From positions 1-39,415 of the IMG/VR virus record IMGVR_UViG_2778261630_000006: a stretch of DNA of 39,415 bases; one strand, given 5' to 3'. Positions 1 through 39,415 of the stretch are shown here, piece by piece. The translations under genes were made by a program, and so were the position numbers. The notes under the pieces were generated by a model that did no database searches, was not told the DNA's origin, and was given only the letters and a program-made list of their open reading frames with translations. The stretch comes from a virus (lineage: Duplodnaviria; Heunggongvirae; Uroviricota; Caudoviricetes). How positions within the stretch are numbered: the first letter of the stretch is position 1; every line of letters begins with the position of its first letter.

Positions 1-288
1 CTACGATGCAAGAATCCATACCAATAAGCATCCGATAATTGGGAAAGAAAAATCCATCAGGCTTGCCACATCCCAAGCGCGCGGATCAAAACCGCCCCAC
101 CACGGCATATTCATTCGCTTGCCATGTCCGAACATTTCAATCCAGCGATATTCTGCCTGGGTATGTTCACGAGCGATGAAGAATGTACAACCGGCTATCG
201 CTCCGTAAGCCCAGTTTCCGGTAAAAAGACCAACCAGTACCTGTGCGACCACAGCGCAAAGTGCGTGATGAATTGGGGTTTTATCCAT
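1..288 (-). CDS. Hypothetical membrane protein, N-terminal part only; gene runs off the window start
   Basis: ATG at 286-288 directly abuts the tailspike stop (289-291). Hydrophobic segments in the translation. No homolog recognised. Confidence 0.4.
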   Translation of the reverse strand: MDKTPIHHALCAVVAQVLVGLFTGNWAYGAIAGCTFFIAREHTQAEYRWIEMFGHGKRMNMPWWGGFDPRAWDVASLMDFSFPIIGCLLVWILAS

Positions 289-2874
289 CTACTCTATCTC
301 TTTTGCTTTTTTAATTATCAATTCAAGCTCTGTTAAACGAGATTCAATACGTTCACACCTTCTTCGCTGGAATGCAGCCTCCAACCACAAACATTCATCT
401 GGACGCAATCCCCAACGCTCACCAGCATGTACAACCAGTTCCGTGTCACCAGTATCGTATTCTTCAAAGTATTCGTGAACGATGTCTTCTCCTTCAGGGG
501 ATTTAGCTATAAATGACACCTTGCGCTGTGCCATTACAGGTTGGTACTCATCATCCCATTTATCATGACATAGCAAGCCAAATCTTGTTCCATCTATCCC
601 CTTTGCAAGAAACGCATCTCTTACCTGCTGTGCAATTGCTCCGAAATGCCAACGAGCAGTATCCGAACCTTTAGCCTTAATATCGGACAACCACTGGTAA
701 ACGATAATATTTACGTCACCCCATGCGTCAAGAATTGCATCCTGATCCACCTCCATGATTTCTGAAAGTTGCTCTACTGTCAGTGGCTTTGTTTTCAATG
801 TCTGGTCTGAAGTATTTATTGCCCCATTAGTTGCATATACTTGCGTCCACCGTTTAGATGATGTCCCACATGATGACGTATTATCTTTATTAGCACTTAT
901 ATAGCCATTAACCTCCGCTGACTGACCGATATACGAATATGAAGATGTTGATAAGGGAGATTTAAATATCCATTGAGCATTGGTAAAGTCATAAATACCG
1001 GTATCACCTTTTTCACTAACATGAAAAGTTACATTCCGTAACGTATTCTTTGCATCATAACGGGCGGCTTGTGTTGTTGCCCTCGAAACAGTGAATCCTT
1101 TGTCATCAAGGTTTGCCTGCTCTATGACTTCACCACCAGGCATAATTTTACCAAGGCTTAACAAACCAGAGTTAGTGACAATATCATGGGTTGAATCAAT
1201 GATAATACCAGGCTGATTTCTTGATGTTGTTTTTACATGCATGACCTGTTGTGGCATTAATGTGTAAAATGTAGTTTCTCGCCCACTATCACCATCTGGT
1301 ATGCCATTTGTATTCCCCATTACAAGGTCATACCCACCTGCAATCATACGGAAAAACATTGCTTCTGGTTCATATGTAAGATTGCTAACATCTGGCGTTC
1401 CGGTATCATTTGGATCTGCTATTTCATAGGCTCTTCCTGCACCTGCCTGTATTTGCTGCACCCCAAGATAAACACCATCAAGTGTGTACTGATGCAAATA
1501 TTTTCTGGTTGAAGAATATGCAGATCCAGCCTGACAAAAATAAATAGCAGTACCGTCACACGCAACTGTTTGCATATCCCTCACAAAATCGGCAATTTCA
1601 AATTCAAAAGTTGCTTCATTACGATAATCGTAATTGTACGCCTGCGGGTTAATAAATTTGCTGGTATCAAATACTTTTACATAATAGCGAATTTGATCTG
1701 GTGTTGATGGGCTCTCACCAGGGCCAACATAACGTTTTGCTGTAGTAATCAGCCATCGACTCATAGGGTCGGTGCATAAAACATTTACCTGATTCTCGTA
1801 ACCATCTTCCCATATGAGAAAAAACTCTGGTTCAATTTCACCACCATCAGTAGGGGTGAATCTGGTGATATACTTTGCGCGATCCTCTCCTTTAGCTGTG
1901 CCAGCTAACCCCCATATCTGTAACTGGCCTCTTGTGTTACGAAAACCAACGCGCCCTATGGTTAAACCAAGACATTGATGTCCTAATTCTCTACTACCTT
2001 TAGTCTCCCAAAGAGGAGTTAACTCTTCATTCCCAAACCAATTATAAGCAACAACTTTATTAACTTCGTCACCAGAACTAACGCTGCCACTCACATTTAC
2101 CAAGCAATAAAGAACACTGTCATAATAATCAAGAACAGCACCCTGTATGACAGTATTTTTAATTGTTGCCAGTCGCAACCCTGACTTAACATGATTAGGA
2201 GTAGAAGGTCTGAAACCTGTATACATCCCCTTTTTTATAGTTTGTATTCTTTTTTCAGTAAAATCAGCATCTGGCAGTAATCGATTCTCTGTGCGAAAAT
2301 AGCCATTTATATACTTATTTCCATCAAAAACTTGATCTGTTATATATGTATTACCCCTTAGATCAACAATCCTTCCTGTGATTTGTTTTTCTAACTCTTG
2401 AAAAGATAATGTGTCATCGGTGATGCCATCACCTTTTGCTCCCCATCCGCGAGGGTCAGCGTCATCACGCCACCGAGACATCTGCAATTCATGATATTTT
2501 TTAGCACCTTCCGGGTCTTCTAATTGTTGTCTTAATTGGTCAGGATCGTACTTAAGCACATTCGGAAAATAGAACTGCTGCGTACCATATGCATCGTAAA
2601 CAGCCATAGAATGGCCTTGCACGGTAACGAATTTGGAAATCTGTCCGTTGTATACCGGGTATCCAGCAGCATTGATAACGATTGGCTGTGGCACCTGAAC
2701 ATAAGTACCATCTTCTCGTTCCAGATATACTGGAATCTGGTTTTCTGGATTTACCGGATCTGTGTCAATCTTACCGATATAAATTTTTCCATTTGCTACG
2801 GTTTTAAAAGAGCTAGCCATTGTGAAGAGTTGCGATGGCATACCTATCACAACATTTGGGGTTATATCAGGCAT
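289..2874 (-). CDS. Tailspike: P22 gp9-type head-binding N-terminus, pectate-lyase-like beta-helix body, C-terminal chaperone-like domain
   Basis: N-terminus MPDITPNVV...[21 protein letters not shown]...VLKYDPDQ matches the P22 tailspike N-domain. [11 protein letters not shown] motif downstream. C-terminal HFGAIAQQ segment. Start set at the second in-frame ATG (2874), which has an AGGA ribosome-binding site; the ORF extends in frame to 2967. Confidence 0.8.
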
Positions 2875-3216
2875 ATTAGTCATCCTGTTTGAAGATTTAG
2901 ATATTGAAGAAAACGGAATGACTGCAGACAAAGATGCAATTGTTTTGAAAAATAACCTTCTATTCATTTAAAAACCATGTAACATGAACAAAACGATTAT
3001 TTTACAATACTCAAGAATCTTGATCAACAGGCATATTATTTATGCGCTTAATGCGTCACTTACAAAAATAAAAACAAGTAATACCTTTATTCCTATCGTC
3101 CATGATTTTTATTTTCAAACATTATTAAATAACAATTCCCATTTATAATATCTGTCATTTAATTTGCTCCAGATACAAGGAATCTCCGCAGCATGGCTAC
3201 GGTGAATTTTGGGCAT

Positions 3217-3239
3217 AAAAAAACCCAGCCGAAGCTGGG
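3217..3239 (-). terminator. Rho-independent terminator downstream of ant
   Basis: Plus-strand cccagc-cgaa-gctggg preceded by a run of seven A (a T-run on the minus-strand transcript). Confidence 0.6.
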
Positions 3240-3258
3240 TCGTTGCGTTGGTTATCTG

Positions 3259-4137
3259 TCAGTAGTTATGTACTGAAGGAGGTAATTCTTTATTCTTAAG
3301 TCTCATCCATGCGGAAAGATTCGTTGGTCCGTCTGGCTCATTGATATCAACATCTCGTGTGTGATTGATTAAAACGTCTCTCGCCATTCCGATAACATAC
3401 GAGAATTCATGACCGTAGTCGTAGCATCTGCCGGAATAGTTCGATTGAATTTGTTTTAATGCCGGATACAATTCGCGGAATAATGCCTGTGAACGGTTGG
3501 CATAATCCCATAGCCATACAAGGCTGTTTGCTTCTTTTGCAGAAAGCTCGTTGGTTTTCTTATCTTGTTTGCCAATGAACTCACCTTCAAGCACTACCCT
3601 GTGGATGTACTCTACGGCCAGCGGGATTTGTTCAATTGAAAGTTCATCAATGCTGTCAATACCAAAACGCTGATGAACCATATTGTATGCATCGTCATAG
3701 CGAAGTCCTTTCTTTCCTACCAGCATGTTTACTGCATCGCGTAGCGGTGTTCTTTCCTCAACAGTGGTTTTCTTGCCTTTCACATACTTGCCATGTTTGC
3801 GAATTGAAGGCAGAACTTCTGCTGTTACCCACTTGCGGAATTTGTGCGGGACTGAACCTTTATTGACGGCATCGCGGCAGCGCAGAACCAATGTATACAT
3901 ACCTGACTCGCTCACAATGCTTAGATTCTGCTCACCACCAAGGGTGTAACTTAAAGTTACTCCCTTTTCATCGTCATCAAGTGCAGTAAGCGCCTTGCGT
4001 GAGTTAGTCAAAGCTAAAGCATCACAAACATCTTTAGCTACAAACCACGGCTCGCCGCACTTGTTAATTACGCGGATTTCACTGTCGCCAAATTTGAAGA
4101 TGGTGAAATCGTTTTGTGCCTTTGCTATACTTTTCAT
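3259..4137 (-). CDS. ant: Antirepressor Ant
   Basis: Position after arc as in P22 immI; recognisable antirepressor sequence. Start at internal ATG 4135-4137 with AGGAAAT ribosome-binding site. Confidence 0.85.
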
Positions 4138-4205
4138 GTCAATATTTCCTAAGACGATTTGTTGATACCGAAGCCCTGACTGTTCCCGCAGTTGGGGCTT
4201 CAACT
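4138..4205 (+). ncRNA. sar: Candidate sar-like antisense RNA across the arc-ant intergenic region
   Basis: Extended -10 (TGcTATACT, 4123-4131) on the plus strand just inside ant; 13-bp hairpin with UUCC loop at 4170-4201 immediately after the arc stop. Ends not determined. Confidence 0.35.
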
Positions 4206-4367
4206 TTACGCGCCAATGCGTCCTTCCTTCTTAAAACTTTCCATTACTCTCTGATAAATCTCAGAGTTAACAGACCGACCATTCTCTTCCGCCACCTTGC
4301 GCACCAAATCCAATACTTCTTTAGGCCACCGCAAATTGAACTGCGGCATTTTGCTCATTCCTTTCAT
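4206..4367 (-). CDS. arc: Arc repressor (ribbon-helix-helix)
   Basis: Translation [53 protein letters not shown] is essentially P22 Arc. Confidence 0.92.
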
Positions 4368-4383
4368 ATTCACCTCACAATAT

Positions 4384-4400
4384 GGGTCCACGGTGGACCT
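4384..4400. promoter_or_regulatory. Mnt operator (Omnt)
   Basis: Near-perfect dyad GGGTCCACGGTGGACCT in the arc-mnt divergent region, matching the P22 mnt operator as recalled. Confidence 0.65.
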
Positions 4401-4409
4401 ATTGAGAAT

Positions 4410-4430
4410 ATAGTAGAGTGCTTCTATCAT
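4410..4430. promoter_or_regulatory. Arc operator (Oarc) overlapping Pant
   Basis: ATAGTAGAGTGCTTCTATCAT matches the P22 arc operator as recalled. Confidence 0.65.
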
Positions 4431-4457
4431 GTCAATACACTAACTTGGAGTGATGGC

Positions 4458-4712
4458 ATGGCTAGAGATGATCCGCACTTTAACTTCCGCATGCCTTTGG
4501 AAGTAAGAGAAAAATTAAAATACAGAGCAGAGTCAAACGGTAGATCAATGAACTCAGAATTGTTGCAAATCGTCCAAGATGCTCTATCGAGACCATCTCC
4601 TGTAAAAGGTTATCGCAATGAAGCTGAACGATTAGCCGAGATGCAGGCTGAACAGTTCAAGTCTGTGGTATTTGAGACACTTAAAAACATGTATGGCAAG
4701 GATGCAAAATGA
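4458..4712 (+). CDS. mnt: Mnt repressor (ribbon-helix-helix)
   Basis: Translation MARDDPHFNFRMPLEVREKLKYRAESNGRSMNSELLQIVQDAL... matches P22 Mnt. Confidence 0.9.
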   Translation: MARDDPHFNFRMPLEVREKLKYRAESNGRSMNSELLQIVQDALSRPSPVKGYRNEAERLAEMQAEQFKSVVFETLKNMYGKDAK

Positions 4713-5290
4713 TCGATTACAACCCAGCAAAAAAAGAAGTCATTGCAGCTAAAAAGTGCCTAGAGCAGATGAAATCATCTACAAACCATGATGATTTTGA
4801 AATGCACTGGCGAGAATGTCTTGGGCATATAGAAAAGTCTTTCAGTAAGTTGCTCTGTGCAACAAAGCCGGTTAGTGGAAAATTTAGCAGCCACTTCAAC
4901 CAAAAGTTCATGCTTAGAAAAACAGACAAAACCCTTGCTTACCTTCACCAAGCAAGAAATGCTGATCATCATTCCACTATGGAAATCTCAAAACTTGAAC
5001 CTCCTTATACTACTCTTGGGGCATTTCCGGGAGCAAGAAGCCATTATATTAAAGAGTTAATCATTGATTCAACAGGTAAAATAGCAAAATACGAAGGCGA
5101 CCCTATGATAGTTGAGTTTCATCCAGCAACAACTATGCCTATAACCGTAAGAAACCAAGGCAAAGATTATCCACCTCCAACAGAACATCTTGGCGAAAAG
5201 CTTGTTGATATACATCCATCTGTTCTTGCCTATCTCGGTATACAATTTTATGAAAAATGGATAGATGAGTCGTGTGCAACGTTTAGATAG
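4709..5290 (+). CDS. Hypothetical protein, translationally coupled to mnt
   Basis: ATGA overlap with the mnt stop. 193-codon ORF in an AT-rich segment. No family recognised. Confidence 0.6.
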   Translation: MIDYNPAKKEVIAAKKCLEQMKSSTNHDDFEMHWRECLGHIEKSFSKLLCATKPVSGKFSSHFNQKFMLRKTDKTLAYLHQARNADHHSTMEISKLEPPYTTLGAFPGARSHYIKELIIDSTGKIAKYEGDPMIVEFHPATTMPITVRNQGKDYPPPTEHLGEKLVDIHPSVLAYLGIQFYEKWIDESCATFR

Positions 5291-5457
5291 TTATTTTTGA
5301 TAATTTCAAGTATTTCCTCTTGACTTTGATTTACCCAAACGTGATCACACTCATGAAACCAGATTATGCTTCCTGTTTCGCCTTGTGCAATATAGGTGAT
5401 CATGTTTTCATTAACAATTATTACTGAGTTATCATGTGCGCAATTTAGTTTTATCAA
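5248..5457 (-). CDS. Possible small convergent ORF (69 aa)
   Basis: ORF overlaps the 3' end of the 4709-5290 gene by 43 bp. Weak ribosome-binding site. Could be spurious. Confidence 0.2.
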
Positions 5458-5519
5458 TTCGCATATCCTATCGTGACAAAGTAACTAGAAAAACTAAAGA
5501 GGTTGGTGTGTCTGATTCT

Positions 5520-6002
5520 ATGAGTTACGCTGTGCTAGTTGCCGCAACTCTATTTATTGGGATAGGGTTGCAGATTGCGTGGTTCTTTTTCTCTAGTTTT
5601 ATTAAACGCAAAAGAATTGAATCAAGGATATCTGAGATTTCTATTGCTATAGGGAAAAATGCTGAAAATTCAGAGAATGAGGCCTGCGCACTGAATTACC
5701 TTAAAGAAAAGTTTTCCCCTGAAAAATTTGAAAATAGAATTACTGATGCTCTTGGATTGGTAATATCAGTAATTCATATGCCACTAAGTTTGCTGATAAC
5801 AGTGTGGTACTTCGCCATGATCGCCGGAAGAATATTTGGCTTCATGAATATAGAGCCTGTAGTTCTTTGGGTTCCAATGATACTGCAACTGTTGTTAAGC
5901 GTTGCTATCTTTATTTTTTCTGTTTTTATAAAAATTGTCTTTGGAAGATACCCCGGAGAAGCGAAGGGATTTAATAAAGAATTCATAAAAACTATAAAAT
6001 AA
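5520..6002 (+). CDS. Inner-membrane protein at the position of P22 sieA; candidate superinfection exclusion protein
   Basis: About 160 aa with an N-terminal transmembrane segment and a C-terminal hydrophobic cluster. Sits between gp16 and mnt. Start is ATG 5520 or upstream GTG 5508 (AGAGG ribosome-binding site). Confidence 0.55.
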
Positions 6003-6024
6003 ATGCCGTCCTTGGCTTACAGTG

Positions 6025-7866
6025 CTACTGCCGGGTCGCTTCGTTAGCTAAGAGCGGGCGCACGGCAGTAGCCGCCTGATTTAGCGCTCTTTCATAGGCT
6101 GGTGTTCCTGCTTTGGTGTTTGCCAGACGTAAGAGCGCATTCCTTGCTGCTTTGGACTCATACAAACGCATCATTGCACCAAAACCAGCCTCAAGCCCCA
6201 TTGATACGCCAAGAGTCGCGGTTGCGCCAATCGTCCTTATCCTGTTGGCTTGCGATTGCCCCGTCTGAGTTACTACATTTGCGGTGTCTGACCTTGCTGT
6301 TTGCTGTAGAACTTCATGAAGAGCATCAAGCTCTTTCATATGCTTTCCAGAAAAAATAGTGTTGTAAATTTCACCACCTGACTGAGATTTCAGCTTATTA
6401 ACTTCAGTGATGAACTTGGCTGGAGAGTCACCGGCCTTTTCCGCTATTTTGCTGACGTAAGCTGCACGCATAGCATCTTTACCCTTATCATCCAATGCGC
6501 TCCAGATTCGTTTCACGTCAGATGGTTTTCTGCTTAATACAACGGTATTTATAAGTTCAGGGCTGGCTTCACTACTTGCCTTATTGAGCTTGTTAGCAAT
6601 GTTTTTATTAAGCACCTTATTATAAACGTTTGCATAATCGGAATTTGCTTTAAGGTATTTTGCTGCGTCTGATGCACCGAGGTTTTTAGCAACTGCGTTA
6701 CGAAGATCTTTTGACATTGCATTCTCTACCATATTGGTAGCTGCTTTTGCCTGGTTGGGGAAGACCATAGCATCTCCCTGAACATTAGATCGAAATGCTG
6801 TTCTGTGCTGACGCAAGAGATCAAACGTAACCTCCAAATCAGTTGCAGGGTTTGCTAATTCTTCACGTAGGTTACGTAAGGATGTAAGCAGGCTTTGATT
6901 GGCAGACGTCCCAAGCCGTTCCTGTCTTGCGATCGCTGTATTCAGAGCATTCATGGTATTTGTGGTATCAACTGCGGCATTACCCATTTTATTGGTGACG
7001 TCATTGATAACAGCGCCAGCGGCATCCTTCCGACCCCTTAACGTGGTGGTCAGAGATTTCACCACATCATCCGGGTTGTACTCACCAAAACGGTCAAAAT
7101 AATTACTTACCAACTTACTACGCGTTGCATATTGCTCCGCTCGCTTTGAGCCTGTCCCGAGCAAAGCCCCCTCGGCATCCTGAGTAAGGCCGCGAGTGAA
7201 AGCATTTTTCGGCGGGATAACATCAGATGTCATTGGTGTCACGCCCATCGATTCTGAGGTGGCAATTTTTTTCGCTACTTCTGGCGCGATATCGCCTTTT
7301 ATAGCCGTTATTCCACGCCCTATTCCCTTTGCTGCTGCGGAAAGAACACCCTGAGCGGCAAGGTTAACTCCGGCGTTTATGGCTGCATTTTGCGCGAAAT
7401 CACCTTTCTGGTTTGCGGCTTCTGCCAGTGATCCAATAGCCATGTTTCCTGCCGTTCCAACTCCTGGAACTAAATACCCGCCAATTGTTTCTCCAGCTTG
7501 CGCATAAGGGTCTGTTGGTCGATCTACTGGACGATAGACATCGTCCAAAACCTTGGGGCCACCAAGCCCCTGGCTGATTGCATTAATCAGACTTGCGCCA
7601 CCCTGCAATACGTCAAATGGTATGTTTACCAGACCACGACCAGCCTGTTCTGCAATTTGCCCTGCACTTTGACCACCAGTGAGCCAATCGCCAGCTTGTT
7701 GCATCAATGATGGTTCTTCACGTGCTGGTTCATTATTGACCTGATTAACTGTTTGTTGCTGAACAGCCTGACCAGCAAAATACTCATCAATGGCGGTGCC
7801 AATATCTTCCGTGCTCGTACCATCAGGGAAGGTAAATGTCTTACCGTTTGCAGTTACTTTCATCAT
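6025..7866 (-). CDS. gp16: Ejection (internal virion) protein, P22 gp16-like
   Basis: 613 aa at the gp16 position of the P22 late gene order. Confidence 0.8.
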
Positions 7867-9242
7867 TCCACCGTAAATTGAATGCCTGATTTTGACGTGT
7901 AGCTACCTCCTGCTGATTGCTGAGTAGCTGGCTGTTGCCTTGATGATTTCTTCCCGCCATTACCGACATTAACGTTATATTGCTGGTTGTAATTGTCGGT
8001 ATATTGCTGAATGTCGCGCATTGATTGTTGCAGTGCTTCAGGGCTTGAGAAATCAACCTGTGGCATACCTTGAAAATACATTTTTGCTTCTGCAACGGTG
8101 TTGATACCGGATGCCCCCATGTCTCTGGCTGCTGCAATGCCCTGATTCTGCATCTTTCCTTGGATTCGCTGTGCAGCGTTGTATAGTTTCCTCTGATCAC
8201 CACCAGATGCACGGCTACGAATATCTGCACCAAGAGCAGGAGAACCTGAAGAGCCTGTAATGCCAGTCATGAAGCCAAGATCGTCAATTGATGCACCAGA
8301 AATTGCATCAAGATCTTTCTTCATTGCGTAATTCTGCGCGCTTGCTGCCGATGTAGCCGGAGCGGCAATAGAGCCAGCAGGAACGCGAACCATATTCCCC
8401 TCGTTGTCGATACCTTCGTAGAACGCATTAGCCCCAGCGCCGTGAAGCTTCCCGCCTACCGTTACAGTTCTGCCATCTGCTAACTGAACTGTACGCTCAT
8501 TATTCCCAACCGCCCCTTTCATTGATGCTCTCTGCATCGATAAATCCTGACCGCGCATCGTGATATTCTGACCACGCGCTGTTAGCGCCTCGCCAGCCTG
8601 ATTGCTGCGGATTGTCTCTGCCAGTCTGCCTCGGTCAATCTCACGACCAGCTATCTTGTCCTGAACAGCAAACGCCTTTTCTGGTCCAAGCGCACCGAGA
8701 GACATAGTAGTCAGCATGTGTGATAGCTGCTCTGGATTCTGAATACCTGTCTGAATCATCCAGTCAGCATTCGCACCCACGCGATTTAACCTGTCCTTGT
8801 TGTCAGTAATGAATTTACTGTAGGCTTCCGGTCCCTGAGAAAGAGCGACGTTAGCCCTCATGGCTAAATCGCCCATATCGTTGCGTTGCTGCTCATTAAG
8901 ACCGGAAAACGCCTGTTGTGCCTGTGCAACAAACGCTGGATTTTCCTGGGCAAACTTAAATAGTCCCGATGGATCACCAGAAGCCCATGCATCAGCGTGA
9001 ACCTTATTGAACGCCCTAATAGCTTTCTGTTGCTGTTCCTGCTTATAAATATCAGCAACTCCAGCCAGACCACGTAACGCGGTCAGACCAACGTTATTTG
9101 CACCTGATCGAGCCAGTTCATTGTTTTCGCGGATCAGACCAAGCGTTGCGTTAATGTCGCTTGCCTTTGGCGCATTCTCATTTTGCGCACCGATGCCAGC
9201 AAGAAACCCACCAGAATTAATACCCTGTTGCCACGTAGCCAT
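7863..9242 (-). CDS. gp20: Ejection protein, P22 gp20-like
   Basis: 459 aa, Gly/Ala/Gln-rich, at the gp20 position. Confidence 0.8.
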
Positions 9243-9252
9243 TGATTACCCC

Positions 9253-9945
9253 TTAAAACAGTGAACCAAGCAGACCAAGACCAGCACCAATACCAGCACC
9301 CCACGGAGTTGATAGCTCGAGAGCACTGGCTATGCCACCACCCAAAAGCGCACCGGATGCAGCACCACTAACACCCTGCTGCAATGCTGACGGTCGGTTG
9401 GCGTTTGCCGCCGCCAGCGCCGCGCTTTGCTGTGAAATCTGACTCATGTTGTTGGCATATGTTTGCCCGGCGTTTGCCTGCCCCTGAAGAGCGCCAAGAC
9501 CGATATTTGCCAGGTTGTTGTAATTGTTCATTTGCCCAGATAGCCATTGCTGACCAAGCGTTGGTGCGATTGTTGCTAACTGATTACTGGTTGCGGTGGA
9601 ACCCAATCCACCTGTTGCTTCCGCTGCCGCCAGACTCTGATAGCGAGCCTGACCTGCAAGGTCTTTATACTGCTGAGAGTTGTAATACTGGTTAAGTGCC
9701 TGACCTTGCCCCTCCAGAGACGATAAGTTCTCGAGGCTGCCGACATACTTCTCAGCCAGAGGAGTAAACGGCTTCAGGTTATTCATGATGGTGTTGAACT
9801 GCTGATTTTGCAGGTCTGCGGCATACTTCTGAGCTTCTGCTGCATACTTTGCGCTTTTATCAGAACTGCCACCTTTCCCACCTTTTTCAGGGCAATAAGG
9901 TTCCTCGCCACGCAGTTTTCTGCCCAGCTTAAATGCATATAACAT
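9253..9945 (-). CDS. gp7: Ejection protein, P22 gp7-like
   Basis: 230 aa; N-terminus MLYAFKLGRKLRGEEP recognised as gp7-like. Confidence 0.8.
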   Translation of the reverse strand: MLYAFKLGRKLRGEEPYCPEKGGKGGSSDKSAKYAAEAQKYAADLQNQQFNTIMNNLKPFTPLAEKYVGSLENLSSLEGQGQALNQYYNSQQYKDLAGQARYQSLAAAEATGGLGSTATSNQLATIAPTLGQQWLSGQMNNYNNLANIGLGALQGQANAGQTYANNMSQISQQSAALAAANANRPSALQQGVSGAASGALLGGGIASALELSTPWGAGIGAGLGLLGSLF

Positions 9946-9947
9946 GG

Positions 9948-10403
9948 CTATCTCCTGTGATTCAGGAAGTCGATTAGTTCTTCGCGTGTGGCGCTGTAAA
10001 ACGTCACGTCATCCACGCCTTTGAAGTATTTCTTGATGGTTCCTACACGATTAAGGCCAATCATTGCGCAGTACATCTGCCCGTGGCGGAATTTGCGTGC
10101 AGCGAACGATGTGACACACTGAACAGTGGTGTTAGTCAGAATGTATCGCCAGAACGCCAGCCCGATTTCCTTGCTGAATCCACGAACCTCTGGCAGGTAC
10201 ATGGCGTGGCAATCGAATGTCAGCGGCTGAATCTCCTGATAGTAAACAATGCCGCCAAACTGACCGTGCACGTTCACCTCAAAGTAACGGCAATCAGGTT
10301 TGTAGTCGTATCCATCACCGTTGTTGCTCCCGGCGATGATGTCAGGGTGATTTCCTACTGCTTCGATCAGGTCGATGTTTCGCGTTGGTTTGAATGTAAT
10401 CAT
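9948..10403 (-). CDS. gp14: Tail accessory protein, P22 gp14-like
   Basis: Assigned by position between gp26 and gp7. Confidence 0.65.
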   Translation of the reverse strand: MITFKPTRNIDLIEAVGNHPDIIAGSNNGDGYDYKPDCRYFEVNVHGQFGGIVYYQEIQPLTFDCHAMYLPEVRGFSKEIGLAFWRYILTNTTVQCVTSFAARKFRHGQMYCAMIGLNRVGTIKKYFKGVDDVTFYSATREELIDFLNHRR

Positions 10404-11104
10404 CAGTCAATCAGCCCATGTAATCTAAGTGCCGTTTCAAGCGCCAGAATACGCTGCCGCGCCTGCTGCAAACCTGTAGCGAGAGCGGCGACTTCGGATT
10501 GCGTGTACGTAGTGCCGACAGTGTATGACTGGTTAGCGTTGAATGAGCCAAGAAGAGGTGTACCTGTGGCTGAAGTCCATCCGGTATTTCTTGCTCCAAC
10601 AACCTGAATTCCATCAACTGAATATGATGTTTTTACATCCAGCGGTGACGCAAGAGACTGCGATTCTGTTACGGTTTTCGATACGTAATCACTCTTAATG
10701 CCAGAGACATCGTTTTCTACGTCATCCAGTCTTTGGTCAACAGTGACCAGATGCCCCTGAATATCGATAACCTCATCCAGCAAGTAATCAACATCGCTAC
10801 GCAGTACGACTATCTTCCCTTCGGCGGTTGTTAACCTGACCTCAAGGAGATTTATCGCTTTTGTGTTTGCGGTGATTCTTGCATCGTGGTCAGCCAGTTC
10901 GACATCCTGTTCATCGTTTTTTACTTGGGCATCATAAGCGCCCTGACCAGCCTGATTTGCCTTTCCAGCAATTGCACCGACATCAGCCCCCTGATTAATG
11001 ACATACAGCAGGTAAGACTGGCTGAAGATATTGCGTGGAAGGATTGATGTATCGAGCCGCGTCGCCTGAACAATAACCGGTGTGTTGAGATTCGAATCAG
11101 CCAT
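10403..11104 (-). CDS. gp26: Tail needle, P22 gp26-like
   Basis: 233 aa; conserved N-terminus [25 protein letters not shown] and C-terminus ALRLHGLID. Confidence 0.9.
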
Positions 11105-12522
11105 TACTCAATCCTTATCTGAGCGCCAGACAGAGTGACAGGTGACTTCGTGATAATGCGCAATTTGAAGCCGACATTTTTCCTGATGCGCCCGACTCGC
11201 TTCCACAAAACGCGTTTGTCGTAAACGAACGGTTCATTCTGCTCAATCATCTGCTCACGACCGTAATTGATGCCGTCAGTGGTTGCAGAGAGGAACAGGC
11301 GGTCAGCGTACTGAGCGACACCCGTCGATGATTCAACTTCCAGATCGAAGCATCTGCCGTTATCCGCTTTGAACAACGGAGTAAACAACAGGTGTTCCTG
11401 TTGCTTGTCGTACTGGCTGCTGATATCGAACTGCAATTTGCCGATAACCGATTCCAGCTTATCTCCGCACGTTATCTGATTGCCTTCGTAAATGAAGTCG
11501 ATAGCGCGGTACACATCGTCATACAGGCCTGTTTTCAGCACACACCATTGCGGACCATTGGCGCTTGAAGATGCGTCGTACACGAGAACATGGCGCGGAA
11601 GGTGGATAATCAGCAACTCATGCGCATCAAACCGCAACGATTCCATCACGCCATCAGCCAGTTCATCAGCGGTATAGGAACGGAGGATTTTCTCAATGCT
11701 CGCGCTGGCGATTGGTGATACCTGACCGGAGCCGATGATGTATACAGACGGCGCACCTGTTGCCGGATTGCTGATGAACGCATAAGAATCAGCGAATGGC
11801 GTTTTGCAGTAAGTCCCGGCAATACCTTTCTGCACCATCAATGATGGCTGTGCGACATACAAAGCGGCACCAACGGTGGTTGCCCCCGTCAGGGAGAAAT
11901 ATTCAATCGTCGATGAACCAAAGCAGACGATGAAGTCTCGCCATGTTCCGATGCCGATGATGCCGTCAGGCTGAGACTCAGCACGATATTGTGCGCTGTA
12001 ACGGTCAGGATGAGATTCGTCTTCAAGGTCAGTGATAAACCATGAATCAGTACCGTCTTTTGACCACGCATAACGCCCACGTAAGCGCGTAATGTCACGA
12101 ACCGAACCTAACTCATACTGCGTGAATCCACTATCTGTAGGCCAGTTTGAGACGGTTTTAACCGTGCCATCATAACGATACTCTACCAGTTGCCCGTTAA
12201 CGCCTACCGCCTGTGATGTTCGACCATGCGCCATTGATACGCGACCACTTCCGGCAACATCACCGACCTCACTTTCGCCCTTATACAGTTTGCCACCACA
12301 CACGCGATAAACAGCATTCTGCGCCATGTTGTACTCGACGCCTCGCGATACGCCGTTCACATCAGAACGTTTGGCAATGCCCGGGAATGAGCGAAGATAT
12401 CCGCTGCTGTTCAGGATTTCTTTGGGTGTAGCCAACATATTCACTGGCAGATAGTCGATATAGTCGGCGTTTCGGAAGTCTTTGCCGACACCTTTCATAA
12501 GCGGAAGTTGCTGAATCGGCAT
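11104..12522 (-). CDS. gp10: Tail accessory protein, P22 gp10-like
   Basis: 472 aa; translation closely matches P22 gp10 as recalled. Confidence 0.9.
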
Positions 12523-13023
12523 TTATTCGCTCCCGTTATCGCAAGGTTCCTTTCGGTGGAAGTAATTCCAACCATTCCACTTCGCCAACTGGTTACCGCT
12601 ACCAACAGGCATACGGTTTGGATAACCGGACTTACATTTAGCGGCTTTTGCTCTGTCCATTGCAGACAGTTTGACGAGTCGCTCTTTCCCGTATCTGGCA
12701 GTGGTTATAAGTTTTGCTGACGCTTCCAGCGCATAATCCGGAGCAATGCGGCAGGCAAGGTTGAAAATGACAGCATTGATAGCGTTATTTGATAAACCGT
12801 GCTCATCTCCCGGATTTGGAGCGACATCTGCATCAGCGAAAATGTAGCCAACATTGATACCTGGTGACGCATCACCGCCAAGCCATTCCGCCATCATCAT
12901 TTCAAGGTCGTTGACACCATCTTCCATGGACTGAGGTTCGACATCGGTTAACGTGGCATTTGATGCCACACCGAGCTTACGTAATGCCGCAAGAACTAAA
13001 TCACCCTTCGTTGTCAGGTTCAT
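12523..13023 (-). CDS. gp4: Tail accessory protein, P22 gp4-like
   Basis: [29 protein letters not shown] matches gp4. Start placed at the internal Met matching the P22 N-terminus; the ORF extends to 13092. Confidence 0.8.
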
Positions 13024-13231
13024 CTGCTGCCGCCTTAGGTTTTCGACCAGGCTTTTTACGCTGTTTTTCTTCTGGCTCTGGCTCTGCAACATCCTTCAGA
13101 AGGTCATCCGGATGTGCAAACCAACCAGCATCCAGATATTCCTGAAGCTCTTCGGCTTTCACGATTTCAAAGTCGTAGCCAACGCCTTTCCACTTCTTCA
13201 TGTCGCCATGACGAAAGATCATGTGTGTCAT
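13001..13231 (-). CDS. Small hypothetical protein between coat and gp4
   Basis: GGAG ribosome-binding site then ATG at 13229-13231, just after the post-coat terminator. Acidic and lysine-rich C-terminus. Confidence 0.5.
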
Positions 13232-13245
13232 GCTTGTCTCCAGAT

Positions 13246-13267
13246 AAAAAAGGGAGCCGAAGCTCCC
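13246..13267 (-). terminator. Rho-independent terminator immediately after the coat gene
   Basis: GGGAGC-TTCG-GCTCCC hairpin followed by a T-run on the minus-strand transcript. Confidence 0.7.
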
Positions 13268-13275
13268 TCTGGTTA

Positions 13276-14571
13276 TCACGCGGTCTGGTTAGGCAGACCA
13301 ACACCAATTGCCTCTGGTCGTACAGCACATGCTGAATACCACACAGCAATACGGCACTTACCAGACAGAGTGTTGATATCACCCTGCGTTGCGAAGATGC
13401 CGTTAACACCAATACCAGGAATGCTGAAGGAAGACGTTTTCATACCAGCAAACAGTTCATGGGTTACCGGGATCGGCTGAGACAGCAGGCGGATTGAGTC
13501 ATCAGCCCAGAACACGTTAGCGGTGGTTGTTGCCACGTTCAGAACGTTCACCGGAGTGTTATCAGCAAGAGAGGTGTTTACATTAGCGTAAGCCTTCTCT
13601 TCTTTTGTCAGTGACGCGTCATCCAGTGCAATCGGCTTCGGCGTGATTTCGATGTGAGTACTATCGATCACACGGGTGATTGAGAAAGTCGCATCATCAG
13701 TCAGCACGTTCTTCGCCATCTGAGACAGGAATTTCACACCAGTGAAGCTGATTTTGTCGCCGCGCTTAAATCCGGCGGTGGAGGATACGGTCACCGTTGC
13801 AACACGATTGTCGACGTTCTCTTTGTTACCATCGGTATCAAGGGTGTATGCCTGCGGCTTAAACTTCTGCGCACCAGAAACAGTTACACCAGTAGCGGTT
13901 GATTTGGTAACTGCCGGAAGTTTCGGTGAGCGAAGAATTTCATCAAAGCCAGCAATCTGACGCTGAATAGTACCGTTGCGATACGCTTCTTCAGGAACTC
14001 GCCCGAAGATGTCGCCATCTACCAAGTTGCGGCCTGCTTTGCGGTAATCGTCAGGGTTCAGGAAGTAACTGATGCCCATGTCGCGGTTGAGTTCGCGGGA
14101 GAACATCAGGCGCTCTGCATCAGACACAAAATCCCAGCCAGACAGGCCTGTAGATGGACCAATTGCGCGGGTATCGTGAACAACAAGCGAACCCATTTCA
14201 GTTGCCTGTTTGGCAATCGCTGACTCAATGTTATTCGCCAGTTTTTTGGCGGATGCCTGGATGCGGCGACGGTAAGAACGCTCATCACGCAGGTCATCTG
14301 CACGAAGCTCGAAGAAATCGTTATCCGGATCGCCCATGTTGCATTTCACGGAGAGTTCCAGAATCCCTGTTGCGTTGCCAGTTAAATCCCAGCCAGTCTG
14401 GGTTGGCGCTTCCTGCTCAACAGGCATCCACACGGTATTGCTTGAACGCTGCATGGATTTTGCCGGAGGGGTGTATTTTGTCACTTTGGACGCCATTGGC
14501 GTCAGGTTCTGGACGGTTTCGATGATTTCATCCAGAGCATACGTGACCAGTTGACCTTCATTTAATGCCAT
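13276..14571 (-). CDS. gp5: Major coat protein, P22 gp5-like
   Basis: 431 aa; near colinear with P22 coat protein as recalled. Confidence 0.95.
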
Positions 14572-15482
14572 TATCGAATTCCTTTATTCAGTTGCGCCTT
14601 AAGCTTGCGGTACGTCTCTACATCCCCTTTGTTTGCTGCCGCTTCCATCTGCTTTTCAATCGCAGAGATATTTGCAGCAACAGCGTGTCCCTGAATTGGT
14701 TCATCAGGTAACGGGGCTTCTGAAACAGGCTTGGCTCGAGGCTTGAGAGTTAAACGTTCTGACAGTCGAGTGAGTTCAATCAGCGCGGATTGCCCGTCCA
14801 TCGCCAGCAACTGGCGTGTTTTCTCAGGATTAGCACCAAGGTGATACATGAGAGCGGCGGATTTCTCCGGGAAGAGGCGCATGATGTCGGCACCGACTGC
14901 TGGCGGCACCAGTTGCATGAATGCATCCTCTTTCTCCTGATAGTCAGGGATATTGAGCTTTTCCGCTGCGTCGTAGTGCTTACGGGCTGCCTCGACGTAT
15001 TGCGCTGATTGCTGGGTGAACTCCTGAGTTTTGCGCCCCTGCTCGGCGACAGCCTGGCTTCGTGCGTCCATAGCCTTGATCTGCCATTCACTGTTTGCCT
15101 GCTGGAAGGCAGCCAGTGCGCGGCTCTGGTCATAGTCGTACTTAGCCAGTGCATCTTCGGAAAGATAATCGTTAGGGTCTGGTTGTTTTGGTAACTCAGG
15201 GTTCACCCGCAGGTGTTCCGGCAATTCTCCACGCTTAACCGCTTCCATCTGCTGCTCAAGCTCACGCTGGCGTTTGCGTTCGATGCGGCGACGGGCAAAT
15301 TCAGCATTAGTTGCCGGGTCTTGTTTTGGTTTCTCATCGTCTTTCAGGACAATCTCGAAGCCTTCTTCCTGACCTGCGTTGTCGTTGGCATTATCGACAA
15401 CTAAGCCATCAGCAGATGCCGCTGCATGATTGCCGGGCAGGGTTAATTCTTCAGAAGCCTGAATGTCGGTGGTTTGGTCCAT
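14571..15482 (-). CDS. gp8: Scaffolding protein, P22 gp8-like
   Basis: 303 aa, acidic and helical, between portal and coat. Confidence 0.9.
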
Positions 15483-15495
15483 GATTAACTCTCTC

Positions 15496-17661
15496 TTATT
15501 GAGGTGTCTCGGCTACTCCGCCGGAGGGGATTTGAACTTGACGCATAAGATTAGCGAAATCCATGCGTTGTGAATGAGTCTGGTCTGCATCTTTAAGAAG
15601 CAGCTCAGCGTTAGCACGAGCATCTTTGCTGCGCTGTTGCTGGAATTGACCTACGAGCTTGAGGTACTCACGCAGTTCTGCCTGCTTGTCGAGGTCCATA
15701 TTGTTGAAGATTTCTGCAATCTTCGCGGCGTTGAGTTGGTTTTGGGCTTCAACCTTGGCGGCTTCAACCTGAATCTGCGCCTGTTGGTTCTCTGCCTTGA
15801 GCAATTCAGCCTGACCTTGCAGAAGGATACCCTGCGCCTGAATTTGCTCTGCTGATGGCTGCTGCGGCTGTTGTTGTGCCTGCTGTACCATCTCCATCTC
15901 TTCAGGTGTTTCTGGTTTCTTCAGCCCCATCATCACCAGTTGCTTGTTCGCGTACTCTCGCATCATCTCGACGCCTTTACCGTCAAGCAGCGTGAAGTAT
16001 TGCAGCATCAGCATCTGGAACTCTGGAGTACCTTGCGGAACCTTGGTTAGTAACTCCTGAATCTCTGCGCGGTTCTGTTCCTTCATGCTCTGGAAGGATG
16101 GCCCAACGTCCGTATAGCACTCATAGCGACCACGAATGTCGTTGAGTGTGACCACATTGCCGGACTGGTAATCGACAACTTGCGCATAGAGTTGAACGTC
16201 TTTCTCGCTTCCATCTTCAAGTGTCAGCGTTACATGACGAGGAACGTCATAAATATCGTTGACCATTGAGGCATAAATCTCGCCATCACGTCGCATTGCG
16301 GTAGCCAGGTTATCCTGGAACACGTATGTCTCAAGGTCTGCCCGCATGTTCAGTTGATTGACGGTATCGAAAGCGACCTGACCATTTGCCGCCTGCGCAT
16401 CCACACCAAGACTAGCCACCTCTTTCACTGCGTTGGTGGCAGCCTCAAGCATGTAAGCGTTGGCTTGCGGCACTTCAGGGTTTTCCATGTAGGAGATTGG
16501 ACCAATCGGCAGGTCGTTACCGTTTTCATCGGTCTTGTTCTGCAGATAGTACGGATAGTCATCATTTCCACCGTACATGTATTCGTAGCCTTCGATTTGC
16601 TCAGGGAAGAAGGTCGGTTTCTTCTTCGGTGAACGAGCAACAATATCGGCGTTGAATGACATGATCATGTTACGAAGGCGCTGACCGTCTTTCGTCAGCC
16701 TTACCACTCCTTCGTAGCACTCCTTGTCACCAGCGAATGACCATTCGCCATACACTGGAACGATTGGAATATGCTCTCCGGCTATCTTCTCGCGGTCTTT
16801 CAGTATCTGCGTGCAGGTGATGATCGACTTATACACACGCCGACGCTTCACCTTGCGCTCTGCTACCTTAATGAATCCACGATTAGCCAGGTCGTCGATG
16901 ACGTCTTTGATATCCTGCTGGTAATAGCTGACCGGCTCACCTGTCAGCGGGTCGCGGTAGATGAAGACCTTCTCTTTCTTCTCTTCGACCTCGTAATACT
17001 CAGCGACGTAGACGACATCATTCGATACCCAAGGGAACAGCCATGTATCGTTCGGATTCTGGAAAGATGGCAAGGTATCCGGATCAATACCGTAATCCTC
17101 TGCGAACTCTTTCCAGCCATTGCGTGACAAAGCGTTAATCACCGTGCAGTGCTTAGCGTCGCTCTTATCCATCTGCTTGCTATTGGCGTCCCATATGACG
17201 TGTGAGCAGGCTTCATGGATTGGAAGGCGTCGGATTACCTGATTGTTGCTTGTTGGATCGTTGTCTTCGTACTGCGTGACCAGACGCCATGCACCAACGC
17301 CGGACTCTATCTGCTCACGAACGCCAACGTTAACGGCAATCTTTGCCGTGTTATGGCGCATATCAGTACGATACATCCCCATCAACACATCGGCAGCATC
17401 AGGATTAGCGCCGTCTTTGGGTCGGAAGAGAACGTCGATAGGGTTCCGGCGCATCTCTGCGACCAGTTTCCTGACCACCGGGCGAACAACATCGAATTGT
17501 CCGCGATATTGCAGAGTCGTGTAGTTTGATAGCCAGTCATCCCATTGCGACACTCGGCTAAAATACAGGTCATTTGTCGCCTCGGTTCTGGCTTCATCGC
17601 TCGCCATCCAGTCTGCGTCAAACTTACACAGAATGGAATTGAGTCTGTTTTCGTCGGCCAT
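15496..17661 (-). CDS. gp1: Portal protein, P22 gp1-like
   Basis: 721 aa with long Gln-rich C-terminal helix, as in P22 portal. Confidence 0.95.
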
Positions 17662-19161
17662 TTAAGTTCTCCGTGCGATGGGCCTGATTGGGGCTGGTAT
17701 CTTTTTCTCTTTTGGTTTTTTGATGTCGCGCATCATTTTTGCGAAGCGGCGCATCATGTATGCATAGCGAACGGCGGATAGCACGTCGTCGTTAAGCTTG
17801 ACGATTTTCCCGTTTTCATCACGGTGATAGAGGCGGAACTCCTCAAAGAATGGCTCACAGGTGTTGAATACTTTGAAGCGACCGTCGAGCATCATGTCTC
17901 GCAATTCAGTGATGCCAGGCTCAACAGCATTACCGCCATCAGGCCATGTCGCATGCTCCTGCAACATCATAAAACCAGCGTCCGCGTACTGCCCTTTAAG
18001 CTGCTCACCGCCGCCCTTCTCATGCTGGTTTCCGTCATGAGGCCATGCGGTTGGCACTTTATGCGCCCATGATTTAACAGCTCCCCACGCCTGAACGGCT
18101 GTCTTTTCTTTCGCCTTCCACACGCGTGAAACGTAGATTGTGTCTGCGTCCTTATCCCACCAAAGCTGAACCTGCGCCTGAGGGTGATCCCATCCGAAAT
18201 CCATCCCACCAATTACGTAGAAGTGATCAGGACACTCGAACGGCTGACACTTAATCGTCTCTTCCGGTATCTGGAAGATTCGACCGCTACCCATCGTAGG
18301 AATACCGCGAGCACGCGCCTCTCTCTCATGCTCTGGATAGGATGCGATGATTTGCTCTTTCTGCTCGTCGGTATAGTGCTCAGCGTCATAGATGGTCATG
18401 TTGACCACTTTCTGCGACTTGCTGGGGTTCTTCAGGAACTTGGTAACAACGTCAGACATCCCCATCAGCGGGGTAAACGTCAGAATTGAGAATTGCCCGT
18501 ATTTGTTGGTACGGGTAAGCCCTTCGCCATAAATGCTGTATGGTGGTTCTTCGTCAAACCACACGCCGTGGATTGTGTCACCCTGCCAGCGAGCACGGCC
18601 TTGCGAGTATGGTTTGAAGTAGCAGATTGAAATGCCATCTTCAACGCCATCAGCCGTGTGATGCTTAACCAGAAGATGATCAACAAGGTTCGGAAAGAAA
18701 GGAGACTTCTTCCAGCTAATGATGTCTTCTTTCGGTATGGAACCGTAGCCAGGTTCACCATTCTCTTCGATACGACCGCACAGGATGCGTTGAGTCGTTT
18801 TGGTTACAGTCTCGTTTGTCTCTCCACCAATCCAGAAGACAACAGGCTCATAGAAACGCTTACCTTTCCACTCACCGCCATATTTACCATCAGCAGGATA
18901 GCCTTTTGTGCCCGGATAACGCCCGGTAAGGTGAAACGCGACTTCAGCAGCACCAGTAAATGACTTACCAAGCTGGTTACCAGCCATAAAACATCGCTCT
19001 GGATAGTCATGCCCGGCGTCGATGAACTCACGCTGTTTGCTGTATGGCGTAAATTCATATAGCAGGTGTGTGTTACGGTAGTTCTCTTCTTCTTCGAGTA
19101 GCTCGAGCAATTCGATTTGCTCTTCGTCGCTCAGGTTATCAAGAATCGCGTCCAGTTCCAC
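17662..19161 (-). CDS. gp2: Terminase large subunit, P22 gp2-like
   Basis: 499 aa; N-terminus [37 protein letters not shown] matches P22 gp2. Confidence 0.95.
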
Positions 19162-19627
19162 GGTTGAATAGCTCCTTGATACGAGAGCGTCGCTTATCGC
19201 GATCTCCCTTATCAGGTGTCACGTCTTCAACTTGCGACTGCTCTTTGAGGCCCAAATCACGGGCGATGATGTTAGCGTTGAGAAGGTCAGCAGCAGCGCC
19301 AGAGAATTTCTGGTCGTAGATGACCTGTTCTGCTCGCGTAACGACTTCAGATAAATCTTCTCGCAGGCGATATGTGCGCCATGTTTCAAGCGTCACATCA
19401 ATGAACAGAGTGAGTCCGGTAATGGTCATCGCTCGCATCTTGGCGATAGGCTCTTGTATCACTTCACCCTGATACGAGAACGCCTTCATCTCCCATAGCG
19501 GGTTAGCTTCCACCCACTCGAAGTATTCACAACAAGCAGCCCACAGCGCCTCAGGCGATTCGAATTTAGGGTTTCGCCCATGACTACTGCGGGCCTCCCA
19601 AAATCGGTTGCCCTTTGGTGCTGCCAT
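19139..19627 (-). CDS. gp3: Terminase small subunit, P22 gp3-like
   Basis: [46 protein letters not shown] matches P22 gp3. Start at the third codon of the listed ORF. Confidence 0.9.
19334..19359 (-). other. Candidate pac site inside the small terminase gene
   Basis: Minus-strand GAAGATTTATCTGAAGTCGTTACGCG resembles the P22 pac sequence as recalled. Confidence 0.5.
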
Positions 19628-19650
19628 ATTCATCTCACTTAGTTGTTATT

Positions 19651-20049
19651 TCAGGCTGATGACTCTTTCGCGCTTTCAATCAGTGACTGCTTCAGCAAGT
19701 AACCTTCGAGCATCCAGATTTTGTTTACAGCATTCTGCCGGGCAATCTTCCGACCAATTTCTGCATCAAAGTTTTCCGGGCTTGCACAGGCACTCTCTCC
19801 GGTGACGGTGAAGCCATTCTTCAGCACCAGTACGCAGAAAGTGAGCAACTTCAATGGTGATAAATCACGATCGCCTTCTTCTGGTTTTTCCCTGCCACAA
19901 TATTCGTTGCTGGAAATGGCACCATTACGTCCATCATAAGCAGTAAAGTAATGCTCGCTTTTAATCACGTCTTCGATGTGCTGAGGAGTGATTCGCGGGG
20001 CTGTTTTGCCTTTCTCAACGATTTCTTTTTCGATTTGCTGGTCGCTCAT
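19651..20049 (-). CDS. Hypothetical protein between lysis and packaging modules
   Basis: 132-codon ORF with preceding ribosome-binding site; no family recognised. Confidence 0.6.
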   Translation of the reverse strand: MSDQQIEKEIVEKGKTAPRITPQHIEDVIKSEHYFTAYDGRNGAISSNEYCGREKPEEGDRDLSPLKLLTFCVLVLKNGFTVTGESACASPENFDAEIGRKIARQNAVNKIWMLEGYLLKQSLIESAKESSA

Positions 20050-20337
20050 AATTATGACCCTGTAGAGTGGTTGCTTGATTAGGATGTCTTTCCATCAGTC
20101 CGCCACCACAAAGAATCTTTTTTGCCATAAGGCAGGAGGTTCATCTTTCAGTGGCTGCCGGTGTTATTTCCCCACTTACTGGCTTGGGTTGCTTCGTGGT
20201 ACTGCCGTAACTGGTTGCCAAGAATAAATTCCGGTTTCATTATCAAGCCCACCCGTAGATGGGCTTTGTAATGGATAGCCGTTGCTCAGTTCTCGTAATG
20301 CTTTGATTTTTCCGATAACGCAGTTTTGCGTTTGCCA

Positions 20338-20859
20338 TCAGCACGCGATATCGAGAGTCAACTGCAGTTGCTCGCGCCAGTACTCAACATTTGCTTCAAT
20401 AACCGGCTTATCCCATCGCCAGCGAGCCATCTCTCTTGCCCCATTGCTGGCTTTTGATTTCCGGTCATCGCGAATGCGACATGCTTGCTCATATTTCTGC
20501 TGCTCAGTCAGTTCACCGCGAAGCAGACTATCAATGTGCAGGTCGCACCACACAGCAAAACGAGCATCACACCAACGGGCAAATGCAACTGAAAGTTTTG
20601 GATGTAGCCACGTACCACCACCCCTGTCCTTTCGTGCCTTGCTGGTTTTTACATACCTCGATTGTGAGGGATGTAAAATTTGAGATTCTTTCCCGGTCAA
20701 CGCTTCGTCTAAAGCACGAACGTATTCAAGCGTTTCTGCCAAACGCATCCAGTTATCAATGCGTTTCCCAAATCTCTCAGCAACACCTGTGACGTTGATC
20801 CAACCATCAGTGTTGAAACTGACAATTTCACCTTTGTAATTAAGTGGCACGATATTCAT
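20338..20859 (-). CDS. KilA-N domain protein
   Basis: YVKTSKARKDRGGGTWLHPKLSVAFARWCD is a typical KilA-N (APSES-like) DNA-binding segment. Confidence 0.7.
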   Translation of the reverse strand: MNIVPLNYKGEIVSFNTDGWINVTGVAERFGKRIDNWMRLAETLEYVRALDEALTGKESQILHPSQSRYVKTSKARKDRGGGTWLHPKLSVAFARWCDARFAVWCDLHIDSLLRGELTEQQKYEQACRIRDDRKSKASNGAREMARWRWDKPVIEANVEYWREQLQLTLDIAC

Positions 20860-20975
20860 AACGTTTACCTACCATTTGAAATGAACCTTTGCCGCATAGG
20901 AAACCAGCCCACCGAGGCTCGCCAGCACTAACTGGTATCCTCAAAGGCCCATTCCAAAGGGGCAGGTTCGGTGTA

Positions 20976-21000
20976 AAAAACATGCGTTGCGGTACGCATT
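20976..21000 (-). terminator. Candidate rho-independent terminator downstream of Rz
   Basis: ATGCGT-loop-ACGCAT hairpin followed by a six-T run on the minus strand. Confidence 0.45.
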
Positions 21001-21005
21001 TATTG

Positions 21006-21030
21006 CAAAAAGCCCCGCATCGCGAGGCTC
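21006..21030 (-). terminator. Second candidate terminator, tandem with the previous
   Basis: GCCUCGC-GAU-GCGGGGC hairpin (one G-U pair) followed by UUUUU on the minus strand. Confidence 0.45.
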
Positions 21031-21060
21031 ATTAAATTGACTTTGTGATTTGCAAAAAAA

Positions 21061-21498
21061 TTATTTCAGGCATTGCGTCCTGATGTATTCCTGCAGGTAG
21101 TTAACCTGCGCGGTTATCTTGTCGATTCCACTTCGGAGACGGTAATAATTGAGTTCAGCATCTGCTGTAAGTCTTGGGCTTTCTCCATCGCCCATGCCGC
21201 TGGCTCCGGTCTTTGACTTTGCACAGGAGGCGGCGACTTGCAGCCGCTTACGCCCAGCAGAAACATCATCACGGAGACTTTCGATAGTCGCGTTAGCATC
21301 AGCAAGCTCCTTTGTATATCTGGCATCGAGTTCTGCTACATCACGTTGACGCTTCTGCATATCAGCGATGATGGATGTGGCTTTATCGCGCTGGTCTTTG
21401 TAGGCGATGGCGTTATCACGGTAATGATTAACAGCCCATGACAGGCAGACGATGATGCAGATAACCAGAGCGGAGATAATCGCGGTGACTCTGCTCAT
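21061..21498 (-). CDS. Rz: Spanin inner-membrane subunit Rz
   Basis: [31 protein letters not shown]... matches lambda Rz. Confidence 0.9.
21114..21299 (-). CDS. Rz1: Spanin outer-membrane lipoprotein Rz1, embedded in Rz in another frame
   Basis: Embedded ORF with signal-like segment and lipobox (LLGVSGC) followed by a Pro-rich stretch. Start ambiguous (21299 or 21269). Confidence 0.65.
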
Positions 21499-21971
21499 AC
21501 CTCAATCTCTCTGACCGTTCCGCCCGCTTCTTTGAATTTTGCAATCAGGCTGTCAGCCTTATGCTCGAACTGACCATAACCAGCGCCCGGCAGTGAAGCC
21601 CAGATATTGCTGCAACGGTCGATTGCCTGACGGATATCACCGCGATCAATCATCGGTAAAGCGCCACGCTCTTTAATCTGCTGCAGAGCTACAGCGTCCT
21701 GGCTTTCTGGAGAAAAATCTTTCAGGCCAAGCTGTTTACGGTAAGCATCCCACCAGCGTAAAAGAAGCTGGTAACGTCCGGCGGCTGTTGATTTGAGTTT
21801 GGGGTTTAGCGTGACAAGTTTGCGAGGGTGATCGGAGTAATCAGTGAATAGCTCTCCGCCAACAATGACGTCATAACCATGATTTCTGGTTTTCTGTCGT
21901 CCGTTATCAGTTCCCTCTGACCACGCCAGCATATCGAGGAACGCCTTACGTTGATTATTGATTTCCACCAT
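21495..21971 (-). CDS. R: Endolysin R (lytic transglycosylase)
   Basis: Translation nearly identical to lambda R as recalled. Confidence 0.95.
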
Positions 21972-22278
21972 CTTCTACTCCGGCTTTTTTAGCAGCGAAG
22001 CGTTTGATAAGCGAACCAATCGAGTCAGTACCGATGTAGCCGATGAACACGCTCGTTATATAAGCGAGATTGCTACTTAGTCCGGCGAAGTCGAGAAGGT
22101 CACGAATGAACCAGGCGATAATGGCGCACATCGTTGCGTCGATTACTGTTTTTGTAAACGCACCGCCATTATATCTGCCGCGAAGGTACGCCATTGCAAA
22201 CGCAAGGATTGCCCCGATGCCTTGTTCCTTTGCCGCGAGAATGGCGGCTAACAGGTCATGTTTTTCTGGCATCTTCAT
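21955..22278 (-). CDS. S: Holin S (class I, dual-start MKM)
   Basis: Translation matches lambda S107/S105, including the Met-Lys-Met dual start. Confidence 0.95.
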
Positions 22279-22575
22279 GTCTTACCCCCAATAAGGGGAT
22301 TTGCTCTATTTAATTAGGAATAAGGTCGATTACTGATAGAACAAATCCAGGCTACTGTGTTTAGTAATCAGATTTGTTCGTGACCGATATGCACGGGCAA
22401 AACGGCAGGAGGTTGTTAGCGCAACCTCATGCCACCCGCTTTCACGAAGCCAGCCATTGCGCTGGTTTTCTTTTATGCAAAGCACACCGCACCGTAGCCA
22501 CAGCGGATAAGGTGATTATTTTGGTCTGTCTGGTATTTGGTTTGATGTGCTTTCAGAAAGGCCGTGCTTAAAACG

Positions 22576-22604
22576 CAAAAAGCCCCGAGCTATTAACTCA
22601 GGGC
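22576..22604 (-). terminator. Late-operon terminator tR' (Q antitermination target)
   Basis: GCCCUGAG-loop-CUCGGGGC hairpin followed by UUUUU on the minus-strand transcript, about 30 bp downstream of the putative pR' -10. Confidence 0.65.
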
Positions 22605-22640
22605 TTTATTTAACGAGTGCATTTATCCATCGTTGAGTCA

Positions 22641-22669
22641 AATTTACCCAACTTTATTCAAAAAGTCAA
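22641..22669 (-). promoter_or_regulatory. Late promoter pR' with Q-binding region
   Basis: Minus-strand TTGACT, 17-bp spacer, TAAATT, immediately downstream of Q, as in lambda. Confidence 0.55.
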
Positions 22670-22711
22670 TATTATGCCGTAAAGATGTTGCCATCCGTGG
22701 CAATCATGCCG

Positions 22712-23335
22712 CTAACGTGTGACCGCATTCAAAATGTTGTCTGCGATTGACTCTTCTTTGTGGCATTGCACCACCAGAGCGTCATACAGCGGCTTAACAG
22801 TGCGTGACCAGGTGGGTTGGGTAAGGTTTGGGATTAGCATCGTTACAGCGCGATATGCGGCGCTTGCTGGCATTCTTGAATAGCCGACACCTTTGCATCT
22901 TCCGCACTCTTTCTCAACAACTCTCCCCCACTGCTCCGTTTTGGCTATATCAACAGCACGGCCTGTACCGTGGCAATCTCTGCATCTTGCACCCGGCGTC
23001 GCGGCACTACGGCAATAATCCGCATAAGCGAATGTTGCGAGAACTTGCAGTACCTTTGCCTTAGTATTTCCTTCGAGCTTTGCCACACCACGGTATTTCC
23101 CCGATACCTTGTGTGCAAATTGCATCAGATAGTTGATAGCCTTTTGTTTGTCGTTCTGGCTGAGTTCATGCTTACCACAGAATGCAGCCATTCCGAATCC
23201 GGCTTGTGATTGCGCCATCCCCATAGCAGCCATCACATCAGTACCGGAAAGAGAGTCAGAAGCCGTGGCCCGTGGTGAGTCACTCATCATCGGGCTTTTT
23301 GGCGAATGAAATTTGGCTACGCTTTCGAGTCTCAT
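22712..23335 (-). CDS. Q: Late antiterminator Q
   Basis: 207 aa; translation essentially matches lambda Q as recalled. Confidence 0.95.
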   Translation of the reverse strand: MRLESVAKFHSPKSPMMSDSPRATASDSLSGTDVMAAMGMAQSQAGFGMAAFCGKHELSQNDKQKAINYLMQFAHKVSGKYRGVAKLEGNTKAKVLQVLATFAYADYCRSAATPGARCRDCHGTGRAVDIAKTEQWGRVVEKECGRCKGVGYSRMPASAAYRAVTMLIPNLTQPTWSRTVKPLYDALVVQCHKEESIADNILNAVTR

Positions 23336-23520
23336 CGTCTTCCCTTTTTGCCTGGCGTGACCATCAGGACGCCGTTAACGATTACGTGACGCTCACCTTT
23401 GCTGTCTCGGTTGTACTTGAGCACTGTTCCTCTTGCGCAGGAAAGCATCCTCGCCACTTCGGTCTGATTGCCTCGTGTCTGGATAAGAAGCTCTGGTATC
23501 GTTTGAATTGTGGCGTTCAT
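23332..23520 (-). CDS. ninH: NinH-like small DNA-binding protein
   Basis: 62 aa, stop overlaps the Q start; resembles lambda NinH. Confidence 0.65.
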   Translation of the reverse strand: MNATIQTIPELLIQTRGNQTEVARMLSCARGTVLKYNRDSKGERHVIVNGVLMVTPGKKGRR

Positions 23521-23879
23521 ACGTTCTCCAGTTCGGTGATTTTTATTCCAAGCCGTCCGCCTGGTACTTTCACGCCACGAATTACGCGAATGTCATCGAA
23601 TTGCTCGTCGTCTTCCGCAAATCCGGCGTGGATAAGGGAGTCGAGTAAACCTTTCAGGATGTTGTCGAGGTCGCGGCGGCGGGAGTCTGGAACGTCTGCG
23701 ATGACTTTGATGCGGAGTCGTGATTTGGTGAAAATATCTAACTTGAGTTGGCGGATGATTTGCTGGACGTCTTTTCGGTATTTCTGGCCTTTATCGCTGA
23801 TGTAGTATTGGCTTCCCCGTCTTCGCCAGTAGGTATTCACCGACGGCGGGTAAGGAAGCACAAACTGATATTCGTTCAT
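23517..23879 (-). CDS. rusA: RusA-family Holliday junction resolvase
   Basis: 120 aa with PDSRRRDLDN catalytic-region motif. Confidence 0.85.
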   Translation of the reverse strand: MNEYQFVLPYPPSVNTYWRRRGSQYYISDKGQKYRKDVQQIIRQLKLDIFTKSRLRIKVIADVPDSRRRDLDNILKGLLDSLIHAGFAEDDEQFDDIRVIRGVKVPGGRLGIKITELENV

Positions 23880-24166
23880 GGCTTAATCTTCCCCTCCTTC
23901 AGCAGTATCGCCTGCGTCCTGATCACGCCTTCGAGGTGGTAAAGTCTGGCGTCTTTGTTGTCGAGGTTATGGGTGCGTCTGTCGATTTCATCGTGACACG
24001 CGCTACAAGCCCATGCGCCGATAAGGTCGTCAGGCTTCATTCCCGTTCCGCAAATTCCAGCCATCCGGTAATGTGCCAGAACTGTAGTTTCAGGATTACC
24101 ATTGCATACGCCGTAAATACGTACCTGGCATTCTCTGCCGCGTGCTTCTTTGCGTAGGTTAGCCAT
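23876..24166 (-). CDS. DUF1364-type (YbcO/NinX-like) Cys-rich protein
   Basis: 96 aa with spaced Cys/His residues, at the nin position upstream of rusA. Confidence 0.6.
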   Translation of the reverse strand: MANLRKEARGRECQVRIYGVCNGNPETTVLAHYRMAGICGTGMKPDDLIGAWACSACHDEIDRRTHNLDNKDARLYHLEGVIRTQAILLKEGKIKP

Positions 24167-24551
24167 GACGTCTTCCCCATTTCTCTTGGCATCTCCTCAA
24201 CCACACTCGCATATTTTGGCTGGTAATATCGGTATGCTCTCCGCTGTATTCCTTTTGTGAGTGCTTGCATCTCACATAAACAAATACGGCAAGCAATGGA
24301 TATGCGAATAACAAAATAAATAACAGGGCTGTAGCAACAGATACTTTCACAAAAAATGCAGGCAACTCTCTGACCTGATAGTCTGGAAAATCCAAGAATT
24401 CATCTATTATGTTGTTAGCAACATTGGTAGTTGCAATACATGCGACTGACAGACAATCAAAATAATTAAAGTCATATCCAGCCGCAGCAGCCCATGTTGG
24501 ATTGTCTTGAAAATGTTTAAACGTTATTTGTCCGTATCGGCTAATCACCAT
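24159..24551 (-). CDS. Hypothetical protein with a predicted membrane segment; AT-rich nin-region insert
   Basis: 130-codon ORF, 5' half AT-rich; hydrophobic stretch ALLFILLFAYPLLAVFVYV. Overlaps neighbours at both ends. Confidence 0.5.
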   Translation of the reverse strand: MVISRYGQITFKHFQDNPTWAAAAGYDFNYFDCLSVACIATTNVANNIIDEFLDFPDYQVRELPAFFVKVSVATALLFILLFAYPLLAVFVYVRCKHSQKEYSGEHTDITSQNMRVWLRRCQEKWGRRHG

Positions 24552-24720
24552 CGTCTTCTTCCTCGTACATTGAGCTATTCGGATCGCTCATCAGTTCTGC
24601 GCAGCAGTGCTCACACACGTGAACTTCCAGCGCATGCAGCTTCTGACCGCAGTTAGCGCACGTTAAAGCCCGCTCGACGCTTTCTTTCTGGTATTGAATG
24701 GATTGGGATGGGCTAAGCAT
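24541..24720 (-). CDS. ninF: NinF-like zinc-ribbon protein
   Basis: 59 aa, MLSPSQSIQYQKESVERALTCANCGQKLHALEVHVCEHCC..., not in the ORF track (under 60 aa). Confidence 0.7.
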   Translation of the reverse strand: MLSPSQSIQYQKESVERALTCANCGQKLHALEVHVCEHCCAELMSDPNSSMYEEEDDGD

Positions 24721-25111
24721 TATTGGCGTCCTGCATCATGAGAAAGACAATCATGGCGGCGCGGAGATGCGATTCGCCGCAGAAGCAGTAGCCAGGAATA
24801 TTTTCCCATTCCCAACAACCTTCCTCTAAGTCACCTTCTGACCATGCGCACCATTCTTTTTCCGCTGTCATCCACATAGTGCTAATTTTGTTTTCAGTGA
24901 TGATCGGATATGCGTCTGCTGGGTTTGCGCATGGGTTAAAGGATCCGCGCTCAACTTGTACTTCAACTGCGTCTCCGTTTACAATGTCTCCCTCAAATGA
25001 GACAAACACCATATCGCCATTCTCACCTTCTTTGTAATCCGGTGATCCGTTATGAATGGCTTCGAATACTGCCACGTTAATTTCAAAATCACTTAACTGT
25101 GAATAATCCAT
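24713..25111 (-). CDS. YbcN-like (DUF2591) protein
   Basis: About 132 aa, acidic and Trp/Cys-rich, following ninE. Family assignment from memory. Confidence 0.5.
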   Translation of the reverse strand: MDYSQLSDFEINVAVFEAIHNGSPDYKEGENGDMVFVSFEGDIVNGDAVEVQVERGSFNPCANPADAYPIITENKISTMWMTAEKEWCAWSEGDLEEGCWEWENIPGYCFCGESHLRAAMIVFLMMQDANNA

Positions 25112-25113
25112 TG

Positions 25114-25290
25114 TTATTTCCTCGCACGATGTCTTAGCCACCGGATATCCCACAGGTGAGCCGTGTAGTTGAAGGTTTTTACGTCAGATTCTTTTGGGAT
25201 TGTCTTGCGTTTATTTCTGGAGCGCTTCGTTGGAAGGTATTTGCAGTTTTCGCAGATGATGTCGGTGATACTTCGTCGCTGTCGTCTCAT
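25114..25290 (-). CDS. ninE: NinE
   Basis: [58 protein letters not shown] matches lambda NinE. Confidence 0.85.
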
Positions 25291-25814
25291 GCCGCCCTCC
25301 TGACGCCCTGCCCGATCGCCATCAATGCCGCTTTGGATACGGTAGTAAACATCCGTCGAGGACTGATGAACGGTCGCCAAATCAGCAGCATGGAGCCTTT
25401 GCTGTTTCCCTTCTTCTCCAGCCCTGTCGATGGTTCGATAAAATTAATCCGTCCATCAGTGATGATGCGAACTTCGTCAATACTCTCCAGAGCCTTGCTG
25501 AACCATCCGACAGACATATCCTCTGGCACAAGCATCACTACCGTCTGTCGCTGTTGTATGCACTGCTCAGCGGCTTTTTCCACCCACGGCCTGATATTGC
25601 TGTACGGTGGGTTATTCCAGATTGCACCGTGGCTTATCCACTCAGAATTGAGTGCGTCGTCGGCCTCAGTTAGCCAGTGAGCGCACAGAGCATTTTTGTC
25701 GCTCGCAGCTGAATCCAGCCAGAATCCAAACTCAATATCCAGCGCATCAAAAAGCCAAAGCGGCGTTTGCCAGCAGTCCTTGTCGTGTGCTGGCGTATTT
25801 GATTTGATAGTCAT
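25287..25814 (-). CDS. Phage-type DNA N6-adenine methyltransferase
   Basis: NPPY motif (IWNNPPYSN), about 175 aa, ATGA-coupled to ninB and ninE. Confidence 0.8.
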
Positions 25815-26251
25815 GCAGCCCGATCTCCCCATCGCGCTTTCCACTCCAGAGCCAGTCGCGCTTCGTCTGACCACTTAACGCCACGCTCTGTACCGAATGC
25901 CTGTATAAGCTCTAATAGCTCCGCAAATTCGCTTACACGCATTCTGCTGGTTGACTGGCCTATTACCACAAAGCCATTCCCGGCAAGGTTAGGAACAACG
26001 TCCTGCTGCTTTAATGCTGCTGTAAAAACGCACTTCCAGCTTTCTGCATCCAGCCAGCGACCATGCCATTCAACCTGACGAGAGACGTCACCAAGGCAAG
26101 CCCAAAGCTTTCGATTCTGGTCTAAGCTGCGGTTGCGTTCCTGAATGGTTACTACGATTGGTTTGGTTGGGTCTGGAAGAATTTGCTGTACCGCGTGAAT
26201 AGCGTTTTGCTGATGTGCTGGAGATCGAATTTCAAAGGTTAGTTTTTTCAT
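25811..26251 (-). CDS. ninB: NinB (recombination mediator)
   Basis: MKKLTFEIRSPAHQQNAIHAVQQILPDPTKPIVVTIQERNRSLDQNRKLW matches lambda NinB. Confidence 0.9.
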   Translation of the reverse strand: MKKLTFEIRSPAHQQNAIHAVQQILPDPTKPIVVTIQERNRSLDQNRKLWACLGDVSRQVEWHGRWLDAESWKCVFTAALKQQDVVPNLAGNGFVVIGQSTSRMRVSEFAELLELIQAFGTERGVKWSDEARLALEWKARWGDRAA

Positions 26252-26269
26252 GACTTCCCTCTCCCCCAA

Positions 26270-26299
26270 ATAAAAAGGCCTGCGATTACCAGCAGGCCT
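26270..26299 (-). terminator. Rho-independent terminator between replication genes and nin region
   Basis: AGGCCTGC-loop-GCAGGCCT 8-bp stem followed by UUUUUAUUU on the minus strand. Confidence 0.65.
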
Positions 26300-26328
26300 G
26301 TTATTAGCTCAGTGATGTAGATGGTCAT

Positions 26329-28209
26329 TTAATACTCCGTCACGTTTTCCTGTCGCCACGCCTCGTCATATTCCGATTTCGGCATATTGGCGATGTAGCT
26401 ATATGGCGATCCTGATTCAAGTTGCAGGAACTGGTGCGATTGTTCGTCAAGGAACAACGGGACACCACCTTCCCAACCTTCGCCGTTACGTTGTTTTTCA
26501 AGCATCAAAACAGATGCCGGAGATGCCAGTAGCTGTTCGTCCTTCTCTGACATCTTTTCACCACTCTGAACTCTCTGTAACGCTCTCTCGCGAGCCTTGT
26601 TACGCCAGATGATGAAAAGGTTGTCTGTCAGGTCTGTTATCGCTCCAGAGCCTTTTACGTCCATTTTCCCGGTTGGTTTTTCTTCGCTGTCTCCTTTTCG
26701 CGAGTGAGTAACGAGAATGACGTGGGAGTTTGTTTTGTTTTTGAAGTCGCAAATCGAGTCAACAAACGCCTTCTGCCCGTTATAGTCATCGTCGCCTATG
26801 CCACATTTCATCAGGCTGTCGATGATGAATAACTGGATCCCGTATCGGCGGCGAGCGTAGTCGAATATTTCGATCAGCCTGTCGGCTTTCGCCGTTCCGG
26901 TCAGGCCAAACACCCAAAGTCTTTCGTCATAAAATTTAAATGCAGAGTCAATTTCCAGCACTGGCGGCATCTTGCAGCACGTCGCCTGACGGGTAAGGCG
27001 CTTAAGGAGAATACCAGGCTTCAGCTCAAGTGACGCGATGCACGTCTTCACACCCTGACGCATTGCCTCAAGTGCCATATGCCCGACAACCTCCGTTTTT
27101 CCGTGACCGTTCACACCATTGACCAGCGTCAACTCTGCCTCACGGAACTGGAATTTATCTGCCAGAGATTCCCACGGTGGATTAAACAGATACTGCTGCT
27201 TGCCGTAGAAAGCGTTGATAGTGTCCTGGTAAAACTCTCGCGCACTGTAGAGTTCTTCAGGATCGAAGTAGGATGCCGTGCCGATGTACTGCCAGATTTC
27301 ATCCTCGGTAACACCGTTCATCAGGCATTCGTTGATGTCTTTGTACGGCAGAGTAACAAGACGGCAACGATGTTCACCGAGTCGGCTTGCGATTTCCCTT
27401 GCGGCTTCACGACCAACATCATCAACATCCATCGAGATGAATATTTCCTCAAACCTGTCGAGGTTGTGATACTCAAACTCAATCCACTGTTGCTTAGCGC
27501 CTTTCCCGCCACCAAACGGCACGGATAACGCCGAGATGCCGTATTGCGCATAGCTCATACAATCAATTTCGCCTTCGCAAAGTACAACCGCCCTCACGCC
27601 AGCGTCCAGAGCCTGCCATCCGAACAGACAAGGTTCGCAATCACCTTCTGCCATAATGACTTTCTTCCCGTCCGGGCGCTCAGTGCTGATTCGCTTGACC
27701 TGCAACAACTCACCATCGCGTTTGTACGGAATCACCAGAGCATCCAGTTCCCGCTCTCCATTCCACACCTTGCCGCTGACAACCTCGTAGCGCTTTACGA
27801 TTTCTGGCGATATGCCACGCGATTGCAGGTACTCAAGATGGGATTCTGTTCTGGTAACGTAGCGGGCGATTTTCTTGCGATCAGGTCTGGAGAATTTCTT
27901 CTCACGTTTGGCATCGAAATGGTGATCGTCATCCTTGATACCGAGAAATGCTTTCGCTTCCTGCATAGCCTGATGCAGGTTAATTCCTCGACATGCCATC
28001 CACAAATCAAGCATGTCACCGCCGTCTCCCTCAGCGAAATCAGCCCATTTTTTCTTGCCGCTAAGGTTGACCTTAAGGCTGTTTCCCTTGTCACCGTTAA
28101 CGTTACCGGCAACCCACTCATGCCCCTCTTTCTTGCCGTTTGGCAACAGGTGCGGAGCCACCCTGTCAACCTGCGCCCAAAGCAGGTCGCTGAGTTCACT
28201 TGGCGTCAT
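26329..28209 (-). CDS. Primase/helicase (TOPRIM domain plus DnaB-like ATPase)
   Basis: Toprim acidic cluster (LCEGEIDCMS), Walker A GVNGHGKTE, Walker B LFIIDSLMK. Confidence 0.8.
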   Translation of the reverse strand: MTPSELSDLLWAQVDRVAPHLLPNGKKEGHEWVAGNVNGDKGNSLKVNLSGKKKWADFAEGDGGDMLDLWMACRGINLHQAMQEAKAFLGIKDDDHHFDAKREKKFSRPDRKKIARYVTRTESHLEYLQSRGISPEIVKRYEVVSGKVWNGERELDALVIPYKRDGELLQVKRISTERPDGKKVIMAEGDCEPCLFGWQALDAGVRAVVLCEGEIDCMSYAQYGISALSVPFGGGKGAKQQWIEFEYHNLDRFEEIFISMDVDDVGREAAREIASRLGEHRCRLVTLPYKDINECLMNGVTEDEIWQYIGTASYFDPEELYSAREFYQDTINAFYGKQQYLFNPPWESLADKFQFREAELTLVNGVNGHGKTEVVGHMALEAMRQGVKTCIASLELKPGILLKRLTRQATCCKMPPVLEIDSAFKFYDERLWVFGLTGTAKADRLIEIFDYARRRYGIQLFIIDSLMKCGIGDDDYNGQKAFVDSICDFKNKTNSHVILVTHSRKGDSEEKPTGKMDVKGSGAITDLTDNLFIIWRNKARERALQRVQSGEKMSEKDEQLLASPASVLMLEKQRNGEGWEGGVPLFLDEQSHQFLQLESGSPYSYIANMPKSEYDEAWRQENVTEY

Positions 28210-28316
28210 GATTCCCTCAGATTGAGATTTTTAAACCAGAAATCGACAAACGAAATACTTAACCAGCCGTGGTTATAACCAGCGACCAGTAGCGATTTGA
28301 TTTTTGATTTCATGGT

Positions 28317-29177
28317 TCACCTGTCGAAAAACACGTAGCCAGTTTTCGATACGGTGATTGCAGATGATGGTTTGGATTGTGGTTGAATAGTTTCTGGCTT
28401 CTCGTCGTTCCAGCGTTGACCGTTCAGGTAGCTCGATGGTAACAACCTGTCGAATCCGAACTGCTTACCATTCCTGCATGCGATGTCTTCTGCCAGCATC
28501 GTGGCAAACTCGCTTGCCGTACCCATGGTAGTTTTACGCCATTCCCTGAACTGTGTTCTGAATGCCGAAGCTGCGTTTTTCTTCCCGGCTTTCCGCATGC
28601 CTGCACACCAGAATATTTCCTCGAATGCCTTGTCGGTTTCTTCGTGACGGTCAGGTGATTTTTCACACTCCGTCCGAACACTTTCGGACATAGTGTTTTT
28701 ATTATTTCTTTTTTCTTTTGTAATAGTTTCTTTTGTGTGTCCCTGTTTTGGTGACAGCGCTGTCACCGTTTTGGTGACACTTTTTGTCACCAATGCAGTG
28801 ACATTATCACCAGAGTAGTGACACCCTTCGATTTGCCATTCTTCGATGTTCTTGTTAGGACCGATTTGCTGGCCTTCGCGAAGGATAACCTTCATCGCGA
28901 TAAGCTCATTCTTGGCCTTGTTTACCTTCTGTCTTGGCAGCCTGGTAATTTGAGCTAACTGACTATCAGAGATGCGATCCATCTTTTTACCGTAGCCGTA
29001 TGTTTTACGGCATATAGCGTGGGCAACCTTGCTCTGATTTTTCGTTAAATCTGCGCCGATAAGCTCTTCATACAGGGCATTTGCAAGACGGGTATAACCA
29101 TCTTCAACTTCTGCCACACGACGCTCCACAGGCCGTTGTGAAGGCCTTAAATGTGTTACGGTTGCAAGATTACTCAT
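28317..29177 (-). CDS. Replication initiator (lambda O-like N-terminal domain)
   Basis: N-terminal [14 protein letters not shown]...[33 protein letters not shown] resembles lambda O; iterons lie inside the linker. Confidence 0.8.
28690..28830. repeat. Candidate origin of replication: four dyad iterons plus adjacent AT-rich tract, inside the initiator gene
   Basis: GGTGACAGCGCTGTCACC, GGTGACAC-TTTTTGTCACC, AGTGACATTATCACC and AGTGACACC spaced about 20-24 bp apart (28750-28826), then an AT-rich tract (28690-28740). Confidence 0.6.
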
Positions 29178-29316
29178 GACCTTTCTCCTTCTGCATCAGC
29201 TTCACTTTTTCCAACTCAGCCCGGAATCGACCAGGCTGCTTGAAGCTGGACAGGAAGCGATCACGTAGTATGTGTTTGTGAATTTTGTCCTGGTAAGGAC
29301 TGAGTTGTTTTGTCAT
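29170..29316 (-). CDS. Small ORF (48 aa) between cII and the initiator
   Basis: AGGAG ribosome-binding site 7 nt before ATG (29314-29316); stop overlaps the initiator start. Possibly the P22 orf48 equivalent. Confidence 0.5.
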
Positions 29317-29348
29317 AATTACTCCTGTTGATAGATCCAGTAATGACC

Positions 29349-29642
29349 TCAGAACTCCATCTGGATTTGATCAGAACGCTCGGTTGCCGCCGGGCGTTTT
29401 TTATTGGTGAGAATCGAAGCAACTTGTCGTGCCAATCGAGCCATGTCGTCGTCAACGACGCCCCATTCAAGAACAGCAAGCAGCATTGAGAACTTTGGAA
29501 TCCAGTCCCTCTTCCACCTGCTGATCTGCGACTTATCAACTCCCACAGCTTCCGCTGTCTTCTCAGTTCCAAGCATTGCGATTTTGTTAAGCAACGCACT
29601 CTCGATTCGTAGAGCCTCGTTGCGTTTGTTTGCACGAACCAT
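29349..29642 (-). CDS. cII: Transcription activator CII
   Basis: [75 protein letters not shown]... matches lambda CII. Confidence 0.95.
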
Positions 29643-29721
29643 ATGTAAGTATTTCCTTAGATAACAATTGATTGAATGTATGCAAATAAATGCATACACC
29701 ATAGGTGTGGTTTAATTTGAT

Positions 29722-29753
29722 GCCCTTTTTCAGGGCTGGGATGTGTAAGAGCT
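29722..29753 (-). promoter_or_regulatory. nutR (boxA and boxB) in the cro-cII interval
   Basis: Minus strand GCTCTTACACA ... GCCCTGAAAAAGGGC, the lambda nutR arrangement. Confidence 0.7.
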
Positions 29754-29761
29754 GGAATGTC

Positions 29762-29977
29762 TTAAGCGGCTTTGTGTTCCGGCGGGAACACGTCATCAAG
29801 ACTGACTTTTGCGCCTAACTTGTTTAGGCACTCAACAAGAGCACGGCATGTTTTAAGGTCTGGGAAGCGACGACCAGATTCCCAATGTCCGATAGCTCCC
29901 TGTGTGCATCCAACTGCCTTAGCAAGTGTTGTTTGAGAGATATTCAGTGACTCTCGATATTTTCGTAGGTTGCTCAT
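29762..29977 (-). CDS. cro: Cro-type repressor (HTH), non-lambda specificity
   Basis: 71 aa; HTH QTTLAKAVGCTQGAIGHWESGRR. Divergent from cI across the operator region. Confidence 0.8.
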   Translation of the reverse strand: MSNLRKYRESLNISQTTLAKAVGCTQGAIGHWESGRRFPDLKTCRALVECLNKLGAKVSLDDVFPPEHKAA

Positions 29978-30094
29978 ATGCCCTCCATAGTAACCATGAA
30001 ACAATAATACGATATGTACTTTTAGAATGCAAACAAAAAATACATCTTGTGCATGGATGGTTTTAGTACAGAGCGTAATAATAAGGGTATGAAA
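29978..30094. promoter_or_regulatory. Right operator region with divergent PR and PRM
   Basis: Three related 15-bp dyad sites (30006-30020, 30039-30053, 30065-79), consensus A(G/A)TACA-N3-(C/T)GT. Minus-strand PR candidate TTGCAT-17-TATTAT (30004-30032) overlaps site one. Confidence 0.55.
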
Positions 30095-30748
30095 ATGAAA
30101 TGGTATGAACTGGCTAGATCCAGAATGAAAGAGCTCGGCATAACTCAAGAGAAGTTAGCTGAAGAGCTTGGTATGACGCAGGGTGGAATTGGTCACTGGT
30201 TGCGCGGATCTCGTCATCCATCTCTTGACGAGATTGGTGTGGTGTTTAAATACCTTGGTATTGATAACGTCTCATTCAACCACGACGGTACATTTTCACC
30301 TGTTGGCGAATACTCATCTGCCCCCGTTAAAAAACAATATGAGTACCCTGTTTTTTCTCATGTTCAGGCCGGGATGTTCTCGCCTGAGCTTAGAACCTTT
30401 ACCAAAGGTGATGCGGAGAGATGGGTCAGCACAACCAAAAAAGCCAGTGATTGTGCGTTCTGGCTTGAAGTTGAAGGTAATTCCATGACCGCGCCAACAG
30501 GATCCAAGCCAAGCTTTCCTGACGGGATGTTAATTCTCGTTGACCCTGAGCAGGCTGTTGAGCCAGGTGATTTCTGCATAGCCAGACTTGGTGGTGACGA
30601 GTTTACCTTCAAGAAACTGATCAGGGATAGCGGTCAGGTGTTCCTACAGCCACTAAACCCGCAATATCCAATGATTCCATGCAATGATAGCTGTTCCGTA
30701 GTAGGGAAAGTTATCGCCAGCCAGTGGCCTGAAGAGACATTTAGTTAA
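30095..30748 (+). CDS. cI: CI repressor: novel HTH N-domain fused to a lambda-type C-terminal (S24/LexA-like) domain
   Basis: C-terminal half from [21 protein letters not shown] onward matches lambda CI including the SMTAPTGSK...DGM cleavage region; N-terminal 80 aa differ. Start 30095 (AAGGG ribosome-binding site) or 30089. Confidence 0.85.
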
Positions 30749-30778
30749 CAGCCTCACCACTCTAAAACACACAACAAT

Positions 30779-30808
30779 AACCCGACCTTAGCGTCGGGTT
30801 TTCTTTTT
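30779..30808 (+). terminator. Rho-independent terminator after cI
   Basis: AACCCGAC-CTTAGC-GTCGGGTT hairpin followed by TTCTTTTT. Confidence 0.7.
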
Positions 30809-30827
30809 CCAAAATATAAACCCATTA

Positions 30828-30903
30828 AATACAAAGTGTTATAAAAAACCAATTATATTTAGAACATTTTGTATTGACTCGATAAAGTACAAATCGTACT
30901 ATT
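30828..30903. promoter_or_regulatory. Left operator and pL
   Basis: Plus-strand TTGACT (30874-79), 17-bp spacer, TACTAT (30897-30902). Dyad AGTACAAATCGTACT (30886-30900) overlaps the -10; related site at 30828-30842. Confidence 0.55.
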
Positions 30904-30942
30904 TAGCCATCAGCAGGACGCACTGACCACCATGAAGGTGAC

Positions 30943-30972
30943 GCTCTTAAAAATTAAGCCCTGAAGAAGGGC
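30943..30972 (+). promoter_or_regulatory. nutL (boxA and boxB)
   Basis: CGCTCTTAAAAATTAAGCCCTGAAGAAGGGC, the lambda nutL arrangement. Confidence 0.75.
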
Positions 30973-31082
30973 AGCATTCAAAGCAGAAGGCTTTGAGTAG
31001 CGCGAAATGCAGCTGCAAGACAGCAACCGTGGAGATAAGCATCACGGCGCGTTACTCAAAGCTAACTGACAGGAGAATCCAG

Positions 31083-31409
31083 ATGGATGCACAAACACGC
31101 CGCCGCGAACGTCGCGCAGAGAAACAGGCTCAATGGAAAGCAGCAAATCCCCTGTTGGTTGGGGTAAGCGCAAAACCAGTTAACCGCCCTATTCTCTCGC
31201 TGAATCGCAAACCGAAATCACGAGTAGAAAGCGCACTGAATCCGATAGACCTTACGGTGCTGGCTGAATACCACGAACAGATTGAAAGCAACCTGCAACG
31301 TATTGAGCGCAAGAATCAGCGCACATGGTACAGCAAGCCACGCAGTGAAATGGGCGTGACTTGTGTTGGTCGCCAGAAAATGAAATTAGGCAGCAAACCA
31401 CTTATTTGA
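31083..31409 (+). CDS. N: Antiterminator N
   Basis: MDAQTRRRERRAEKQAQWKAANPLLVGVSAKPVNRPILSLNRKPKSRVESALNPIDLTVLAEYH... matches lambda N (Arg-rich motif). Confidence 0.95.
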   Translation: MDAQTRRRERRAEKQAQWKAANPLLVGVSAKPVNRPILSLNRKPKSRVESALNPIDLTVLAEYHEQIESNLQRIERKNQRTWYSKPRSEMGVTCVGRQKMKLGSKPLI

Positions 31410-31420
31410 GAGGAATTAAT

Positions 31421-32044
31421 ATGTCATCAATCCGCTTAACAACGAGTATGAAAGAGAAAATCGCTCGTAACGCTTTAATTAAATCTGGGGTTTTCACTGA
31501 GCTTGAAGAAGTAACAAAGTTAAAGAACCAGCTTGCACTTGACGCCAGAGTTGTTGTGTTTGGCGGTAAAAAGAAAACTGAGGAAGTGGATCAGTTATCA
31601 TCCAAGTTAATGGCTATAAGCGAAGAACTTGAAAAGCTGGGATGTTCATTTTACTCATGCGATGCCCGTTCAACTTCAATTTATCTGACTGTATCTGGCA
31701 GAAGGGTTGGCTGGTATTCATATGGGAAAGACGGCAACGGCGAAGATATATTGCTCCCTACTCCGACCAAAGATAAATGCATGTTTAGCGCAGAACACGA
31801 AATAACAAAAAGGTTTGATGAAATCTGCGCATTGCAACAAAAACTTGAAGCCAAGAAAAAGGATATCGAATCAAATGTATGGGCTGCTTTGAACTCAGTC
31901 ACAACAGTTAAGCGACTTATTGAAGTTTGGCCTGAAAGCAAAGAGTTGCTACCAAAAGAAGCAGATAAAGCAAGTACAGCACTTCCTGCTTTACGGGTAG
32001 AAGATTTGAATAAGATGATTGGACTTCCTTCCGAGGTCGCATAA
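31421..32044 (+). CDS. Hypothetical protein (207 aa) immediately downstream of N; AT-rich accessory gene
   Basis: GAGAGGA ribosome-binding site and ATG 12 nt after the N stop. No family recognised. Confidence 0.6.
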   Translation: MSSIRLTTSMKEKIARNALIKSGVFTELEEVTKLKNQLALDARVVVFGGKKKTEEVDQLSSKLMAISEELEKLGCSFYSCDARSTSIYLTVSGRRVGWYSYGKDGNGEDILLPTPTKDKCMFSAEHEITKRFDEICALQQKLEAKKKDIESNVWAALNSVTTVKRLIEVWPESKELLPKEADKASTALPALRVEDLNKMIGLPSEVA

Positions 32045-32086
32045 TCGTCCTTTATTTTTGGCATAAACAACAGAATAAACACTGCA

Positions 32087-32118
32087 CTGTGTATTCATTC
32101 CAACGAGTGAATACACGG
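32087..32118 (+). promoter_or_regulatory. Inverted repeat (9-11 bp stem, 10-nt loop) in the 3' UTR of the 207-aa gene
   Basis: GTGTATTCA ... TGAATACAC; no T-run follows. Confidence 0.35.
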
Positions 32119-32179
32119 AGCAATGTCGCTCGTAACTAAACAGGAGCCGACTTGTTCTGATTATTGGAAATCTTCTTTG

Positions 32180-32205
32180 CCCTCCGATGTGAGGGCCTTT
32201 TTATA
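32180..32205 (+). terminator. Rho-independent terminator upstream of cIII
   Basis: GCCCTC-CGATGT-GAGGGC hairpin followed by CTTTTTAT. Confidence 0.65.
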
Positions 32206-32268
32206 TGCATACCAATAACGCTTCACTCGAGGCGTTTTCGTTATGCAATCAAACAGAAGGAGCATCCT

Positions 32269-32439
32269 ATGCAACAGTTCGCTATTGCAGGGGCGGCATC
32301 GGTTCGCCCTTTCAACCCGATTTTATCGGTGCAGCATTCACGAAAAAACATTTTAACCGGAGCAGACTTTAAACAACCAAGAATGAAAAGCTTGCTCGAA
32401 AAGATTTGGGATATTTTGAAACAACAAGGCCGTCCATGA
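32269..32439 (+). CDS. cIII: CIII-like protein
   Basis: MQQFAIAG...SLLEKIWDILKQQGRP resembles lambda CIII. GAAGGAG ribosome-binding site. Confidence 0.65.
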   Translation: MQQFAIAGAASVRPFNPILSVQHSRKNILTGADFKQPRMKSLLEKIWDILKQQGRP

Positions 32440-32594
32440 GTTTTACAGATAACTGGTCAGACGAAGAATTCATTCGTCAGATGAAAGAATTAATCGGTAA
32501 CGAAGGAGATATTCATGTCACTTGCAACCACAGTGAAGGAGAGCAAGTTACAGAGACGCATGTACACGCAGAAAGCTCTCTGGTATCGCCATAA
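32436..32594 (+). CDS. Small ORF (52 aa), kil-like by position
   Basis: ATGA overlap with the cIII stop; acidic small protein. Identity not established. Confidence 0.35.
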   Translation: MSFTDNWSDEEFIRQMKELIGNEGDIHVTCNHSEGEQVTETHVHAESSLVSP

Positions 32595-32695
32595 TGGCGA
32601 CCGCGAAGGAATGCGGGTATGTCTTAATTTGTCCCGAGTCGAAGTATTAAATCAGCGTTATTTCCTTGGGTCATGTCCATTCTGAGAACAATCAT

Positions 32696-33301
32696 ATGAG
32701 CAAAGAATTTTACGCAAGACTGGCAGCTATTCAGGAGAATCTGAACGCGCCAAAGAATCAGTACAACTCATTCGGTAAATATAAATACAGAAGCTGCGAA
32801 GATATTCTTGAAGGCGTTAAGCCGTTACTGAATGGCCTGTTTTTATCAATCAGCGATGAAGTTGTGTTGATTGGTGATCGGTATTATGTGAAAGCCACGG
32901 CAACTATTACCGATGGCGAAAACAGTCATACGGCAACCGCTCTTGCACGAGAGGAAGAAAGCAAGAAAGGAATGGATTCTGCACAAGTTACGGGAGCTAC
33001 AAGCTCTTATGCACGCAAGTATTGCCTCAATGGTTTGTTCGGCATTGATGATGCGAAAGATGCAGATACCGACGAGCATAAACATCAGCAGAACGCAGCA
33101 GCAAAGCAATCAAAACCATCACCTACACCTGAACAGGTTCTAAAAGCATTCACTGACGCAGCAATGCAGAAAAACACCGTAGAAGAGCTTAAACAGGCGT
33201 TCGCCAAAGCGTGGAAGATGCTCGAAGGTACACCGGAGCAGCACAAAGCGCAGGACGTTTACAACATCAGACGAGACGAATTAGAAGGGGCAACTGCTTA
33301 A
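32696..33301 (+). CDS. erf: Erf single-strand annealing protein
   Basis: MSKEFYARLAAIQENLNAPKNQYNSFGKYKYRSCEDILEGVKPLL... matches P22 Erf. Confidence 0.92.
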   Translation: MSKEFYARLAAIQENLNAPKNQYNSFGKYKYRSCEDILEGVKPLLNGLFLSISDEVVLIGDRYYVKATATITDGENSHTATALAREEESKKGMDSAQVTGATSSYARKYCLNGLFGIDDAKDADTDEHKHQQNAAAKQSKPSPTPEQVLKAFTDAAMQKNTVEELKQAFAKAWKMLEGTPEQHKAQDVYNIRRDELEGATA

Positions 33302-33684
33302 TGGCACACTCGATTACTGTAAGACTAAACAGGCCAGCAAGAGAGTTTCAGGCCGGGGAAAATATCGGATTCAATATCCGTGCTGGCGTTCAGTATTACG
33401 ATCGCCAGACAAAAAAGAAAGAATGGACAAACTACAGCGCCGTTGTATTTGCCAAGCCGGGAGCGCAAGCGGATTACTACCGTAGTATTCTTGTTGAAGG
33501 TGGCATTGTAGAAATTACCGGAGAAAACATCAGGGTTGATGTTTATCAGGGGCAAAATGGTCAATCAATCACTCTTGAATTACTGAATGCAAAGATTGGA
33601 TTTGCAACATCAGGAAACTGCCAACAGCAACAAAGTAGCAATCATCAAAATCATCCTGAATACGATGATTCAATTCCCTTCTAA
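33301..33684 (+). CDS. Phage single-stranded DNA-binding protein
   Basis: About 127 aa; Gln-rich tail ending DDSIPF, a typical SSB acidic tip. TAATG overlap with erf. Confidence 0.7.
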   Translation: MAHSITVRLNRPAREFQAGENIGFNIRAGVQYYDRQTKKKEWTNYSAVVFAKPGAQADYYRSILVEGGIVEITGENIRVDVYQGQNGQSITLELLNAKIGFATSGNCQQQQSSNHQNHPEYDDSIPF

Positions 33685-33707
33685 ATTAGCAATATAAGGA
33701 TTCCATT

Positions 33708-34001
33708 ATGCCAGCGCCTATGTATGGTGCGGATGACCCGCGCCGCTGTTCCGGCAAATCAGTATCGGAGGTGCTGGATAAATTCAGAAAAAACTACGAC
33801 CTGATAATGTCGCTACCGCAGGAAACGAAAGAGGAAAAGGAATTTCGTCATTGTATATGGCTTGCAGAGAAAGAAGAACGCGAGCGAATTTACCAGACAT
33901 CAATCCGACCATTCCGTAAAGCCACATATACCCACTTCCCTGAAATCGACCCGCGCCTGCGTAATTACCGCTCACGCTATGGCGCTATCAGTAATAACTG
34001 A
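33708..34001 (+). CDS. Hypothetical protein (97 aa), Abc2-like by position
   Basis: AAGGA ribosome-binding site. Anti-RecBCD role is suggested only by position next to erf. Confidence 0.35.
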
Positions 34002-34011
34002 GGAATTTACC

Positions 34012-34176
34012 ATGAGAGGACTTGCATACAATCCCGGCATTCTTCCTGCAGAAATGATTATTCGCCAACGCGTAAAGCCAATGCCATCGAGAGAGGAATT
34101 GCTTAAGAGAAATTCTTTTCCTTCAGTGAATCAAAACAAATATCTGAATGCGATGTGGCGGAGTGGGAAGAAATGA
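34012..34176 (+). CDS. Small ORF (54 aa)
   Basis: GAGGAA ribosome-binding site then ATG; stop overlaps the next start. Confidence 0.4.
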
Positions 34177-34607
34177 AACAAATGACACTAATTGAGATGG
34201 ATGGATTTCTGAAAGGTAAATGCATCCCACGAGATTTAAAGGTTAACGAAACAAACGCTGAATATCTGGTGCGTAAATTTGCTGAACTTGAAGCTAAATG
34301 CGCGGCGCTGGCTGCGGAGAATGCAAGGCTGAAGAAGTTCTGCAAAGACGCTGCATTCGATGCCGATTACGAAGCAGAGCTAGGTATGGAGAGAGGTGGA
34401 TTCAGTGATGCACTTAACGAAATCAAAACCCCGGCCACCGACGCATTCCTGGCTGAAGTGCGGGCGCAGGGATTGGAGATGTTTGCACAGAAATGTAACT
34501 CAAAATCCGAACAGTCGCTTGCATCTGATATACGCGATAACTGGAAACTACTCGGTGAGCATGCGACTGACTTTGCCGCAGAGCTTCGCAAAGGAGGCAA
34601 CCAGTGA
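34173..34607 (+). CDS. Hypothetical protein (144 aa), helical
   Basis: ATGA coupling with the upstream ORF; no family recognised. Confidence 0.5.
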
Positions 34608-35089
34608 CTGGACATGCAGCAATCCTCGACATGTACTGTGGCAGTCGCATGTTCTGGTTCGATAAGAATGACGACCGGGCGATATTTAGCGATATCAGAA
34701 AGGAAGAGCACACATTGTGTGATGGACGACGCCTGATTATCAGTCCTGACCTGATAGCTGATTTTCGTGCACTACCATTTGCAGACGCATCCTTTTCGAT
34801 GGTTGTATTCGACCCTCCGCATCTTGAGCGTGTTGGTGATAACGCCTGGATGGGAAAGAAATATGGACGGCTGAATAAAGATACCTGGCGTGATGATTTA
34901 CGGCAGGGATTCAAAGAAGCCTTTCGTGTGTTGTGGCCATACGGCGTTCTGATTTTTAAATGGAATGAAACGCAAATACCTGTTCGCCAGATATTGGCAC
35001 TGACCGACAGAAAGCCTGTTATCGGTCAACGAACAGGAAAGGGTGACAAGACCCACTGGATTATTTTTATGAAGGAGGGCAACCAGTGA
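34604..35089 (+). CDS. Small SAM-dependent methyltransferase-like protein (GTG start)
   Basis: Motif I-like ILDMYCGSR near the N-terminus and motif IV-like VVFDPPH. Only 161 aa, so no obvious target-recognition domain. Confidence 0.5.
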   Translation: MTGHAAILDMYCGSRMFWFDKNDDRAIFSDIRKEEHTLCDGRRLIISPDLIADFRALPFADASFSMVVFDPPHLERVGDNAWMGKKYGRLNKDTWRDDLRQGFKEAFRVLWPYGVLIFKWNETQIPVRQILALTDRKPVIGQRTGKGDKTHWIIFMKEGNQ

Positions 35090-35727
35090 GCGAGATTGAT
35101 TATCAGGCGCTACGGGAACGTTATTCACCTAAGCCAGTACCTGAATGCTCTGTTTGTGGCGAGGAAATGTCAATACAGCGTATATCTGGAGCACATGTCA
35201 CTTATGCCTGCTCCAGTTATGGTGGTGATGGAGATTTCAAAATTGGTCGAACACTTGCCGACGAGCATTATGAAAAATCACGCGTAACAGTAGTTGATGA
35301 CAGTGACCCTGATGTAATTGCACTACTGGACGAACTGGAGGCAGCAAAATCAAAACTCAACGAGCAGCGTGAGTATTACGAAGGTGTTATCTCGGATGGG
35401 AGTAAGCGCATTGCTGAACTGGAGAAAAGCGAAGAGCAACTCATTAATGAGCGTGACCATGCTGAGTCTGCTTTAGCTGTTATGTACTTTGCAGCAACCG
35501 GGGATAGGCCTGAGTGGAGCAACTGGTTCGGCTTTTCTGATGCCGTTGATGCCGTGGTTGACAGAATTGCTGATTTAGAAGCCAAACAGCCATCGCCAGT
35601 AGTACCGGAAGAAAAACCAATGCCTAACCCTCTTAGCATGTACGCGGTTGATGCTGTTGCCGCTATTGCAGAGGTGAGAGGCTGGAACGCCTGCCGTGCC
35701 GCTATGCTTCAGGGGAAAGGAGAGTGA
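35086..35727 (+). CDS. Ead/Ea22-like early protein
   Basis: Acidic coiled-coil middle and C-terminal AAMLQGKGE tail shared with the 35937-36386 gene. Confidence 0.5.
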   Translation: MSEIDYQALRERYSPKPVPECSVCGEEMSIQRISGAHVTYACSSYGGDGDFKIGRTLADEHYEKSRVTVVDDSDPDVIALLDELEAAKSKLNEQREYYEGVISDGSKRIAELEKSEEQLINERDHAESALAVMYFAATGDRPEWSNWFGFSDAVDAVVDRIADLEAKQPSPVVPEEKPMPNPLSMYAVDAVAAIAEVRGWNACRAAMLQGKGE

Positions 35728-35728
35728 T

Positions 35729-35926
35729 ATGGACAAAAACACACCTGCTTACTGGAGTTTATCACTTGATACTGAATGCCCAAAATGCGGTCACAATTTC
35801 GATCTGCTTTGTGATGCTGATTTCTGGGAGTTTTCTGGAGCTAAACAGGCATGTGAAGAAATAAAAGGTTACGAAACATGCTGTCCAGAATGTAACCATG
35901 AATTTAAAACAGATTTTGTGTATTGA
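35729..35926 (+). CDS. Small zinc-ribbon protein (65 aa)
   Basis: Two CxxC pairs (CPKCGH ... CCPECNH). Confidence 0.5.
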   Translation: MDKNTPAYWSLSLDTECPKCGHNFDLLCDADFWEFSGAKQACEEIKGYETCCPECNHEFKTDFVY

Positions 35927-35936
35927 GGCATAACGA

Positions 35937-36386
35937 ATGACCACTTTTACTAAAGAACAATTAATAGAGATGATTAAGCGCAATATAACGGTTATGGATC
36001 GTTATCCTGATTTAGTAACTGCACAAATGGATCTGGAAGTATACAAAATTGCGCTGGCATCGCTGGAAGCAGAGCCAGTTGCTTATATTTTCAAACATCC
36101 GGCTGGGAAATTATTCTGGGCTTTAACGGATGAAAGCAATAAAGAGCAATCGGACGTTATTCCTGTTTATGCTGCCGCGCCTGCGTCGGTTGTGCCGGAT
36201 AATGCATCAGAGTCTCTTGCTTATGCTTACAAAGAGCTTACGCCTGAGATTATGCGCGGTCATATCGCTGTATTCGAGCGATACGGAATAGCCCCAAACG
36301 ATAGCACTACCACAATTCAGGCACTGCGAATCGCGCTGGATGGTATAGAGCGGAGCGACGCCATGCTTCAGGGTAAAGGAGGGTGA
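35937..36386 (+). CDS. Ead/Ea22-like early protein (paralog)
   Basis: Shares the LASLEAEPV segment and C-terminal DAMLQGKGG tail with neighbours. Confidence 0.5.
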   Translation: MTTFTKEQLIEMIKRNITVMDRYPDLVTAQMDLEVYKIALASLEAEPVAYIFKHPAGKLFWALTDESNKEQSDVIPVYAAAPASVVPDNASESLAYAYKELTPEIMRGHIAVFERYGIAPNDSTTTIQALRIALDGIERSDAMLQGKGG

Positions 36387-36387
36387 T

Positions 36388-36597
36388 ATGGCTATTGCCG
36401 CAAGTTACACCATGCATCTCTATTGTGACTGCCGCCAGTGTACGGAAGGTGTATATCCAGTGCCAGACTTCGGTGAATATATCGGTACGTCATGGGCTGG
36501 CTGTGCAAAAGAGGCCCGTAAAGACGGGTGGCGAATAAGTAAAGACAAAACACGTGCTTTTGCGCCCGGGCATAAAGTTTTGAGGATTAACAAATGA
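36388..36597 (+). CDS. Small Cys-rich hypothetical protein (69 aa)
   Basis: ATG 1 nt after the upstream stop; CDCRQC motif. Confidence 0.45.
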   Translation: MAIAASYTMHLYCDCRQCTEGVYPVPDFGEYIGTSWAGCAKEARKDGWRISKDKTRAFAPGHKVLRINK

Positions 36598-37511
36598 CCA
36601 CTATTACCAGAGAACAGGCACAGAAAATTATTGAAGCAGCCGATGAGGTTATTAGTGCGCTGGCCGGAACTAATGAGGATGTTCACCCTGGTAGCGATAA
36701 CATGCTACGTCTGTGGGATGACCTGAATGACCGTCACGCGCCCCCTGAAGTTGTGCGTGAGTTGGCACGAATTGTGCTGGCATCGCTGGAAGCAGAGCCT
36801 GTTCTGTATCAGTCCTGCACTCGCCCCACCTGGAATAGCGGTGTTCCGTGGACGGAATGGAAAGAACGAAGTCGTGAGTGCTACGAAGACGATTTGCGCT
36901 TTACAGACACGCCTGACCATGCCGGTTGGATATACAAATGTCGAAAACTATATACCAATCCGCCAGCGCCGATAGCGTTGGAGGCCATTGAAAACGCAAT
37001 TGAATACATCCGCAGTATCGCTTTCCACATCGATGAAGACGATTACCACGGCAAACATATTGCGTATTTCATGCGACAAGCATTGGCCTGGCTGGAAGGG
37101 CATTCATGCAGCGACGACAGACTGGGTAAAGCCGATAATCAACCAGTACGCGGCAACCAGGCTGCCGAATCCAATCGCGGTAATGAGTGGACCGGCAATC
37201 CTGATATTGATAACGCCATCATCATGCTCGATCGCATAGATACGCTGGAAAGTTGCGATGATGACCGTATTGAGGCTGTTAAGGCTGTTTTGCGTAGACT
37301 GGCTGGCAACTCTCCGGTAACTCCGGATGATTGGATAAGCTGTAGTGAGCGAATGCCCGCTCAAGATGATTGGATTTTAATTTATTCAAAGCACGGCGAG
37401 TATATGGCAGGACAGGTACAAGGGGAATACGTGGAGTTGAGCGACGGCACTTTATCGTGGTTAGGGAACGCCTTGTTCTGGATGCCGCTACCAGAACCGC
37501 CTCAGGGGTGA
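36594..37511 (+). CDS. DUF551-type early protein with Ea22-like N-terminal segment
   Basis: C-terminal ERMPAQDDWILIY...WMPLPEPPQG is DUF551-like; N-terminal LASLEAEPV repeat shared with 35937-36386. Confidence 0.55.
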   Translation: MTTITREQAQKIIEAADEVISALAGTNEDVHPGSDNMLRLWDDLNDRHAPPEVVRELARIVLASLEAEPVLYQSCTRPTWNSGVPWTEWKERSRECYEDDLRFTDTPDHAGWIYKCRKLYTNPPAPIALEAIENAIEYIRSIAFHIDEDDYHGKHIAYFMRQALAWLEGHSCSDDRLGKADNQPVRGNQAAESNRGNEWTGNPDIDNAIIMLDRIDTLESCDDDRIEAVKAVLRRLAGNSPVTPDDWISCSERMPAQDDWILIYSKHGEYMAGQVQGEYVELSDGTLSWLGNALFWMPLPEPPQG

Positions 37512-37577
37512 AATGATGCTTGGCCTGAAGTATTTTATGTAATTGGTATTGCTATATTTTTATCTGGGGATAAACGA

Positions 37578-37820
37578 ATGTTCTCTCTGATTCAACGTGG
37601 TCAGATATACACCGATAGCGCTGGCTATCCAGTAAAAATCATTCGTAGTACTGATCACTCAGTATTCTTCAAGAGGATGGATGGCTATCCTGGAAGGGTG
37701 TGCATCAGAAAATTCAATAATTTATTCGAACACATTGATCACAGAGAATATCACCAGATCCTGGCTGAAACAGAGCAGGAGAACCATCTGAAAAAATTAC
37801 GTGCCATGCAAAGGAGATAA
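37578..37820 (+). CDS. Hypothetical small protein (80 aa)
   Basis: Stand-alone ORF after an AT-rich interval; no family recognised with confidence. Confidence 0.45.
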   Translation: MFSLIQRGQIYTDSAGYPVKIIRSTDHSVFFKRMDGYPGRVCIRKFNNLFEHIDHREYHQILAETEQENHLKKLRAMQRR

Positions 37821-37873
37821 GCCGATAAAGGTGTTTGAGATAAAGATGAATATCGGCAATGAATAACAATCCT

Positions 37874-37900
37874 CGCACTCGCGGGGATTTTTTTTATCTG
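37874..37900 (+). terminator. Rho-independent terminator
   Basis: CCTCGC-ACTC-GCGGGG hairpin (one G-U pair) followed by eight T. Confidence 0.65.
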
Positions 37901-37901
37901 A

Positions 37902-37925
37902 ACTCGCTACGGCGAGTTTTGTTTT
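37902..37925 (+). terminator. Second tandem terminator-like hairpin
   Basis: ACTCGC-TACG-GCGAGT followed by TTTGTTTT. Confidence 0.45.
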
Positions 37926-37928
37926 ATA

Positions 37929-38096
37929 GAGATGATAAATGCACTTCCGAGTCACAGGTGAATGGAATGGAGAGCCATTCAACAGAGTTATCGAAGCAGA
38001 GAACATCAATGACTGCTATGACCACTGGATGATATGGGCGCAGATAGCACATGCAGAAGTAACCAATATTCGAATTGAAGGACTGAAAGAACACCA
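37929..38096 (+). CDS. Small ORF (55 aa) upstream of xis
   Basis: MHFRVTGEWNGEPFNRVIEAENINDCYDHWMIWAQIAHAEVTNIRIEGLKEHQAA; not in the ORF track (under 60 aa). Weak ribosome-binding site. A CCGCC-TGAT-GGCGG hairpin plus T-run overlaps its stop. Confidence 0.35.
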
Positions 38097-38145
38097 AGCC
38101 GCCTGATGGCGGTTTTCTCTTGCGTGTAATTGCGGAGACTTTGCG

Positions 38146-38364
38146 ATGTACTTAACACTTCAGGAGTGGAACGCACGCCAGCGGCGCCCAAGAAGCCTTG
38201 AAACAGTTCGTCGATGGGTACGCGAGTGCAGGATATTCCCTCCTCCGGTTAAGGATGGAAGAGAGTATCTGTTCCACGAATCAGCGGTAAAGGTTGACTT
38301 AAATCAACCAGTAACAGGTAGCCTTTTGAAGAGGATCAGAAATGGGAAGAAGGCGAAGTCATGA
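38146..38364 (+). CDS. xis: Excisionase
   Basis: MYLTLQEWNARQRRPRSLETVRRWVRECRIFPPPVKDGREYLFHESAVKVDLN... matches lambda Xis. Confidence 0.95.
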   Translation: MYLTLQEWNARQRRPRSLETVRRWVRECRIFPPPVKDGREYLFHESAVKVDLNQPVTGSLLKRIRNGKKAKS

Positions 38365-39415
38365 GCGCCGGGATTTACCCCCTAACCTTTATATAAGAAA
38401 CAATGGATATTACTGCTACAGGGACCCAAGGACGGGTAAAGAGTTTGGATTAGGCAGAGACAGGAGGATAGCAATTACTGAAGCAATACAGGCCAATATT
38501 GAGTTACTCTCAGACAGCGGACGCAAATCACTGATAGACAGAATTAAAGGCGGTGACGCAATCACTCTTCATGTGTGGCTTAACCGATATGAAAGAATCC
38601 TCACCGAAAGGGGGATCAGGCCGAAAACTCTACTCGACTACGCCAGCAAAATCAGGGCAATCCGAAGAAAATTGCCGGACAAACCGCTCACTGACATATC
38701 AACGAAAGAAGTGGCAGCAATGCTAAACACCTACGTAGCAGAAGGTAAAGCAGCTTCCGCAAAATTAATCAGGTCAACCCTTGTTGACGTTTTTCGTGAA
38801 GCAATAGCCGAGGGGCATGTGGCAACGAATCCGGTAACAGCAACCCGTACAGCAAAGTCAGAAGTAAGGCGCTCAAGGCTGACAGCTAATGAGTATGTCG
38901 AGATTTACCATGCAGCCGAACCTCTCCCTATCTGGCTAAGGCTGGCGATGGATTTGGCCGTCGTTACAGGGCAGAGAGTCGGCGATTTGTGCAGAATGAA
39001 ATGGTCAGACATAAACGACAACCATCTTCACATTGAACAGAGTAAAACAGGGGCTAAACTCGCCATTCCGCTAACGCTAACGATTGACGCGCTCAATATC
39101 TCATTGGCTGATACACTACAGAAATGCAGGGAGGCCAGCAGCAGTGAAACTATAATCGCATCAAAGCATCACGATCCACTTTCCCCGAAAACAGTATCAA
39201 AGTATTTTACAAAGGCGAGAAATGCATCTGGACTCTCATTTGATGGAAACCCGCCAACATTCCATGAACTGCGTAGCCTGTCAGCGAGGCTATACCGGAA
39301 CCAGATTGGCGATAAGTTTGCTCAACGTCTTCTCGGGCATAAATCAGATTCAATGGCGGCGCGGTATAGGGACAGCCGTGGACGGGAATGGGACAAAATT
39401 GAAATCGACAAATGA
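38342..39415 (+). CDS. int: Tyrosine integrase, lambda Int family
   Basis: MGRRRSHERRDLPPNLYIRNNGYYCYRDPRTGKEFGLGRDRRIAITEAIQANIEL... and C-terminal HELRSLSARLY...LLGHKSDSMAARYRD match lambda Int; overlaps xis as in lambda. Stop is the last base of the window. Confidence 0.95.
   Translation: MGRRRSHERRDLPPNLYIRNNGYYCYRDPRTGKEFGLGRDRRIAITEAIQANIELLSDSGRKSLIDRIKGGDAITLHVWLNRYERILTERGIRPKTLLDYASKIRAIRRKLPDKPLTDISTKEVAAMLNTYVAEGKAASAKLIRSTLVDVFREAIAEGHVATNPVTATRTAKSEVRRSRLTANEYVEIYHAAEPLPIWLRLAMDLAVVTGQRVGDLCRMKWSDINDNHLHIEQSKTGAKLAIPLTLTIDALNISLADTLQKCREASSSETIIASKHHDPLSPKTVSKYFTKARNASGLSFDGNPPTFHELRSLSARLYRNQIGDKFAQRLLGHKSDSMAARYRDSRGREWDKIEIDK

What the first reader, a model, noticed from the sequence alone, without database searches (positions are those of the whole stretch)
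1..288. Membrane-protein gene directly coupled to the tailspike stop, truncated by the window edge
Its ATG follows the tailspike stop with no gap, implying co-transcription with the late operon. In P22-like prophages the region distal to the tailspike usually carries O-antigen modification (lysogenic conversion) genes. The encoded fragment is hydrophobic but I do not recognise it as GtrA or Oac.
Basis: inference. Interest (0 to 1): 0.4.

Follow-up and report, generated by a model that had tools for sequence, protein, structure and literature searches.

The report
Small membrane protein gene riding behind tailspike
The gene after the tailspike is a complete 95-residue inner-membrane protein of a widespread but uncharacterised phage family that sits next to receptor-binding-protein genes in many phage types; it is not an O-antigen glucosyl- or acetyl-transferase and its function has never been tested.

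Summary
The ORF at 1..288 (-) is real and its ATG abuts the tailspike stop (TAG-ATG). It is not truncated: an in-frame TAG occupies bases 3..1, and the 95-aa product aligns end to end with about 95-100-aa homologues.

It has no Pfam, NCBIfam, PADLOC or PDB match, and nothing resembling GtrA or Oac. It matches PHROG 1443 (unknown function) full length, and dN/dS is 0.09-0.18.

AlphaFold2 gives a confident three-helix membrane bundle. The core motif (REHTQAEYRWI...MPWWGGFD; H8, R40, E41, Q44, E46, W72, P83) is conserved from Alpha- to Gammaproteobacteria.

The gene is a self-contained mosaic module. It lies beside receptor-binding-protein genes, almost always immediately 3', in P22-like, epsilon15-like, lambdoid, P2-like, Ackermannviridae-like and jumbo phages, co-directional and usually abutting. 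About 38% of complete E. coli genomes carry it. Sphingomonadales have chromosomal, non-prophage copies.

Lysogenic conversion by O-antigen modification is not supported. My best guess, with low confidence, is a late-co-expressed inner-membrane accessory protein that binds a conserved envelope or entry component, giving an exclusion-type effect. Function remains untested.

The parts
1..288 (-). Complete CDS: 95-aa PHROG-1443-family three-helix membrane protein plus its TAG stop
   Evidence: ORF and translation; PHROG 1443, E 5.8e-55, profile 1-94 of 97; dN/dS 0.09-0.18; identical CDS annotated in RefSeq.
286..291 (-). TAG-ATG junction: tailspike stop (291-289) abutting the start codon (288-286). 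This is also the exact 5' boundary of the mosaic module
   Evidence: In one search, DNA homology to phage 21 and vB_EcoP-611R6 begins at query position 1213, which is window base 288.
1..3 (-). In-frame TAG stop codon lying on the window edge, so the ORF is not truncated
220..279 (-). Predicted helix 1 (residues 4-23), carrying conserved H8 (codon 265-267) and Q16
   Evidence: AF2, pLDDT 92.6; conservation.
133..213 (-). Predicted helix 2 (residues 26-52): hydrophobic first half, then the polar stripe R40, E41, Q44, E46, R48
70..174 (-). Family signature, residues 39-73: AREHTQAEYRWIEMFGHGKRMNMPWWGGFDPRAWD
   Evidence: invariant or near-invariant columns; nearly the same motif in Alphaproteobacteria.
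7..69 (-). Predicted helix 3 (residues 74-94) with D79 (invariant in the closer alignment A1) and P83. Roughly its last 45 nt is where homology between alleles usually breaks
289..2874 (-). Upstream partner gene: P22-type tailspike with a Head_binding N-terminus (2536-2874) and a Peptidase_S74 intramolecular-chaperone C-terminus (610-810). The ORF is open back to 2967
   Evidence: In one search, bases 1-3275 form one block shared with an argW prophage that has a different integrase.

Best explanation
Shown: bases 1..288 (-) encode a complete 95-aa protein under purifying selection. It is predicted with high confidence to be a three-helix membrane bundle. It belongs to a widespread, uncharacterised family (PHROG 1443). 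The gene is an autonomous mosaic module whose 5' boundary is its own ATG. It sits beside receptor-binding-protein (RBP) genes, almost always immediately 3', in many unrelated phage types. It is co-directional with them and usually abuts or overlaps them, so it is made together with the late RBP transcript.

Inferred: the deeply conserved polar residues H8, R40, E41, Q44 and E46, together with D79 (invariant only in the closer alignment A1), lie at the same depth of the bundle. With the aromatic interfacial loop MPWWGGF they form a binding or ion site at one face of the inner membrane.

Inferred, and my committed guess: through this site the protein binds a broadly conserved inner-membrane component. 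That would be either the machinery or lipid-linked intermediates of envelope-glycan assembly, or a component used for phage genome entry. This makes the infected cell, or a lysogen with read-through expression, a poorer target for further phage. That is an exclusion-type accessory function that does not depend on which RBP the phage carries.

Its conserved 5' ~240 nt also serves as the downstream homology arm when receptor-binding cassettes are swapped between phages.

Likelihoods: identity and genomic behaviour about 0.95; late co-expression about 0.75; exclusion or envelope-modulating role about 0.3.
For: Complete ORF abutting the tailspike stop.

Full-length PHROG 1443 match. 566 homologues and 456 clusters at 50% identity, all standalone proteins of about 90-140 aa. 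dN/dS 0.09-0.18.

AF2 mean pLDDT 92.6, with helices at 4-23, 26-52 and 74-94.

Conservation: E41 and W72 are invariant in the distant alignment A2. H8, G29, R40, Q44, A45, E46 and P83 are at least 90% conserved there. D79 is invariant in A1 only. The motif is nearly identical in Alphaproteobacteria.

Module boundary at the ATG. 83 close copies are joined to 9 upstream and 14 downstream sequence classes. Eight of the 9 upstream classes end in a tailspike, a fibre, or a fibre-associated small ORF.

The same adjacency occurs in:
- a P2-like Aeromonas prophage, a Comamonas GpJ prophage and a Salmonella multi-tailspike myovirus contig;
- the jumbo phage ACP1, phiHAP-1 and a Kuttervirus remnant;
- Leclercia and Halomonas;
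- Chelativorans and Desulfovibrio;
- the Uetakevirus phiv142-3.

A 1.7-kb block of receptor-binding domain plus small ORF is 98% identical between a Uetakevirus and a P22-like prophage, and the homology ends inside the ORF's 3' end.

The family is accessory, not essential. Only 69-72 of 50,697 phage records carry it. It is present in 38% of complete E. coli genomes, with up to 8 copies.

Many linked RBPs are glycan-directed: beta-helix or pectate-lyase spikes and Laminin_G_3 lectin fibres.
Against: There is no experimental datum for any family member. The one paper on a carrier prophage tested the neighbouring genes only.

There is no PADLOC match and no informative fold match.

There is no evidence of its own promoter. 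Expression in the lysogen, which a classical exclusion or conversion gene needs, is therefore unsupported. This prophage already carries a SieA-like gene as a separate opposite-strand unit.

Sequence conservation is far higher than is usual for exclusion proteins.

Sphingomonadales carry the gene among housekeeping genes, not in prophages or defence islands. That points to a general cellular role.

Membrane orientation is unresolved. K/R counts put the conserved loop in the cytoplasm for this protein, but the Arg-rich C-tails of alphaproteobacterial members argue the opposite.
Confidence: 0.35

Rival explanations
1. It is a small membrane enzyme, ion-binding protein or transporter subunit with a general cellular function. 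It was borrowed from, or donated to, bacteria such as Sphingomonadales, and phages carry it as an auxiliary gene that adjusts membrane physiology late in infection. Exclusion is not its purpose.
For: A deeply conserved charged and polar cluster lies in or near the membrane: H8, R40, E41, Q44 and E46, plus D79 in the closer set. The motif is almost unchanged between proteobacterial classes. Chromosomal copies sit in housekeeping contexts: overlapping the ligA stop, a 4-nt overlap with a DsbA-like gene, and a locus that also holds the ribosomal protein S4 gene. dN/dS is low.
Against: 95 aa and three helices are very small for an enzyme. No fold or profile similarity to any known membrane enzyme or transporter was found. 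This reading does not explain why the phage copies sit next to RBP genes in every lineage examined.
Confidence: 0.2
2. It is a helper of the receptor-binding protein: a membrane-located factor needed for folding, maturation, trimer release or attachment of tailspikes and fibres. It occupies the position usually held by tail-fibre assembly genes.
For: It is immediately downstream of RBP genes and translationally coupled or overlapping with them. This is the classical position of fibre chaperones. It is present in phages I take to be virulent.
Against: The linked RBPs are structurally unrelated: S74 tailspikes, other P22-type spikes, Laminin_G_3 fibres, T4-gp37-like tips, P2-type fibres and GpJ. 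One conserved helper for all of them is unlikely. Most phages with the same RBP architectures lack it, since only 69-72 of 50,697 records carry it. In phiHAP-1 a separate fibre-assembly gene is present upstream of it. Sphingomonadales copies have no RBP neighbour. A membrane location is unprecedented for such chaperones, as far as I know.
Confidence: 0.12
3. It is a lysis-related membrane protein: an accessory holin, antiholin or lysis-timing factor made with the last late genes.
For: It has about 95 aa and three predicted transmembrane helices, like class I holins. It is a late-operon member. In phiv142-3 it lies just upstream of the membrane-protein, holin, endolysin and Rz block. Alphaproteobacterial members have Arg-rich C-tails.
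Against: This prophage has a complete holin, endolysin and Rz cassette at 21.06-22.28 kb. There is no match to any holin PHROG or Pfam family. This protein has no charged C-terminal tail. The long, highly conserved helix 2-3 loop is unlike holins. Stable chromosomal copies next to housekeeping genes would be odd for a lethal pore former.
Confidence: 0.1
4. This is the first reader's reading: a lysogenic-conversion gene that chemically modifies O-antigen, by Gtr-type glucosylation or Oac-type acetylation.
For: The tailspike-distal slot carries conversion genes in related phages: OafA in vB_EcoP-611R6 and the polymerase plus inhibitor in epsilon15. P22 gtrABC and Sf6 oac do the same, from my own knowledge. 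Many linked RBPs target surface glycans.
Against: There is no match to GtrA or acyltransferase-3 models even at E of 1 or less. There are no gtrB or gtrC neighbours. It is far too small. There is no independent promoter or terminator. It occurs in phages I take to be virulent and in Sphingomonadales chromosomes. A weaker version survives inside the best explanation: a small inhibitor or modulator of glycan assembly, like the epsilon15 polymerase inhibitor.
Confidence: 0.04
5. It is a host chromosomal gene flanking the attachment site, or a spurious ORF.
For: It is the terminal ORF of the window, and its G+C (0.50) is higher than that of the tailspike (about 0.39-0.43).
Against: It is found inside phage genomes and between tailspike and integrase in argW prophages. 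It shows strong purifying selection. It occurs in up to 8 prophage-borne copies per E. coli genome.
Confidence: 0.01

Closest known systems
Inner-membrane superinfection-exclusion proteins (P22 SieA, T4 Imm, HK97 gp15)
   Same: They are small phage-encoded inner-membrane accessory proteins, dispensable for virion production, and act after adsorption whatever the RBP. This is what I propose it works like.
   Different: There is no sequence similarity. The protein does not hit the SieA-like PHROG 7745, and the window has a separate SieA-like gene. SieA is an independent opposite-strand unit expressed in the lysogen, whereas this ORF is fused to the late RBP transcript. This family is also far more conserved and has chromosomal homologues.
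RBP-linked exclusion lipoproteins (T5 Llp, phi80/N15/HK022 Cor)
   Same: They are encoded next to the receptor-binding gene and travel with it.
   Different: They are receptor-specific lipoproteins that co-vary with the RBP. This protein has no lipobox, is polytopic, and stays the same while the RBP changes.
Conversion modules in the tailspike-distal slot (P22 gtrABC, Sf6 oac, 611R6 OafA, epsilon15 O-antigen polymerase plus 66-aa alpha-polymerase inhibitor)
   Same: They occupy the same genomic slot. The epsilon15 inhibitor is likewise a tiny hydrophobic protein that acts on a membrane glycan-assembly enzyme rather than being an enzyme itself.
   Different: There is no homology. The epsilon15 genes are on the opposite strand behind a terminator. 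Here the gene is co-directional with no gap.
Class I holins (lambda S105 type)
   Same: About 100 aa, three transmembrane helices, a late gene.
   Different: It is not in the lysis cassette, which is complete elsewhere. It has no holin family match, no charged C-tail, and a long conserved loop.
P2 Z/fun locus
   Same: In phiHAP-1 the family member sits exactly between the fibre-assembly gene and the sheath gene. That is the position of the P2 accessory or defence hotspot, from my own knowledge.
   Different: The resemblance is positional only. Z/fun is an unrelated protein with its own expression.

Membership tests
PHROG 1443 (phage protein family, function unknown) | Full-length match to the family profile | tested here: met
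   E 5.8e-55, residues 1-94 on profile positions 1-94 of 97.
GtrA (PF04138, bactoprenol-glucose translocase) | Match to the Pfam model | tested here: not met
   at E of 1 or less the only hit is PhoR_N (0.073, below cut-off). There is no GtrA model hit.
GtrA (PF04138, bactoprenol-glucose translocase) | About 120 aa with four transmembrane helices, encoded with gtrB and a serotype-specific gtrC | tested here: not met
   95 aa with three helices. The neighbours are the tailspike and, in argW prophages, intS.
Oac/OafA acyltransferase-3 (PF01757) | Match to the Pfam model; about 330 aa or more with about 10 transmembrane helices | tested here: not met
   One search gives no hit, and the protein is only 95 aa. 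A true OafA is seen as a separate gene in vB_EcoP-611R6.
SieA-like exclusion proteins (PHROG 7745) | Match to the family profile | tested here: not met
   It is not among the PHROG hits at E of 0.1 or less. Window ORF 5436-6002 (+) is the SieA-like gene.
Class I holin | Three transmembrane helices in about 100 aa | tested here: met
   (predicted only; topology not determined).
Class I holin | Member of the lysis cassette; holin family match; charged C-terminal tail | tested here: not met
   The lysis cassette is at 21061-22278. There is no holin hit. The protein ends ...VWILAS.
Known anti-phage defence systems (PADLOC-DB 2.0) | Match to any defence-protein model | tested here: not met
   no family even at E of 10 or less.
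Cor/Llp-type RBP-linked exclusion lipoproteins | Signal peptide with a lipobox cysteine; co-variation with the RBP | tested here: not met
   There is no L-[AS]-[GA]-C motif, and C11 is not conserved. The same protein follows at least 8 different RBP classes.
Exclusion or conversion function in general | Expression in the lysogen and a measurable change in phage susceptibility or surface glycan | not testable with these tools
   This needs transcript mapping and plating or LPS assays. Consensus scans show no promoter above chance.

The most novel reading that the evidence does not exclude
The family is a previously unrecognised, near-universal companion of receptor-binding cassettes in phages of diderm bacteria. 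It would be a miniature three-helix inner-membrane protein whose conserved His/Arg/Glu (plus Asp) pocket binds a universal lipid-linked envelope precursor, or the machinery that handles it. Phages would use it late in infection to shut down display of their own glycan receptors, or entry competence. Sphingomonadales would have kept the same protein as a housekeeping regulator of envelope-glycan assembly.
Probability: 0.15. Interest if true: 0.7.

Novelty: new variant of a known kind. Interest (0 to 1): 0.38.

Why it matters
The window's gene itself is ordinary in one sense. Identical copies are already in RefSeq as 'hypothetical protein', and 38% of complete E. coli genomes carry the family.

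The family as a whole is a good experimental target for four reasons:
- It is one of the most conserved small accessory proteins of enterobacterial temperate phages.
- It is physically tied to the most frequently exchanged phage module, the receptor-binding cassette, and appears to supply that cassette's downstream recombination arm.
- It crosses podo-, sipho-, myo- and jumbo-phage lineages.
- It has cellular homologues.

Knowing what it does would matter for engineering tailspike or fibre swaps, where it is likely to be co-transferred unknowingly. It would also help in interpreting prophage-borne phenotypes in pathogenic E. coli.

Tried and rejected
1. Truncated ORF: rejected, because the stop codon is on the window edge.

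2. Homology to any characterised family: Pfam, NCBIfam, PADLOC and PDB sequence profiles all gave nothing.

4. Linkage to the Peptidase_S74 chaperone domain: rejected, because the phage 21 side fibre and others lack S74.

5. The 37-codon 'tail fiber' fragment before the gene in vB_EcoP-611R6 as a relic of this tailspike's C-terminus: rejected, no similarity.

6. A conserved partner gene: all-against-all clustering of neighbours in 69 genome-derived loci found no family recurring beyond closely related sets of loci.

7. ligA linkage as a general rule: only 4 of 70 loci in the genome scan. A fifth case turned up later.

8. Defence-island context for the alphaproteobacterial copies: not seen. The neighbours are housekeeping genes. 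One HerA neighbour was not followed further.

9. Own promoter or terminator: not above shuffle expectation. A conserved terminator-like hairpin precedes one allele class, but the adjacent promoter-like match overlaps the start codon.

10. Literature: no paper mentions PHROG 1443 or tests any member. The phiv142-3 study tested orf6 and orf10, not orf5. Brenes & Laub 2025, the source of the PhiR phages that carry the gene, is not held.

11. Topology from charge bias: inconclusive.

12. The search for related loci with the divergent alignment failed for lack of a conserved stretch. The closer alignment was used instead, which biases the loci towards members that keep the QAEYRWI and MPWWGGF motifs.

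Full report
OBSERVATION. On the minus strand an ORF runs from ATG 288-286 to TAG 3-1. Translation of 300..1 reads 'EIE*MDKTPIHH...VWILAS*'. The ORF is not cut by the window edge, because the window begins exactly on its stop codon. The 95-aa product aligns over positions 1-94 of the 97-position PHROG 1443 profile (E 5.8e-55). A 100%-identical 288-nt copy is annotated as a complete CDS (WP_064238119.1, 'hypothetical protein') in E. coli H1827/12. The gene is real. It has 566 homologues in the 5.8-billion-protein collection and 456 clusters at 50% identity, all standalone proteins of about 90-140 aa. dN/dS is 0.09-0.18 against 32 distinct alleles, including one with 8 synonymous and 0 non-synonymous changes.

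THE UPSTREAM GENE AND THE WINDOW. ORF 289..2967 (-) is a P22-type tailspike. It has Pfam Head_binding at residues 32-144 and Peptidase_S74 at 720-786. Its true start is probably ATG 2874, as in the RefSeq CDS. The window is a canonical P22-like prophage, annotated:
- Ant (3259-4203) and an Arc-like repressor (4206-4430).
- Two plus-strand ORFs, one of them SieA-like (5436-6002).
- DNA-transfer proteins, needle and coat.
- A complete holin, endolysin and Rz cassette (21061-22278).
- An integrase that ends exactly at the last base (38342-39415).
The small ORF is therefore the terminal gene at the end opposite int. This integrase has no detectable DNA similarity to intS of strain H1827/12. Only bases 1-3275 (small ORF plus tailspike) are shared with that strain, where the same block lies between intS/argW and a decayed prophage. 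The tailspike plus small-ORF block is thus itself a mobile cassette.

Conservation is striking. Among relatives with 53% or more identity, 24 columns are invariant. Among 30-55% relatives, E41 and W72 stay invariant, and H8, G29, R40, Q44, A45, E46 and P83 stay at 90% or more. D79 is invariant only in the closer alignment. Alphaproteobacterial members carry almost the same core, (S/G)REITQAEYRWIE.FG.GLRANMPWWGG.DPRVW.

From the helix limits and a hairpin turn at residues 24-25, H8, R40/E41 and D79 should lie at the same depth near one membrane face. This is inference, because the coordinates could not be inspected. Which face is unresolved. For this protein all five K/R of the polar regions are in the helix 2-3 loop, so positive-inside puts the loop in the cytoplasm. 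Alphaproteobacterial members have Arg-rich C-tails that argue the other way.

GENOMIC BEHAVIOUR. DNA homology to phage 21 and to the Lederbergvirus vB_EcoP-611R6 starts exactly at the ATG. The ORF's G+C (0.50) exceeds that of the tailspike (about 0.39-0.43).

Among 83 close copies from viral and genome contigs, the 600 nt upstream fall into 9 unrelated classes. The 600 nt downstream, available for 46 of these copies, fall into 14 classes. The upstream classes are:
- A lambdoid side fibre plus a 92-aa PHROG 1361 ORF (38 loci, including phage 21).
- Two other lambdoid fibre arrangements ending in gp37-like tips (25 and 7 loci).
- Five classes of P22-type tailspikes carrying four distinct receptor-domain families.
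- One IS insertion.
Gaps to the upstream gene are mostly 0-43 nt.

The same adjacency recurs far outside E. coli:
- Aeromonas P2-like prophage: Phage_tail_fib, then the gene with a 4-nt overlap.
- Comamonas: GpJ, then a 72-aa ORF, then the gene.
- A 160-kb Salmonella contig resembling Ackermannviridae: the gene lies between two tailspike genes.
- Aeromonas jumbo phage ACP1: immediately before a Tail_spike_N/beta-helix gene.
- Halomonas phiHAP-1: after the fibre-assembly gene and before the sheath gene.
- Leclercia and Halomonas fibres.
- Chelativorans Laminin_G_3 fibre, and a Desulfovibrio pectate-lyase plus S74 spike.
- The epsilon15-like phiv142-3: Orf6 spike, then Orf5, then the lysis genes.

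A 1.7-kb block (receptor-binding part of the spike, a terminator-like hairpin and most of the small ORF) is 98% identical between phiv142-3 and a P22-like prophage. The homology ends inside the ORF's 3' end. That is the same place where E. coli alleles usually diverge. Clustering of neighbours found no partner gene recurring beyond closely related sets of loci.

The family is accessory. Only 69-72 of 50,697 phage records carry it. Even so, 2065 of 5426 complete E. coli genomes do, with a median of 2 and up to 8 copies.

A SECOND HABITAT. In Sphingomonadales the gene is chromosomal and not in prophages. It overlaps the ligA stop downstream of recN, lies between rmuC and a DsbA-like gene with a 4-nt overlap, and in another genome sits in a locus that also holds the ribosomal protein S4 gene. 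Other copies neighbour AMP nucleosidase, cytidine deaminase or Sdh/Frd-type genes. About 800 such proteins, mostly from soil metagenomes, were found. Sphingomonads lack LPS (my own knowledge), so the conserved function cannot be O-antigen chemistry as such.

EXPRESSION. Consensus scans find neither promoter-like nor terminator-like sites above shuffle expectation around the ORF. This includes the 91 nt that separate it from intS in H1827/12. With TAG-ATG abutment the simplest reading is co-transcription and coupled translation with the tailspike, making it a late gene.

By contrast, epsilon15 keeps its conversion genes in the same slot on the opposite strand behind a terminator. Those genes are the O-antigen polymerase and the 66-aa polymerase inhibitor. 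This prophage's SieA-like gene is also a separate opposite-strand unit. One allele class has a strong hairpin between the spike and the ORF. The adjacent promoter-like match overlaps the start codon and is probably chance.

INTERPRETATION. Shown: a complete, conserved, three-helix membrane protein gene that behaves as an autonomous module attached to RBP cassettes and is co-oriented with them. Inferred: a conserved polar and aromatic site at one membrane face binds something equally conserved.

I commit, at about 0.3, to an exclusion-type role. In this reading the protein acts at the inner membrane on envelope-glycan assembly or on genome entry, independent of RBP specificity. In kind it would resemble SieA, Imm or gp15, or the epsilon15 polymerase inhibitor, without belonging to any of those families.

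Four things keep this weak. There is no evidence of lysogen expression. Conservation is unusually high. Housekeeping-context homologues exist. There are no experimental data at all.

The rivals are:
- A general small membrane enzyme or ion-binding protein (0.2).
- An RBP helper (0.12). It is weakened by the diversity of linked RBPs and by the family's absence from most phages with the same RBP types.
- A lysis accessory (0.1). It is weakened by the complete lysis cassette elsewhere.
- Gtr- or Oac-type conversion (0.04).
- A host gene or spurious ORF (0.01).

Independently of function, the conserved 5' ~240 nt plausibly serve as the downstream homology arm for RBP cassette exchange.

LITERATURE. 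No paper in the held library mentions the family or tests a member. The phiv142-3 study deleted the neighbouring orf6 and never examined orf5. The paper describing the PhiR phages that carry the gene (Brenes & Laub 2025, cited in PMC13190303) is not held.

VERDICT. The conversion-gene interpretation is not supported, while the late-operon inference is. The gene belongs to a catalogued but uncharacterised family with an unusually consistent link to receptor-binding cassettes. Interest is moderate to low for this window and higher for the family.

Noticed in passing
window 4709-6002 (+): Two plus-strand ORFs sit in the immI region between gene-16-like and Arc/Ant. One is PHROG 23516 (193 aa, unknown function). 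The other is a SieA-like exclusion protein (PHROG 7745, E 3e-107). Both are oriented against the late operon, like independent lysogen-expressed morons.
   Followed up: partly
window 2874-2967 (-): The tailspike ORF is open from ATG 2967 (892 aa). Pfam Head_binding starts at residue 32, and RefSeq calls the CDS from the ATG at 2874 (861 aa). The 31-residue extension is probably not translated.
   Followed up: partly
window 1-3275 against L001 8001-11275: Only the small ORF, the tailspike and about 300 nt are shared (99.6%) with E. coli H1827/12. There the block abuts intS/argW and a decayed prophage carrying IS1, IS4 and a truncated DNA-transfer gene. The window's own integrase (38342-39415) shows no DNA match to that locus.
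   Followed up: yes
window 1 and 39415: The window begins on the stop codon of the first gene and ends on the stop codon of the integrase gene. The attachment sites lie outside the window.
   Followed up: no
L006 4938-4966 and L163 5938-5966: A conserved terminator-like hairpin, GCCG(C/T)CTTCTTGTTGGCGGC followed by TTATTTGTG, sits between the spike gene and the small ORF in one allele class. It is also present in L009, L012 and L013, and absent from the window.
   Followed up: partly
L163 4500-6230 against L006 3500-5230: The receptor-binding part of the spike plus the small ORF is 98% identical between a Uetakevirus (phiv142-3) and a P22-like prophage. This is a cross-genus RBP cassette transfer whose 3' breakpoint lies inside the small ORF.
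   Followed up: yes
L002 5386-8835 (phage 21): In phage 21 the family member is followed, on the opposite strand, by a complete sitABCD iron/manganese transporter moron.
   Followed up: no
L165 4977-7294; L166 and L167 7001-7971: Sphingomonadales carry chromosomal homologues that overlap the ligA stop, or overlap by 4 nt the start of a DsbA-family gene. This suggests operon membership with housekeeping genes.
   Followed up: partly
phage records HC6, ST1UNAM, ZCEC08 and PBM-3 (H91-H94); L160 5001-5153: Unannotated fragments of the family occur in several phages. The C-terminal half (PHROG 34165) is in 47-73-kb phages. The N-terminal half follows a gene of the tailspike cluster in Kuttervirus KFSST3. 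They look like decay products of the same RBP-linked module.
   Followed up: no
L086 (JAGZNZ010000051.1, 'Collinsella sp.' MAG): A 2.8-kb contig binned as Collinsella carries an 89%-identical copy with E. coli-type lambdoid fibre genes upstream. It is most likely a mis-binned coliphage contig.
   Followed up: no
window 704-731 (-): A promoter-like match, TTGACG-16-TATTAT (10 of 12), lies inside the tailspike S74 region, 416 nt upstream of the small ORF. The number of such matches in the region is not above shuffle expectation.
   Followed up: no
L130 3186-4883: In one Sphingomicrobium MAG the gene upstream of the homologue is a HerA-type helicase (DUF87). Some defence systems contain such helicases. 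This was the only defence-like neighbour seen.
   Followed up: no

Follow-up and report, generated by a model that had tools for sequence, protein, structure and literature searches.

The window, by which we mean the whole stretch of 39,415 nucleotides analysed here, very probably holds, judging from its sequence, every gene of a single temperate phage that seems to be functional, is short-tailed and P22-like (Lederbergvirus-type), belongs to the lambdoid group and sits as a prophage in an Escherichia genome, between torT and torS. The window corresponds to positions 140475-179889 of contig NLTD01000002.1 (GCA_002232835.1) and shows no mismatch to the contig in the stretches compared on its left (6288 nt) and right (11074 nt) sides. 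Annotation drew on Pfam and PHROG scans, on a blastp comparison of every window ORF with the lambda and P22 proteins and, for the sar RNA, on Rfam (Table 1). About 62 genes, none of them broken, fill the window (92% coding), and about 45 of the encoded proteins share 60-100% amino acid identity with known proteins, far above chance in the blastp comparison. At the left end, position 1 is the final base of the stop codon of a minus-strand ORF of 95 aa that lies downstream of the tailspike; the right end is the stop of int (38342-39415, plus strand), whose TGA is the final codon of the window.

The earlier note had read the window as a lambdoid prophage that mixes lambda-type control, lysis and integration genes with P22 immI, Erf and a P22-order virion set. 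Gene by gene, blastp upheld this reading; each gene class that had been named was found at the expected place and orientation (blastp, Pfam/PHROG and Rfam), and no substantial fraction of the proposed homologies proved wrong. By sequence likeness, the modules are of lambda, HK022, P22, Stx-phage and ES18/mEp043 types, all already known, and the element belongs to a well-known kind and is an ordinary case of lambdoid phage mosaicism, which forms a general pattern in P22-like phages (PMC2629481).

Table 1. Features annotated in the window, by position, with the basis of each assignment.
Feature	Position	Strand	Basis
orf95, small hydrophobic protein	1-288	-	phrog_1443, 5.8e-55
tailspike, 861 aa	289-2874	-	PF09008, 4.5e-61; PF13884, 4.5e-10; PF12218 below cut-off
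terminator-like hairpin after ant	3222-3241	-	terminator scan
ant antirepressor, 292 aa	3259-4137	-	PF02498, PF10548; gene call in source contig
promoter-like site near sar	4103-4131		promoter scan
sar antisense RNA of immI	4139-4205	+	Rfam RF00262, 73.4 bits, E 1.3e-13
arc	4206-4367	-	98% to P22 Arc
divergent overlapping Pant (-) and Pmnt (+)	4402-4435		promoter scan
mnt	4458-4712	+	79% to P22 Mnt
orf193, variable region between mnt and sieA	4709-5290	+	phrog_23516, 1.4e-119
sieA, superinfection exclusion type A	5508-6002	+	91% to P22 SieA over 164 aa
gp16 ejection protein	6025-7866	-	76% to P22 gp16, full length
gp20 ejection protein	7863-9242	-	83% to P22 gp20
gp7 ejection protein	9253-9945	-	86% to P22 gp7
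gp14	9948-10403	-	90% to P22 gp14
gp26 tail needle	10403-11104	-	60% to P22; 93-96% to HK620 and CUS-3
gp10	11104-12522	-	93% to P22; 99% to HK620 and Sf6
gp4	12523-13023	-	60% to P22 gp4
orf69-like small gene	13001-13231	-	33% to P22 ORF69; phrog_1175
gp5 coat protein	13276-14571	-	73% to P22 gp5; 98% to APC_JM3.2 and Dewey
gp8 scaffolding protein	14571-15482	-	85% to P22 gp8
gp1 portal	15496-17661	-	78% to P22 gp1
gp2 large terminase	17662-19161	-	92% to P22 gp2
gp3 small terminase	19139-19627	-	100% protein identity to P22 gp3; DNA 482/489 identical
22-mer GAAGATTTATCTGAAGTCGTTA in gene 3	19339-19360	-	identical to P22 record, same gene 3 offset
gp49/Sf6 gene 66 family protein	19651-20049	-	PF13876, 8.1e-35
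KilA-N domain protein	20338-20859	-	PF04383, 8.2e-22
Rz (i-spanin), P22 gp15 type	21061-21498	-	89% to P22 gp15; 60% to lambda Rz
Rz1 (o-spanin), embedded in Rz	21114-21299	-	lipobox LGVSGC; 43% to lambda Rz1
R endolysin, lambda type	21495-21971	-	97.5% to lambda R
S holin/antiholin, dual start (MKM)	21955-22278	-	99% to lambda S107
tR'-like terminator, 13-bp stem	22607-22579	-	terminator scan
qut-like site	22663-22643	-	2 positions differ from qut annotated in mEp043
late promoter pR', TTGACT-17-TAAATT	22669-22641	-	promoter scan
Q late antiterminator	22712-23335	-	99.5% to lambda Q
CII box TTGCN6TTGC inside Q	23035-23048	+	position expected for paQ
ninH	23332-23520	-	54-57% to lambda and P22 NinH
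rusA Holliday-junction resolvase	23517-23879	-	PF05866
ybcO-family nuclease	23876-24166	-	PF07102, 1.8e-44
orf130	24159-24551	-	phrog_2638
ninF	24541-24720	-	93% to P22; 87% to lambda
ninX-like gene, start uncertain	24713-25153	-	40% to P22 NinX; PF10765
ninE	25114-25290	-	96.5% to P22; 91% to lambda
Dam-family DNA N6-adenine methyltransferase	25287-25832	-	PF05869, 2.7e-64
ninB	25811-26251	-	99% to lambda NinB
bifunctional primase-helicase (Toprim + DnaB-like), 626 aa	26329-28209	-	PF13155 above cut-off; phrog_239, 1.5e-171
O-like replication initiator	28317-29177	-	PF04492, 1.6e-37
iteron-like repeats	28738-28779		within O-like initiator gene
DUF2740 small gene, P22 orf48 homologue	29170-29316	-	85% to P22 ORF48
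cII	29349-29642	-	98% to lambda CII
CII box TTGCGTTTGTTTGC, position expected for pRE	29620-29633	+	in segment 98% identical to lambda 38247-38693
nutR boxB	29722-29736	-	exact GCCCTGAAAAAGGGC; chance expectation 0 matches
cro, 71 aa, HTH_3 type	29762-29977	-	PF01381; DNA identity 99.8% to 720R6/Dewey, 94% to VT2-Sakai/Nil2
three candidate OR operators	30009-30076		motif ARTACAN4GT
pR-like promoter	30033-30004	-	promoter scan
cI repressor, 231 aa, LexA-like (HTH_3 + Peptidase_S24)	30053-30748	+	PF00717, PF01381
terminator after cI	30779-30800	+	terminator scan
three candidate OL operators	30828-30902		motif ARTACAN4GT
pL, TTGACT-17-TACTAT	30874-30902	+	promoter scan
nutL boxB	30958-30972	+	exact GCCCTGAAGAAGGGC
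N antiterminator	31083-31409	+	91% to lambda N
Nmad5-domain protein	31421-32044	+	PF18757, 1.8e-70
divergent cIII-like gene	32269-32439	+	phrog_550, 2.2e-21
two small overlapping ORFs, Sf6 genes 30 and 29/HK97 gp42 homologues	32436-32685	+	phrog_2123, phrog_1723
erf single-strand annealing protein	32696-33301	+	75% to P22 Erf; PF04404 in source gene call
orf127, at P22 abc1 position	33301-33684	+	phrog_44 (single-strand DNA binding protein), partial, 5e-27
abc2 anti-RecBCD	33708-34001	+	94% to P22 Abc2
'ea' region	34012-37820	+	blastp, domain scans, source gene calls
lambda orf55 homologue	37939-38106	+	96% identity
CII box TTGCGTGTAATTGC, position expected for pI	38120-38133	+	just upstream of xis
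xis	38146-38364	+	97% to lambda Xis; 98.6% to HK022
int, lambda family, HK022 specificity	38342-39415	+	PF09003, PF02899, PF00589

The P22 virion order 3-2-1-8-5-(orf69)-4-10-26-14-7-20-16-sieA-mnt-arc-ant-9 is complete and colinear, reads on the minus strand and has all its virion genes at full length relative to P22, in agreement with the complete packaging and virion set previously claimed (gp2, gp1, gp8, gp5, gp4, gp10, gp26, gp14, gp7, gp20 and gp16 are 60-93% identical to P22). The 22-mer in gene 3 is presumably the P22 pac site, although 2 of its 22 positions depart from the expected pac string, and the DNA would be packaged by the headful from pac. The same region bears on whether the element could at base be a long-tailed phage like lambda or HK022 with a few acquired P22 genes, as the identities of N, CII, Q, S, R, NinB and Xis to lambda (91-99.5%) and of int to HK022 (96%) might suggest; however, just 15% of the window aligns to lambda, with no part of the alignment in the lambda head and tail genes, nothing in positions 1-20,000 aligns to HK022, and the late region, 19 kb in all, consists throughout of podovirus genes in P22 order, which leaves this origin with practically no probability beside that of a short-tailed P22-like phage.

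The tailspike combines a P22-type head-binding domain, a central domain and a C-terminal S74 chaperone domain. Its identity to P22 gp9 (70%) is confined to aa 1-113 and that to the CUS-3 endosialidase amounts to 69% over aa 1-197 and 35% over aa 656-851, and nothing matched the central part, which has no characterised homologue. By this domain make-up, the protein attaches via the P22-type head-binding domain, but its receptor-binding body is different and its C-terminal chaperone domain is of the self-cleaving kind. The ATG of orf95, a gene with no Pfam or PADLOC match, abuts the tailspike stop, and orf95 accompanies the tailspike in 10 of 10 contigs among the matches listed.

In immI, the P22 type proposed for Mnt, Arc and Ant holds for Mnt (79%) and Arc (98%), and in Ant for the C-terminal half (85% to P22 Ant residues 130-300), the N-terminal half being Bro-N. 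Together with the sar RNA and the divergent promoters Pant and Pmnt, these genes give the phage a second immunity region, of P22 type. Pant (TTGACA-17-TATATT, 11 of 12 matches) lies on the minus strand and Pmnt (TTGAGA-17-TATCAT) on the plus strand; Mnt would keep Ant off in the lysogen. The adjacent orf193 has no Pfam or PADLOC match and is matched in none of 11 reference genomes. The start of sieA is uncertain, as its ORF reaches 5436; its position between genes 16 and 9 agrees with the one described for sieA (PMC10883804).

Q, S and R are lambda type as first proposed (99.5%, 99% and 97.5% identity), whereas Rz, also called lambda-type, is nearer to P22 gp15 (89% versus 60% to lambda Rz). 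By these identities, the lysis genes are of lambda type for S/R and of P22 type for Rz/Rz1. The nin genes divide likewise: NinB is indeed lambda-type (99%), but NinE and NinF, for which the same had been claimed, are nearer to P22 (93-97% versus 87-91% to lambda). No Pfam match was found for orf130. Further upstream, the initiator is 49% identical to lambda O in its N-terminal half only, and in the primase-helicase AAA_25 is barely above cut-off and DnaB_C, at 23.9 bits, below the 27-bit cut-off. The primase-helicase DNA is 99% identical to 720R6 and 95% to mEp043, and by its homologies the replication module, on which the earlier note was silent, pairs an O-like initiator with a fused primase-helicase, the arrangement of mEp043 and 720R6, and is neither lambda O/P nor P22 18/12.

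The claim of lambda-type control applies to N/nut, CII and Q and fails for the immunity core, where Cro has no match among lambda or P22 proteins (blastp) and cI is lambda-like only in its C-terminal part (71% identity to lambda cI from residue 26 on, DNA similarity to lambda being restricted to 30338-30742). The DNA of the cI DNA-binding domain and Cro matches vB_EcoP-720R6/Dewey at 99.8% and VT2-Sakai/Nil2 at 94%, and on this basis the immunity type is that of 720R6/Dewey, related to VT2-Sakai/Nil2. All six matches to ARTACAN4GT in the window fall in OR and OL, but these sites had themselves supplied the motif, which makes the count partly circular. In the lysogen, cI would hold pL and pR off and would be cleaved upon DNA damage. 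N is lambda-type, as had been stated (91%), and its residues 1-64, the RNA-binding arm with the arginine-rich motif, are identical to lambda N; both boxB sequences are those of lambda nutL and nutR, and CGCTCTTAA, which precedes the nutL boxB, is presumably the lambda boxA. N, and then Q, would antiterminate early and then late transcription. The lambda type of CII is likewise borne out (98%), and boxes of the pattern TTGCN6TTGC occur where pRE, pI and paQ would be expected, the last being assigned by position and by analogy with lambda. The cIII-like product begins with MQ.AIAG, common to lambda and P22 CIII.

The recombination genes include a P22-type Erf, as claimed (75%), and orf127, which has no Pfam match. 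The 'ea' region, where conservation is lowest within the window, contains DUF2737, orf144 (Eae-like), a methyltransferase (34604-35089), Ead/Ea22 (35086-35727), orf65, orf149, orf69, DUF551 (36594-37511) and DUF4222. Abc1, gtrABC, sieB, ral, kil and gene 17 of P22 have no counterpart in the window; kil, ral, sieB and abc1 are accessory genes.

At the right end, int lies on the plus strand, so that the prophage is read in reverse, as had been noted. Int carries the Arm-DNA-bind_1 domain and thus belongs to the lambda Int family, and to this extent the earlier 'lambda-type' label was right; its specificity is that of HK022 (96.4% identity versus 75% to lambda Int). Xis is lambda-type (97%), as stated. 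The 11-bp att core TTCACCTAAAG, common to HK022 attP and the K-12 torS-torT spacer, occurs nowhere in the window, consistent with the claim that neither attachment site lies inside it; a search of the flanking sequence found identical cores on both sides, at HK022 attB, one beginning 74 nt past the right end (torS side) and the other ending 288 nt before the left end (torT side), about 39.8 kb from core to core. Beyond them lie torT, torR, torC and torA on the left and torS and yccM on the right. These positions place the insertion at the HK022 site, torS-torT, and not at gal-bio, and Int and Xis would excise the element there.

An assembly artefact, or two adjacent elements, for instance an early half like that of lambda or HK022 and a P22-like late half that were fused in silico, is highly improbable: the source is a draft assembly and no single record of the phage and complete E. 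coli collections covers at least 80% of either window half, but the element lies within a 434-kb contig, listed for two samples, between flanks of normal host sequence and with a single matching att core per end, the gene order is that of a single canonical lambdoid phage with no duplicated modules, the joint of Q-S-R-Rz with the P22-type gene 3 recurs in E. coli A3 (99%) and the cro/cI, O-like and primase-helicase block in 720R6 (99%).

Many E. coli prophages are defective, and a cryptic element that only looks complete, with inactivating point changes in essential genes or cis sites and neither excision nor virions, has some precedent in a close relative in strain A3, in which the coat gene is frameshifted and Arc is a pseudogene, and in the related Lederbergvirus record 720R6, with a split primase-helicase; the divergent cIII-like gene and the missing kil also point that way. 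We nevertheless consider it unlikely, as none of the 62 gene models is interrupted or truncated relative to its homologues, gp1, gp2, gp5 and gp8 are 98-100% identical to those of the isolated plaque-forming phages APC_JM3.2 and Dewey, and the core is intact in both attL and attR, with both arms close to HK022 (P arm at attR, 89% over 203 nt), all of which argues for a functional prophage.

In prophages at HK022 attB, which is occupied in about 5% of E. coli genomes, 73 bp separate the int stop from the junction (PMC6814406). HK022 and the source contig show several differences among these 73 bases, where the promoter of the torS effect falls, outside the window. This P' arm promoter, just beyond the window end, probably increases torS transcription in the lysogen, as shown for HK022.

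All ORFs of at least 35 aa were compared by blastp with the annotated proteins of lambda and P22, and the remainder were scanned against Pfam, PHROGs and PADLOC. The resulting 62 gene models are all open and together occupy 92% of the 39,415 bp (47% G+C). The earlier note had described a combination of lambda control, lysis and integration genes with P22 immI, recombination and virion modules; every gene it named was found, in the orientation it gave, by blastp against lambda and P22 together with the profile scans, and the early genes follow the lambdoid order int-xis-ea-recombination-N-cI-cro-cII-replication-nin-Q-lysis. The sequence carries no sign of a defect, and a defective prophage is a very improbable reading. 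A tRNA scan of the window found no tRNA, whereas the prophages of E. coli A3 and M21816 and phage 720R6 all carry tRNA-Thr and tRNA-Asn, and Rfam at gathering thresholds gave the sar RNA as the sole match in the whole window.

Features of the window with their coordinates (window positions unless a locus of the source contig is named)
Feature	Position	Strand	Remark
Late region	1-22,300	-	packaging, virion and lysis genes
orf95	1-288	-	phrog_1443
Tailspike gene	289-2874	-	861 aa
sar RNA	4139-4205		antisense to arc-ant spacer (Rfam)
Pant and Pmnt	4402-4435		divergent consensus promoters
orf193	4709-5290	+	between mnt and sieA
Gene 3	19139-19627	-	packaging specificity
22-mer in gene 3	19339-19360		taken to be the P22 pac site
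Conserved non-coding stretch	20083-20218		~130 bp
Dam-family methyltransferase gene	25287-25832	-	nin region
Nmad5-domain gene	31421-32044	+	PF18757, 1.8e-70
cIII-like gene	32269-32439	+	early-left operon
Second methyltransferase gene	34604-35089	+	ea region, phrog_954
att arm and core, left	6289-6648 of L018		locus at left window end
att arm and core, right	11075-11213 of L028		locus at right window end

The late region has the complete P22 gene order. All 12 genes of the virion cluster 3-2-1-8-5-4-10-26-14-7-20-16 are present in order and at full length on the minus strand, with protein identities to P22 of 60-100%: gp3 100%, gp2 92%, gp1 78%, gp8 85%, gp5 73%, gp4 60% (an orf69-like gene lies between gp5 and gp4), gp10 93%, gp26 60%, gp14 90%, gp7 86%, gp20 83% and gp16 76%. 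Next in order come sieA (91%), orf193, mnt (79%), arc (98%) and ant, with the tailspike gene after them. No virion gene of lambda or HK022 was matched in the window by whole-genome alignment, and the gene content excludes a long-tailed phage of the lambda or HK022 type. In sequence type, the packaging and procapsid genes belong with P22, their counterparts in HK620, Sf6 and CUS-3 being at most 40% identical or undetectable; gp1, gp2, gp4, gp5 and gp8 are 98-100% identical to those of the coliphages APC_JM3.2 and Dewey, gp3 is 100% identical to that of APC_JM3.2 as against 82% for Dewey, and gp10, gp26, gp14 and gp7 are nearest to HK620 and CUS-3 (93-99%). At the DNA level, gene 3 is identical to P22 at 482 of 489 positions (98.6%) whereas the neighbouring virion genes stand at about 78%, a difference that points to a recent exchange of this packaging-specificity gene. 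It contains a 22-mer, which we take to be the P22 pac site, that is identical in the window and in P22.

The lysis proteins S (99%) and R (97.5%) are of the lambda type, while Rz is nearer to P22 gp15 (89% identity) than to its lambda counterpart (60%); the Rz1 embedded in its gene contains a lipobox. The interval from Rz to gene 3 is occupied by a gp49-family gene and a KilA-N gene. Ten unknown or accessory proteins were scanned with PADLOC without a credible result; the sole match was that of the KilA-N protein to PDC-S22, at 1.2e-05 and with no single matched stretch passing alone. The non-coding stretch separating the gp49-family and KilA-N genes is conserved at 91-96% in P22, HK620, Sf6, CUS-3 and HK022, among which the genes flanking it differ, and it resembles what the Sf6 and CUS-3 records label as conserved "boundary sequences".

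The whole-genome alignment proposed by the earlier note was run against lambda, P22, HK620, Sf6, CUS-3 and six more references, and the mosaic was seen there as well. The aligned part of the window was 15% for lambda (90.6% identity), 50% for P22 (80.5%), 24% for HK620, 21-22% for Sf6, 30% for CUS-3, 21.5% for HK022, 40% for 720R6, 27% for mEp043 (20 kb of its genome compared), 48% for APC_JM3.2, 45% for Dewey and 61% for the E. coli A3 prophage (97.7%). Lambda, P22, HK620, Sf6, CUS-3 and HK022 jointly cover 69% of the window and all eleven references 91%; the N-terminal half of Ant, orf193, orf130 and parts of the ea region are matched by none of the eleven. Neither in the phage collection nor among 5,426 complete E. 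coli genomes did any record cover at least 80% of either half of the window, and its identification with one known phage was rejected for this reason. Expressed as coverage times identity, the values are about 40% for P22, 46% for APC_JM3.2 and 60% for the A3 prophage, and accepted members of Lederbergvirus reach 16-45% among themselves; on this measure, for which no numeric cut-off applies, the window is at least as close to P22 as these members are to each other.

P22 resembles the window in the gene order of the late region and immI, in gp3 with its presumed pac 22-mer, in the sar RNA and in SieA, Arc, Mnt, Abc2, Erf and Rz (gp15). It differs in immunity (c2/cro), antiterminator (gp24), replication (18/12), endolysin (gp19), tailspike body and Int, the P22 Int being specific for thrW (PMC2629481), and its gtrABC, abc1, sieB, ral and gene 17 are missing from the window. 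Lambda resembles the window in N, the boxB of nutL and nutR, CII and its three boxes, Q and pR', S, R, NinB, Xis and orf55 (91-99.5%), but the window lacks its virion genes, O/P, exo/bet/gam and rexAB, and cro, the N-terminal domain of cI and the specificity of Int are different. The A3 prophage agrees with the window in the complete virion set, with tailspike and orf95 identical, but differs from it in int, immunity and replication module; in APC_JM3.2 and Dewey the tailspike, the integrase and the early-left genes are different; 720R6 has cro/cI, cII, O-like and primase-helicase genes 99% identical to those of the window, but its head genes are of the CUS-3 type, its Int has lambda specificity and acts at gal-bio, and its tailspike is of the endosialidase type. 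None of these four (A3, APC_JM3.2, Dewey, 720R6) has the whole combination of modules. Judged by its absence from the phage collection searched, the combination is new, while the pattern has already been described: in P22-like phages, which are lambdoid, the virion genes keep a colinear order, the early region is highly mosaic through exchange with modules of the lambda, HK022, Stx-phage and ES18 types, Q can be identical to that of lambda, and the ant region is hypervariable (PMC2629481). The value of the window is that of a clean, fully annotated example of a well-described kind, and current understanding is unchanged.

In the immunity region, Cro is of the HTH_3 type and blastp gave it no counterpart in lambda or P22, and cI is lambda-like only in its C-terminal cleavage domain (it aligns from residue 26 at 71%, and at the DNA level only in the C-terminal part). 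Identity with imm lambda was rejected because there is no lambda Cro and the DNA-binding domain of cI is not that of lambda. From cro to the N-terminal part of cI, the sequence agrees with 720R6, 683R2 and Dewey at 99.8% and with Stx phages such as VT2-Sakai and Nil2 at 94%. The motif ARTACAN4GT occurs six times in the whole window, three times between cro and cI and three times upstream of pL, a distribution that is partly circular as the motif was derived by eye from those six sites themselves; these sites are candidate OR and OL operators, and a palindrome scan for operators was uninformative.

Antitermination and establishment are of the lambda kind. Residues 1-64 of N, with the arginine-rich motif, are identical to lambda N, and the boxB of both nutL and nutR have the exact lambda sequences at the expected positions. 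HK022 has Nun in place of N. CII is 98% identical to lambda, as is the segment with cII, nutR and the pRE box. The CII-box pattern was found five times in the window against 3.4 expected, a number without significance by pattern alone, and only the three sites at lambda-equivalent positions (pRE, pI and paQ) were counted. Downstream of Q, which is 99.5% identical to lambda Q, lie a pR' consensus, a qut-like site (two mismatches to the string annotated in mEp043) and a strong terminator. The nin region encodes NinB (99% lambda), a Dam methyltransferase, NinE and NinF (93-97% P22, 87-91% lambda), a NinX-like protein, orf130, YbcO, RusA and NinH; a ninX start at 25117 was rejected as there is no start codon there.

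Replication by lambda O/P or P22 18/12 was also rejected, since the initiator resembles O or gp18 only in its N-terminal half (45-49%; lambda O 49%) and its 626-aa partner is a Toprim/DnaB-like primase-helicase fusion. The replication genes are 99% identical at the DNA level to vB_EcoP-720R6 and 95% to mEp043, and the mEp043/ES18-type module has the same three genes in this order (O-like initiator, DUF2740, 626-aa Toprim/DnaB-like protein), gp55 being annotated in the mEp043 record as similar to ES18 gp61. mEp043 belongs to the genus Aguilavirus and differs from the window in virion genes, Int and immunity.

The early-left operon runs from N through the Nmad5-domain gene, a cIII-like gene and two small ORFs to Erf (75% P22), orf127 and Abc2 (94% P22), where orf127, which partially matches a PHROG family with an SSB annotation, takes the place of abc1; no kil, ral or sieB was found in this operon. 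Beyond Abc2 come a variable "ea" block (with genes for a second methyltransferase, Ead/Ea22, DUF551 and DUF4222 among others), lambda orf55 (96%), Xis and Int. The cIII-like gene is divergent, with an N-terminus common to lambda and P22 CIII and a rearranged central helix. APC_JM3.2 aligns to the Nmad5 stretch at 95% DNA identity and has there a gene of the same length annotated as "Smchd1". In Dhillonvirus, a point mutation in nmad5 allows escape from the Tmn defence system (PMC11846954). For both DNA methyltransferases of the window, an anti-restriction function is possible.

Int, with arm-binding, core-binding and catalytic domains (PF09003, PF02899 and PF00589), is 96.4% identical to HK022 Int as against 75% to lambda Int, and has the HK022 specificity; Xis is 98.6% identical to HK022 and 97% to lambda. 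The H63 prophage was rejected as a model of integration, its Int being lambda-specific and adjoining ybhC, and loci with an HK022-type int were preferred. The first base of the window is the last base of the stop codon of orf95 (a 95-aa ORF on the minus strand) and its right end is the TGA of the integrase gene on the plus strand. orf95 and Int, each looked up as an exact protein, both led to contig NLTD01000002.1 (434 kb) of GCA_002232835.1. This contig matches the window exactly over its leftmost 6,288 and rightmost 11,074 bases, and the window therefore corresponds to contig positions 140475-179889. The left flank in this contig carries torT, torR, torC and torA and the right flank torS, yccM and gnsA.

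The 11-bp core TTCACCTAAAG, common to HK022 attP and the K-12 torS-torT spacer, is duplicated at the two junctions of the torS-torT attB in the flanks of the source contig: at attL it begins 74 nt past the int stop, and at attR it ends 288 nt left of window position 1. The roughly 200 bp that come after it at attR match the HK022 P arm at 89% and include its sib-like hairpin. No copy of the core occurs in the 39,415 bp of the window, and since both copies lie beyond its ends, the earlier note was right in placing neither attachment site inside it. From core to core the prophage measures about 39.8 kb. That the sequence is an assembly chimera is unlikely, as there is a single att pair, the host flanks are normal and the joints between modules recur in other genomes. 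HK022 itself has the same core, a P arm with such a hairpin, and a distance from int stop to junction of 73-74 nt (PMC6814406), and it is 96% identical at the DNA level from Q to Rz, but it is long-tailed with head genes of the HK97 type and has other replication and immunity genes.

The position of the prophage agrees with the published finding of a prophage with HK022 Int at the torS-torT attB in about 5% of E. coli genomes (PMC6814406). In HK022 lysogens, a promoter in the 73-bp P' arm drives torS, and occupancy of attB was shown to increase the transcription of torS and to do away with bet-hedging in TMAO respiration (PMC6814406). The P' arm of our prophage differs from that of HK022 at several positions, and a similar promoter effect on torS is likely by analogy; as the same attB is occupied, the source strain may have raised torS and may have lost TMAO bet-hedging.

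Taken together, the sequence supports an ordinary lambdoid life cycle in a P22-type particle, the regulatory steps of which we infer from near-identity to studied components. The LexA-like cI would repress at OL and OR; antitermination would proceed by N/nut and then Q/qut; CII would establish lysogeny from pRE, pI and paQ; and P22 immI (Mnt, Arc, Ant and sar) would provide a second layer of control. The O-like initiator would start replication with the phage's own primase-helicase, and Erf and Abc2 would serve recombination. DNA would be packaged by headfuls from the P22 pac and lysis would take place through S, R, Rz and Rz1, with Int and Xis acting on the HK022 att site. SieA would exclude other P22-like phages (PMC10883804).

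The immI region is complete, with mnt divergent from arc-ant and the sar RNA between arc and ant. Ant is a chimera in which a Bro-N domain replaces the N-terminal half of P22 Ant and the C-terminal half is that of P22 (85%). The gene orf193, which sits in the hypervariable "ant moron" region with mnt and sieA as its neighbours, matched only an uncharacterised PHROG, with no match in Pfam, PADLOC or the 11 reference genomes.

The tailspike begins with a gp9-type head-binding domain (PF09008, 4.5e-61), with P22 and Sf6 tailspike PDB chains matching aa 1-118; aa 1-113 are common to P22 gp9, and aa 1-197 and the C-terminal S74 chaperone domain to the CUS-3 endosialidase. For the central part (~460 aa), sequence searches found no relative in the PDB, where antibody matches were at chance level (E of at least 0.2), or among eight reference tailspikes, and a single-sequence AlphaFold2 model, with a mean pLDDT of 31, was too poor to use. 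As read from these matches, the tailspike is a three-part chimera of a P22/CUS-3 head-binding end with an endosialidase-like N-extension, a centre without a relative in these searches and a self-cleaving S74 chaperone domain. The tailspike body, orf95, orf193, the Nmad5 gene and the two methyltransferases are candidates for functions in host range, exclusion or counter-defence. The small hydrophobic protein orf95, without a Pfam match, has an ATG that abuts the tailspike stop codon, and it could be a lysogenic-conversion or exclusion gene. It accompanies the window tailspike in 10 of 10 contigs among the matches listed, which represent at least three contexts of integration: argW/intS, torT and one other site. 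It is conceivable, if rather doubtful, that the tailspike centre and orf95 form an undescribed receptor-specificity cassette, in which a new glycan-degrading fold or specificity and an exclusion or surface-modification partner move as a unit among P22-like prophages at three or more integration sites.

The tailspike is found at 99% identity or more in 14 of 5,426 complete E. coli genomes. The chromosome of E. coli A3 (NZ_CP028771.1) carries both tailspike and orf95 at two loci, near 1.63 Mb and 2.52 Mb, and this strain therefore has two P22-like prophages of the same receptor specificity. The coat gene of the A3 prophage near thrS is frameshifted.

Follow-up and report, generated by a model that had tools for sequence, protein, structure and literature searches.

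The plus strand of the window (the whole 39,415-nt stretch of DNA analysed, which represents an E. coli phage or prophage of the P22-like, Lederbergvirus type) very probably carries, at positions 4138-4206, the sar antisense RNA gene of this element, an orthologue of sar in phage P22. The Rfam sar family, RF00262, matches positions 4139-4205 of the plus strand over the full length of its model (model positions 1-68 of 68) with a score of 73.4 bits (E 1e-14), 30 bits above its gathering score of 43 bits, and a covariance model built for this analysis (R1) matches 4138-4209 at 87.8 bits. RF00262 is the sole Rfam family matched in the 39-kb window, a search for tRNAs and other Rfam families across the same stretch having found none. 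The predicted RNA was delimited by alignment with P22virB-3 and epsilon34, in both of which GenBank annotates sar and its promoter, and in P22virB-3 the terminator too. In this alignment the -35 and -10 elements of the promoter, the ant ATG, the sar 5' end, the second of two predicted stem-loops (SL2), the 3' tail and the arc stop codon all occupy the same columns. The predicted 5' end (+1 at 4138/4139) abuts the ant start codon and covers the ribosome-binding site on the opposite strand, and the predicted RNA is complementary over its whole length to the leader of the ant mRNA, its 3' end reaching 1 nt into the arc stop codon. A preliminary description of this DNA had proposed a sar-like antisense RNA arranged as in P22, a proposal borne out by the RF00262 match, the alignment to P22virB-3 and epsilon34, covariation and the immI context. 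The sar element is real and conserved, but it belongs to an already-known RNA family in a known context and can be found by an Rfam scan. Biologically it is what the P22 literature predicts, namely that a P22-type immI carries its sar RNA, and there is nothing unexpected in this. The main value of the result lies in annotation, since the records examined for E. coli and Kapi1 lack the sar RNA gene: none of these has an RNA annotation at sar, and among the matches listed protein features alone are given.

The surroundings of the predicted gene are those of a P22-type immI region, comprising mnt, divergent Pmnt and Pant promoters with their operators, arc and ant, all in the late operon upstream of the tailspike gene (Table 1). 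Read on the minus strand from high to low coordinates, the order is arc, the 68-nt spacer, ant, an intrinsic terminator and the tailspike gene, and in P22 a terminator is annotated at the same place after ant. In sequence, arc, Pant/Pmnt, the operators and mnt are nearly identical to those of P22, with 98% identity to P22 over the Pant/Pmnt promoter-operator block (4384-4435); the host is E. coli for the window element vs Salmonella for P22. On the far side of mnt, a 193-aa ORF of unknown function (phrog_23516, without a Pfam match; 4709-5290, plus strand) has a start codon that overlaps the stop codon of mnt (ATGA) and is therefore probably co-translated with mnt; the ORF that follows it (5436-6002, plus strand) encodes a SieA-like superinfection exclusion protein.

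Table 1. Features of the immI region and its flanks in the window, ordered by position.
Feature	Position	Strand	Basis and remarks
Tailspike ORF	289-2967	-	Downstream of ant
Intrinsic terminator after ant	3222-3241	-	Terminator scan; GACCCAGC-TTCG-GCTGGGTT then T7
ant, antirepressor, 292 aa	3259-4137	-	Pfam PF02498 + PF10548; PHROG 245, anti-repressor Ant
Psar -35 hexamer, GTGAAA	4103-4108	+	Promoter scan; columns of annotated P22 and epsilon34 Psar
Psar extended -10, TGcTATACT = TGCTATACT	4123-4131	+	Within ant codons 3-5 (Ser-Ile-Ala)
ant translation initiation region, target of predicted sar	4135-4150	-	Sequence reading
ant start ATG	4137-4135	-	Aligns with P22 ant ATG
Predicted sar RNA, 68-69 nt	4138-4206	+	RF00262, covariance model R1, alignment to annotated sar
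Stem-loop 1 (SL1), 7-bp stem GUCAAUA/UGUUGAU	4138-4166	+	Fold
ant Shine-Dalgarno, AGGA	4150-4147	-	9-nt spacer to AUG
Stem-loop 2 (SL2), predicted sar terminator hairpin	4170-4201	+	ViennaRNA and Rfam consensus
arc-ant spacer, 68 nt			Between arc stop and ant ATG
arc stop codon, TAA	4208-4206	-	
arc, 53 aa	4206-4367	-	Pfam Arc PF03869; 52/53 identical to P22 Arc
Mnt operator	4384-4406		Coordinates transferred from OQ031658 annotation
Pmnt	4402-4430	+	Promoter scan; overlaps Pant
Pant, TTGACA-17-TATATT	4435-4407	-	Promoter scan; divergent from and overlapping Pmnt
Arc operator	4410-4430		Coordinates transferred from OQ031658 annotation
mnt, 84 aa	4458-4712	+ (divergent)	Pfam Arc + Repressor_Mnt PF11423

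The predicted promoter of this RNA, Psar, is of the sigma-70 type (GTGAAA and TATACT separated by a 17-bp spacer, with a TG upstream of the -10), lies as a whole (4103-4131) within ant codons 2-11, and is homologous in position to P22 Psar, with which it aligns base for base. Its plus-strand extended -10, which the preliminary description had located within ant and pointing at the arc-ant spacer, was confirmed. Taken by itself the motif is unexceptional, with 5 promoter-scan sites found in the window against 5.1 expected, and TGNTATACT occurs there 2 times against an expected 0.74, which is not significant, so that the support for Psar is its homology and conservation. The sole other exact copy of TGNTATACT (1866-1874, plus strand) is antisense within the tailspike gene, and in the P22-like prophage BTP1 a long antisense RNA runs over the tailspike and injection genes (PMC7067206). 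Since the first IMG/VR scan used a pattern in which the promoter and 12 nt at the start of sar were fixed, their conservation in its output is circular, and the scan was repeated with SL2 as the only anchor, giving 45 distinct upstream sequences in which the promoter was unconstrained. In this SL2-anchored set positions T1, A2 and T6 of the -10 hexamer are invariant (45/45) and TGn precedes the hexamer in 43 of 45; of the -35 hexamer, all 45 have the G at position 3 and 42 the T at position 2. The end of the -10 hexamer always falls exactly 3 nt before CAT, which places +1 at the base adjoining the ant ATG. Because this conservation and spacing hold across 19 different Ant N-terminal 12-mers, Psar constrains Ant residues 3-5, which are Ser/Asn/Ile, then Ile/Leu/Val, then Ala/Ser/Gln.

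The plus strand of 4136-4212 folds with -30.6 kcal/mol (z = -6.3, 0/200 shuffles as good) into two hairpins. The ant-proximal half of the spacer is taken up by SL1, the weaker of the two and absent from the preliminary description, with a 15-nt loop (4145-4159) that contains the anti-Shine-Dalgarno UCCU at 4147-4150. For SL2, ViennaRNA and the Rfam consensus agree on a stem of 14 pairs, including three G.U, capped by a UCCC loop (4184-4187); without its closing U.G pair it would count 13 pairs with a 6-nt loop. Thus the hairpin described earlier as a 13-bp stem with a UUCC loop is indeed present on the plus strand at 4170-4201, but in a reading that is one register off. The accompanying claim was that it fills the spacer directly after the arc stop; SL2 stops 4 nt short of that codon and occupies the arc-proximal half of the 68-nt spacer only. 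It is followed by a tail, AACUUU (4202-4207), whose U-tract is short (AACUUUAC, three U) and is not flagged by a simple terminator scan. Termination of sar at SL2 is predicted from the identical P22 sequence, which is annotated as the sar terminator, and the stretch homologous to SL2 in OQ031658 is annotated as a terminator. P22 has the same short U-tract, overlapped there by the final codons of arc and its stop, and relatives with other downstream genes have longer U-runs after SL2. A second small hairpin, ACGCGCCAATGCGT then CCTTCCTTCTT (4208-4232, plus strand), lies 3' of the sar tail inside the last arc codons, and P22 small-RNA sequencing (PMC13397905) includes a 104-nt read block at sar that ends in the homologous T-rich run. 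Given this hairpin and the P22 read block, a longer read-through isoform of sar may exist, a feature inseparable from the coding constraint on Arc.

Conservation of the two-hairpin structure was followed through an IMG/VR scan with the promoter and the start of sar as anchors, which yielded 75 distinct sar sequences after five pattern matches (L061, L062, L075, L092, L128) had been dropped as chance matches without sar structure. Each of the 75 distinct RNAs shows the same two-hairpin fold from +1 onward. Scores against RF00262 exceed the gathering score in 611R6, CUS-3, Emek and S135 (87.7 down to 48.0 bits) and fall below it in a Klebsiella phage (38.6 bits) and in Edwardsiella phage Edno5 (30.2 bits). 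In a plain MAFFT alignment of the 75 sequences, made independently of R1, indels mis-registered the 3' arm of SL1 and RNAalifold recovered SL2 alone, with compensatory changes in 8 of 13 pairs. The covariance model R1 was built, and 78 matches with E <= 1e-6 were then re-aligned; a search with R1 at E <= 0.01 gave weak reverse-strand matches (24-29 bits), and the alignment from that search was discarded. In the 78-sequence R1 alignment, which is fitted to the model, leans towards its own structure and consists of related sequences, 91.3% of the cells are paired vs 83.4 +/- 0.4% in 500 shuffles (0/500 reaching the observed value), and 112 cells are changed on both sides vs 22 +/- 4 in the shuffles. 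Sliding the partners by 1-3 columns, as a control, left 33-49% of cells paired. Changes on both sides are seen at 10 pairs of the two stems, with 97.5% of cells paired and 7/14 pairs compensatory in SL2, and 78.6% of cells paired and 3/7 pairs compensatory in SL1. The preliminary description had named lack of conservation of the hairpin in related immI regions as an outcome that would speak against it; when this was checked, the hairpin proved to be the most conserved part.

The resemblance to P22 sar extends to the location in the arc-ant spacer of immI, the strand relationship, the position of Psar inside ant and its extended -10, the length of 68-69 nt, the two hairpins with an anti-Shine-Dalgarno in the SL1 loop, and the accompanying Arc, Pant/Pmnt and operators. 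In the base-for-base comparison with the P22 sequence that had been suggested earlier, a single loop base differs over the linker, SL2 and 3' tail, and epsilon34 is identical to the window from the linker ACC through SL2 into arc. The P22 SL1, in contrast, differs (GUUGGU...ACUGAC vs GUCAAUA...UGUUGAU in the window; 14/32 identical) and is still paired, with 6 stem pairs and a 16-nt loop vs 7 pairs and 15 nt, and the window SL1 matches a different ant leader. Its computed duplex amounts to -50.8 kcal/mol with the cognate leader vs -17.4 with the P22 leader, and the part of the window sar that covers the ribosome-binding site is of a sequence class other than that of P22. Ant itself is a mosaic of a Bro-N N-terminal and a P22_AR_C C-terminal domain (Pfam): P22 Ant shares 85% identity with it over the C-terminal 171 aa and bears no relation to its N-terminal 120 aa, where Bro-N replaces the P22 N-terminal domain.

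Both the ant N-terminal domain and SL1 are of the Kapi1-like type, not the P22 type. Sar of Kapi1 (Escherichia phage vB_EcoP_Kapi1, MT813197) is one loop base away from that of the window and the ant DNA is ~98% identical, and directly after the sar tail Kapi1 diverges into a different Arc-family gene. Among E. coli prophages, that of strain MB53 has the very same sar RNA sequence and that of MB15 matches 4100-4210 at 100% identity; this window-type Psar-sar cassette (4100-4210) is found at >=95% identity in ~450 of 5,426 complete E. coli genomes (RefSeq), including O157:H7 strains. The swapping of SL1 and the Ant N-terminal domain relative to P22, with the terminator half and arc kept, is a modest point of interest. 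It is on this ground that the sar gene itself is a mosaic joint, in which the terminator half goes with a P22-type arc and the target-covering half with the ant N-terminal module.

Selection acts on the sar (plus) strand, as follows from the higher plus-strand stability of SL2 in 75/75 family members (means -21.1 vs -15.5 kcal/mol). In the window the values are -21.9 kcal/mol (plus) vs -16.0 (minus) for SL2 and -5.6 vs -0.6 for SL1, the minus-strand SL2 being weaker because three G.U pairs become A.C mismatches. This asymmetry bears on the earlier description of the hairpin as bidirectional, and on the wider view that it serves as a bidirectional intrinsic terminator or arc-ant attenuator, limiting Pant transcription into ant as well as ending sar. 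Such a role, very unlikely on present evidence, would fit a near-palindrome that can also form a hairpin in the arc-ant mRNA, with 4170-4201 still folding at -16.0 kcal/mol on the minus strand. However, the ant-strand stem, 6 kcal/mol weaker, is broken by two internal loops where G.U pairs turn into A.C mismatches, the minus-strand region as a whole folds no better than shuffles (z = -1.45), and the sequence that follows the stem on that strand, GGUAUCAACAAAUCG, lacks a U-run and is not flagged by the terminator scan. A stable hairpin with a U-run, which defines an intrinsic terminator in either direction, is thus not found on both strands. Moreover, ant and the downstream tailspike gene, on the same strand, need transcription through the spacer, and for P22 late-operon read-through of the spacer is described in PMC12111858. 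The bidirectional terminator was rejected on account of the weaker minus-strand stem and the missing U-run, and SL2 is taken as a one-way (plus-strand) terminator for sar. A different objection to an RNA gene in this place is that the spacer might be coding, with ant beginning at an upstream TTG (4203) to give a 314-aa protein. The frame is indeed uninterrupted from TTG 4203 through ATG 4137, and the near-identical gene of Kapi1 (MT813197) is annotated as a 945-nt ant from the upstream TTG. Yet in-frame stops occur upstream of the ant ATG, within those 22 codons, in 29/75 relatives including P22, indels shift the TTG-start frame in others, and ATG 4137 has a good Shine-Dalgarno, AGGA, 9 nt 5' of it and corresponds to the start used by RefSeq and by the P22 annotation; in RefSeq, E. 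coli MB53 has the identical ant start. On the strength of the stops in the relatives the spacer is taken as non-coding and the TTG-start extended ORF was rejected as having next to no chance of being correct, the ATG matching window 4137 being the conserved ant start. The same stops indicate that the 945-nt ant of Kapi1 is probably an over-extended CDS with a wrong start; as annotated (MT813197, 410-1354, equivalent to window 3259-4203), it spans the entire sar gene and overlaps arc.

The mosaic surroundings raise the further question of whether the block owes its conservation chiefly to module shuffling, as a recombination 'boundary sequence' between exchangeable phage modules, with its RNA features incidental. 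Several observations would suit this: SL2 is identical across phages that differ in the ant gene and in the flank on the arc side, one SL1 is found with different ant N-termini, homology to P22 and homology to Kapi1 switch within the element, and in the CUS-3 record an annotated 'boundary sequence' starts inside the sar region of that phage. What a DNA-level joint would not be expected to show are strand-specific G.U pairing, compensatory changes that keep both stems paired, and a promoter at a fixed distance from the ant ATG, all of which are present here and make this explanation highly improbable. A recombination joint and an RNA function are compatible, in that a conserved functional RNA gene can double as a crossover point. 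Extending the reading of the block as a functional sar gene, one may tentatively, and with considerable doubt, regard sar as a modular adaptor whose invariant parts (SL2 plus tail, and the stretch that begins at the Psar -10 and runs to the ant ATG) would be crossover points by which P22-like phages swap arc-type repressors and ant N-termini, and whose SL1 variants would be antisense specificity classes. The same SL2 occurs with ~20 different SL1 sequences, the same SL1 occurs with different flanks on both sides, and the SL1 duplex with the P22 leader is, as given above, much weaker than the cognate one. Such SL1 classes may be analogous to plasmid incompatibility groups, and if the adaptor reading were true, a resident prophage sar would silence the ant of a superinfecting phage only where the two share SL1. 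The pattern may also be simply ordinary phage mosaicism around a conserved gene.

How the predicted sar would act can be outlined from the P22 system. A sigma-70 promoter with an extended -10 in the first ant codons would fire convergently to Pant and late-operon transcription, with the transcript starting at the G adjoining the ant start codon and stopping at SL2, 68-69 nt on, at the arc stop codon. This RNA would be perfectly complementary to the ant mRNA leader and would show the anti-Shine-Dalgarno UCCU in the 15-nt loop of its 5' stem-loop. Pairing with arc-ant transcripts would mask the ribosome-binding site of ant as far as the base that precedes its AUG, so that the antirepressor would not be translated, while arc, upstream, would be unaffected. 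It is from P22 experiments that the sar transcript is expected to be made, to have its 3' end after SL2 and to block ant translation. The P22 sar work (Liao et al. 1987, Wu et al. 1987, Schaefer and McClure 1997) is recounted in PMC7968456 and PMC12111858, and the mechanism, pairing with the ant mRNA that blocks ribosome binding, is also summarised in PMC2629481 and PMC11016777. The P22 spacer is transcribed from Pant and from the late promoter, according to PMC12111858, P22 sar transcripts were detected by small-RNA sequencing, according to PMC13397905, and sar-defective P22 mutants have been reported to deregulate Ant. For the window, the computed duplex between sar and its cognate leader amounts to -135 kcal/mol, the complementarity being complete by construction.

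Other small antisense RNAs share some of these traits. The c4 antisense RNA of the P1/P7 immI (Rfam C4) is likewise a small phage RNA that silences ant, via pairing upstream of ant, but it is processed from its target's own transcript and uses separate complementary sites, and is not a convergent, fully complementary cis-antisense RNA; no Rfam C4 match was found in the window. The OOP RNA of lambda and P22 and the countertranscript RNAs of plasmid copy control are short, constitutive cis-antisense RNAs with hairpins and an intrinsic terminator, but their targets are others (the 3' end of cII and rep leaders, respectively) and they have no sequence homology to sar. Members of the sar family give weak, sub-threshold matches to ctRNA_pGA1 (24-27 bits, gathering score 45), which reflect generic shape.

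Some relatives depart from the common arrangement. Two IMG/VR phage contigs carry sar-like copies ~3 kb apart, one (L057) at 1226-1298 and 4268-4341, the other (L020) at 1903-1977 on the minus strand and 5034-5104 on the plus strand, the second copies scoring 46 bits. That of L057, between 57-aa and 243-aa ORFs, has a TGcTACAAT -10 box, CAT, two hairpins and a U-run, and these double elements look like arc/ant-type modules in tandem, with one antisense RNA apiece. In 611R6 (L006, 879-1100) and Emek (L009, 884-1105) a 73-aa ORF lies between arc and ant, and sar is found in the orf73-ant spacer rather than in an arc-ant spacer, with a longer U-run after SL2.

Follow-up and report, generated by a model that had tools for sequence, protein, structure and literature searches.

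An HEPN-like protein encoded by a mobile low-GC cassette between mnt and sieA in an Escherichia coli P22-like prophage

Two described proteins are closest in kind to the one considered here: HepS of the Salmonella prophage Gifsy-1, a solo HEPN abortive-infection protein that is constitutive, inactive by default and tail-tip-activated (PMC13043305), and Tha, a HEPN-type defence protein of S. aureus prophages (PMC11087260). HEPN domains fold as an up-and-down four-helix bundle of two alpha-hairpins. In the definition of the superfamily (Anantharaman et al. 2013, PMC3710099), an Rx4-6H motif lies where helix 3 ends, and its R is followed by a polar residue, chiefly N, D or H; a second acidic residue in helix 2, typically within Ex3[KR], occurs in many families, not all. 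SieA of P22 is an inner-membrane protein which blocks DNA injection by P22-like phages; mutations that escape it map to gp16 and gp20, and type-A SieA is located between the gene 16 and gene 9 homologues of P22-like prophages (Leavitt et al. 2024, PMC10883804).

We examined the interval from mnt to gene 16 in an E. coli P22-like prophage (IMG/VR record IMGVR_UViG_2778261630_000006; the whole stretch of 39,415 nucleotides that was analysed is called the window below), which encodes a protein of 193 amino acids, orf193, next to SieA. Like HepS and Tha, orf193 is a small prophage protein at a cargo position which, in its predicted structure, carries R-x4-H on a HEPN-type bundle; its expression in the lysogen is likewise expected, and it too is often found without a partner gene. 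It differs from both in having no detectable sequence relation to any solved chain, in a beta-rich insert of ~60-80 residues after the motif, and in the convergent small partner gene that accompanies it in some phages. The Gifsy-1 record of strain LT2 contained neither hepS nor a candidate with R100-x4-H105.

Organization of the mnt-gene 16 interval

The genes follow the order tailspike, ant, arc, mnt, orf193, sieA and gene 16. Upstream, in the immI region, lie the sar antisense RNA (4139..4205, + strand; Rfam RF00262, 73.4 bits, E 1.2e-14, full model) and the divergent promoters Pmnt (+ strand) and Pant (- strand) with the Mnt and Arc operators (4402..4435), where alignment to P22 showed every base to be the same as in the annotated P22 promoters and operators. 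A promoter scan read Pmnt as TTGAGA-17-TATCAT on the + strand and Pant as TTGACA-17-TATATT on the - strand. The product of mnt (4458..4712, + strand), the ribbon-helix-helix (RHH) repressor of Pant, has 84 aa, is 79% identical to P22 Mnt and matched the Pfam models Arc (PF03869, E 2.8e-27) and Repressor_Mnt (PF11423, E 3.4e-11). At the other end of the interval, gene 16 (6025..7866, - strand), named 'DNA transfer protein' by PGAP, was assigned as the ejection protein gene by synteny with P22.

The segment 4709-6002 has a GC content of 0.364, compared with 0.471 for the whole window, and this value was the lowest among 763 sliding segments of 1294 bp (mean 0.471, sd 0.037), confirming the AT-rich segment described in a first-pass annotation made from the sequence; the proposal of accessory cargo at a known exclusion locus of P22-like phages was also borne out. 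The segment starts with orf193 (4709..5290, + strand), which overlaps mnt in an ATGA at 4709-4712, exactly as first annotated, with its ATG at 4709-4711 and the mnt TGA at 4710-4712, and which is preceded by a Shine-Dalgarno sequence (AAGGA, 4698-4702). The 4-nt coupling is kept for Mnt proteins of 78, 82, 83 and 84 aa. In position, orf193 takes the slot of P22 orf59a, which lies 5' of the annotated mnt terminator. The conserved Pmnt, the coupling to mnt and this slot agree with the earlier view that orf193 is placed for expression in the lysogen, and we consider, with confidence that is moderate at best, that it would be expressed from Pmnt, which is active in the prophage, and translated by way of its coupling to mnt.

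Alignment to P22 lost homology from the 3' end of mnt to the ribosome-binding site of sieA, and the DNA in between, a low-GC cassette of orf193 plus the convergent orf69 (approximately 4672..5507, delimited by homology breaks against P22 and other prophages), stands in place of P22 orf59a, the mnt terminator and PsieA. Copies of the cassette in other prophages are 98-99.5% identical. At its left break, near 4672, it is joined to differing mnt alleles, the final ~12 mnt codons moving with it, and at its right break, ~5510, it is joined to differing genes. Because the cassette was seen with at least 4 other genes at the sieA position, orf193 and SieA are separate and do not form one module. In its low GC content, its exchange among prophages and the occurrence of its relatives as solo cargo, the cassette behaves like mobile defence cargo.

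The right-hand gene, sieA (5508..6002, + strand), is the ~160-aa membrane protein that had been annotated at the sieA position, and it is SieA itself. Its product (164 aa from GTG 5508; 160 aa from ATG 5520; 188 aa from GTG 5436 in the PGAP annotation) shares 150 of 164 residues (91%) with P22 SieA without gaps (E 7e-113) and matches phrog_7745, 'SieA-like', over residues 1-164 of 164 (E 2.3e-107); from the ribosome-binding site at 5490 onward, nucleotide identity to P22 is ~95%. The gene lies between the gene 16 and gene 9 homologues and, as in P22, between gene 16 and mnt; the host here is E. coli and not Salmonella. By homology, the product is an ordinary type-A SieA, and its exclusion activity would be that of P22 SieA. 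This full-length similarity makes the membrane protein the already known half of the segment, which adds nothing new except another E. coli example of type-A SieA.

One difference from P22 concerns transcription: since the orf193 cassette reaches right up to the ribosome-binding site of sieA, the promoter that P22 has for this gene is not conserved. Neither PsieA nor the mnt terminator of P22 is present, and a search for replacements found none; in the gap between orf193 and sieA, no terminator was detected, a promoter scan gave only matches of 8-9/12, and structured RNA was not apparent (fold z-score 0.00). Transcription of sieA is probably from Pmnt or from an unrecognised promoter, and the mnt transcript may read through into sieA. 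It seems evenly balanced, as a part of our best explanation, that the mnt-gene 16 interval consists of two cargo slots that are independent of each other and are both expressed in the lysogen.

The orf193 family and its HEPN-like features

The first-pass annotation had left undecided whether the segment holds a sieA/hkcC-type pair or something new, naming full-length homology of both proteins to P22 SieA and its neighbour as the outcome that would speak for the former. Such homology was found for the membrane half and not for orf193. P22 orf59a and the HK620 hkc genes share with orf193 the slot 3' of mnt and 5' of the sieA position, and their sequences are unlike it: alignment to P22 showed no similarity across the slot, and a tblastn search of 50,697 phage records with orf193 returned no match at E 0.01, so identity with orf59a or an hkc gene was dropped.

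The protein had been described as belonging to no recognisable family. This holds as far as named families go, but orf193 is a member of a large family, itself uncharacterised, that bears a HEPN-like signature. It matches phrog_23516 (function unknown; E 1.4e-119), and its family comprises 1,773 cluster representatives, 'hypothetical' in every source examined and with no Pfam, NCBIfam or PADLOC model of its own. Searches with orf193, 125 relatives and their consensus against Pfam, PHROGs, PADLOC and NCBIfam gave no Pfam or NCBIfam match and returned only phrog_23516 and weak matches to PADLOC RTasHEPN (7 of the 125 family members, best E 0.0019). Neither searchable papers nor the DefensePredictor supplements mentioned the RefSeq accessions of orf193. 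Relatives are found as solo genes of low GC at several kinds of site, and other temperate phages of several types carry them as cargo: they lie at a prophage end adjoining a tailspike gene, 3' of tail-fibre genes, 3' of the lysis cassette, at the end of a P2-like prophage, adjoining ParE/Phd and adjoining IS elements. Longer relatives were checked for domain fusions, and one carried a weak N-terminal DUF6941, which was uninformative.

The AlphaFold2 model of orf193 (pLDDT 96.6, pTM 0.88) places helices at residues 5-23, 27-51, 60-88 and 170-192, predicted to form a four-helix bundle with the up-and-down arrangement of two alpha-hairpins seen in HEPN domains. Among 125 sequences with 23-60% identity to orf193, residues W34, Y78, R83, H88 and P157 are invariant, R83 and H88 thus being present in 125/125, and the resulting R83-[N/D/H]-x3-H88 ends helix 3 of the model, at the C-terminal end of its part 74-88. 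Position 84, next to R83, carries N (68 sequences), D (28), H (14), G (14) or S (1), hence N, D or H in 110/125. Both the Rx4-6H motif where helix 3 ends and the polar residue after the R are therefore found in orf193. The optional acidic residue of helix 2 is conserved only in part, judged from the alignment: candidate E31 is E or D in 95/125 sequences, with K or R at position 35 in 53/125, and candidate E42 is E or D in 82/125, with K47 in 99/125 at a spacing of x4 and not x3.

In orf193 a large insert separates the motif from helix 4, which sets it apart from the described HEPN families. This beta-rich region (residues ~93-146, after R83-x4-H88) is variable and poorly conserved; at this site Csx1 carries a smaller beta-hairpin (PMC3710099). 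The family also strongly conserves a second motif, P157-x2-H160-L-G, which is not among the features described for HEPN. At the level of profiles, orf193 matched no family of the superfamily, and neither profile nor structure searches produced a significant match to an established HEPN family: a PDB profile search with the orf193 family retrieved no HEPN chain and no solved chain of any kind, and Foldseek of the model against the PDB, a check proposed in the first-pass annotation, gave nothing better than E 1.9. By motif, motif position and predicted bundle, orf193 looks like a HEPN protein, and this signature is more in keeping with abortive infection or a toxin than with exclusion at the membrane. 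Our leading reading, which we put at about an even chance, is that the interval carries a lysogen-expressed HEPN-type abortive-infection or toxin module beside SieA. The exclusion or abortive-infection module first suggested for the segment is in this respect upheld in part: the locus is a known exclusion locus and SieA is present, but orf193 is a separate, HEPN-like candidate.

Candidate partners and alternative readings of orf193

The convergent 69-aa ORF that had been reported over the 3' end of orf193 is present and belongs to the cassette. This gene, orf69 (5248..5457, - strand), overlaps the 3' end of orf193 by 43 nt and starts with TTG or ATG depending on the copy, with a Shine-Dalgarno sequence (AGGA, 5469-5466) 8 nt before the TTG start; a promoter was looked for and none was found. 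A spurious ORF was initially plausible, given that near-identical copies show 0 synonymous and 4 non-synonymous changes in its frame and that a word-based search retrieved only copies that were at least 94% identical. This was overturned by an unrelated phage (L068), in which a homologue 37-40% identical to orf69 occupies the same convergent, 3'-overlapping position next to an orf193 relative of 52% identity. The Smith-Waterman score between the two orf69 proteins was 66, compared with 24 +/- 4.4 for shuffled sequences, and 0/20,000 shuffles reached 66. From these comparisons, orf69 is a real gene linked to orf193. No Pfam match was obtained for orf69, and a PDB profile search gave nothing useful; assignment as FlbD (PF06289) was rejected, the homologue in L068 scoring 15.1 bits (E 0.018), under the gathering cut-off of 24.7 bits.

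A partner of the orf69 type is absent beside most orf193 relatives (L004, L019, L046, L049-L063, L064, L066, L074, L075), and the convergent ORFs that L004, L008, L019 and L020 have downstream show no relation to orf69. An alphaproteobacterial subfamily of orf193 has another conserved small ORF, convergent and 3'-overlapping at 8 loci, which is also unrelated (hhalign probability 0.2%). One partner common to all orf193 relatives was therefore ruled out, the convergent ORFs being unrelated to orf69.

These observations bear on the least improbable of the alternatives, which we nevertheless regard as unlikely: that orf193 is an RNase toxin forming with orf69, or with an antisense transcript over the 43-nt overlap, an addiction pair serving to stabilise either the prophage or the cassette, without a primary anti-phage role. 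Such a pair would be consistent with the co-inheritance of the two genes in the same arrangement in two unrelated phages (52% and 37% identity), with the different convergent partner of the alphaproteobacterial subfamily, partner swapping being typical of toxin-antitoxin systems, and with ParE/Phd among the neighbours of relatives. However, most relatives have no such partner, which indicates that an orf193-type protein is tolerated alone, a convergent protein antitoxin would be unusual, and toxin-antitoxin and abortive-infection roles can coexist.

Next in order, and doubtful in our view, is that orf193 is not a nuclease but a lysogenic-conversion or regulatory factor, its R-x4-H having a different role, for example in binding a ligand or metal along with H160 and D73. 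The missing significant match to any HEPN model and the P157-x2-H160-L-G motif outside the described HEPN features would suit this; against it, an invariant R-x4-H at the end of helix 3, with N, D or H after the R, agrees with the definition of HEPN, and the spread of the family over many phage types speaks against a role specific to immI.

We consider it quite improbable that Mnt and orf193 are a functional pair in which the RHH protein acts as a type II-like antitoxin or dedicated regulator: the 4-nt overlap, which recurs with each Mnt allele encountered, the last mnt codons that travel with the cassette, and a 63%-identical relative coupled over 4 nt to a different RHH protein (23% identical to Mnt), on a contig with no recognisable P22-like genes, point towards it, but Mnt is the well-known repressor of Pant, P22 has Mnt without orf193, and the coupling may merely reflect the insertion slot. 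The overlap of an RHH gene with an orf193-type gene was seen in P22-like prophages and L019, and no RHH gene lies upstream of relatives located in other phages or on chromosomes (L004, L008, L020, L046-L068 and L076), so the family-wide pairing of RHH protein and toxin expected of a type II system was not found. A HEPN-MNT (type VII) toxin, as in PDB 5yep, 7ae2 and 8xdj, was rejected, since no nucleotidyltransferase adjoins orf193 or occurs in any of the contexts examined and the upstream 'Mnt' is the unrelated RHH repressor (PF03869/PF11423), the shared acronym being a coincidence.

Proposed mechanism and significance

Returning to the abortive-infection or toxin module, orf193 would be a soluble, metal-independent RNase with R83 and H88 as its putative active site. 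It would be made all the time in the lysogen and held inactive, either intrinsically or by orf69. Infection by another phage would switch it on, probably through the variable insert, and the activated protein would cut tRNA, rRNA or mRNA and abort the infection, while the neighbouring SieA would separately block injection by P22-like phages. The RNase activity, the anti-phage role and the role of orf69 are read here from the HEPN-like features and the gene context.

A broader proposal, which we offer tentatively and would not bet on, is that orf193, with or without orf69, represents a new and widespread HEPN-type anti-phage system carried as exchangeable cargo in at least 5 temperate phage lineages. 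Through its insert the protein would detect some component of the incoming phage, which would free the RNase, the convergent 3'-overlapping partner would amount to a novel type of antitoxin or regulator, and, in P22-like prophages, the Mnt operon would double as a defence operon that expresses orf193 and SieA from Pmnt.

If this is true, a family of more than 1,700 sequence clusters, all of them 'hypothetical', would gain a function, and orf193 would be a third type of small prophage HEPN defence protein after HepS and Tha, set off by its built-in beta-rich module and, in some phages, by an unusual convergent partner. The immI region of P22-like phages would then be a defence hotspot of two slots, each with cargo that can be interchanged, and with Pmnt as the driving promoter.

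Organization of the mnt-sieA interval and identity of the membrane protein

The window is a P22-like prophage of E. coli (Lederbergvirus-type), and E. coli chromosomes match its first 24 kb at up to 98.8% identity with 81% of the length matched. Around orf193 and sieA the gene order of P22 immI is kept, with tailspike (289-2967, minus strand), ant (3259-4203, minus), arc (4206-4367, minus), the divergent Pant/Pmnt promoters (4402-4435), mnt (4458-4712, plus) and gene 16 (6025-7866, minus), and an ordinary P22-type sar antisense RNA overlaps the arc-ant junction (4139-4205, plus; Rfam RF00262, 73.4 bits). The first-pass annotation had described, downstream of mnt, an AT-rich segment with an overlapping gene, a convergent small ORF and a membrane protein at the SieA position, and our analysis confirmed this description. 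The ATG of orf193 (4709-5290, plus), encoding 193 residues, occupies 4709-4711 on the mnt TGA (4710-4712) with AAGGA upstream (4698-4702), the 69-aa ORF on the opposite strand (orf69, 5248-5457, minus) shares 43 nt with the 3' end of orf193, and the GC content over 4709-6002 (0.364) is the lowest among 763 equal-length sliding windows (mean 0.471, sd 0.037). The region 2100-3150, comprising the tailspike gene's 5' part and the spacer that separates it from ant, is also strongly AT-rich (GC 0.28-0.38), ranking directly after this segment among the lowest-GC stretches.

The membrane protein, whose gene ends at 6002 (plus), is SieA itself, so that this half of the locus is already known: the product from GTG 5508 is identical to P22 SieA at 150 of 164 residues without gaps and matches phrog_7745 ('SieA-like') end to end. 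SieA-escape mutations lie in the ejection proteins gp16 and gp20 (PMC10883804). Alignment with P22 showed near-identical promoters and mnt 5' part, decaying similarity in the mnt 3' part, no similarity from about 4700 to 5489, and a return to ~95% nucleotide identity exactly at the sieA ribosome-binding site. PGAP places the SieA start at GTG 5436 (188 aa), but the 24 extra codons (5436-5507) are upstream cassette sequence, absent from P22, and in the L023 prophage they also precede a non-homologous protein. The 188-aa form is therefore an annotation artefact, and the true start is GTG 5508 or ATG 5520.

A mobile cassette carrying orf193 and orf69

While the mnt-sieA interval of P22 contains orf59a, the mnt terminator, about 320 bp and the sieA promoter, the window carries the orf193 and orf69 region in place of this content. 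Of 5,426 complete E. coli genomes, 21 carry the segment 4650-5520 at 98.8-99.5% identity, as do 14 IMG/VR contigs. Identity among copies starts about 37 nt upstream of the mnt stop codon, joining the cassette to Mnt alleles of 78, 82, 83 and 84 aa with a 4-nt overlap in every case, and stops at about 5510, the start of the following gene. These boundaries indicate that the orf193 and orf69 region is one mobile unit, of which SieA is a separate, interchangeable neighbour. The sieA position is a second swappable cargo slot, occupied by SieA in the window and by different small proteins in other carriers (L022, 3880-4248; L023, 3765-4157; L028, 2344-2950; L031, 2630-2950), namely a 122-aa phrog_2651 protein with a signal-peptide-like N-terminus, a phrog_10450 protein with a single transmembrane segment, a 129-aa protein plus YobH, and a 106-aa protein.

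PGAP left orf69 unannotated, a word-based search returned only copies at least 94% identical, and the 4 variable sites within orf69 among near-identical copies are all non-synonymous. An initial impression of a spurious ORF was overturned by L068, a siphovirus-like prophage in which the tail-fibre genes are followed by an orf193 relative of 52% identity (1122-1880) and a 65-aa ORF holds the matching convergent position, overlapping the 3' end of this relative by 18 nt. This ORF is 37-40% identical to orf69 (Smith-Waterman score 66 versus 24 +/- 4.4 for shuffles, none of 20,000 scoring as high), the similarity persists using the non-overlapping part alone, and the GC content of the pair is 0.37 versus 0.52 for the locus. 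The L068 ORF starts at AAGGA-N7-ATG directly after a terminator-like hairpin, and in the window AGGA lies 8 nt upstream of the TTG start. The homologue and these start signals thus mark orf69 as a genuine gene that is inherited together with orf193. The start codon (5455-5457, minus) varies between cassette copies that are nearly identical: the window has TTG, whereas L024, L026 and L033 have ATG. A match of the L068 homologue to FlbD was sub-threshold (E 0.018).

The orf69 partner is facultative, as no partner of this type was present beside the relatives in L004, L008, L019, L020, L046, L049-L063, L064, L066, L074 and L075. Eight loci of an alphaproteobacterial subfamily (L010, L011, L013, L015, L016, L017, L047 and L076) carry a different conserved small ORF, convergent with the orf193 relative and overlapping its 3' end (for example L013, 4506-4715, minus; L076, 10603-10788, minus), with the motif TPEMIEAG..ELRE...G..AEVV.DVF.AM; hhalign found no relation of this ORF to orf69 (probability 0.2%). 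As a rival reading, the orf193/orf69 pair may be a pure addiction (toxin-antitoxin) module; in the reading that we favour, orf69 would act as a modulator of an orf193 effector.

Family and predicted fold of orf193

The earlier view that orf193 has no recognisable family held for Pfam, PADLOC and NCBIfam, where no match was found, and no match appeared among 50,697 phage records either; it did not hold more widely, since the full-length protein matches phrog_23516 (function unknown). Word-indexed searching of 5.8 billion proteins yielded only seven relatives, whereas 1,773 were recovered at E <= 1e-3 (1,296 at E <= 1e-10) when 1.84 billion cluster representatives were searched in full with an HMM; nearly all of these are 170-210 aa long and matched end to end. 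Wherever a source names a relative, the name is 'hypothetical protein', and we found no name, model or literature for the family.

The relatives are low-GC single genes, often reverse-oriented, at typical cargo positions: at a prophage end adjoining the tailspike (L004), in another group of enterobacterial phages, flanked by the lysis cassette and a 485-aa gene (L049-L063, e.g. L050, about 3970-4579; GC 0.41 versus 0.51 for the loci), following gpD and a lysozyme at a P2-like prophage end (L066, 8001-8585), beside a GTA-like head-tail cluster in Mesorhizobium together with the small ORF (L076), and next to ParE/Phd in Vibrio rarus (L064), while alphaproteobacterial relatives adjoin IS elements. 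Besides the P22-like type, at least three temperate phage types carry such low-GC cargo, located behind the lysis cassette, at the P2-like end and after the tail-fibre genes. As another rival reading, Mnt and orf193 may form a functional pair; in L019 (1328-2157) a 63%-identical relative overlaps by 4 nt an 83-aa ribbon-helix-helix gene whose product shares only 23% identity with Mnt. No P22-like genes are recognisable in this contig, and a UmuC-C-terminus-like fragment and a 210-aa membrane protein lie nearby.

Across 125 aligned members of diverse sequence (23-60% identity to orf193), W34, Y78, R83, H88 and P157 are invariant, and conservation reaches at least 90% at R70, D73, L75, L76, A82 and H160. 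The AlphaFold2 model from this alignment is confident (pLDDT 96.6, pTM 0.88), with helices at 5-23, 27-51, 60-88 (kinked at 73) and, last, 170-192, and eight short strands between residues 94 and 154. R83-x4-H88 lies at the end of the third helix. As defined in PMC3710099, the HEPN RNase domain consists of four helices in an up-down bundle with a conserved Rx4-6H motif where the third helix ends, and the residue following R is 'mostly N, D or H'; the residues at position 84 of the 125 sequences include N (68), D (28), H (14) and G (14). The PADLOC model RTasHEPN was weakly matched by 7 of the 125 members, but HEPN sequence profiles gave no significant match to the family, and a Foldseek search against the PDB returned nothing below E 1.9. 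Weighing the fit of bundle and motif against this lack of profile and Foldseek support, we therefore term orf193, with moderate confidence, HEPN-like rather than a proven member; as a rival reading, a non-nuclease function may apply instead. Conservation is lowest in the beta-rich insert (93-146; 1.31 bits per column versus 2.33 in the helix-3 motif region), as would be expected if this part acted as a specificity or sensor module.

Predicted expression in the lysogen and probable role

Pmnt and its operators are identical to their P22 counterparts, which drive mnt in the lysogen. In the slot where the P22 record has the annotated mnt terminator downstream of orf59a, the window has orf193, which is predicted from its sequence to be translationally coupled to mnt. 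Neither a terminator nor a convincing promoter was found between orf193 and sieA, and sieA may therefore be read from Pmnt; RNA structure in this interval is not unusual.

The locus had been put forward as an exclusion or abortive-infection candidate, either a sieA-type pair or something new. SieA is indeed of the known type, but orf193 is not the P22-type neighbour, and the best-supported reading is a known SieA plus a mobile cassette. The main product of this cassette would be a predicted HEPN-type RNase made in the lysogen, most likely an abortive-infection or toxin effector. Its closest functional precedents would be HepS and Tha, two solo HEPN proteins of prophages; both are constitutive and stay inactive until structural proteins of an incoming phage switch them on (PMC13043305, PMC11087260). 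SieA is thus the known part of the locus and orf193/orf69 the new one, best read as a putative small prophage HEPN effector of a family with neither name nor model.

Follow-up and report, generated by a model that had tools for sequence, protein, structure and literature searches.

Comparative sequence evidence indicates that the hairpin following the major coat protein gene of this virus is a real and strongly conserved element and not a product of chance. It would be the local copy of an intrinsic-terminator-type element that ends the procapsid gene module (terminase, portal, scaffold and coat) of P22-like phages, in which such a hairpin is already known and annotated. The window, by which we mean the whole stretch of 39,415 nucleotides that was analyzed (IMG/VR record IMGVR_UViG_2778261630_000006), is a P22-like (Lederbergvirus) E. 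coli phage or prophage. Its nearest phage records are the Lederbergvirus/P22-like coliphages CurroJimenez_Bas106, APC_JM3.2, IME10, Louie and Dewey (94-98% identity), and prophages with the same stretch occur in 217 out of 5426 complete E. coli genomes (~4%). Among the functions weighed below, we favor a leaky terminator that also stabilizes the 3' end of the head-module mRNA and so raises coat-module over downstream mRNA, and give this reading about an even chance of being correct.

Position and anatomy of the post-coat hairpin

All genes around the hairpin are encoded on the minus strand (Table 1). An earlier reading made from the sequence only had reported the hairpin elements at 13232..13276, and all of them are present; however, they belong to the minus strand, and those positions amount to the whole coat-to-ORF spacer in plus-strand numbering. 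Its description of a perfect GGGAGC-TTCG-GCTCCC repeat followed by a T-run was accurate, with the stem beginning at the ninth base past the coat stop (8 nt between). Pairing of the flanking AGA with UUU lengthens the core stem to 9 bp in the pattern scan and to 8 bp in the thermodynamic fold. Predicted folding energies were -10.8 kcal/mol for the core, -14.4 kcal/mol for the 8-bp form and -16.8 kcal/mol for the form that includes an outer helix, with z-scores of -3.1 to -4.1, and none of 200 shuffled sequences folded equally well. This outer helix is predicted to take in part of the coat stop codons and to pair with UUAUC just 5' of the next Shine-Dalgarno sequence.

Table 1. Features of the late strand around the post-coat hairpin and of the late leader region, in window coordinates.
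Feature	Position	Strand	Evidence or remark
Q-type late antiterminator gene	23335..22712	-	PF03589, E 1.3e-57
Late promoter-like site	22669..22641	-	TTGACT...TAAATT
Leader terminator tR', 13 bp, 5' of holin gene	22607..22579	-	-19.1 kcal/mol
Major coat protein gene (P22 gp5 homologue, 431 aa)	14571..13276	-	PF11651, E 3.8e-165; phrog head protein
Coat stop to small-ORF start, minus-strand read		-	CAG ACC GCG TGA TAA CC AGA GGGAGC TTCG GCTCCC TTTTTT ATCT GGAGA CAAGC ATG ACA CAC ATG
Coat tandem in-frame stops	TGA 13278..13276, TAA 13275..13273	-	sequence
Predicted outer helix enclosing the hairpin, GAUAA (13277..13273) with UUAUC (13247..13243)	13277..13243	-	fold, -16.8 kcal/mol, z -4.1
Extended stem-loop, AGA/UUU pairing added	13270..13249	-	AGAGGGAGC-UUCG-GCUCCCUUU
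Core hairpin, 6 bp with 5 G-C pairs, C(UUCG)G tetraloop	13267..13252	-	GGGAGC-UUCG-GCUCCC
Core 5' arm GGGAGC	13267..13262	-	
Core loop UUCG	13261..13258	-	
Core 3' arm GCUCCC	13257..13252	-	
U6 tract adjoining 3' side of core stem	13251..13246	-	sequence; UUUUUUAUCU through 13242
Shine-Dalgarno GGAGA	13241..13237	-	GGAG 6 nt 5' of small-ORF ATG
Small ORF, 76 aa (ATG 13231..13229)	13231..13001	-	phrog_1175, E 1.3e-37 over residues 1-74
(GAGCCA)2 repeat encoding EPEP	13083..13072	-	copy number variable among relatives
gp4 head-completion/tail accessory factor, 166 aa	13023..12523	-	PF11650, E 1.5e-58; phrog_637
gp10	12522..11104	-	
gp26	11104..10403	-	

The tract UUUUUUAUCU starts at the first base past the core stem and contains at least 5 T in 7-8 nt, the threshold of the scan. 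A G+C stem-loop, a U-tract and an orientation downstream of a gene, the marks of an intrinsic terminator, are all found here, and the arrangement is unidirectional. A plus-strand hairpin was considered and rejected: it folds (-12.2 kcal/mol) but is followed by UCUGGUUA, with no T-tract. A plus-strand ORF at 12953..13480 was likewise rejected, being antisense to three well-supported genes. Rfam covariance models gave no match at gathering score at the hairpin; the best local match (isrP, E 1.8, 15.9 bits against a threshold of 45) is noise, and matches with E up to 10 were noise only.

Short hairpins arise by chance in general, and a loose terminator scan of the window returned 26 sites against 19.1 expected, with no overall enrichment and with the post-coat hairpin ranked second. 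In contrast, the window has 8 matches to a strict pattern (no mismatch in a stem of 6 bp or more, at least 5 G-C pairs, a loop of 3-8, and at least 5 T in 7), whereas 200 dinucleotide shuffles averaged 0.19 ± 0.4, and the post-coat hairpin is one of only two strict sites on the late-operon strand. A similar structure also stands at the same position, with compensatory changes, in the 43 lineages described below. We therefore give almost no credence to a functionless chance inverted repeat, a reading that the comparative data in practice refute.

The other strict site on the late-operon strand (3240..3223) likewise has a UUCG tetraloop, in ACCCAGC-UUCG-GCUGGGU with U7 behind it (-14.1 kcal/mol), and lies between an antirepressor-like gene (4203..3259) and the tailspike gene. 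On the plus strand, Rfam matched sar RNA, which is the immI-region antisense RNA of P22, at 4139..4205 (RF00262, 73.4 bits, E 1e-13); the match overlaps the beginning of the antirepressor-like gene. The tailspike (289..2967, minus strand) has the head-binding domain of P22 along with an endosialidase N-terminal extension and a chaperone domain, Peptidase_S74, a set which suggests that it degrades polysialic-acid (K1-type) capsule. Two further strict hairpins, at 26276..26299 and 30779..30800 in the phage early region, score as terminators on both strands and are thus bidirectional.

Recurrence of the element in P22-like phages

Elements at this position have been annotated in several genome records. 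The HK620 record (GenBank AF335538) carries a terminator, 'tGP5', at 25827..25853, described as 'consensus termination sequence following major capsid transcript'; that of P22 (GenBank AF527608) has an 'RNA stem-loop' at 6102..6119, followed by orf69; and the GenBank records of L, g341c and HF4s have a 'terminator' past gene 5. The HK620 element resembles that of the window in lying directly past the coat stop and before a small ORF (hkbT) that overlaps gene 4, and in its order of G+C stem, 4-nt loop, T-tract and Shine-Dalgarno sequence. It differs in its stem (GGGGC, as opposed to GGGAGC in the window) and loop (UUAC, as opposed to UUCG), and the HK620 coat is of a different sequence type. 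The elements of P22, L, g341c and HF4s are positional orthologues, with an identical order of coat, hairpin, T-tract, Shine-Dalgarno sequence, orf69/orf186 and gene 4, although P22 has AGGGGC-UGCG-GCCCCU with an interrupted tract (UUUCUUUAU) and phage L has a long (186-aa) allele of the downstream gene. Partial termination, and the stopping of spurious transcription in the absence of gp23/gp24 antitermination, were both suggested in the genome paper of phage L (PMC8022706), and the interpretation of the window hairpin as a partial terminator is the first of these two published hypotheses. No transcript mapping for the post-coat hairpin or its orthologues in P22-family late operons was found in the literature searched.

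Among close relatives (80 IMG/VR loci with coat proteins 99% identical) the stem was invariant in all 80, and what varied was the loop (TTCT, TTTG), the AGA beside the stem and the T-run, which differs in length (T5-T7, TTTTC, GTTTTT). More diverse relatives were located through gp4. A G+C hairpin with a T-tract was found past the coat stop in P22, L, g341c, HK620, HF4s, phiSG1, APSE-1, Kapi1 and sortkaff, and also in Proteus, Shewanella, Kosakonia, Pseudomonas and Vibrio phages. The sole exception among these gp4-found relatives was SE1Spa (DQ003260, 619..657), which is without the 5' arm (CTAACAGCTTCGGCCCCTTTC). Either a viable phage has lost the terminator naturally or the sequence is in error; in the former case the hairpin may be dispensable. 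A scan of prophages, with one genome per species, yielded 51 loci, 45 of them with a large upstream ORF. Such a hairpin was present within 110 nt past the stop of this ORF in 39 of the 45, whereas the remainder of these loci had a background of 0.02 per 113 nt. Among the misses, the wrong ORF had been chosen, the coat gene had decayed (in endosymbionts) or, in one case, the T-tract beside the hairpin was poor.

The geometry of the element is also conserved. In 43 distinct lineages the median distance from the coat stop to the G-C core was 7 nt (range 2-22; 8 nt in the window), and a Shine-Dalgarno-like motif followed 7-14 nt past the stem in 40. The 9 nt past the G-C core contained on average 7.0 T, with at least 5 T in 41 of the 43 lineages, and the first two bases past the stem were T in at least 90% of sequences. 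In a hairpin-anchored alignment of 42 sequences, 91% of cells were paired compared with 34-70% in slid controls, a count that anchoring itself biases towards structure. Changes on both sides were seen in six of the seven pairs (for example G-C to A-U and C-G to U-A), and the inner five pairs were 100% paired. The independent recurrence in position is the stronger argument for the hairpin, outweighing the pairing counts. The window hairpin begins within about 25 nt of a PF11651 coat stop codon. With a Shine-Dalgarno sequence and a gene-6/orf69-family ORF overlapping the gp4 start after it, and with compensatory changes among relatives, it fits the P22-like group that includes tGP5 and the P22 stem-loop.

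The near-universal retention of the T-tract beside the stem argues for selection on termination and not merely on a stable hairpin; that the stability of the hairpin matters too is argued by how strongly a C(UUCG)G cap is preferred. A UUCG loop with a C-G closing pair was found in 29 of the 43 lineages, with GNRA loops in three more, which suggests selection for hairpin stability in itself. This preference could also be explained by an element concerned with RNA stability or processing only, in which the hairpin, with no termination, blocks 3' exonucleases after downstream endonucleolytic cleavage and lengthens the life of the coat mRNA. Two lineages (L128 and L120) have kept the hairpin despite a degenerate T-tract, the T-tract could instead be a U-rich translation enhancer of the next gene, and the Q protein and ribosome proximity considered below both disfavor termination. 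However, an exonuclease barrier has no need of a T-tract, and the tract abuts the stem in nearly all lineages. We judge a role in RNA stability only to be unlikely.

The small ORF and gp4

The small ORF with its own ribosome-binding site, proposed in the same sequence-only reading, is real: it is preceded by the Shine-Dalgarno sequence GGAGA, matches phrog_1175 and is a homologue of P22 orf69. Bas106 and APC_JM3.2 have this 76-aa ORF annotated at identical coordinates, and its family includes P22 orf69, epsilon34 gene 6 and HK620 hkbT. A GTG-initiated version of 92 aa (13279..13001), given by one source, was rejected, as it would begin inside the coat stop/hairpin and both the relatives and the position of the Shine-Dalgarno sequence favor the 76-aa ATG form. 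In the protein, a conserved N-terminal domain of ~50 aa is joined by an (EP)n linker to a basic tail, KKPGRKPKA. The N-terminal domain carries the motif M-x-hY-x-G ... V-x-x-x-E-x-x-x-hL-x-x-GW-x-x-P and aligns with P22 orf69, L orf186 and ORFs of Kapi1, sortkaff and Proteus, Shewanella, Vibrio, Pseudomonas and Kosakonia phages; P22 orf69 has both this domain and the basic GRKPKA tail in common with the window ORF.

We found 339 homologues of the 76-aa protein, all labelled hypothetical and near-identical save for the length of (EP)n. Searches of PDB sequences, Pfam and NCBIfam with the 76-aa form returned nothing useful. Long alleles have a central WDGH domain (PF25311), which was detected with E 1.3e-39 in close relatives with a 197-aa allele. 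The 76-aa protein has no such domain, and the window therefore has the short form, as does P22, whose orf69 is the short form of this small-protein family (PMC2629481). The linker is encoded by (GAGCCA)n, which gives (EP)n, or (ES)n in some relatives, and differs in copy number; homologues range from 74 to 98 aa in 2-aa steps, and the APC_JM3.2 record annotates this sequence as a repeat_region.

The gp4 ATG is situated within the small ORF, 23 nt from its 3' end, and the overlap of the basic C-terminal tail with the gp4 start, which is present in all forms, suggests translational coupling. Two records annotate this region differently. In APSE-1 (NC_000935) an unannotated plus-strand ORF of the same small-protein family follows the coat hairpin at ~1017..1208, where RefSeq has the opposite-strand P25 and P26. 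The record of Louie (1697..1834, 1909..2496) misses an intact small ORF, with a short ORF called across the hairpin and gp4 over-extended. Both discrepancies look like annotation problems.

A mosaic junction was observed at the end of the T-run in 16 of the 80 close relatives (L011, L015, L028 and 13 others). Near-identity extends from coat through the hairpin and T-run as far as ~13245; it is lost there and returns at 13087, at the (EP) repeat (minus strand 13245..13087 of the window), the 5' two-thirds of the small ORF being replaced by the 197-aa WDGH-domain allele. These breaks, together with the near-same hairpin of 14-16 nt past four very different coat types, could indicate that GGG(A)GC-TTCG-GC(T)CCC, common to diverged head modules, is primarily a module-boundary or recombination linker, a cassette junction with a secondary effect on expression. 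However, homologous exchange would have very little to work with in 14-18 bp, and since recombinants broken at gene boundaries are the only ones to survive, breaks there are expected in any case. The likeness of the hairpins can reflect convergence towards the smallest terminator of very high stability. The covariation of the stem points instead to selection on RNA structure, and we regard a linker role as very unlikely.

Read-through and possible function in the late operon

The genes beyond the small ORF (gp4, gp10 and gp26) are head-completion or tail-accessory genes, in line with their earlier description as tail-accessory. The window has the layout of a Q-antiterminated lambdoid late operon, with a Q gene, a promoter-like site and tR', followed by holin, Rz, terminase, portal, scaffold and coat. 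The region 22669..22579 (minus strand) resembles lambda PR'/6S RNA/tR'. Both tR' and the coat hairpin are intrinsic terminators of the same late operon, encountered by the same polymerases. They differ in that tR' is longer and stronger (13 bp, -19.1 compared with -14.4 kcal/mol) and acts as an on/off switch in an untranslated leader, whereas the coat hairpin stands between cistrons, at 5-8 nt from a stop codon that is heavily translated. A downstream promoter, with which the terminator could be complete, was considered and rejected, as the scan of the minus strand from 13250 to 10403 saw no promoter-like site. Since gp4, gp10 and gp26 are essential, termination must be incomplete.

The claim that the hairpin is a partial terminator is partly supported, namely by the terminator anatomy, by compensatory conservation together with the T-tract and by the leakiness that the essential downstream genes require. 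That the hairpin 'sets the stoichiometry' between coat and downstream genes was too strong a statement, because Q antitermination and ribosome proximity oppose strong termination in the lytic cycle. Furthermore, terminase and portal, which are 5' of coat, are also low-copy products, and translation must therefore do much of the tuning. Published ribosome profiling of lambda reportedly shows that differences in late protein yield are set mainly at translation, which counts against the leaky-terminator reading.

The phage T7 genome has a partial terminator, T-phi, past the major capsid gene 10, and its efficiency has been measured. Inefficient T7 terminators balance expression (PMC9163698). Like T-phi, the window hairpin follows the most abundantly needed structural gene and precedes essential genes that rely on read-through, the leakiness in our case being what we infer. 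T7 differs in having its own single-subunit RNA polymerase and no Q-type antitermination, and the two elements have no sequence relationship.

Two published observations bear on the strength of termination at the hairpin. RNA polymerase loaded with Q, which forms a nozzle on the RNA exit channel, is termination-deficient (10.1101/2022.03.25.485794), and a translating ribosome at a stop-to-hairpin spacing of 5-8 nt cut the efficiency of the tR2 terminator from ~90% to <10% (PMC4824070). Given Q antitermination and a hairpin 5-8 nt from the coat stop, lytic-cycle termination is probably weak and could be close to zero. Taken with the need for read-through, these two factors lead us to expect weak termination where polymerases are Q-modified and ribosome-coupled, and strong termination where they are unmodified or the transcript is untranslated.

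Such a division would also suit an insulator against non-antiterminated polymerases, essentially transparent to Q-modified late transcription, which stops spurious or prophage-state transcripts from the head genes entering the ejection, immunity and tailspike genes. This is one of the two possibilities proposed for phage L (PMC8022706). It is consistent with the Q gene and tR' leader of the window and with the termination deficiency of Q-loaded polymerase, and four coding-strand transcription start sites have been mapped inside the capsid gene cluster of the related prophage BTP1 (PMC7067206). Untranslated spurious transcripts would, in addition, escape ribosome repression of the terminator. 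However, an insulator leaves unexplained why the element follows coat in every lineage and not other junctions, and only one other strict-pattern terminator exists in the 22 kb of late strand. We consider this function rather unlikely.

The narrow range of distances between coat stop and hairpin in the 43 lineages led us to consider another arrangement, in which the terminator is gated by translation. The lead coat ribosome would block folding of the hairpin, and read-through into the downstream genes, whose products are low-copy proteins, would occur only while coat translation keeps pace, with termination otherwise. If this were true, transcription of the tail-accessory and ejection genes would be coupled to successful coat translation, either on top of Q or independently of it. 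We hold such gating to be distinctly unlikely.

Under the favored reading of a leaky terminator that also protects mRNA, the late mRNA transcribed from the minus strand would form a C(UUCG)G-capped G+C stem followed by U6, 5-8 nt past the coat stop. Most polymerases, being Q-modified and ribosome-coupled, would read through it, and a minority, those not Q-modified or with a lagging lead ribosome, would terminate. On transcripts ended or cut nearby, the very stable hairpin would shield the upstream coat RNA from 3'-to-5' exonucleases, and the net effect would be an excess of coat-module mRNA over downstream mRNA. On read-through transcripts, the U-rich spacer and GGAGA would start translation of the gene-6-family small ORF, whose 3' end, overlapping the gp4 start, probably hands ribosomes on to gp4.

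The significance of the hairpin beyond good annotation is small. It marks the 3' boundary of the procapsid gene module in a prophage type present in ~4% of complete E. coli genomes, and is an unusually uniform, family-wide case of an intra-operon terminator within a Q-antiterminated operon. Being short, conserved and easily mutated, it would offer a convenient test case for how the amounts of phage structural proteins are governed, and for the respective shares of leaky terminators, ribosome occlusion and 3' hairpin protection.

Follow-up and report, generated by a model that had tools for sequence, protein, structure and literature searches.

The spacer between the lysis cassette and the KilA-N accessory gene of this phage carries two hairpins that, judged from comparison of their sequences with relatives, are two different things and not equivalent terminators. 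The first, T1, appears to be a genuine intrinsic terminator conserved after Rz. The second, T2, is best read as a helix (P0) of a larger leader RNA, whose predicted fold includes two pseudoknots supported by covariation. The pair does not form a tandem terminator, because relatives without any U-run still keep the T2 hairpin, and we assign T2 to the pseudoknotted leader because its loop changes in step with a bulge some 100 nt further downstream. The structure of the leader had not been described previously; the terminator part of the spacer was already annotated. Coordinates refer to the window, the whole stretch of DNA that was analysed (39,415 nt; IMG/VR record IMGVR_UViG_2778261630_000006).

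Hairpins in the Rz/KilA-N spacer and upstream of xis-int

An earlier note on this DNA had claimed tandem terminators in the Rz/KilA-N spacer and a similar tandem pair before the xis-int block. On inspection of the sequence, the four hairpins with their T-runs are all present, at most a few bases from where they had been placed: the first pair, with stem-loops and U-runs, on the minus (late-gene) strand in the region 20975-21029, and the second, at 37868-37926, on the plus (pL) strand. Across the 12-kb late region, matches to a generic terminator pattern are not in excess (16 sites versus 12.3 +/- 3.1 in shuffles), and thus the significance of these hairpins rests on their stability and conservation. 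T1 and both hairpins upstream of xis-int (T3 and T4) are each far more stable than expected by chance and conserved in relatives, which is not the case for T2.

T1 (21007-21029, minus strand) has the stem GCCUCGC/GCGGGGC, the loop GAU and a U5 tail, with the stem-loop at 21011-21029 and the U5 at 21007-21011. Its folding energy is -14.1 kcal/mol (z -3.5), and none of 200 shuffles was equally stable. The homologous position is annotated as a rho-independent terminator in HK544, ES18, phi80 and epsilon34, bearing out the location claimed for it, after the lysis cassette and before the accessory and terminase genes. Of 146 instances of the leader, 141 have a terminator-like hairpin with a U-run upstream, and the stems of these hairpins show at least 12 different sequences. 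The last gene of the lysis cassette is the spanin gene Rz (21061-21498, minus strand), recognized from the ORF list and the HK544/Sf6 annotation. Downstream of Q, a pattern scan located a pR' promoter-like site (22641-22669) and the tR' terminator (22579-22607; together 22579-22669, minus strand), which match the pR'/qut annotation of HK544. T1 sits within a single late operon, downstream of these elements and of Q, and transcription toward the terminase must therefore read through it. In lambda, readthrough at such terminators requires Q-modified polymerase, and we infer the same here: T1 would stop polymerase lacking the modification by Q that takes place at pR'/qut, and the downstream genes would be reached only by antiterminated late transcripts. 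Terminators within operons are frequent in P22-like phages (PMC8022706).

As a claim about terminators, the first pair survives for T1, given its annotated homologues and stable fold, and is not supported for T2. The T2 hairpin (20982-20999, minus strand) pairs AUGCGU with ACGCAU around the loop ACCGCA at only -6.9 kcal/mol (z -1.5), and 18 of 200 shuffles are as stable. One G separates the stem from a U6 run (20975-20980, minus strand) that is lineage-specific: a run of 5-8 U occurs only in the E. coli "window type", and the site reads ACAAUAAC-like in P22, ES18, the phi80 type and other Enterobacterales. The hairpin is kept without the run in P22, ES18, the phi80 type and 21 of 22 Enterobacterales genome copies (the 21 outside the E. 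coli window type). It is maintained by compensatory changes, a U-A pair being replaced in relatives by C-G so that the stem reads GCGC/GCGC (13 versus 52 sequences), and it is predicted independently by RNAalifold; some Stx2a phages have it deleted. We consider it improbable that T1 and T2 are two consecutive functional terminators, forming a stop passed by Q-modified polymerase only, with the remaining spacer an ordinary 5' UTR. Such a double stop would agree with the presence of a hairpin and U-run twice on the late strand, with the abundance of intra-operon terminators just cited, and with the window lineage itself, in which P0 has been lengthened to 6 bp and is followed by 5-8 U, resembling selection for a terminator. 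It is at odds with the weakness of T2, with the retention of the hairpin where the U-run is missing, with the covariation of its loop with a distant bulge, and with the other 110 nt of the spacer, which are far from ordinary. In this E. coli lineage P0 and its U6 may add some termination, thermodynamically marginal and secondary.

The second pair contains a terminator upstream of orf55-xis-int, as had been proposed, but the two pairs are not alike in kind. T3 (37868-37895, plus strand) reads AAUCCUCGC-ACUC-GCGGGGAUU followed by a U-run; its hairpin (37868-37889) with U8 folds at -13.1 kcal/mol (z -6.7; 0 of 200 shuffles as stable). In alignments it coincides with tL4 as annotated in HK022 (X51962) and 434 (M60848), and the differences between the 434 tL4 stem and T3 compensate each other. 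T3 lies within the N-antiterminated pL operon, with the orf55, xis and int ORFs after it, and by this alignment it corresponds to the known lambdoid tL4. T4 (37900-37926, plus strand) reads GAACUCGC-UACG-GCGAGUUU then UUUUGUUUU, and its stem-loop (37900-37919) folds at -11.9 kcal/mol (z -4.6; 0 of 200 shuffles as stable). HK022 and 434 both carry it unchanged but for a single A/G position, and it is annotated in neither. For both T3 and T4, hairpin and U-tract are kept together in homologues; in lambda-type phages, the match begins at window position 37863 and continues onward. T1, T3 and T4 share the GC-rich stem, short loop and U-run of the terminators of lambdoid antiterminated operons (tR', tL3/tL4, post-Rz), and likewise occupy intergenic sites in operons that polymerase modified by Q or N transcribes. 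By sequence, T1 and T3 are homologues of annotated lambdoid terminators (HK97-like, P22-like, phi80), whereas T2 shares only their superficial shape and is conserved in the manner of a structural helix within a larger RNA. As terminators, T1, T3 and T4 are ordinary and offer nothing new.

The predicted fold of the leader

The largest structure of the interval 20860-21060, absent from the earlier note, is a hairpin of about 100 nt (20867-20967, minus strand). It belongs to a leader module (20855-21011, minus strand) that is homologous to the small RNA "P22F" of P22 and is made up of a spacer, P0, a linker, P1-P5, the Shine-Dalgarno sequence (SD) and the AUG. The leader is about 150 nt long, ends at the SD and AUG of the KilA-N gene, and matches its covariance model with 175.6 bits as the sole copy in the window. 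The long irregular hairpin consists, on the minus strand, of P1 (20961-20967 with 20867-20873), the 17-bp P2 (20942-20958 with 20875-20891), P3 (20938-20941 with 20898-20901) and P4 (20930-20936 with 20903-20909), with a mini-hairpin, P5 (20917-20926; GCU-GGCG-AGC), in the apical loop. It folds at -49.2 kcal/mol on the late strand (z -4.4) versus -33.9 on the opposite strand (z -1.7), where several conserved G-U pairs of the leader become C-A mismatches.

Comparison with relatives supports most of these helices. P2 and P4 show compensatory changes, and P5 has C-G in 47 sequences versus G-C in 9 (phi80 type, GGU-GGCG-ACC), although it is missing from short-loop variants. RNAalifold recovers P0, P2, P3, P4 and P5, with double-sided changes at 23 of 32 pairs; P1 is poorly conserved past its CC/GG pairs. 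The AUG of the KilA-N gene and the SD (GGUAGGU, identical with the 3' strand of P1; together 20857-20873, minus strand) hold a conserved position; the SD lies next to PK1, and pairing between its GG and the CC adjoining the first pseudoknot is kept in 56-65 of 68 sequences. The apical loop is nearly invariant across genera, a conservation that is partly by design, given that most sequences were collected with exact-match apical-loop seeds.

Two further helices close the fold. In the pseudoknot PK1, CACCGA in the linker directly 5' of P1 (20968-20973) pairs with UCGGUG directly 5' of the P4 3' arm (20910-20915). In PK2, CCGCA in the P0 loop (20988-20992) pairs with UGCGG (20892-20896), in a 6-nt bulge between P3 and P2; all four strands are on the minus strand. 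Across 68 distinct sequences, 100% of PK1 cells are paired, A-U being replaced by G-C in 19 and C-G by U-A in 20, and 97.9% of PK2 cells are paired. PK1 occurs in at least nine sequence states across subtypes, and PK2 also as UCGCA/UGCGA, UCUCAC/GUGAGA (phi80), UUCACC/GGUGAA, UCACAC/GUGUGA and CCGAAU/AUUCGG; each pseudoknot is thus kept through at least 5-9 different sequence states, which are not all independent events. One leader subtype has no obvious PK2. For the whole structure, 90.5% of cells are paired in the 68 sequences, versus at most 41.5% with slid partners, and cells with double-sided changes number 116 versus 39.5 +/- 10 in shuffles, none of 500 shuffles reaching 116. Within single sequences, a median of about 5-9% of loop shuffles match a pseudoknot helix of 5-6 bp. 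Such per-sequence significance is weak, and the case for the pseudoknots therefore rests on the many states found in a fixed register.

A P22-type model containing only the nested helices finds the phi80-type leaders with E-values from 1e-19 to 3e-8. These retain both pseudoknots in wholly different sequences (e.g., CGAGAG/CUCUCG and UCUCAC/GUGAGA), as read by eye and with a best-helix script, the loop columns of the covariance-model alignments being off by one in this type. Formation of PK1 and PK2 alongside the full 27-bp hairpin requires a sharp bend; the pairings could alternatively be mutually exclusive. Two covarying pseudoknots in one fold are usually the sign of a specific molecular function.

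Two other readings of this conservation were rejected. A coding explanation, either as a 47-aa ORF (20840-20983) or through the long start of P22 ORF201, does not fit the 1-nt indels seen in relatives, and the changes are compensatory and not synonymous. The apical hairpin GCUGG/UCGGU of the single-sequence minimum free energy fold is broken in UCGACG variants, in which PK1 pairing persists.

Distribution and annotation

The gene served by the leader in the window (20338-20859, minus strand) encodes a KilA-N protein (Pfam KilA-N, E 8e-22). Elsewhere the downstream genes belong to unrelated families, including KilA-N, Rha, HNH-AP2 and GIY-YIG, and the AUG lies 51-56 nt past the apical motif in all 146 instances. 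The leader block is located at a mosaic junction that falls exactly at the start codon, with the same leader standing before different genes, and some contigs have second copies before other accessory genes. We regard the leader as a portable head to the cassettes of accessory genes that are inserted into the late operons of lambdoid phages. Its carriers include some of the most intensively studied phages (P22, phi80, ES18, epsilon34, Stx1 and Stx2 phages) along with many further enterobacterial ones, and it is found in prophages of 836 of 5426 complete E. coli genomes (about 15%), with up to five copies per genome and no RefSeq annotation there. In a survey whose scope was the Enterobacterales, it was present upstream of all 78 close homologues of one Rha protein that had upstream sequence, in three subtypes; the protein-seeded search behind this count returned only relatives of at least 91% identity.

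The Rfam scan of the window gave no match to the leader at gathering or E-value thresholds. The best scores, isrJ with 18.5 bits (threshold 37) and rimP with 18 (threshold 47), both cover the terminator part, and the leaders of P22, phi80, epsilon34, a Hafnia phage and a Klebsiella phage gave nothing in Rfam. Open reading frames have instead been drawn over the leader with misplaced start codons, as in P22 ORF201/rha and in PGAP "Rha family" ORFs, and the leader is the cause of these errors.

We found no earlier description of the motif in the literature searched. An 89-nt RNA from the same locus, P22F, was reported in a study of P22 small RNAs as having "no known function" (Naaz et al. 2026, PMC13397905). 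It accumulates only in P22-infected Salmonella, as late-strand reads, and is an abundant, discrete species enriched in vesicles; the evidence consists of read coverage, RT-PCR and a hairpin drawing (PMC13397905). Window positions 20875-20973 are 98% identical over 99 nt to P22 39530-39628. The P22F sequence corresponds to the leader from P2 to P4, begins within P2, and lacks the 5' third of the conserved module. P0, both pseudoknots, the covariation, the phi80-type homologues and the association with cassettes are not described in that study (PMC13397905), which was the only paper carrying the P22F sequence that we found in the literature searched. Two older observations touch the phages concerned. 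Notes in the ES18 and phi80 records link the rha phenotype to IHF, and Henthorn and Friedman reportedly observed in 1995 that rha harms phage growth in IHF-deficient hosts; Bothwell and colleagues are said to have described the phi80 M3 RNA in 1976.

Possible roles of the leader

The best explanation of these data, held with middling confidence, is that T1 is followed by a doubly pseudoknotted leader that acts in cis on the accessory gene. The leader would run from P0 to the SD and AUG, as P0 and a long, bent hairpin P1-P5 held by two locks, one joining the P0 loop to the P3-P2 bulge and the other joining the linker next to P1 to the apical loop. It would most likely act on the gene directly after it: the P1/PK1 stack, by holding the GG of the SD, would gate the initiation of translation. 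Cleavage in the A/U-rich spacer between T1 and P0 would leave a nuclease-resistant 5' domain on the downstream message, and such a domain would account for the survival of abundant P22F. Simple occlusion of the SD as a conserved property is not supported by ensemble folding, in which, with nested folding, the mean predicted unpaired probability of the SD is 0.48 for 83 leaders versus 0.44 for 25 other start sites in the window.

A bolder version of the cis-acting leader, which we advance only tentatively, is that it represents an unrecognised class of doubly pseudoknotted sensor RNA, riboswitch-like or protein-binding, that gates the translation of toxic or defence-related cassettes (Rha, KilA-N, HNH, GIY-YIG) which lambdoid and P22-like phages, Shiga-toxin phages among them, carry in their late operons. 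If this were true, the leader could be the missing cis element behind the harm done by rha in IHF-deficient hosts.

Clearly less probable than the main reading is that the leader serves only to punctuate and stabilize mRNA, without a role in translation. RNase E or RNase III would cut between T1 and P0, or in P2; T1 would guard the 3' end of the lysis message and the knotted domain the 5' end of the downstream message. The terminator hairpin and A/U-rich spacer that are nearly always found upstream, the stable P22F fragment with its 5' end in P2, and the inconsistent occlusion of the SD are all in keeping with this, and a 17-bp helix such as P2 is long enough for RNase III. A simple hairpin would nevertheless suffice to protect an end, leaving two covarying pseudoknots and the conserved P5 loop without explanation, and the fixed spacing to the SD and AUG, together with the mosaic junction at the start codon, points to a link with initiation.

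Ranking below the double stop weighed above, and quite unlikely, is that a trans-acting small RNA or decoy (P22F) derives from the leader as its precursor and acts on host or phage targets, or binds and titrates a host factor such as a defence protein or nuclease. The abundance of P22F as a discrete, vesicle-enriched species of about 89 nt would suit such an RNA, as would the up to five copies per E. coli genome and, allowing for the seeds used, the almost invariant apical loop. However, the leader is always joined to a start codon at a constant distance and has no 3' terminator of its own, and the conserved apical segment is dispensable in short-loop variants. Moreover, the pseudoknot strands vary freely while remaining complementary, as expected of internal pairings and not of seed regions.

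Conservation at the level of DNA, as a recombination boundary for module exchange, a protein site (e.g., for IHF) or a promoter of the accessory gene, would fit a block that sits at a mosaic junction before different genes and the rha-IHF link in the ES18 and phi80 records, but is very improbable in view of the strong strand difference in fold energy and the G-U pairs, of compensatory changes 60-100 nt apart that have no rationale in DNA, and of the P22 reads from the late strand in infected cells. A pattern scan of the spacer found no late-strand promoter; a single promoter-like site (21037-21064) turned up, on the opposite strand and directed into Rz, and a spacer promoter for the accessory gene was rejected.

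The leader makes several questions testable: how lambdoid phages control the swappable genes between lysis and packaging, what P22F is, and whether the toxicity of rha in IHF mutants works through the leader. Its covariance model can also serve as a marker for accessory-gene cassettes in prophages.

Other RNA regulators share some features with the leader. The c4 RNA of P1/P7 and the sar RNA of P22 are likewise phage RNAs found just upstream of genes of the Ant/KilA/Rha class. At the leader site, neither Rfam C4 nor sar is matched in sequence or structure, and a sar RNA is located elsewhere in the window. Furthermore, c4 acts by way of two short complementary stretches (5-7 nt) within one transcript, whereas the two short helices of the leader are internal tertiary contacts and not pairings with a ribosome-binding site. 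The preQ1-II and SAM-II riboswitches and the T4 gene 32 leader pseudoknot also place a compact pseudoknotted fold immediately 5' of the SD, and pseudoknotted translational leaders share with the phage leader a closing helix that involves the SD and the accumulation of stable leader fragments. The phage leader is much larger than these three, with a 27-bp bent hairpin, and precedes functionally heterogeneous accessory genes, whereas riboswitch leaders serve a metabolic regulon. The put RNA of HK022 is a cis-acting, two-stem RNA of a lambdoid operon near terminators, located upstream of the terminators that it suppresses and beside promoters; the leader instead comes after its terminator and directly borders a start codon.

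Terminators around the late genes and before xis

The window is a prophage of the P22-like or lambdoid kind, with HK544, Emek and Sf6 as its closest phage matches; its immI region (ant/arc/mnt) is of the P22 type, as marked by a copy of the sar antisense RNA (4139-4205, plus strand; Rfam RF00262, score 73.4 bits, gathering threshold 43). The pL operon lies on the plus strand and has orf55, xis and int as its last genes; the late genes are on the minus strand, in the order Q to portal: Q (22712-23335), holin (21955-22278), endolysin (21495-21971), Rz (21061-21498), a KilA-N gene (20338-20859), small terminase (19139-19633), large terminase (17662-19161) and portal (15496-17661). On this strand, a pR'-like promoter (TTGACT-17-TAAATT, 22641-22669) corresponds to the pR'/qut annotation of HK544 and is followed about 35 nt downstream by tR' (13-bp stem, 22579-22607); they form a pR'/tR' unit (22579-22669) with Q lying upstream. 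We also observed, upstream of the nin/Q region, a strong terminator-like hairpin with a T-run (AGGCCTGC...GCAGGCCT, 26276-26299, minus strand) that lies within the early-right operon. A promoter-like site on the strand opposite the late genes (TTGACT-16-AATTAT, 21037-21064, plus strand; 9/12 matches) may direct an antisense transcript into Rz, but may be a chance match.

An earlier note had read two hairpin pairs, T1 and T2 in the Rz-KilA-N spacer (20860-21060, minus strand) and T3 and T4 before xis-int, as tandem terminators that need Q or N antitermination or insulate accessory genes. From established lambda biology, polymerase modified by Q or N would be expected to read through such terminators. 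All four hairpins with their T-runs are present. T1 (21007-21029, minus strand, U5; -14.1 kcal/mol, z -3.5), T3 (37868-37889, plus strand, U8; -13.1 kcal/mol, z -6.7) and T4 (37900-37919, plus strand, tail UUUUGUUUU; -11.9 kcal/mol, z -4.6) were each matched in stability by 0 of 200 shuffles, and T2 (20982-20999, minus strand, followed by G and U6 at 20975-20980; -6.9 kcal/mol, z -1.5) by 18 of 200. A simple terminator pattern was not enriched in the late region (16 sites versus 12.3 +/- 3.1 in shuffles), and the scan, which required at least five Ts, missed T1; our guess is that the first tail U pairs into the stem, leaving fewer than five. We therefore gave pattern counts no weight.

Homologues of T1 carry a rho-independent terminator annotation in phi80, epsilon34, HK544 and both of two ES18 records. 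Downstream of Rz, HK97, HK106, HK75, mEp235 and many others share the spacer's first 59 nt. T3 aligns with the annotated tL4 of HK022 and 434, with compensating changes in the 434 stem; T4 is near-invariant in both phages and annotated in neither, and the match of lambda-type phages begins at 37863. Each pair contains one known terminator, and the earlier finding is ordinary and partly wrong. Intra-operon terminators of this sort are recognized in P22-like phages, with roles described as unknown (PMC8022706).

The misassigned member is T2, which, judged from its relatives, is not a terminator in most of them. In P22 and ES18 the hairpin is present with a compensated U-A to C-G stem change and an unchanged loop, ACCGCA, and is followed by ACAAUAAC in place of the U-run. 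The same pattern, with the hairpin kept and the U-run missing, recurs in Hafnia, Klebsiella and other E. coli phages, and in 21 of 22 Enterobacterales genome copies (Enterobacter, Citrobacter, Kluyvera, Kosakonia, Yersinia nurmii, Brenneria, Symbiopectobacterium and others); the 22nd, from a contig that bears a Nanosynbacter MAG label, does not differ from the E. coli type. A run of 5-8 U follows T2 only in one E. coli lineage, which includes the window, and real tandem termination by T1 and T2 in that lineage is a rival reading.

A leader RNA with two pseudoknots

The spacer contains a widespread, unannotated, doubly pseudoknotted leader RNA family, of which the T2 hairpin is helix P0. The late-strand RNA of 20860-20975 forms a hairpin of about 100 nt (-49.2 kcal/mol, z -4.4; 0/200 shuffles as stable), whereas the opposite strand reaches only -33.9 kcal/mol (z -1.7). 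P22 has this block directly before rha with 98% identity (39530-39628); ES18 matches it at 75%, and compensatory changes can be seen there. We tested a fold of P0, P1-P4 and two pseudoknots spotted by eye on an alignment of 68 distinct sequences. In PK1, CACCGA in the linker, adjoining P1 on its 5' side, pairs with UCGGUG in the apical loop; in PK2, CCGCA in the P0 loop pairs with UGCGG in the 6-nt bulge between P3 and P2. The single-sequence fold places a small hairpin in the apical loop; UCGACG variants disrupt it, and it was therefore rejected in favor of PK1.

Paired cells amount to 90.5% in this fold, versus 34-41% with partners slid by 1-3 columns, and double-sided changes to 116 cells, versus 39.5 +/- 10 in column shuffles (0/500 as high); the cells are not independent events, and part of the apical loop was fixed in advance by the search seeds. 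Pairing is complete in PK1 (100% of cells), including A-U/G-C (48/19 sequences) and C-G/U-A (47/20) exchanges, and reaches 97.9% in PK2. P4 alternates between ACCAG/CUGGU and GUCAG/CUGAC (n = 33), and P2 changes U-A to G-C in 10 sequences. RNAalifold, run on 59 sequences, independently predicts P0, P2, P3, P4 and a 3-bp mini-hairpin, P5 (GCU-GGCG-AGC versus GGU-GGCG-ACC), with 23 of 32 pairs compensated. For a single sequence, a helix of pseudoknot length is reached in 5-9% of loop shuffles.

A divergent subfamily confirms the fold. A covariance model with only the nested helices of the first subfamily, and no pseudoknots, detects phi80, epsilon34, Sf101, SE16, Stx, Klebsiella and Hafnia phages at E-values of 1e-19 to 3e-8, and these keep both pseudoknots in unrelated sequences. 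In phi80 the order is T1, GCGC-AUCUCAC-GCGC, a long hairpin, the SD and the AUG of rha; the rha leader lies at 1562-1708 of our sequence L154. PK1 occurs as CACCGA/UCGGUG, CGUCGA/UCGACG, CAUCGA/UCGAUG, CGAGAG/CUCUCG, CCCGAG/CUCGGG, AGAGAG/CUCUCU, CUCAGAA/UUCUGAG, CCGAGAG/CUCUCGG, UCCUAGAG/CUCUGGGG and GAAAG/CUUUC, and PK2 as CCGCA/UGCGG, UCGCA/UGCGA, UCUCAC/GUGAGA, UUCACC/GGUGAA, UCACAC/GUGUGA and CCGAAU/AUUCGG. The register is constant across states: the PK1 5' strand adjoins P1, its 3' strand adjoins the P4 3' arm, and the PK2 3' strand follows P3. One leader subtype has no obvious PK2. A group of Stx2a-converting phages (Stx2_EH0505, L163, at about 375-400, and roughly 20 similar records) has a phi80-type leader from which P0 is deleted while the complementary bulge GUGAGA is kept, a natural PK2-less variant.

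Distribution and associated genes

An exact-match scan of viral contigs with the apical 28-mer yielded at least 120 loci, and 22-mer matches occur in 22 species-representative genomes. The leader is present in 836 of 5426 complete E. coli genomes, in up to five copies each, where RefSeq shows either an Rha ORF extended too far or no annotation. In 146/146 instances the start codon follows the apical motif at a distance of 51-56 nt, and the mosaic switches to the variable gene at the AUG. Of these instances, 141 have a hairpin with a U-run, resembling an intrinsic terminator, no more than 60 nt upstream of P0; 12 or more distinct stems are represented. Every close homologue of one Rha for which there is upstream sequence has a leader (78/78, three subtypes).

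The genes served encode KilA-N (with or without ORF11CD3 or P63C), Phage_pRha, HNH_3 with AP2 and, in epsilon34, GIY-YIG; second copies on the same contig serve, among others, a membrane protein and a gene annotated in CharmingMan as a tellurite resistance protein. In Klebsiella RothD and E. coli CharmingMan the module lies between Q (with tRNAs in RothD) and an HNH gene, which ties the leader to the late operon and not to Rz. On several phage contigs the leader occurs twice, in different subtypes, with a different accessory gene after each copy (HNH-like, membrane protein, KilA-N with P63C, CharmingMan "tellurite resistance protein"); copies on such contigs lie at L028 1041-1195 and 3753-3908, L016 1098-1241, L153 6827-6958, L068 1990-2125, L128 2745-2890 and L167 3062-3191.

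Candidate roles of the leader

Hairpin anatomy, fold, leader position and the association with an upstream terminator are established by these comparisons. We propose that, because of T1, only Q-modified polymerase would transcribe the leader and its gene, and that the leader would then act in cis. We favor control of translation initiation because of the fixed AUG spacing and because 56-65 of the 68 sequences retain pairing between the CC after PK1 and the SD's GG, so that a PK1-P1 stack could hold the SD. Predicted SD accessibility is 0.48 in leaders, not below the 0.44 at 25 other window start sites, which counts against simple occlusion.

The leader may also provide a nuclease-resistant 5' domain. 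This would explain P22F, an 89-nt RNA corresponding to the P2-P4 part of the leader, which a 2026 small-RNA-seq study of P22 infection detected in infected cells alone, confirmed by RT-PCR and listed with "no known function". That study is the only paper containing the leader sequence that our literature search found, and Rfam 15 has no match at the site. A pure processing or stability element is a rival to translational control, as is a trans-acting or decoy RNA. Strand asymmetry and long-range compensation both contradict a further rival, a DNA-level element. In phi80, a small hairpin RNA made late, "M3 RNA", is an RNase P substrate and could map to the rha leader.

The record notes of ES18 and phi80 state that rha influences growth in IHF-deficient hosts. 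P22 rha (ORF201; BK000583, L003 1246-1317) is annotated from 39575, inside the structured leader, while the AUG common to all relatives lies at 39644 and gives 178 aa; in E. coli RefSeq genomes, PGAP ORFs named "Rha family transcriptional regulator" similarly run across the leader. Both are probably start-codon misannotations.

Follow-up and report, generated by a model that had tools for sequence, protein, structure and literature searches.

The region between the late antiterminator gene Q and the holin gene S is very probably the cassette that regulates the late genes of a P22-like lambdoid phage, in the allelic form carried by P22, HK97 and HK022. The window, that is, the whole stretch of 39,415 nucleotides that was analysed, represented a P22-like coliphage or prophage, with HZ41, APC_JM3.2 and IME10 as best matches and P22 at ~83%. 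A Q gene of the Q-lambda family was found directly upstream of the pR' hexamers and their spacer element, where Q would be expected to bind, and these were accompanied by pause and -35-like elements, a terminator and late genes on the same strand. The interval originally proposed for the promoter-terminator module, 22576-22669, bracketed it exactly.

Gene context and the late promoter pR'

The Q gene, placed at 23335-22712 on the minus strand, encoded a protein of 207 aa that was identical to lambda Q at 206 of the 207 positions (99.5%) and to P22 gp23 at 202 of the 207. This protein matched Pfam PF03589 (E = 1e-57) and, over its full length, the Q-lambda chains of PDB 7UBM and 7UBN, so that the original prediction of a lambda-type Q held. 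Q was separated from S by 433 bp, and the genes around this gap were all on the minus strand: the holin S (22278-21955, Pfam PF05106), first of the late genes, was followed by the endolysin R (21971-21495) and by Rz (21498-21061), and after Rz by P22-like small and large terminase genes and head genes. No tRNA genes were found between pR' and S, unlike the situation in phages L and Sf6. It was also observed that the Q gene contained an antisense paQ/a23 unit, located at 23035-23067 and 23268-23300 on the plus strand. The paQ/a23 promoter, with its TTGC-N6-TTGC activator site, presented one substitution relative to the annotated a23 promoter of P22, and the terminator of the unit (GCCCGTGGTGAGTCACTCATCATCGGGCTTTTT) was identical to the P22 a23 terminator.

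The -35 hexamer of pR' (P late), TTGACT at 22669-22664 on the minus strand, was identical in lambda and P22, and the -10 hexamer TAAATT (22646-22641, minus) was recovered both by the promoter scan and by the match to the qut pattern. The 17-bp spacer between them (TTTTGAATAAAGTTGGG, 22663-22647, minus), which would harbor the Q-binding element, preserved 15 of the 17 nucleotides of the lambda spacer (TATTGAATAAAATTGGG) and was identical in the alignment to those of P22, HK97 and HK022. A further TTGACT, -35-like and with the same sequence as in lambda, was placed directly 5′ of the pause element (22641-22636, minus). In the lambda pR' literature and in PMC9388147, this -35-like motif was described as the site for the repositioned sigma region 4 in the Q-loading complex. 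The sigma-dependent pause element, AACGAT at +1 to +6 (22634-22629, minus), was identical to that of lambda. By homology, transcription would start at A22634 on the minus strand, the equivalent A of P22 being marked as 'P late RNA 5' nt' in BK000583, and the polymerase would be expected to pause at +16/+17 (22619/22618, minus).

The scan for hexamers alone was not enriched, since it returned 4 promoter-like sites against 6.2 expected over 4.5 kb. The 41-nt lambda qut pattern (TTGACTNNNTGAATAAANTTGGGTAAATTTGACNCAACGAT) was matched exactly once in the window, at 22669-22629 on the minus strand, with 0 matches expected by chance, which bore out the late promoter that had been read as TTGACT-17-TAAATT. 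These comparisons supported the assignment of the site as the late promoter pR', whose homology to that of lambda extends to +23 and whose defining elements are identical; the comparison with the lambda qut region that had been suggested ended at this point, the sequences being unrelated thereafter.

Within the homologous stretch, the leader differed from that of lambda at +9, +11, +15 and +17. Position +17 was occupied by A, not G, so that the consensus pause loses its G(+1), and the position or the lifetime of the pause may therefore differ from those of lambda. It was additionally observed that the AACGA of the pause element is able to pair with UCGUU at +19 to +23 (22634-22612, minus). The CTCGTT at +18 to +23 was kept in the short leader allele as in that of lambda, although +9 to +17 differed between them, and a few contigs presented CTGGTT or CTAGTT instead, by which the AACGA/UCGUU pairing would be broken.

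The predicted tR' hairpin and leader RNA, and the spacer to S

An intrinsic terminator hairpin, the predicted tR', occupied +28 to +56 of the transcript (22607-22579, minus). This hairpin was composed of a 13-bp stem and an AAU loop (AAAGCCCUGAGUU-AAU-AGCUCGGGGCUUU), with 6 G-C among its 13 pairs, and was followed by UU GCG UUUU, the U5 run of tR' extending over 22581-22577 (minus) before the GCG UUUU. The stem started 33 nt after the end of the -10 hexamer and 27 nt after the inferred +1, in agreement with the hairpin having been predicted about 30 bp downstream of the promoter. Folding against shuffled sequences gave -18.7 kcal/mol for the hairpin alone (z = -4.9) and -23.3 kcal/mol for the 58-nt leader (z = -5.7), and 0 of 200 shuffles folded as well as the latter. 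Together with the annotation of the same sequence as tR' in P22 (BK000583) and X78401, this supported the hairpin as the first late terminator. Termination without Q may be less than 100% efficient, since only 5 U are found directly after the stem and these give way to GCG UUUU. The predicted Q-independent leader RNA would start at +1 and finish with the U5 run, which corresponds to ~58 nt (22634-22577, minus), and its predicted fold presented a small 5′ stem (+1 to +7 with +16 to +23), an A/U-rich linker and then the terminator hairpin.

Lambda 6S RNA has 194 nt, and the same counting applied to lambda placed the end of its U-tract at +193/194, matching that length. The earlier expectation of a 6S-like transcript much shorter than that of lambda was upheld (~58 nt predicted versus 194 nt). 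The description of this transcript as Q-dependent was wrong, because Q abolishes termination and the short RNA would be made when Q is absent, as a Q-independent product. The predicted ~58-nt RNA is a positional and functional analogue of lambda 6S only: no sequence alignable to 6S, which spans +24 to +170 of a ~194-nt RNA, was found after +23, and the window lacked the sequences to which the published Northern probes for lambda 6S and LPR2 hybridize, the 6S target being searched at up to 3 mismatches.

The covariation test on 18 distinct short leaders detected no changes on both sides of any pair, and 96.6% of the cells were paired, a value equal to that of shuffles; the sequences were too conserved to inform, and the hairpin was consequently left without covariation support. 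The Rfam scan of 21900-23400 at E <= 1 returned a spurious snoU85 match alone, with no family matched, and the literature search retrieved no transcriptome paper that maps a P22-type late leader.

Downstream of the module, the sequence at 22576-22450 (minus) was unrelated to lambda and common to HK97, HK022 and HK140, and more distantly to P22. It was followed at 22449-22279 (minus) by a lambda-homologous 5′ leader of the lysis genes, which included a conserved hairpin at 22433-22404 and then UUUU. Together with its tail (GGCAUGAGGUUGCGCUAACAACCUCCUGCC GUUUU, 22433-22399, minus), this second late-strand hairpin was placed ~120 nt upstream of S and was conserved in lambda and P22. The simple terminator scan requires 5 T, so that this structure was not called, and it may act as a further late terminator, downstream of tR', or as a structure for RNA processing. 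A 51-aa ORF with a GTG start (22485-22330, minus), recorded as a hypothetical protein in HK140, overlapped the conserved late-leader RNA hairpins and presented no Pfam match; it is probably not a gene. The spacer between tR' and S also carried, at 22446-22469, a plus-strand terminator-like hairpin (GAAGCCAGCCATTGCGCTGGTTTT then CTTTTATGCA) directed against late transcription. P22 retained the equivalent hairpin, its two arms longer by a C and a G, respectively, and this is a hint of selection on the structure; no plus-strand transcript needing this hairpin was identified.

Leader alleles and related late regions

The short leader had been presented as if it were an oddity, which was not borne out, since it corresponded to the standard allele of P22, HK97 and HK022 and was approximately as frequent as that of lambda. 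In the phage collection, 84 of the 122 records matching the 142-bp module carried all of it, and the remaining ones, including lambda, matched only to +23. Among 5426 complete E. coli genomes, 555 had a lambda-type qut, 333 of them with the full short module. The scan of IMG/VR with the qut core recovered at least 120 contigs and, among the matches listed, exactly two leader classes were present, 65 short and 55 lambda-like. The hairpin was retained in every short-allele leader long enough to score (69/69), and the sequence of the window from +1 to +66 was the commonest among these leaders (37/69) and aligned with those of HK97, HK022 and P22 almost without differences, while the tR' U-tract ended at +193 in 50 of the 56 long leaders. 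The two alleles shared +1 to +8 and +18 to +23 and were unrelated from +24. The short allele is, in sum, an already known and ordinary one, and lambda carries the other of two common alleles.

Promoter and spacer variants, including both spacer types, occurred with both leader alleles in the IMG/VR contigs, which argues for recombination between the qut site and the leader. Moreover, in some short-allele contigs the lambda post-tR' sequence GCACAACAGGTAAGAGCATT was found directly after the U-run, so that the short and lambda terminators are positional equivalents. A derivation of the short hairpin from lambda tR' by deletion was considered and discarded, since the CCC/GGG cores that MAFFT aligned are of a kind typical for terminators and give no basis for a claim of homology.

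The exact tR' hairpin (AAGCCCTGAGTTAATAGCTCGGGGCTTT), loop included, was also found behind other late promoters. For example, in Intestinirhabdus and Erwinia prophages it was placed behind a non-lambda Q (phrog_753) with its own short leader, and in Yokenella the Q ahead of it was a diverged lambda-type one, the initial transcribed sequence being different. The hairpin ended a lambda-6S-like body in Atlantibacter, and in the Pantoea phage AH01 (Guernseyvirinae) it was located after the endolysin gene. The search of GTDB with a free loop returned 118 matches, the majority being generic G+C hairpins from unrelated phyla, and the 8 with the loop TTAATAG were the informative ones. The occurrence of the same hairpin after other Q types indicates that it is a shared mosaic terminator cassette, with exchange at the level of a single terminator element. 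It was also observed that the Salmonella phage NM-3 (PP083692), a 54-kb Lederbergvirus, carried the short leader only from +9 on; this partial leader was fused to unrelated coding sequence, and neither a Q gene nor pR' was present directly upstream of it.

The same module has been annotated in several records. In that of P22 (BK000583), 'P late or P R'' is placed at 37852-37880 and is accompanied by a qut site, 37887 is marked as the 5′ nucleotide, and the element at 37917-37945 is labelled 't late or t R'; antiterminated by gene 23 protein action'. X78401 presents a 'late promoter region' and a 'terminator tR'' with the same hairpin sequence as the window, and in Emek a qut site and a rho-independent terminator are annotated for this module. 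P22 resembled the window in layout and nearly throughout its sequence, with the -35, spacer, -10 and pause elements and the whole of +1 to +38 identical, and carried the same stem in an equally distant terminator. However, the loop of P22 was one base longer (UUUAACCG versus UUAAUAG), its tR'-to-holin spacer was only ~88% identical to that of the window, and its lysin was of a different type, whereas the S, R and Rz of the window were lambda-type.

The Q-to-S intergenic region was 94.7-98.6% identical to those of HK140, HK544, HK106, mEp234, HK022, Sf101 and HK97, and ~88% identical to those of the P22-group Salmonella phages. As in the window, HK97, HK022, HK140, HK544 and the mEp series combined a Q of lambda type, lambda-type S/R/Rz and the short leader with its hairpin; unlike it, they are siphoviruses with other virion genes, those of the window being P22-like. 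The records of these phages have the promoter and qut annotated, but not the terminator. Lambda shared with the window Q, the promoter hexamers, the -35-like TTGACT, AACGAT, +1 to +8, +18 to +23, the region upstream of S and the lysis genes. From +24 the two sequences were unrelated, and the lambda-like sequence resumed at ~22449 (~170 bp upstream of S) and continued through S. The lambda terminator, at +193/194, is a different and branched hairpin, whereas the window is predicted to terminate at ~+58, and the lambda orf-64, 6S body and LPR2 region were absent from the window.

The proposed late switch, rival readings and significance

The sequence elements, fold, homology and distribution came directly from the analysis, and the start site, pause, termination point and Q-dependent readthrough were assigned by homology. 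In the mechanism proposed on these grounds, pR' would fire constitutively with sigma-70 RNA polymerase, sigma region 2 would re-bind the -10-like AACGAT at +1 to +6, and the polymerase would pause at about +16/+17. Without Q, the polymerase would leave the pause and terminate at the hairpin and U-run (+28 to +58), releasing the ~58-nt RNA. With Q, the protein would bind its element between the -35 and -10 hexamers and load onto the paused complex with NusA. There it would form a nozzle on the RNA-exit channel, and the 5′ end of the RNA would be threaded through this nozzle at 12-16 nt. The hairpin would then be blocked, and the polymerase would continue past tR' into S, R, Rz and the virion genes. 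PMC9388147 described the order in which Q loads and the RNA is threaded, the nozzle and the 12-16 nt, and it has been reported that the engagement of Q has to occur before the RNA reaches ~30 nt (PMC4914094). Since the first nucleotide of the hairpin (+28) would be made after Q loading, the hairpin could not form in the presence of Q, and the action of Q would be fully compatible with so close a terminator. It was reported that P22 gp23 and lambda Q are interchangeable (PMC8022706, PMC2629481), from which Q/NusA-dependent readthrough was inferred for the present cassette. Furthermore, the late promoters of 21, phi80, 82 and P22 have been reported to yield short RNAs that end by termination, as mentioned in PMC7547250 with citation of Roberts et al. 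1976.

Other readings of the region were weighed against this Q-controlled switch. Chance consensus hits could have generated the promoter-like and terminator-like matches, as the unenriched hexamer scan (4 sites versus 6.2 expected) would allow, but the expectation of 0 for the 41-nt qut pattern, the position directly after Q, conserved in hundreds of phages and prophages, and the fold z-scores of -4.9 and -5.7 leave this reading with a negligible probability. The ~240 bp missing between pR' and S relative to lambda, together with the absence of the lambda 6S and LPR2 probe targets, would fit a recent deletion of a lambda-like 6S region that resulted in defective late control in a decaying prophage. 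Such an origin is very improbable, considering that the same module is found in the viable, plaque-forming phages P22, HK97, HK022, HK140, the mEp phages and Emek, that it has its own hairpin and ~130 bp unrelated to lambda, and that the short allele is as frequent as that of lambda. It is also highly unlikely that the hairpin mainly terminates plus-strand transcription or acts as a bidirectional insulator, with the real Q-controlled terminator further downstream, such as that at 22433-22404. On the plus strand the stem is indeed followed by TTTATTT, a second conserved hairpin with UUUU, common to lambda, precedes S, and tandem late terminators are reported in lambda. Nevertheless, the scan made a terminator call at this hairpin solely for the minus strand, the flanking genes are all on this strand, the better T-run is on the late strand, and the curated P22 annotation places the hairpin on the late strand as tR', while downstream terminators would supplement tR' and not replace it.

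The ~58-nt RNA might also be a constitutive, prophage-encoded, trans-acting sRNA resembling StxS, the two leader alleles being different regulators. StxS derives from a 258-nt pR'-tR' transcript of Stx phages, which is processed to a 74-nt Hfq-dependent sRNA (PMC7547250). Like the RNA proposed here, StxS is transcribed constitutively from a late promoter and ends at tR' in lysogens; unlike it, StxS belongs to another phage system, has a longer primary transcript, is processed by RNase E and has a demonstrated sRNA function. This possibility is favored by the constitutive activity of pR' in lysogens, where terminated RNAs are abundant, by the binding of lambda 6S RNA to Hfq and its RIL-seq partners (bioRxiv 10.1101/2024.10.31.621285), by the A/U-rich single-stranded stretch predicted before the Rho-independent terminator (+24 to +27 and neighbours), and by the strong conservation of the leader across 69 contigs. 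Such a role is nonetheless improbable: the Rfam scan gave no match at E <= 1, only ~27 nt precede the hairpin, of which +1 to +8 and +18 to +23 are conserved in lambda too, and the pause element constrains +1 to +6, with +1 to +7 being paired with +16 to +23 in the fold. Moreover, the 5-U tail is short for a typical Hfq class I sRNA, recent mosaic exchange and terminator function explain the conservation equally well, and no expression or target data were found. An extension of this idea, which is quite improbable, is that the 58-nt and 194-nt leaders behind the same Q/qut are exchangeable small-RNA morons and that the 58-nt RNA, made constitutively in every lysogen of the HK97, HK022 or P22 type, targets host or phage mRNAs in trans, in the manner of StxS. 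In that case, the choice of leader allele would tune lysogen physiology and not late-gene control.

Read as the late-gene switch, the cassette is a textbook Q-antitermination unit whose short allele was already annotated in P22 records. The survey placed it within a simple pattern, in which the lambda-type qut was followed, among the matches listed, by two leader alleles only, ending at ~+58 or ~+194 and occurring at similar frequency. The region is also a clean case of mosaic exchange in which the unit exchanged is a single regulatory element, a terminator hairpin being reused behind unrelated Q types. Moreover, Q-lambda would be able to act on a terminator beginning as little as ~11 nt beyond the pause site, and the 58-nt RNA, expected in common lysogens, is a candidate for searches of late-promoter-derived sRNAs.
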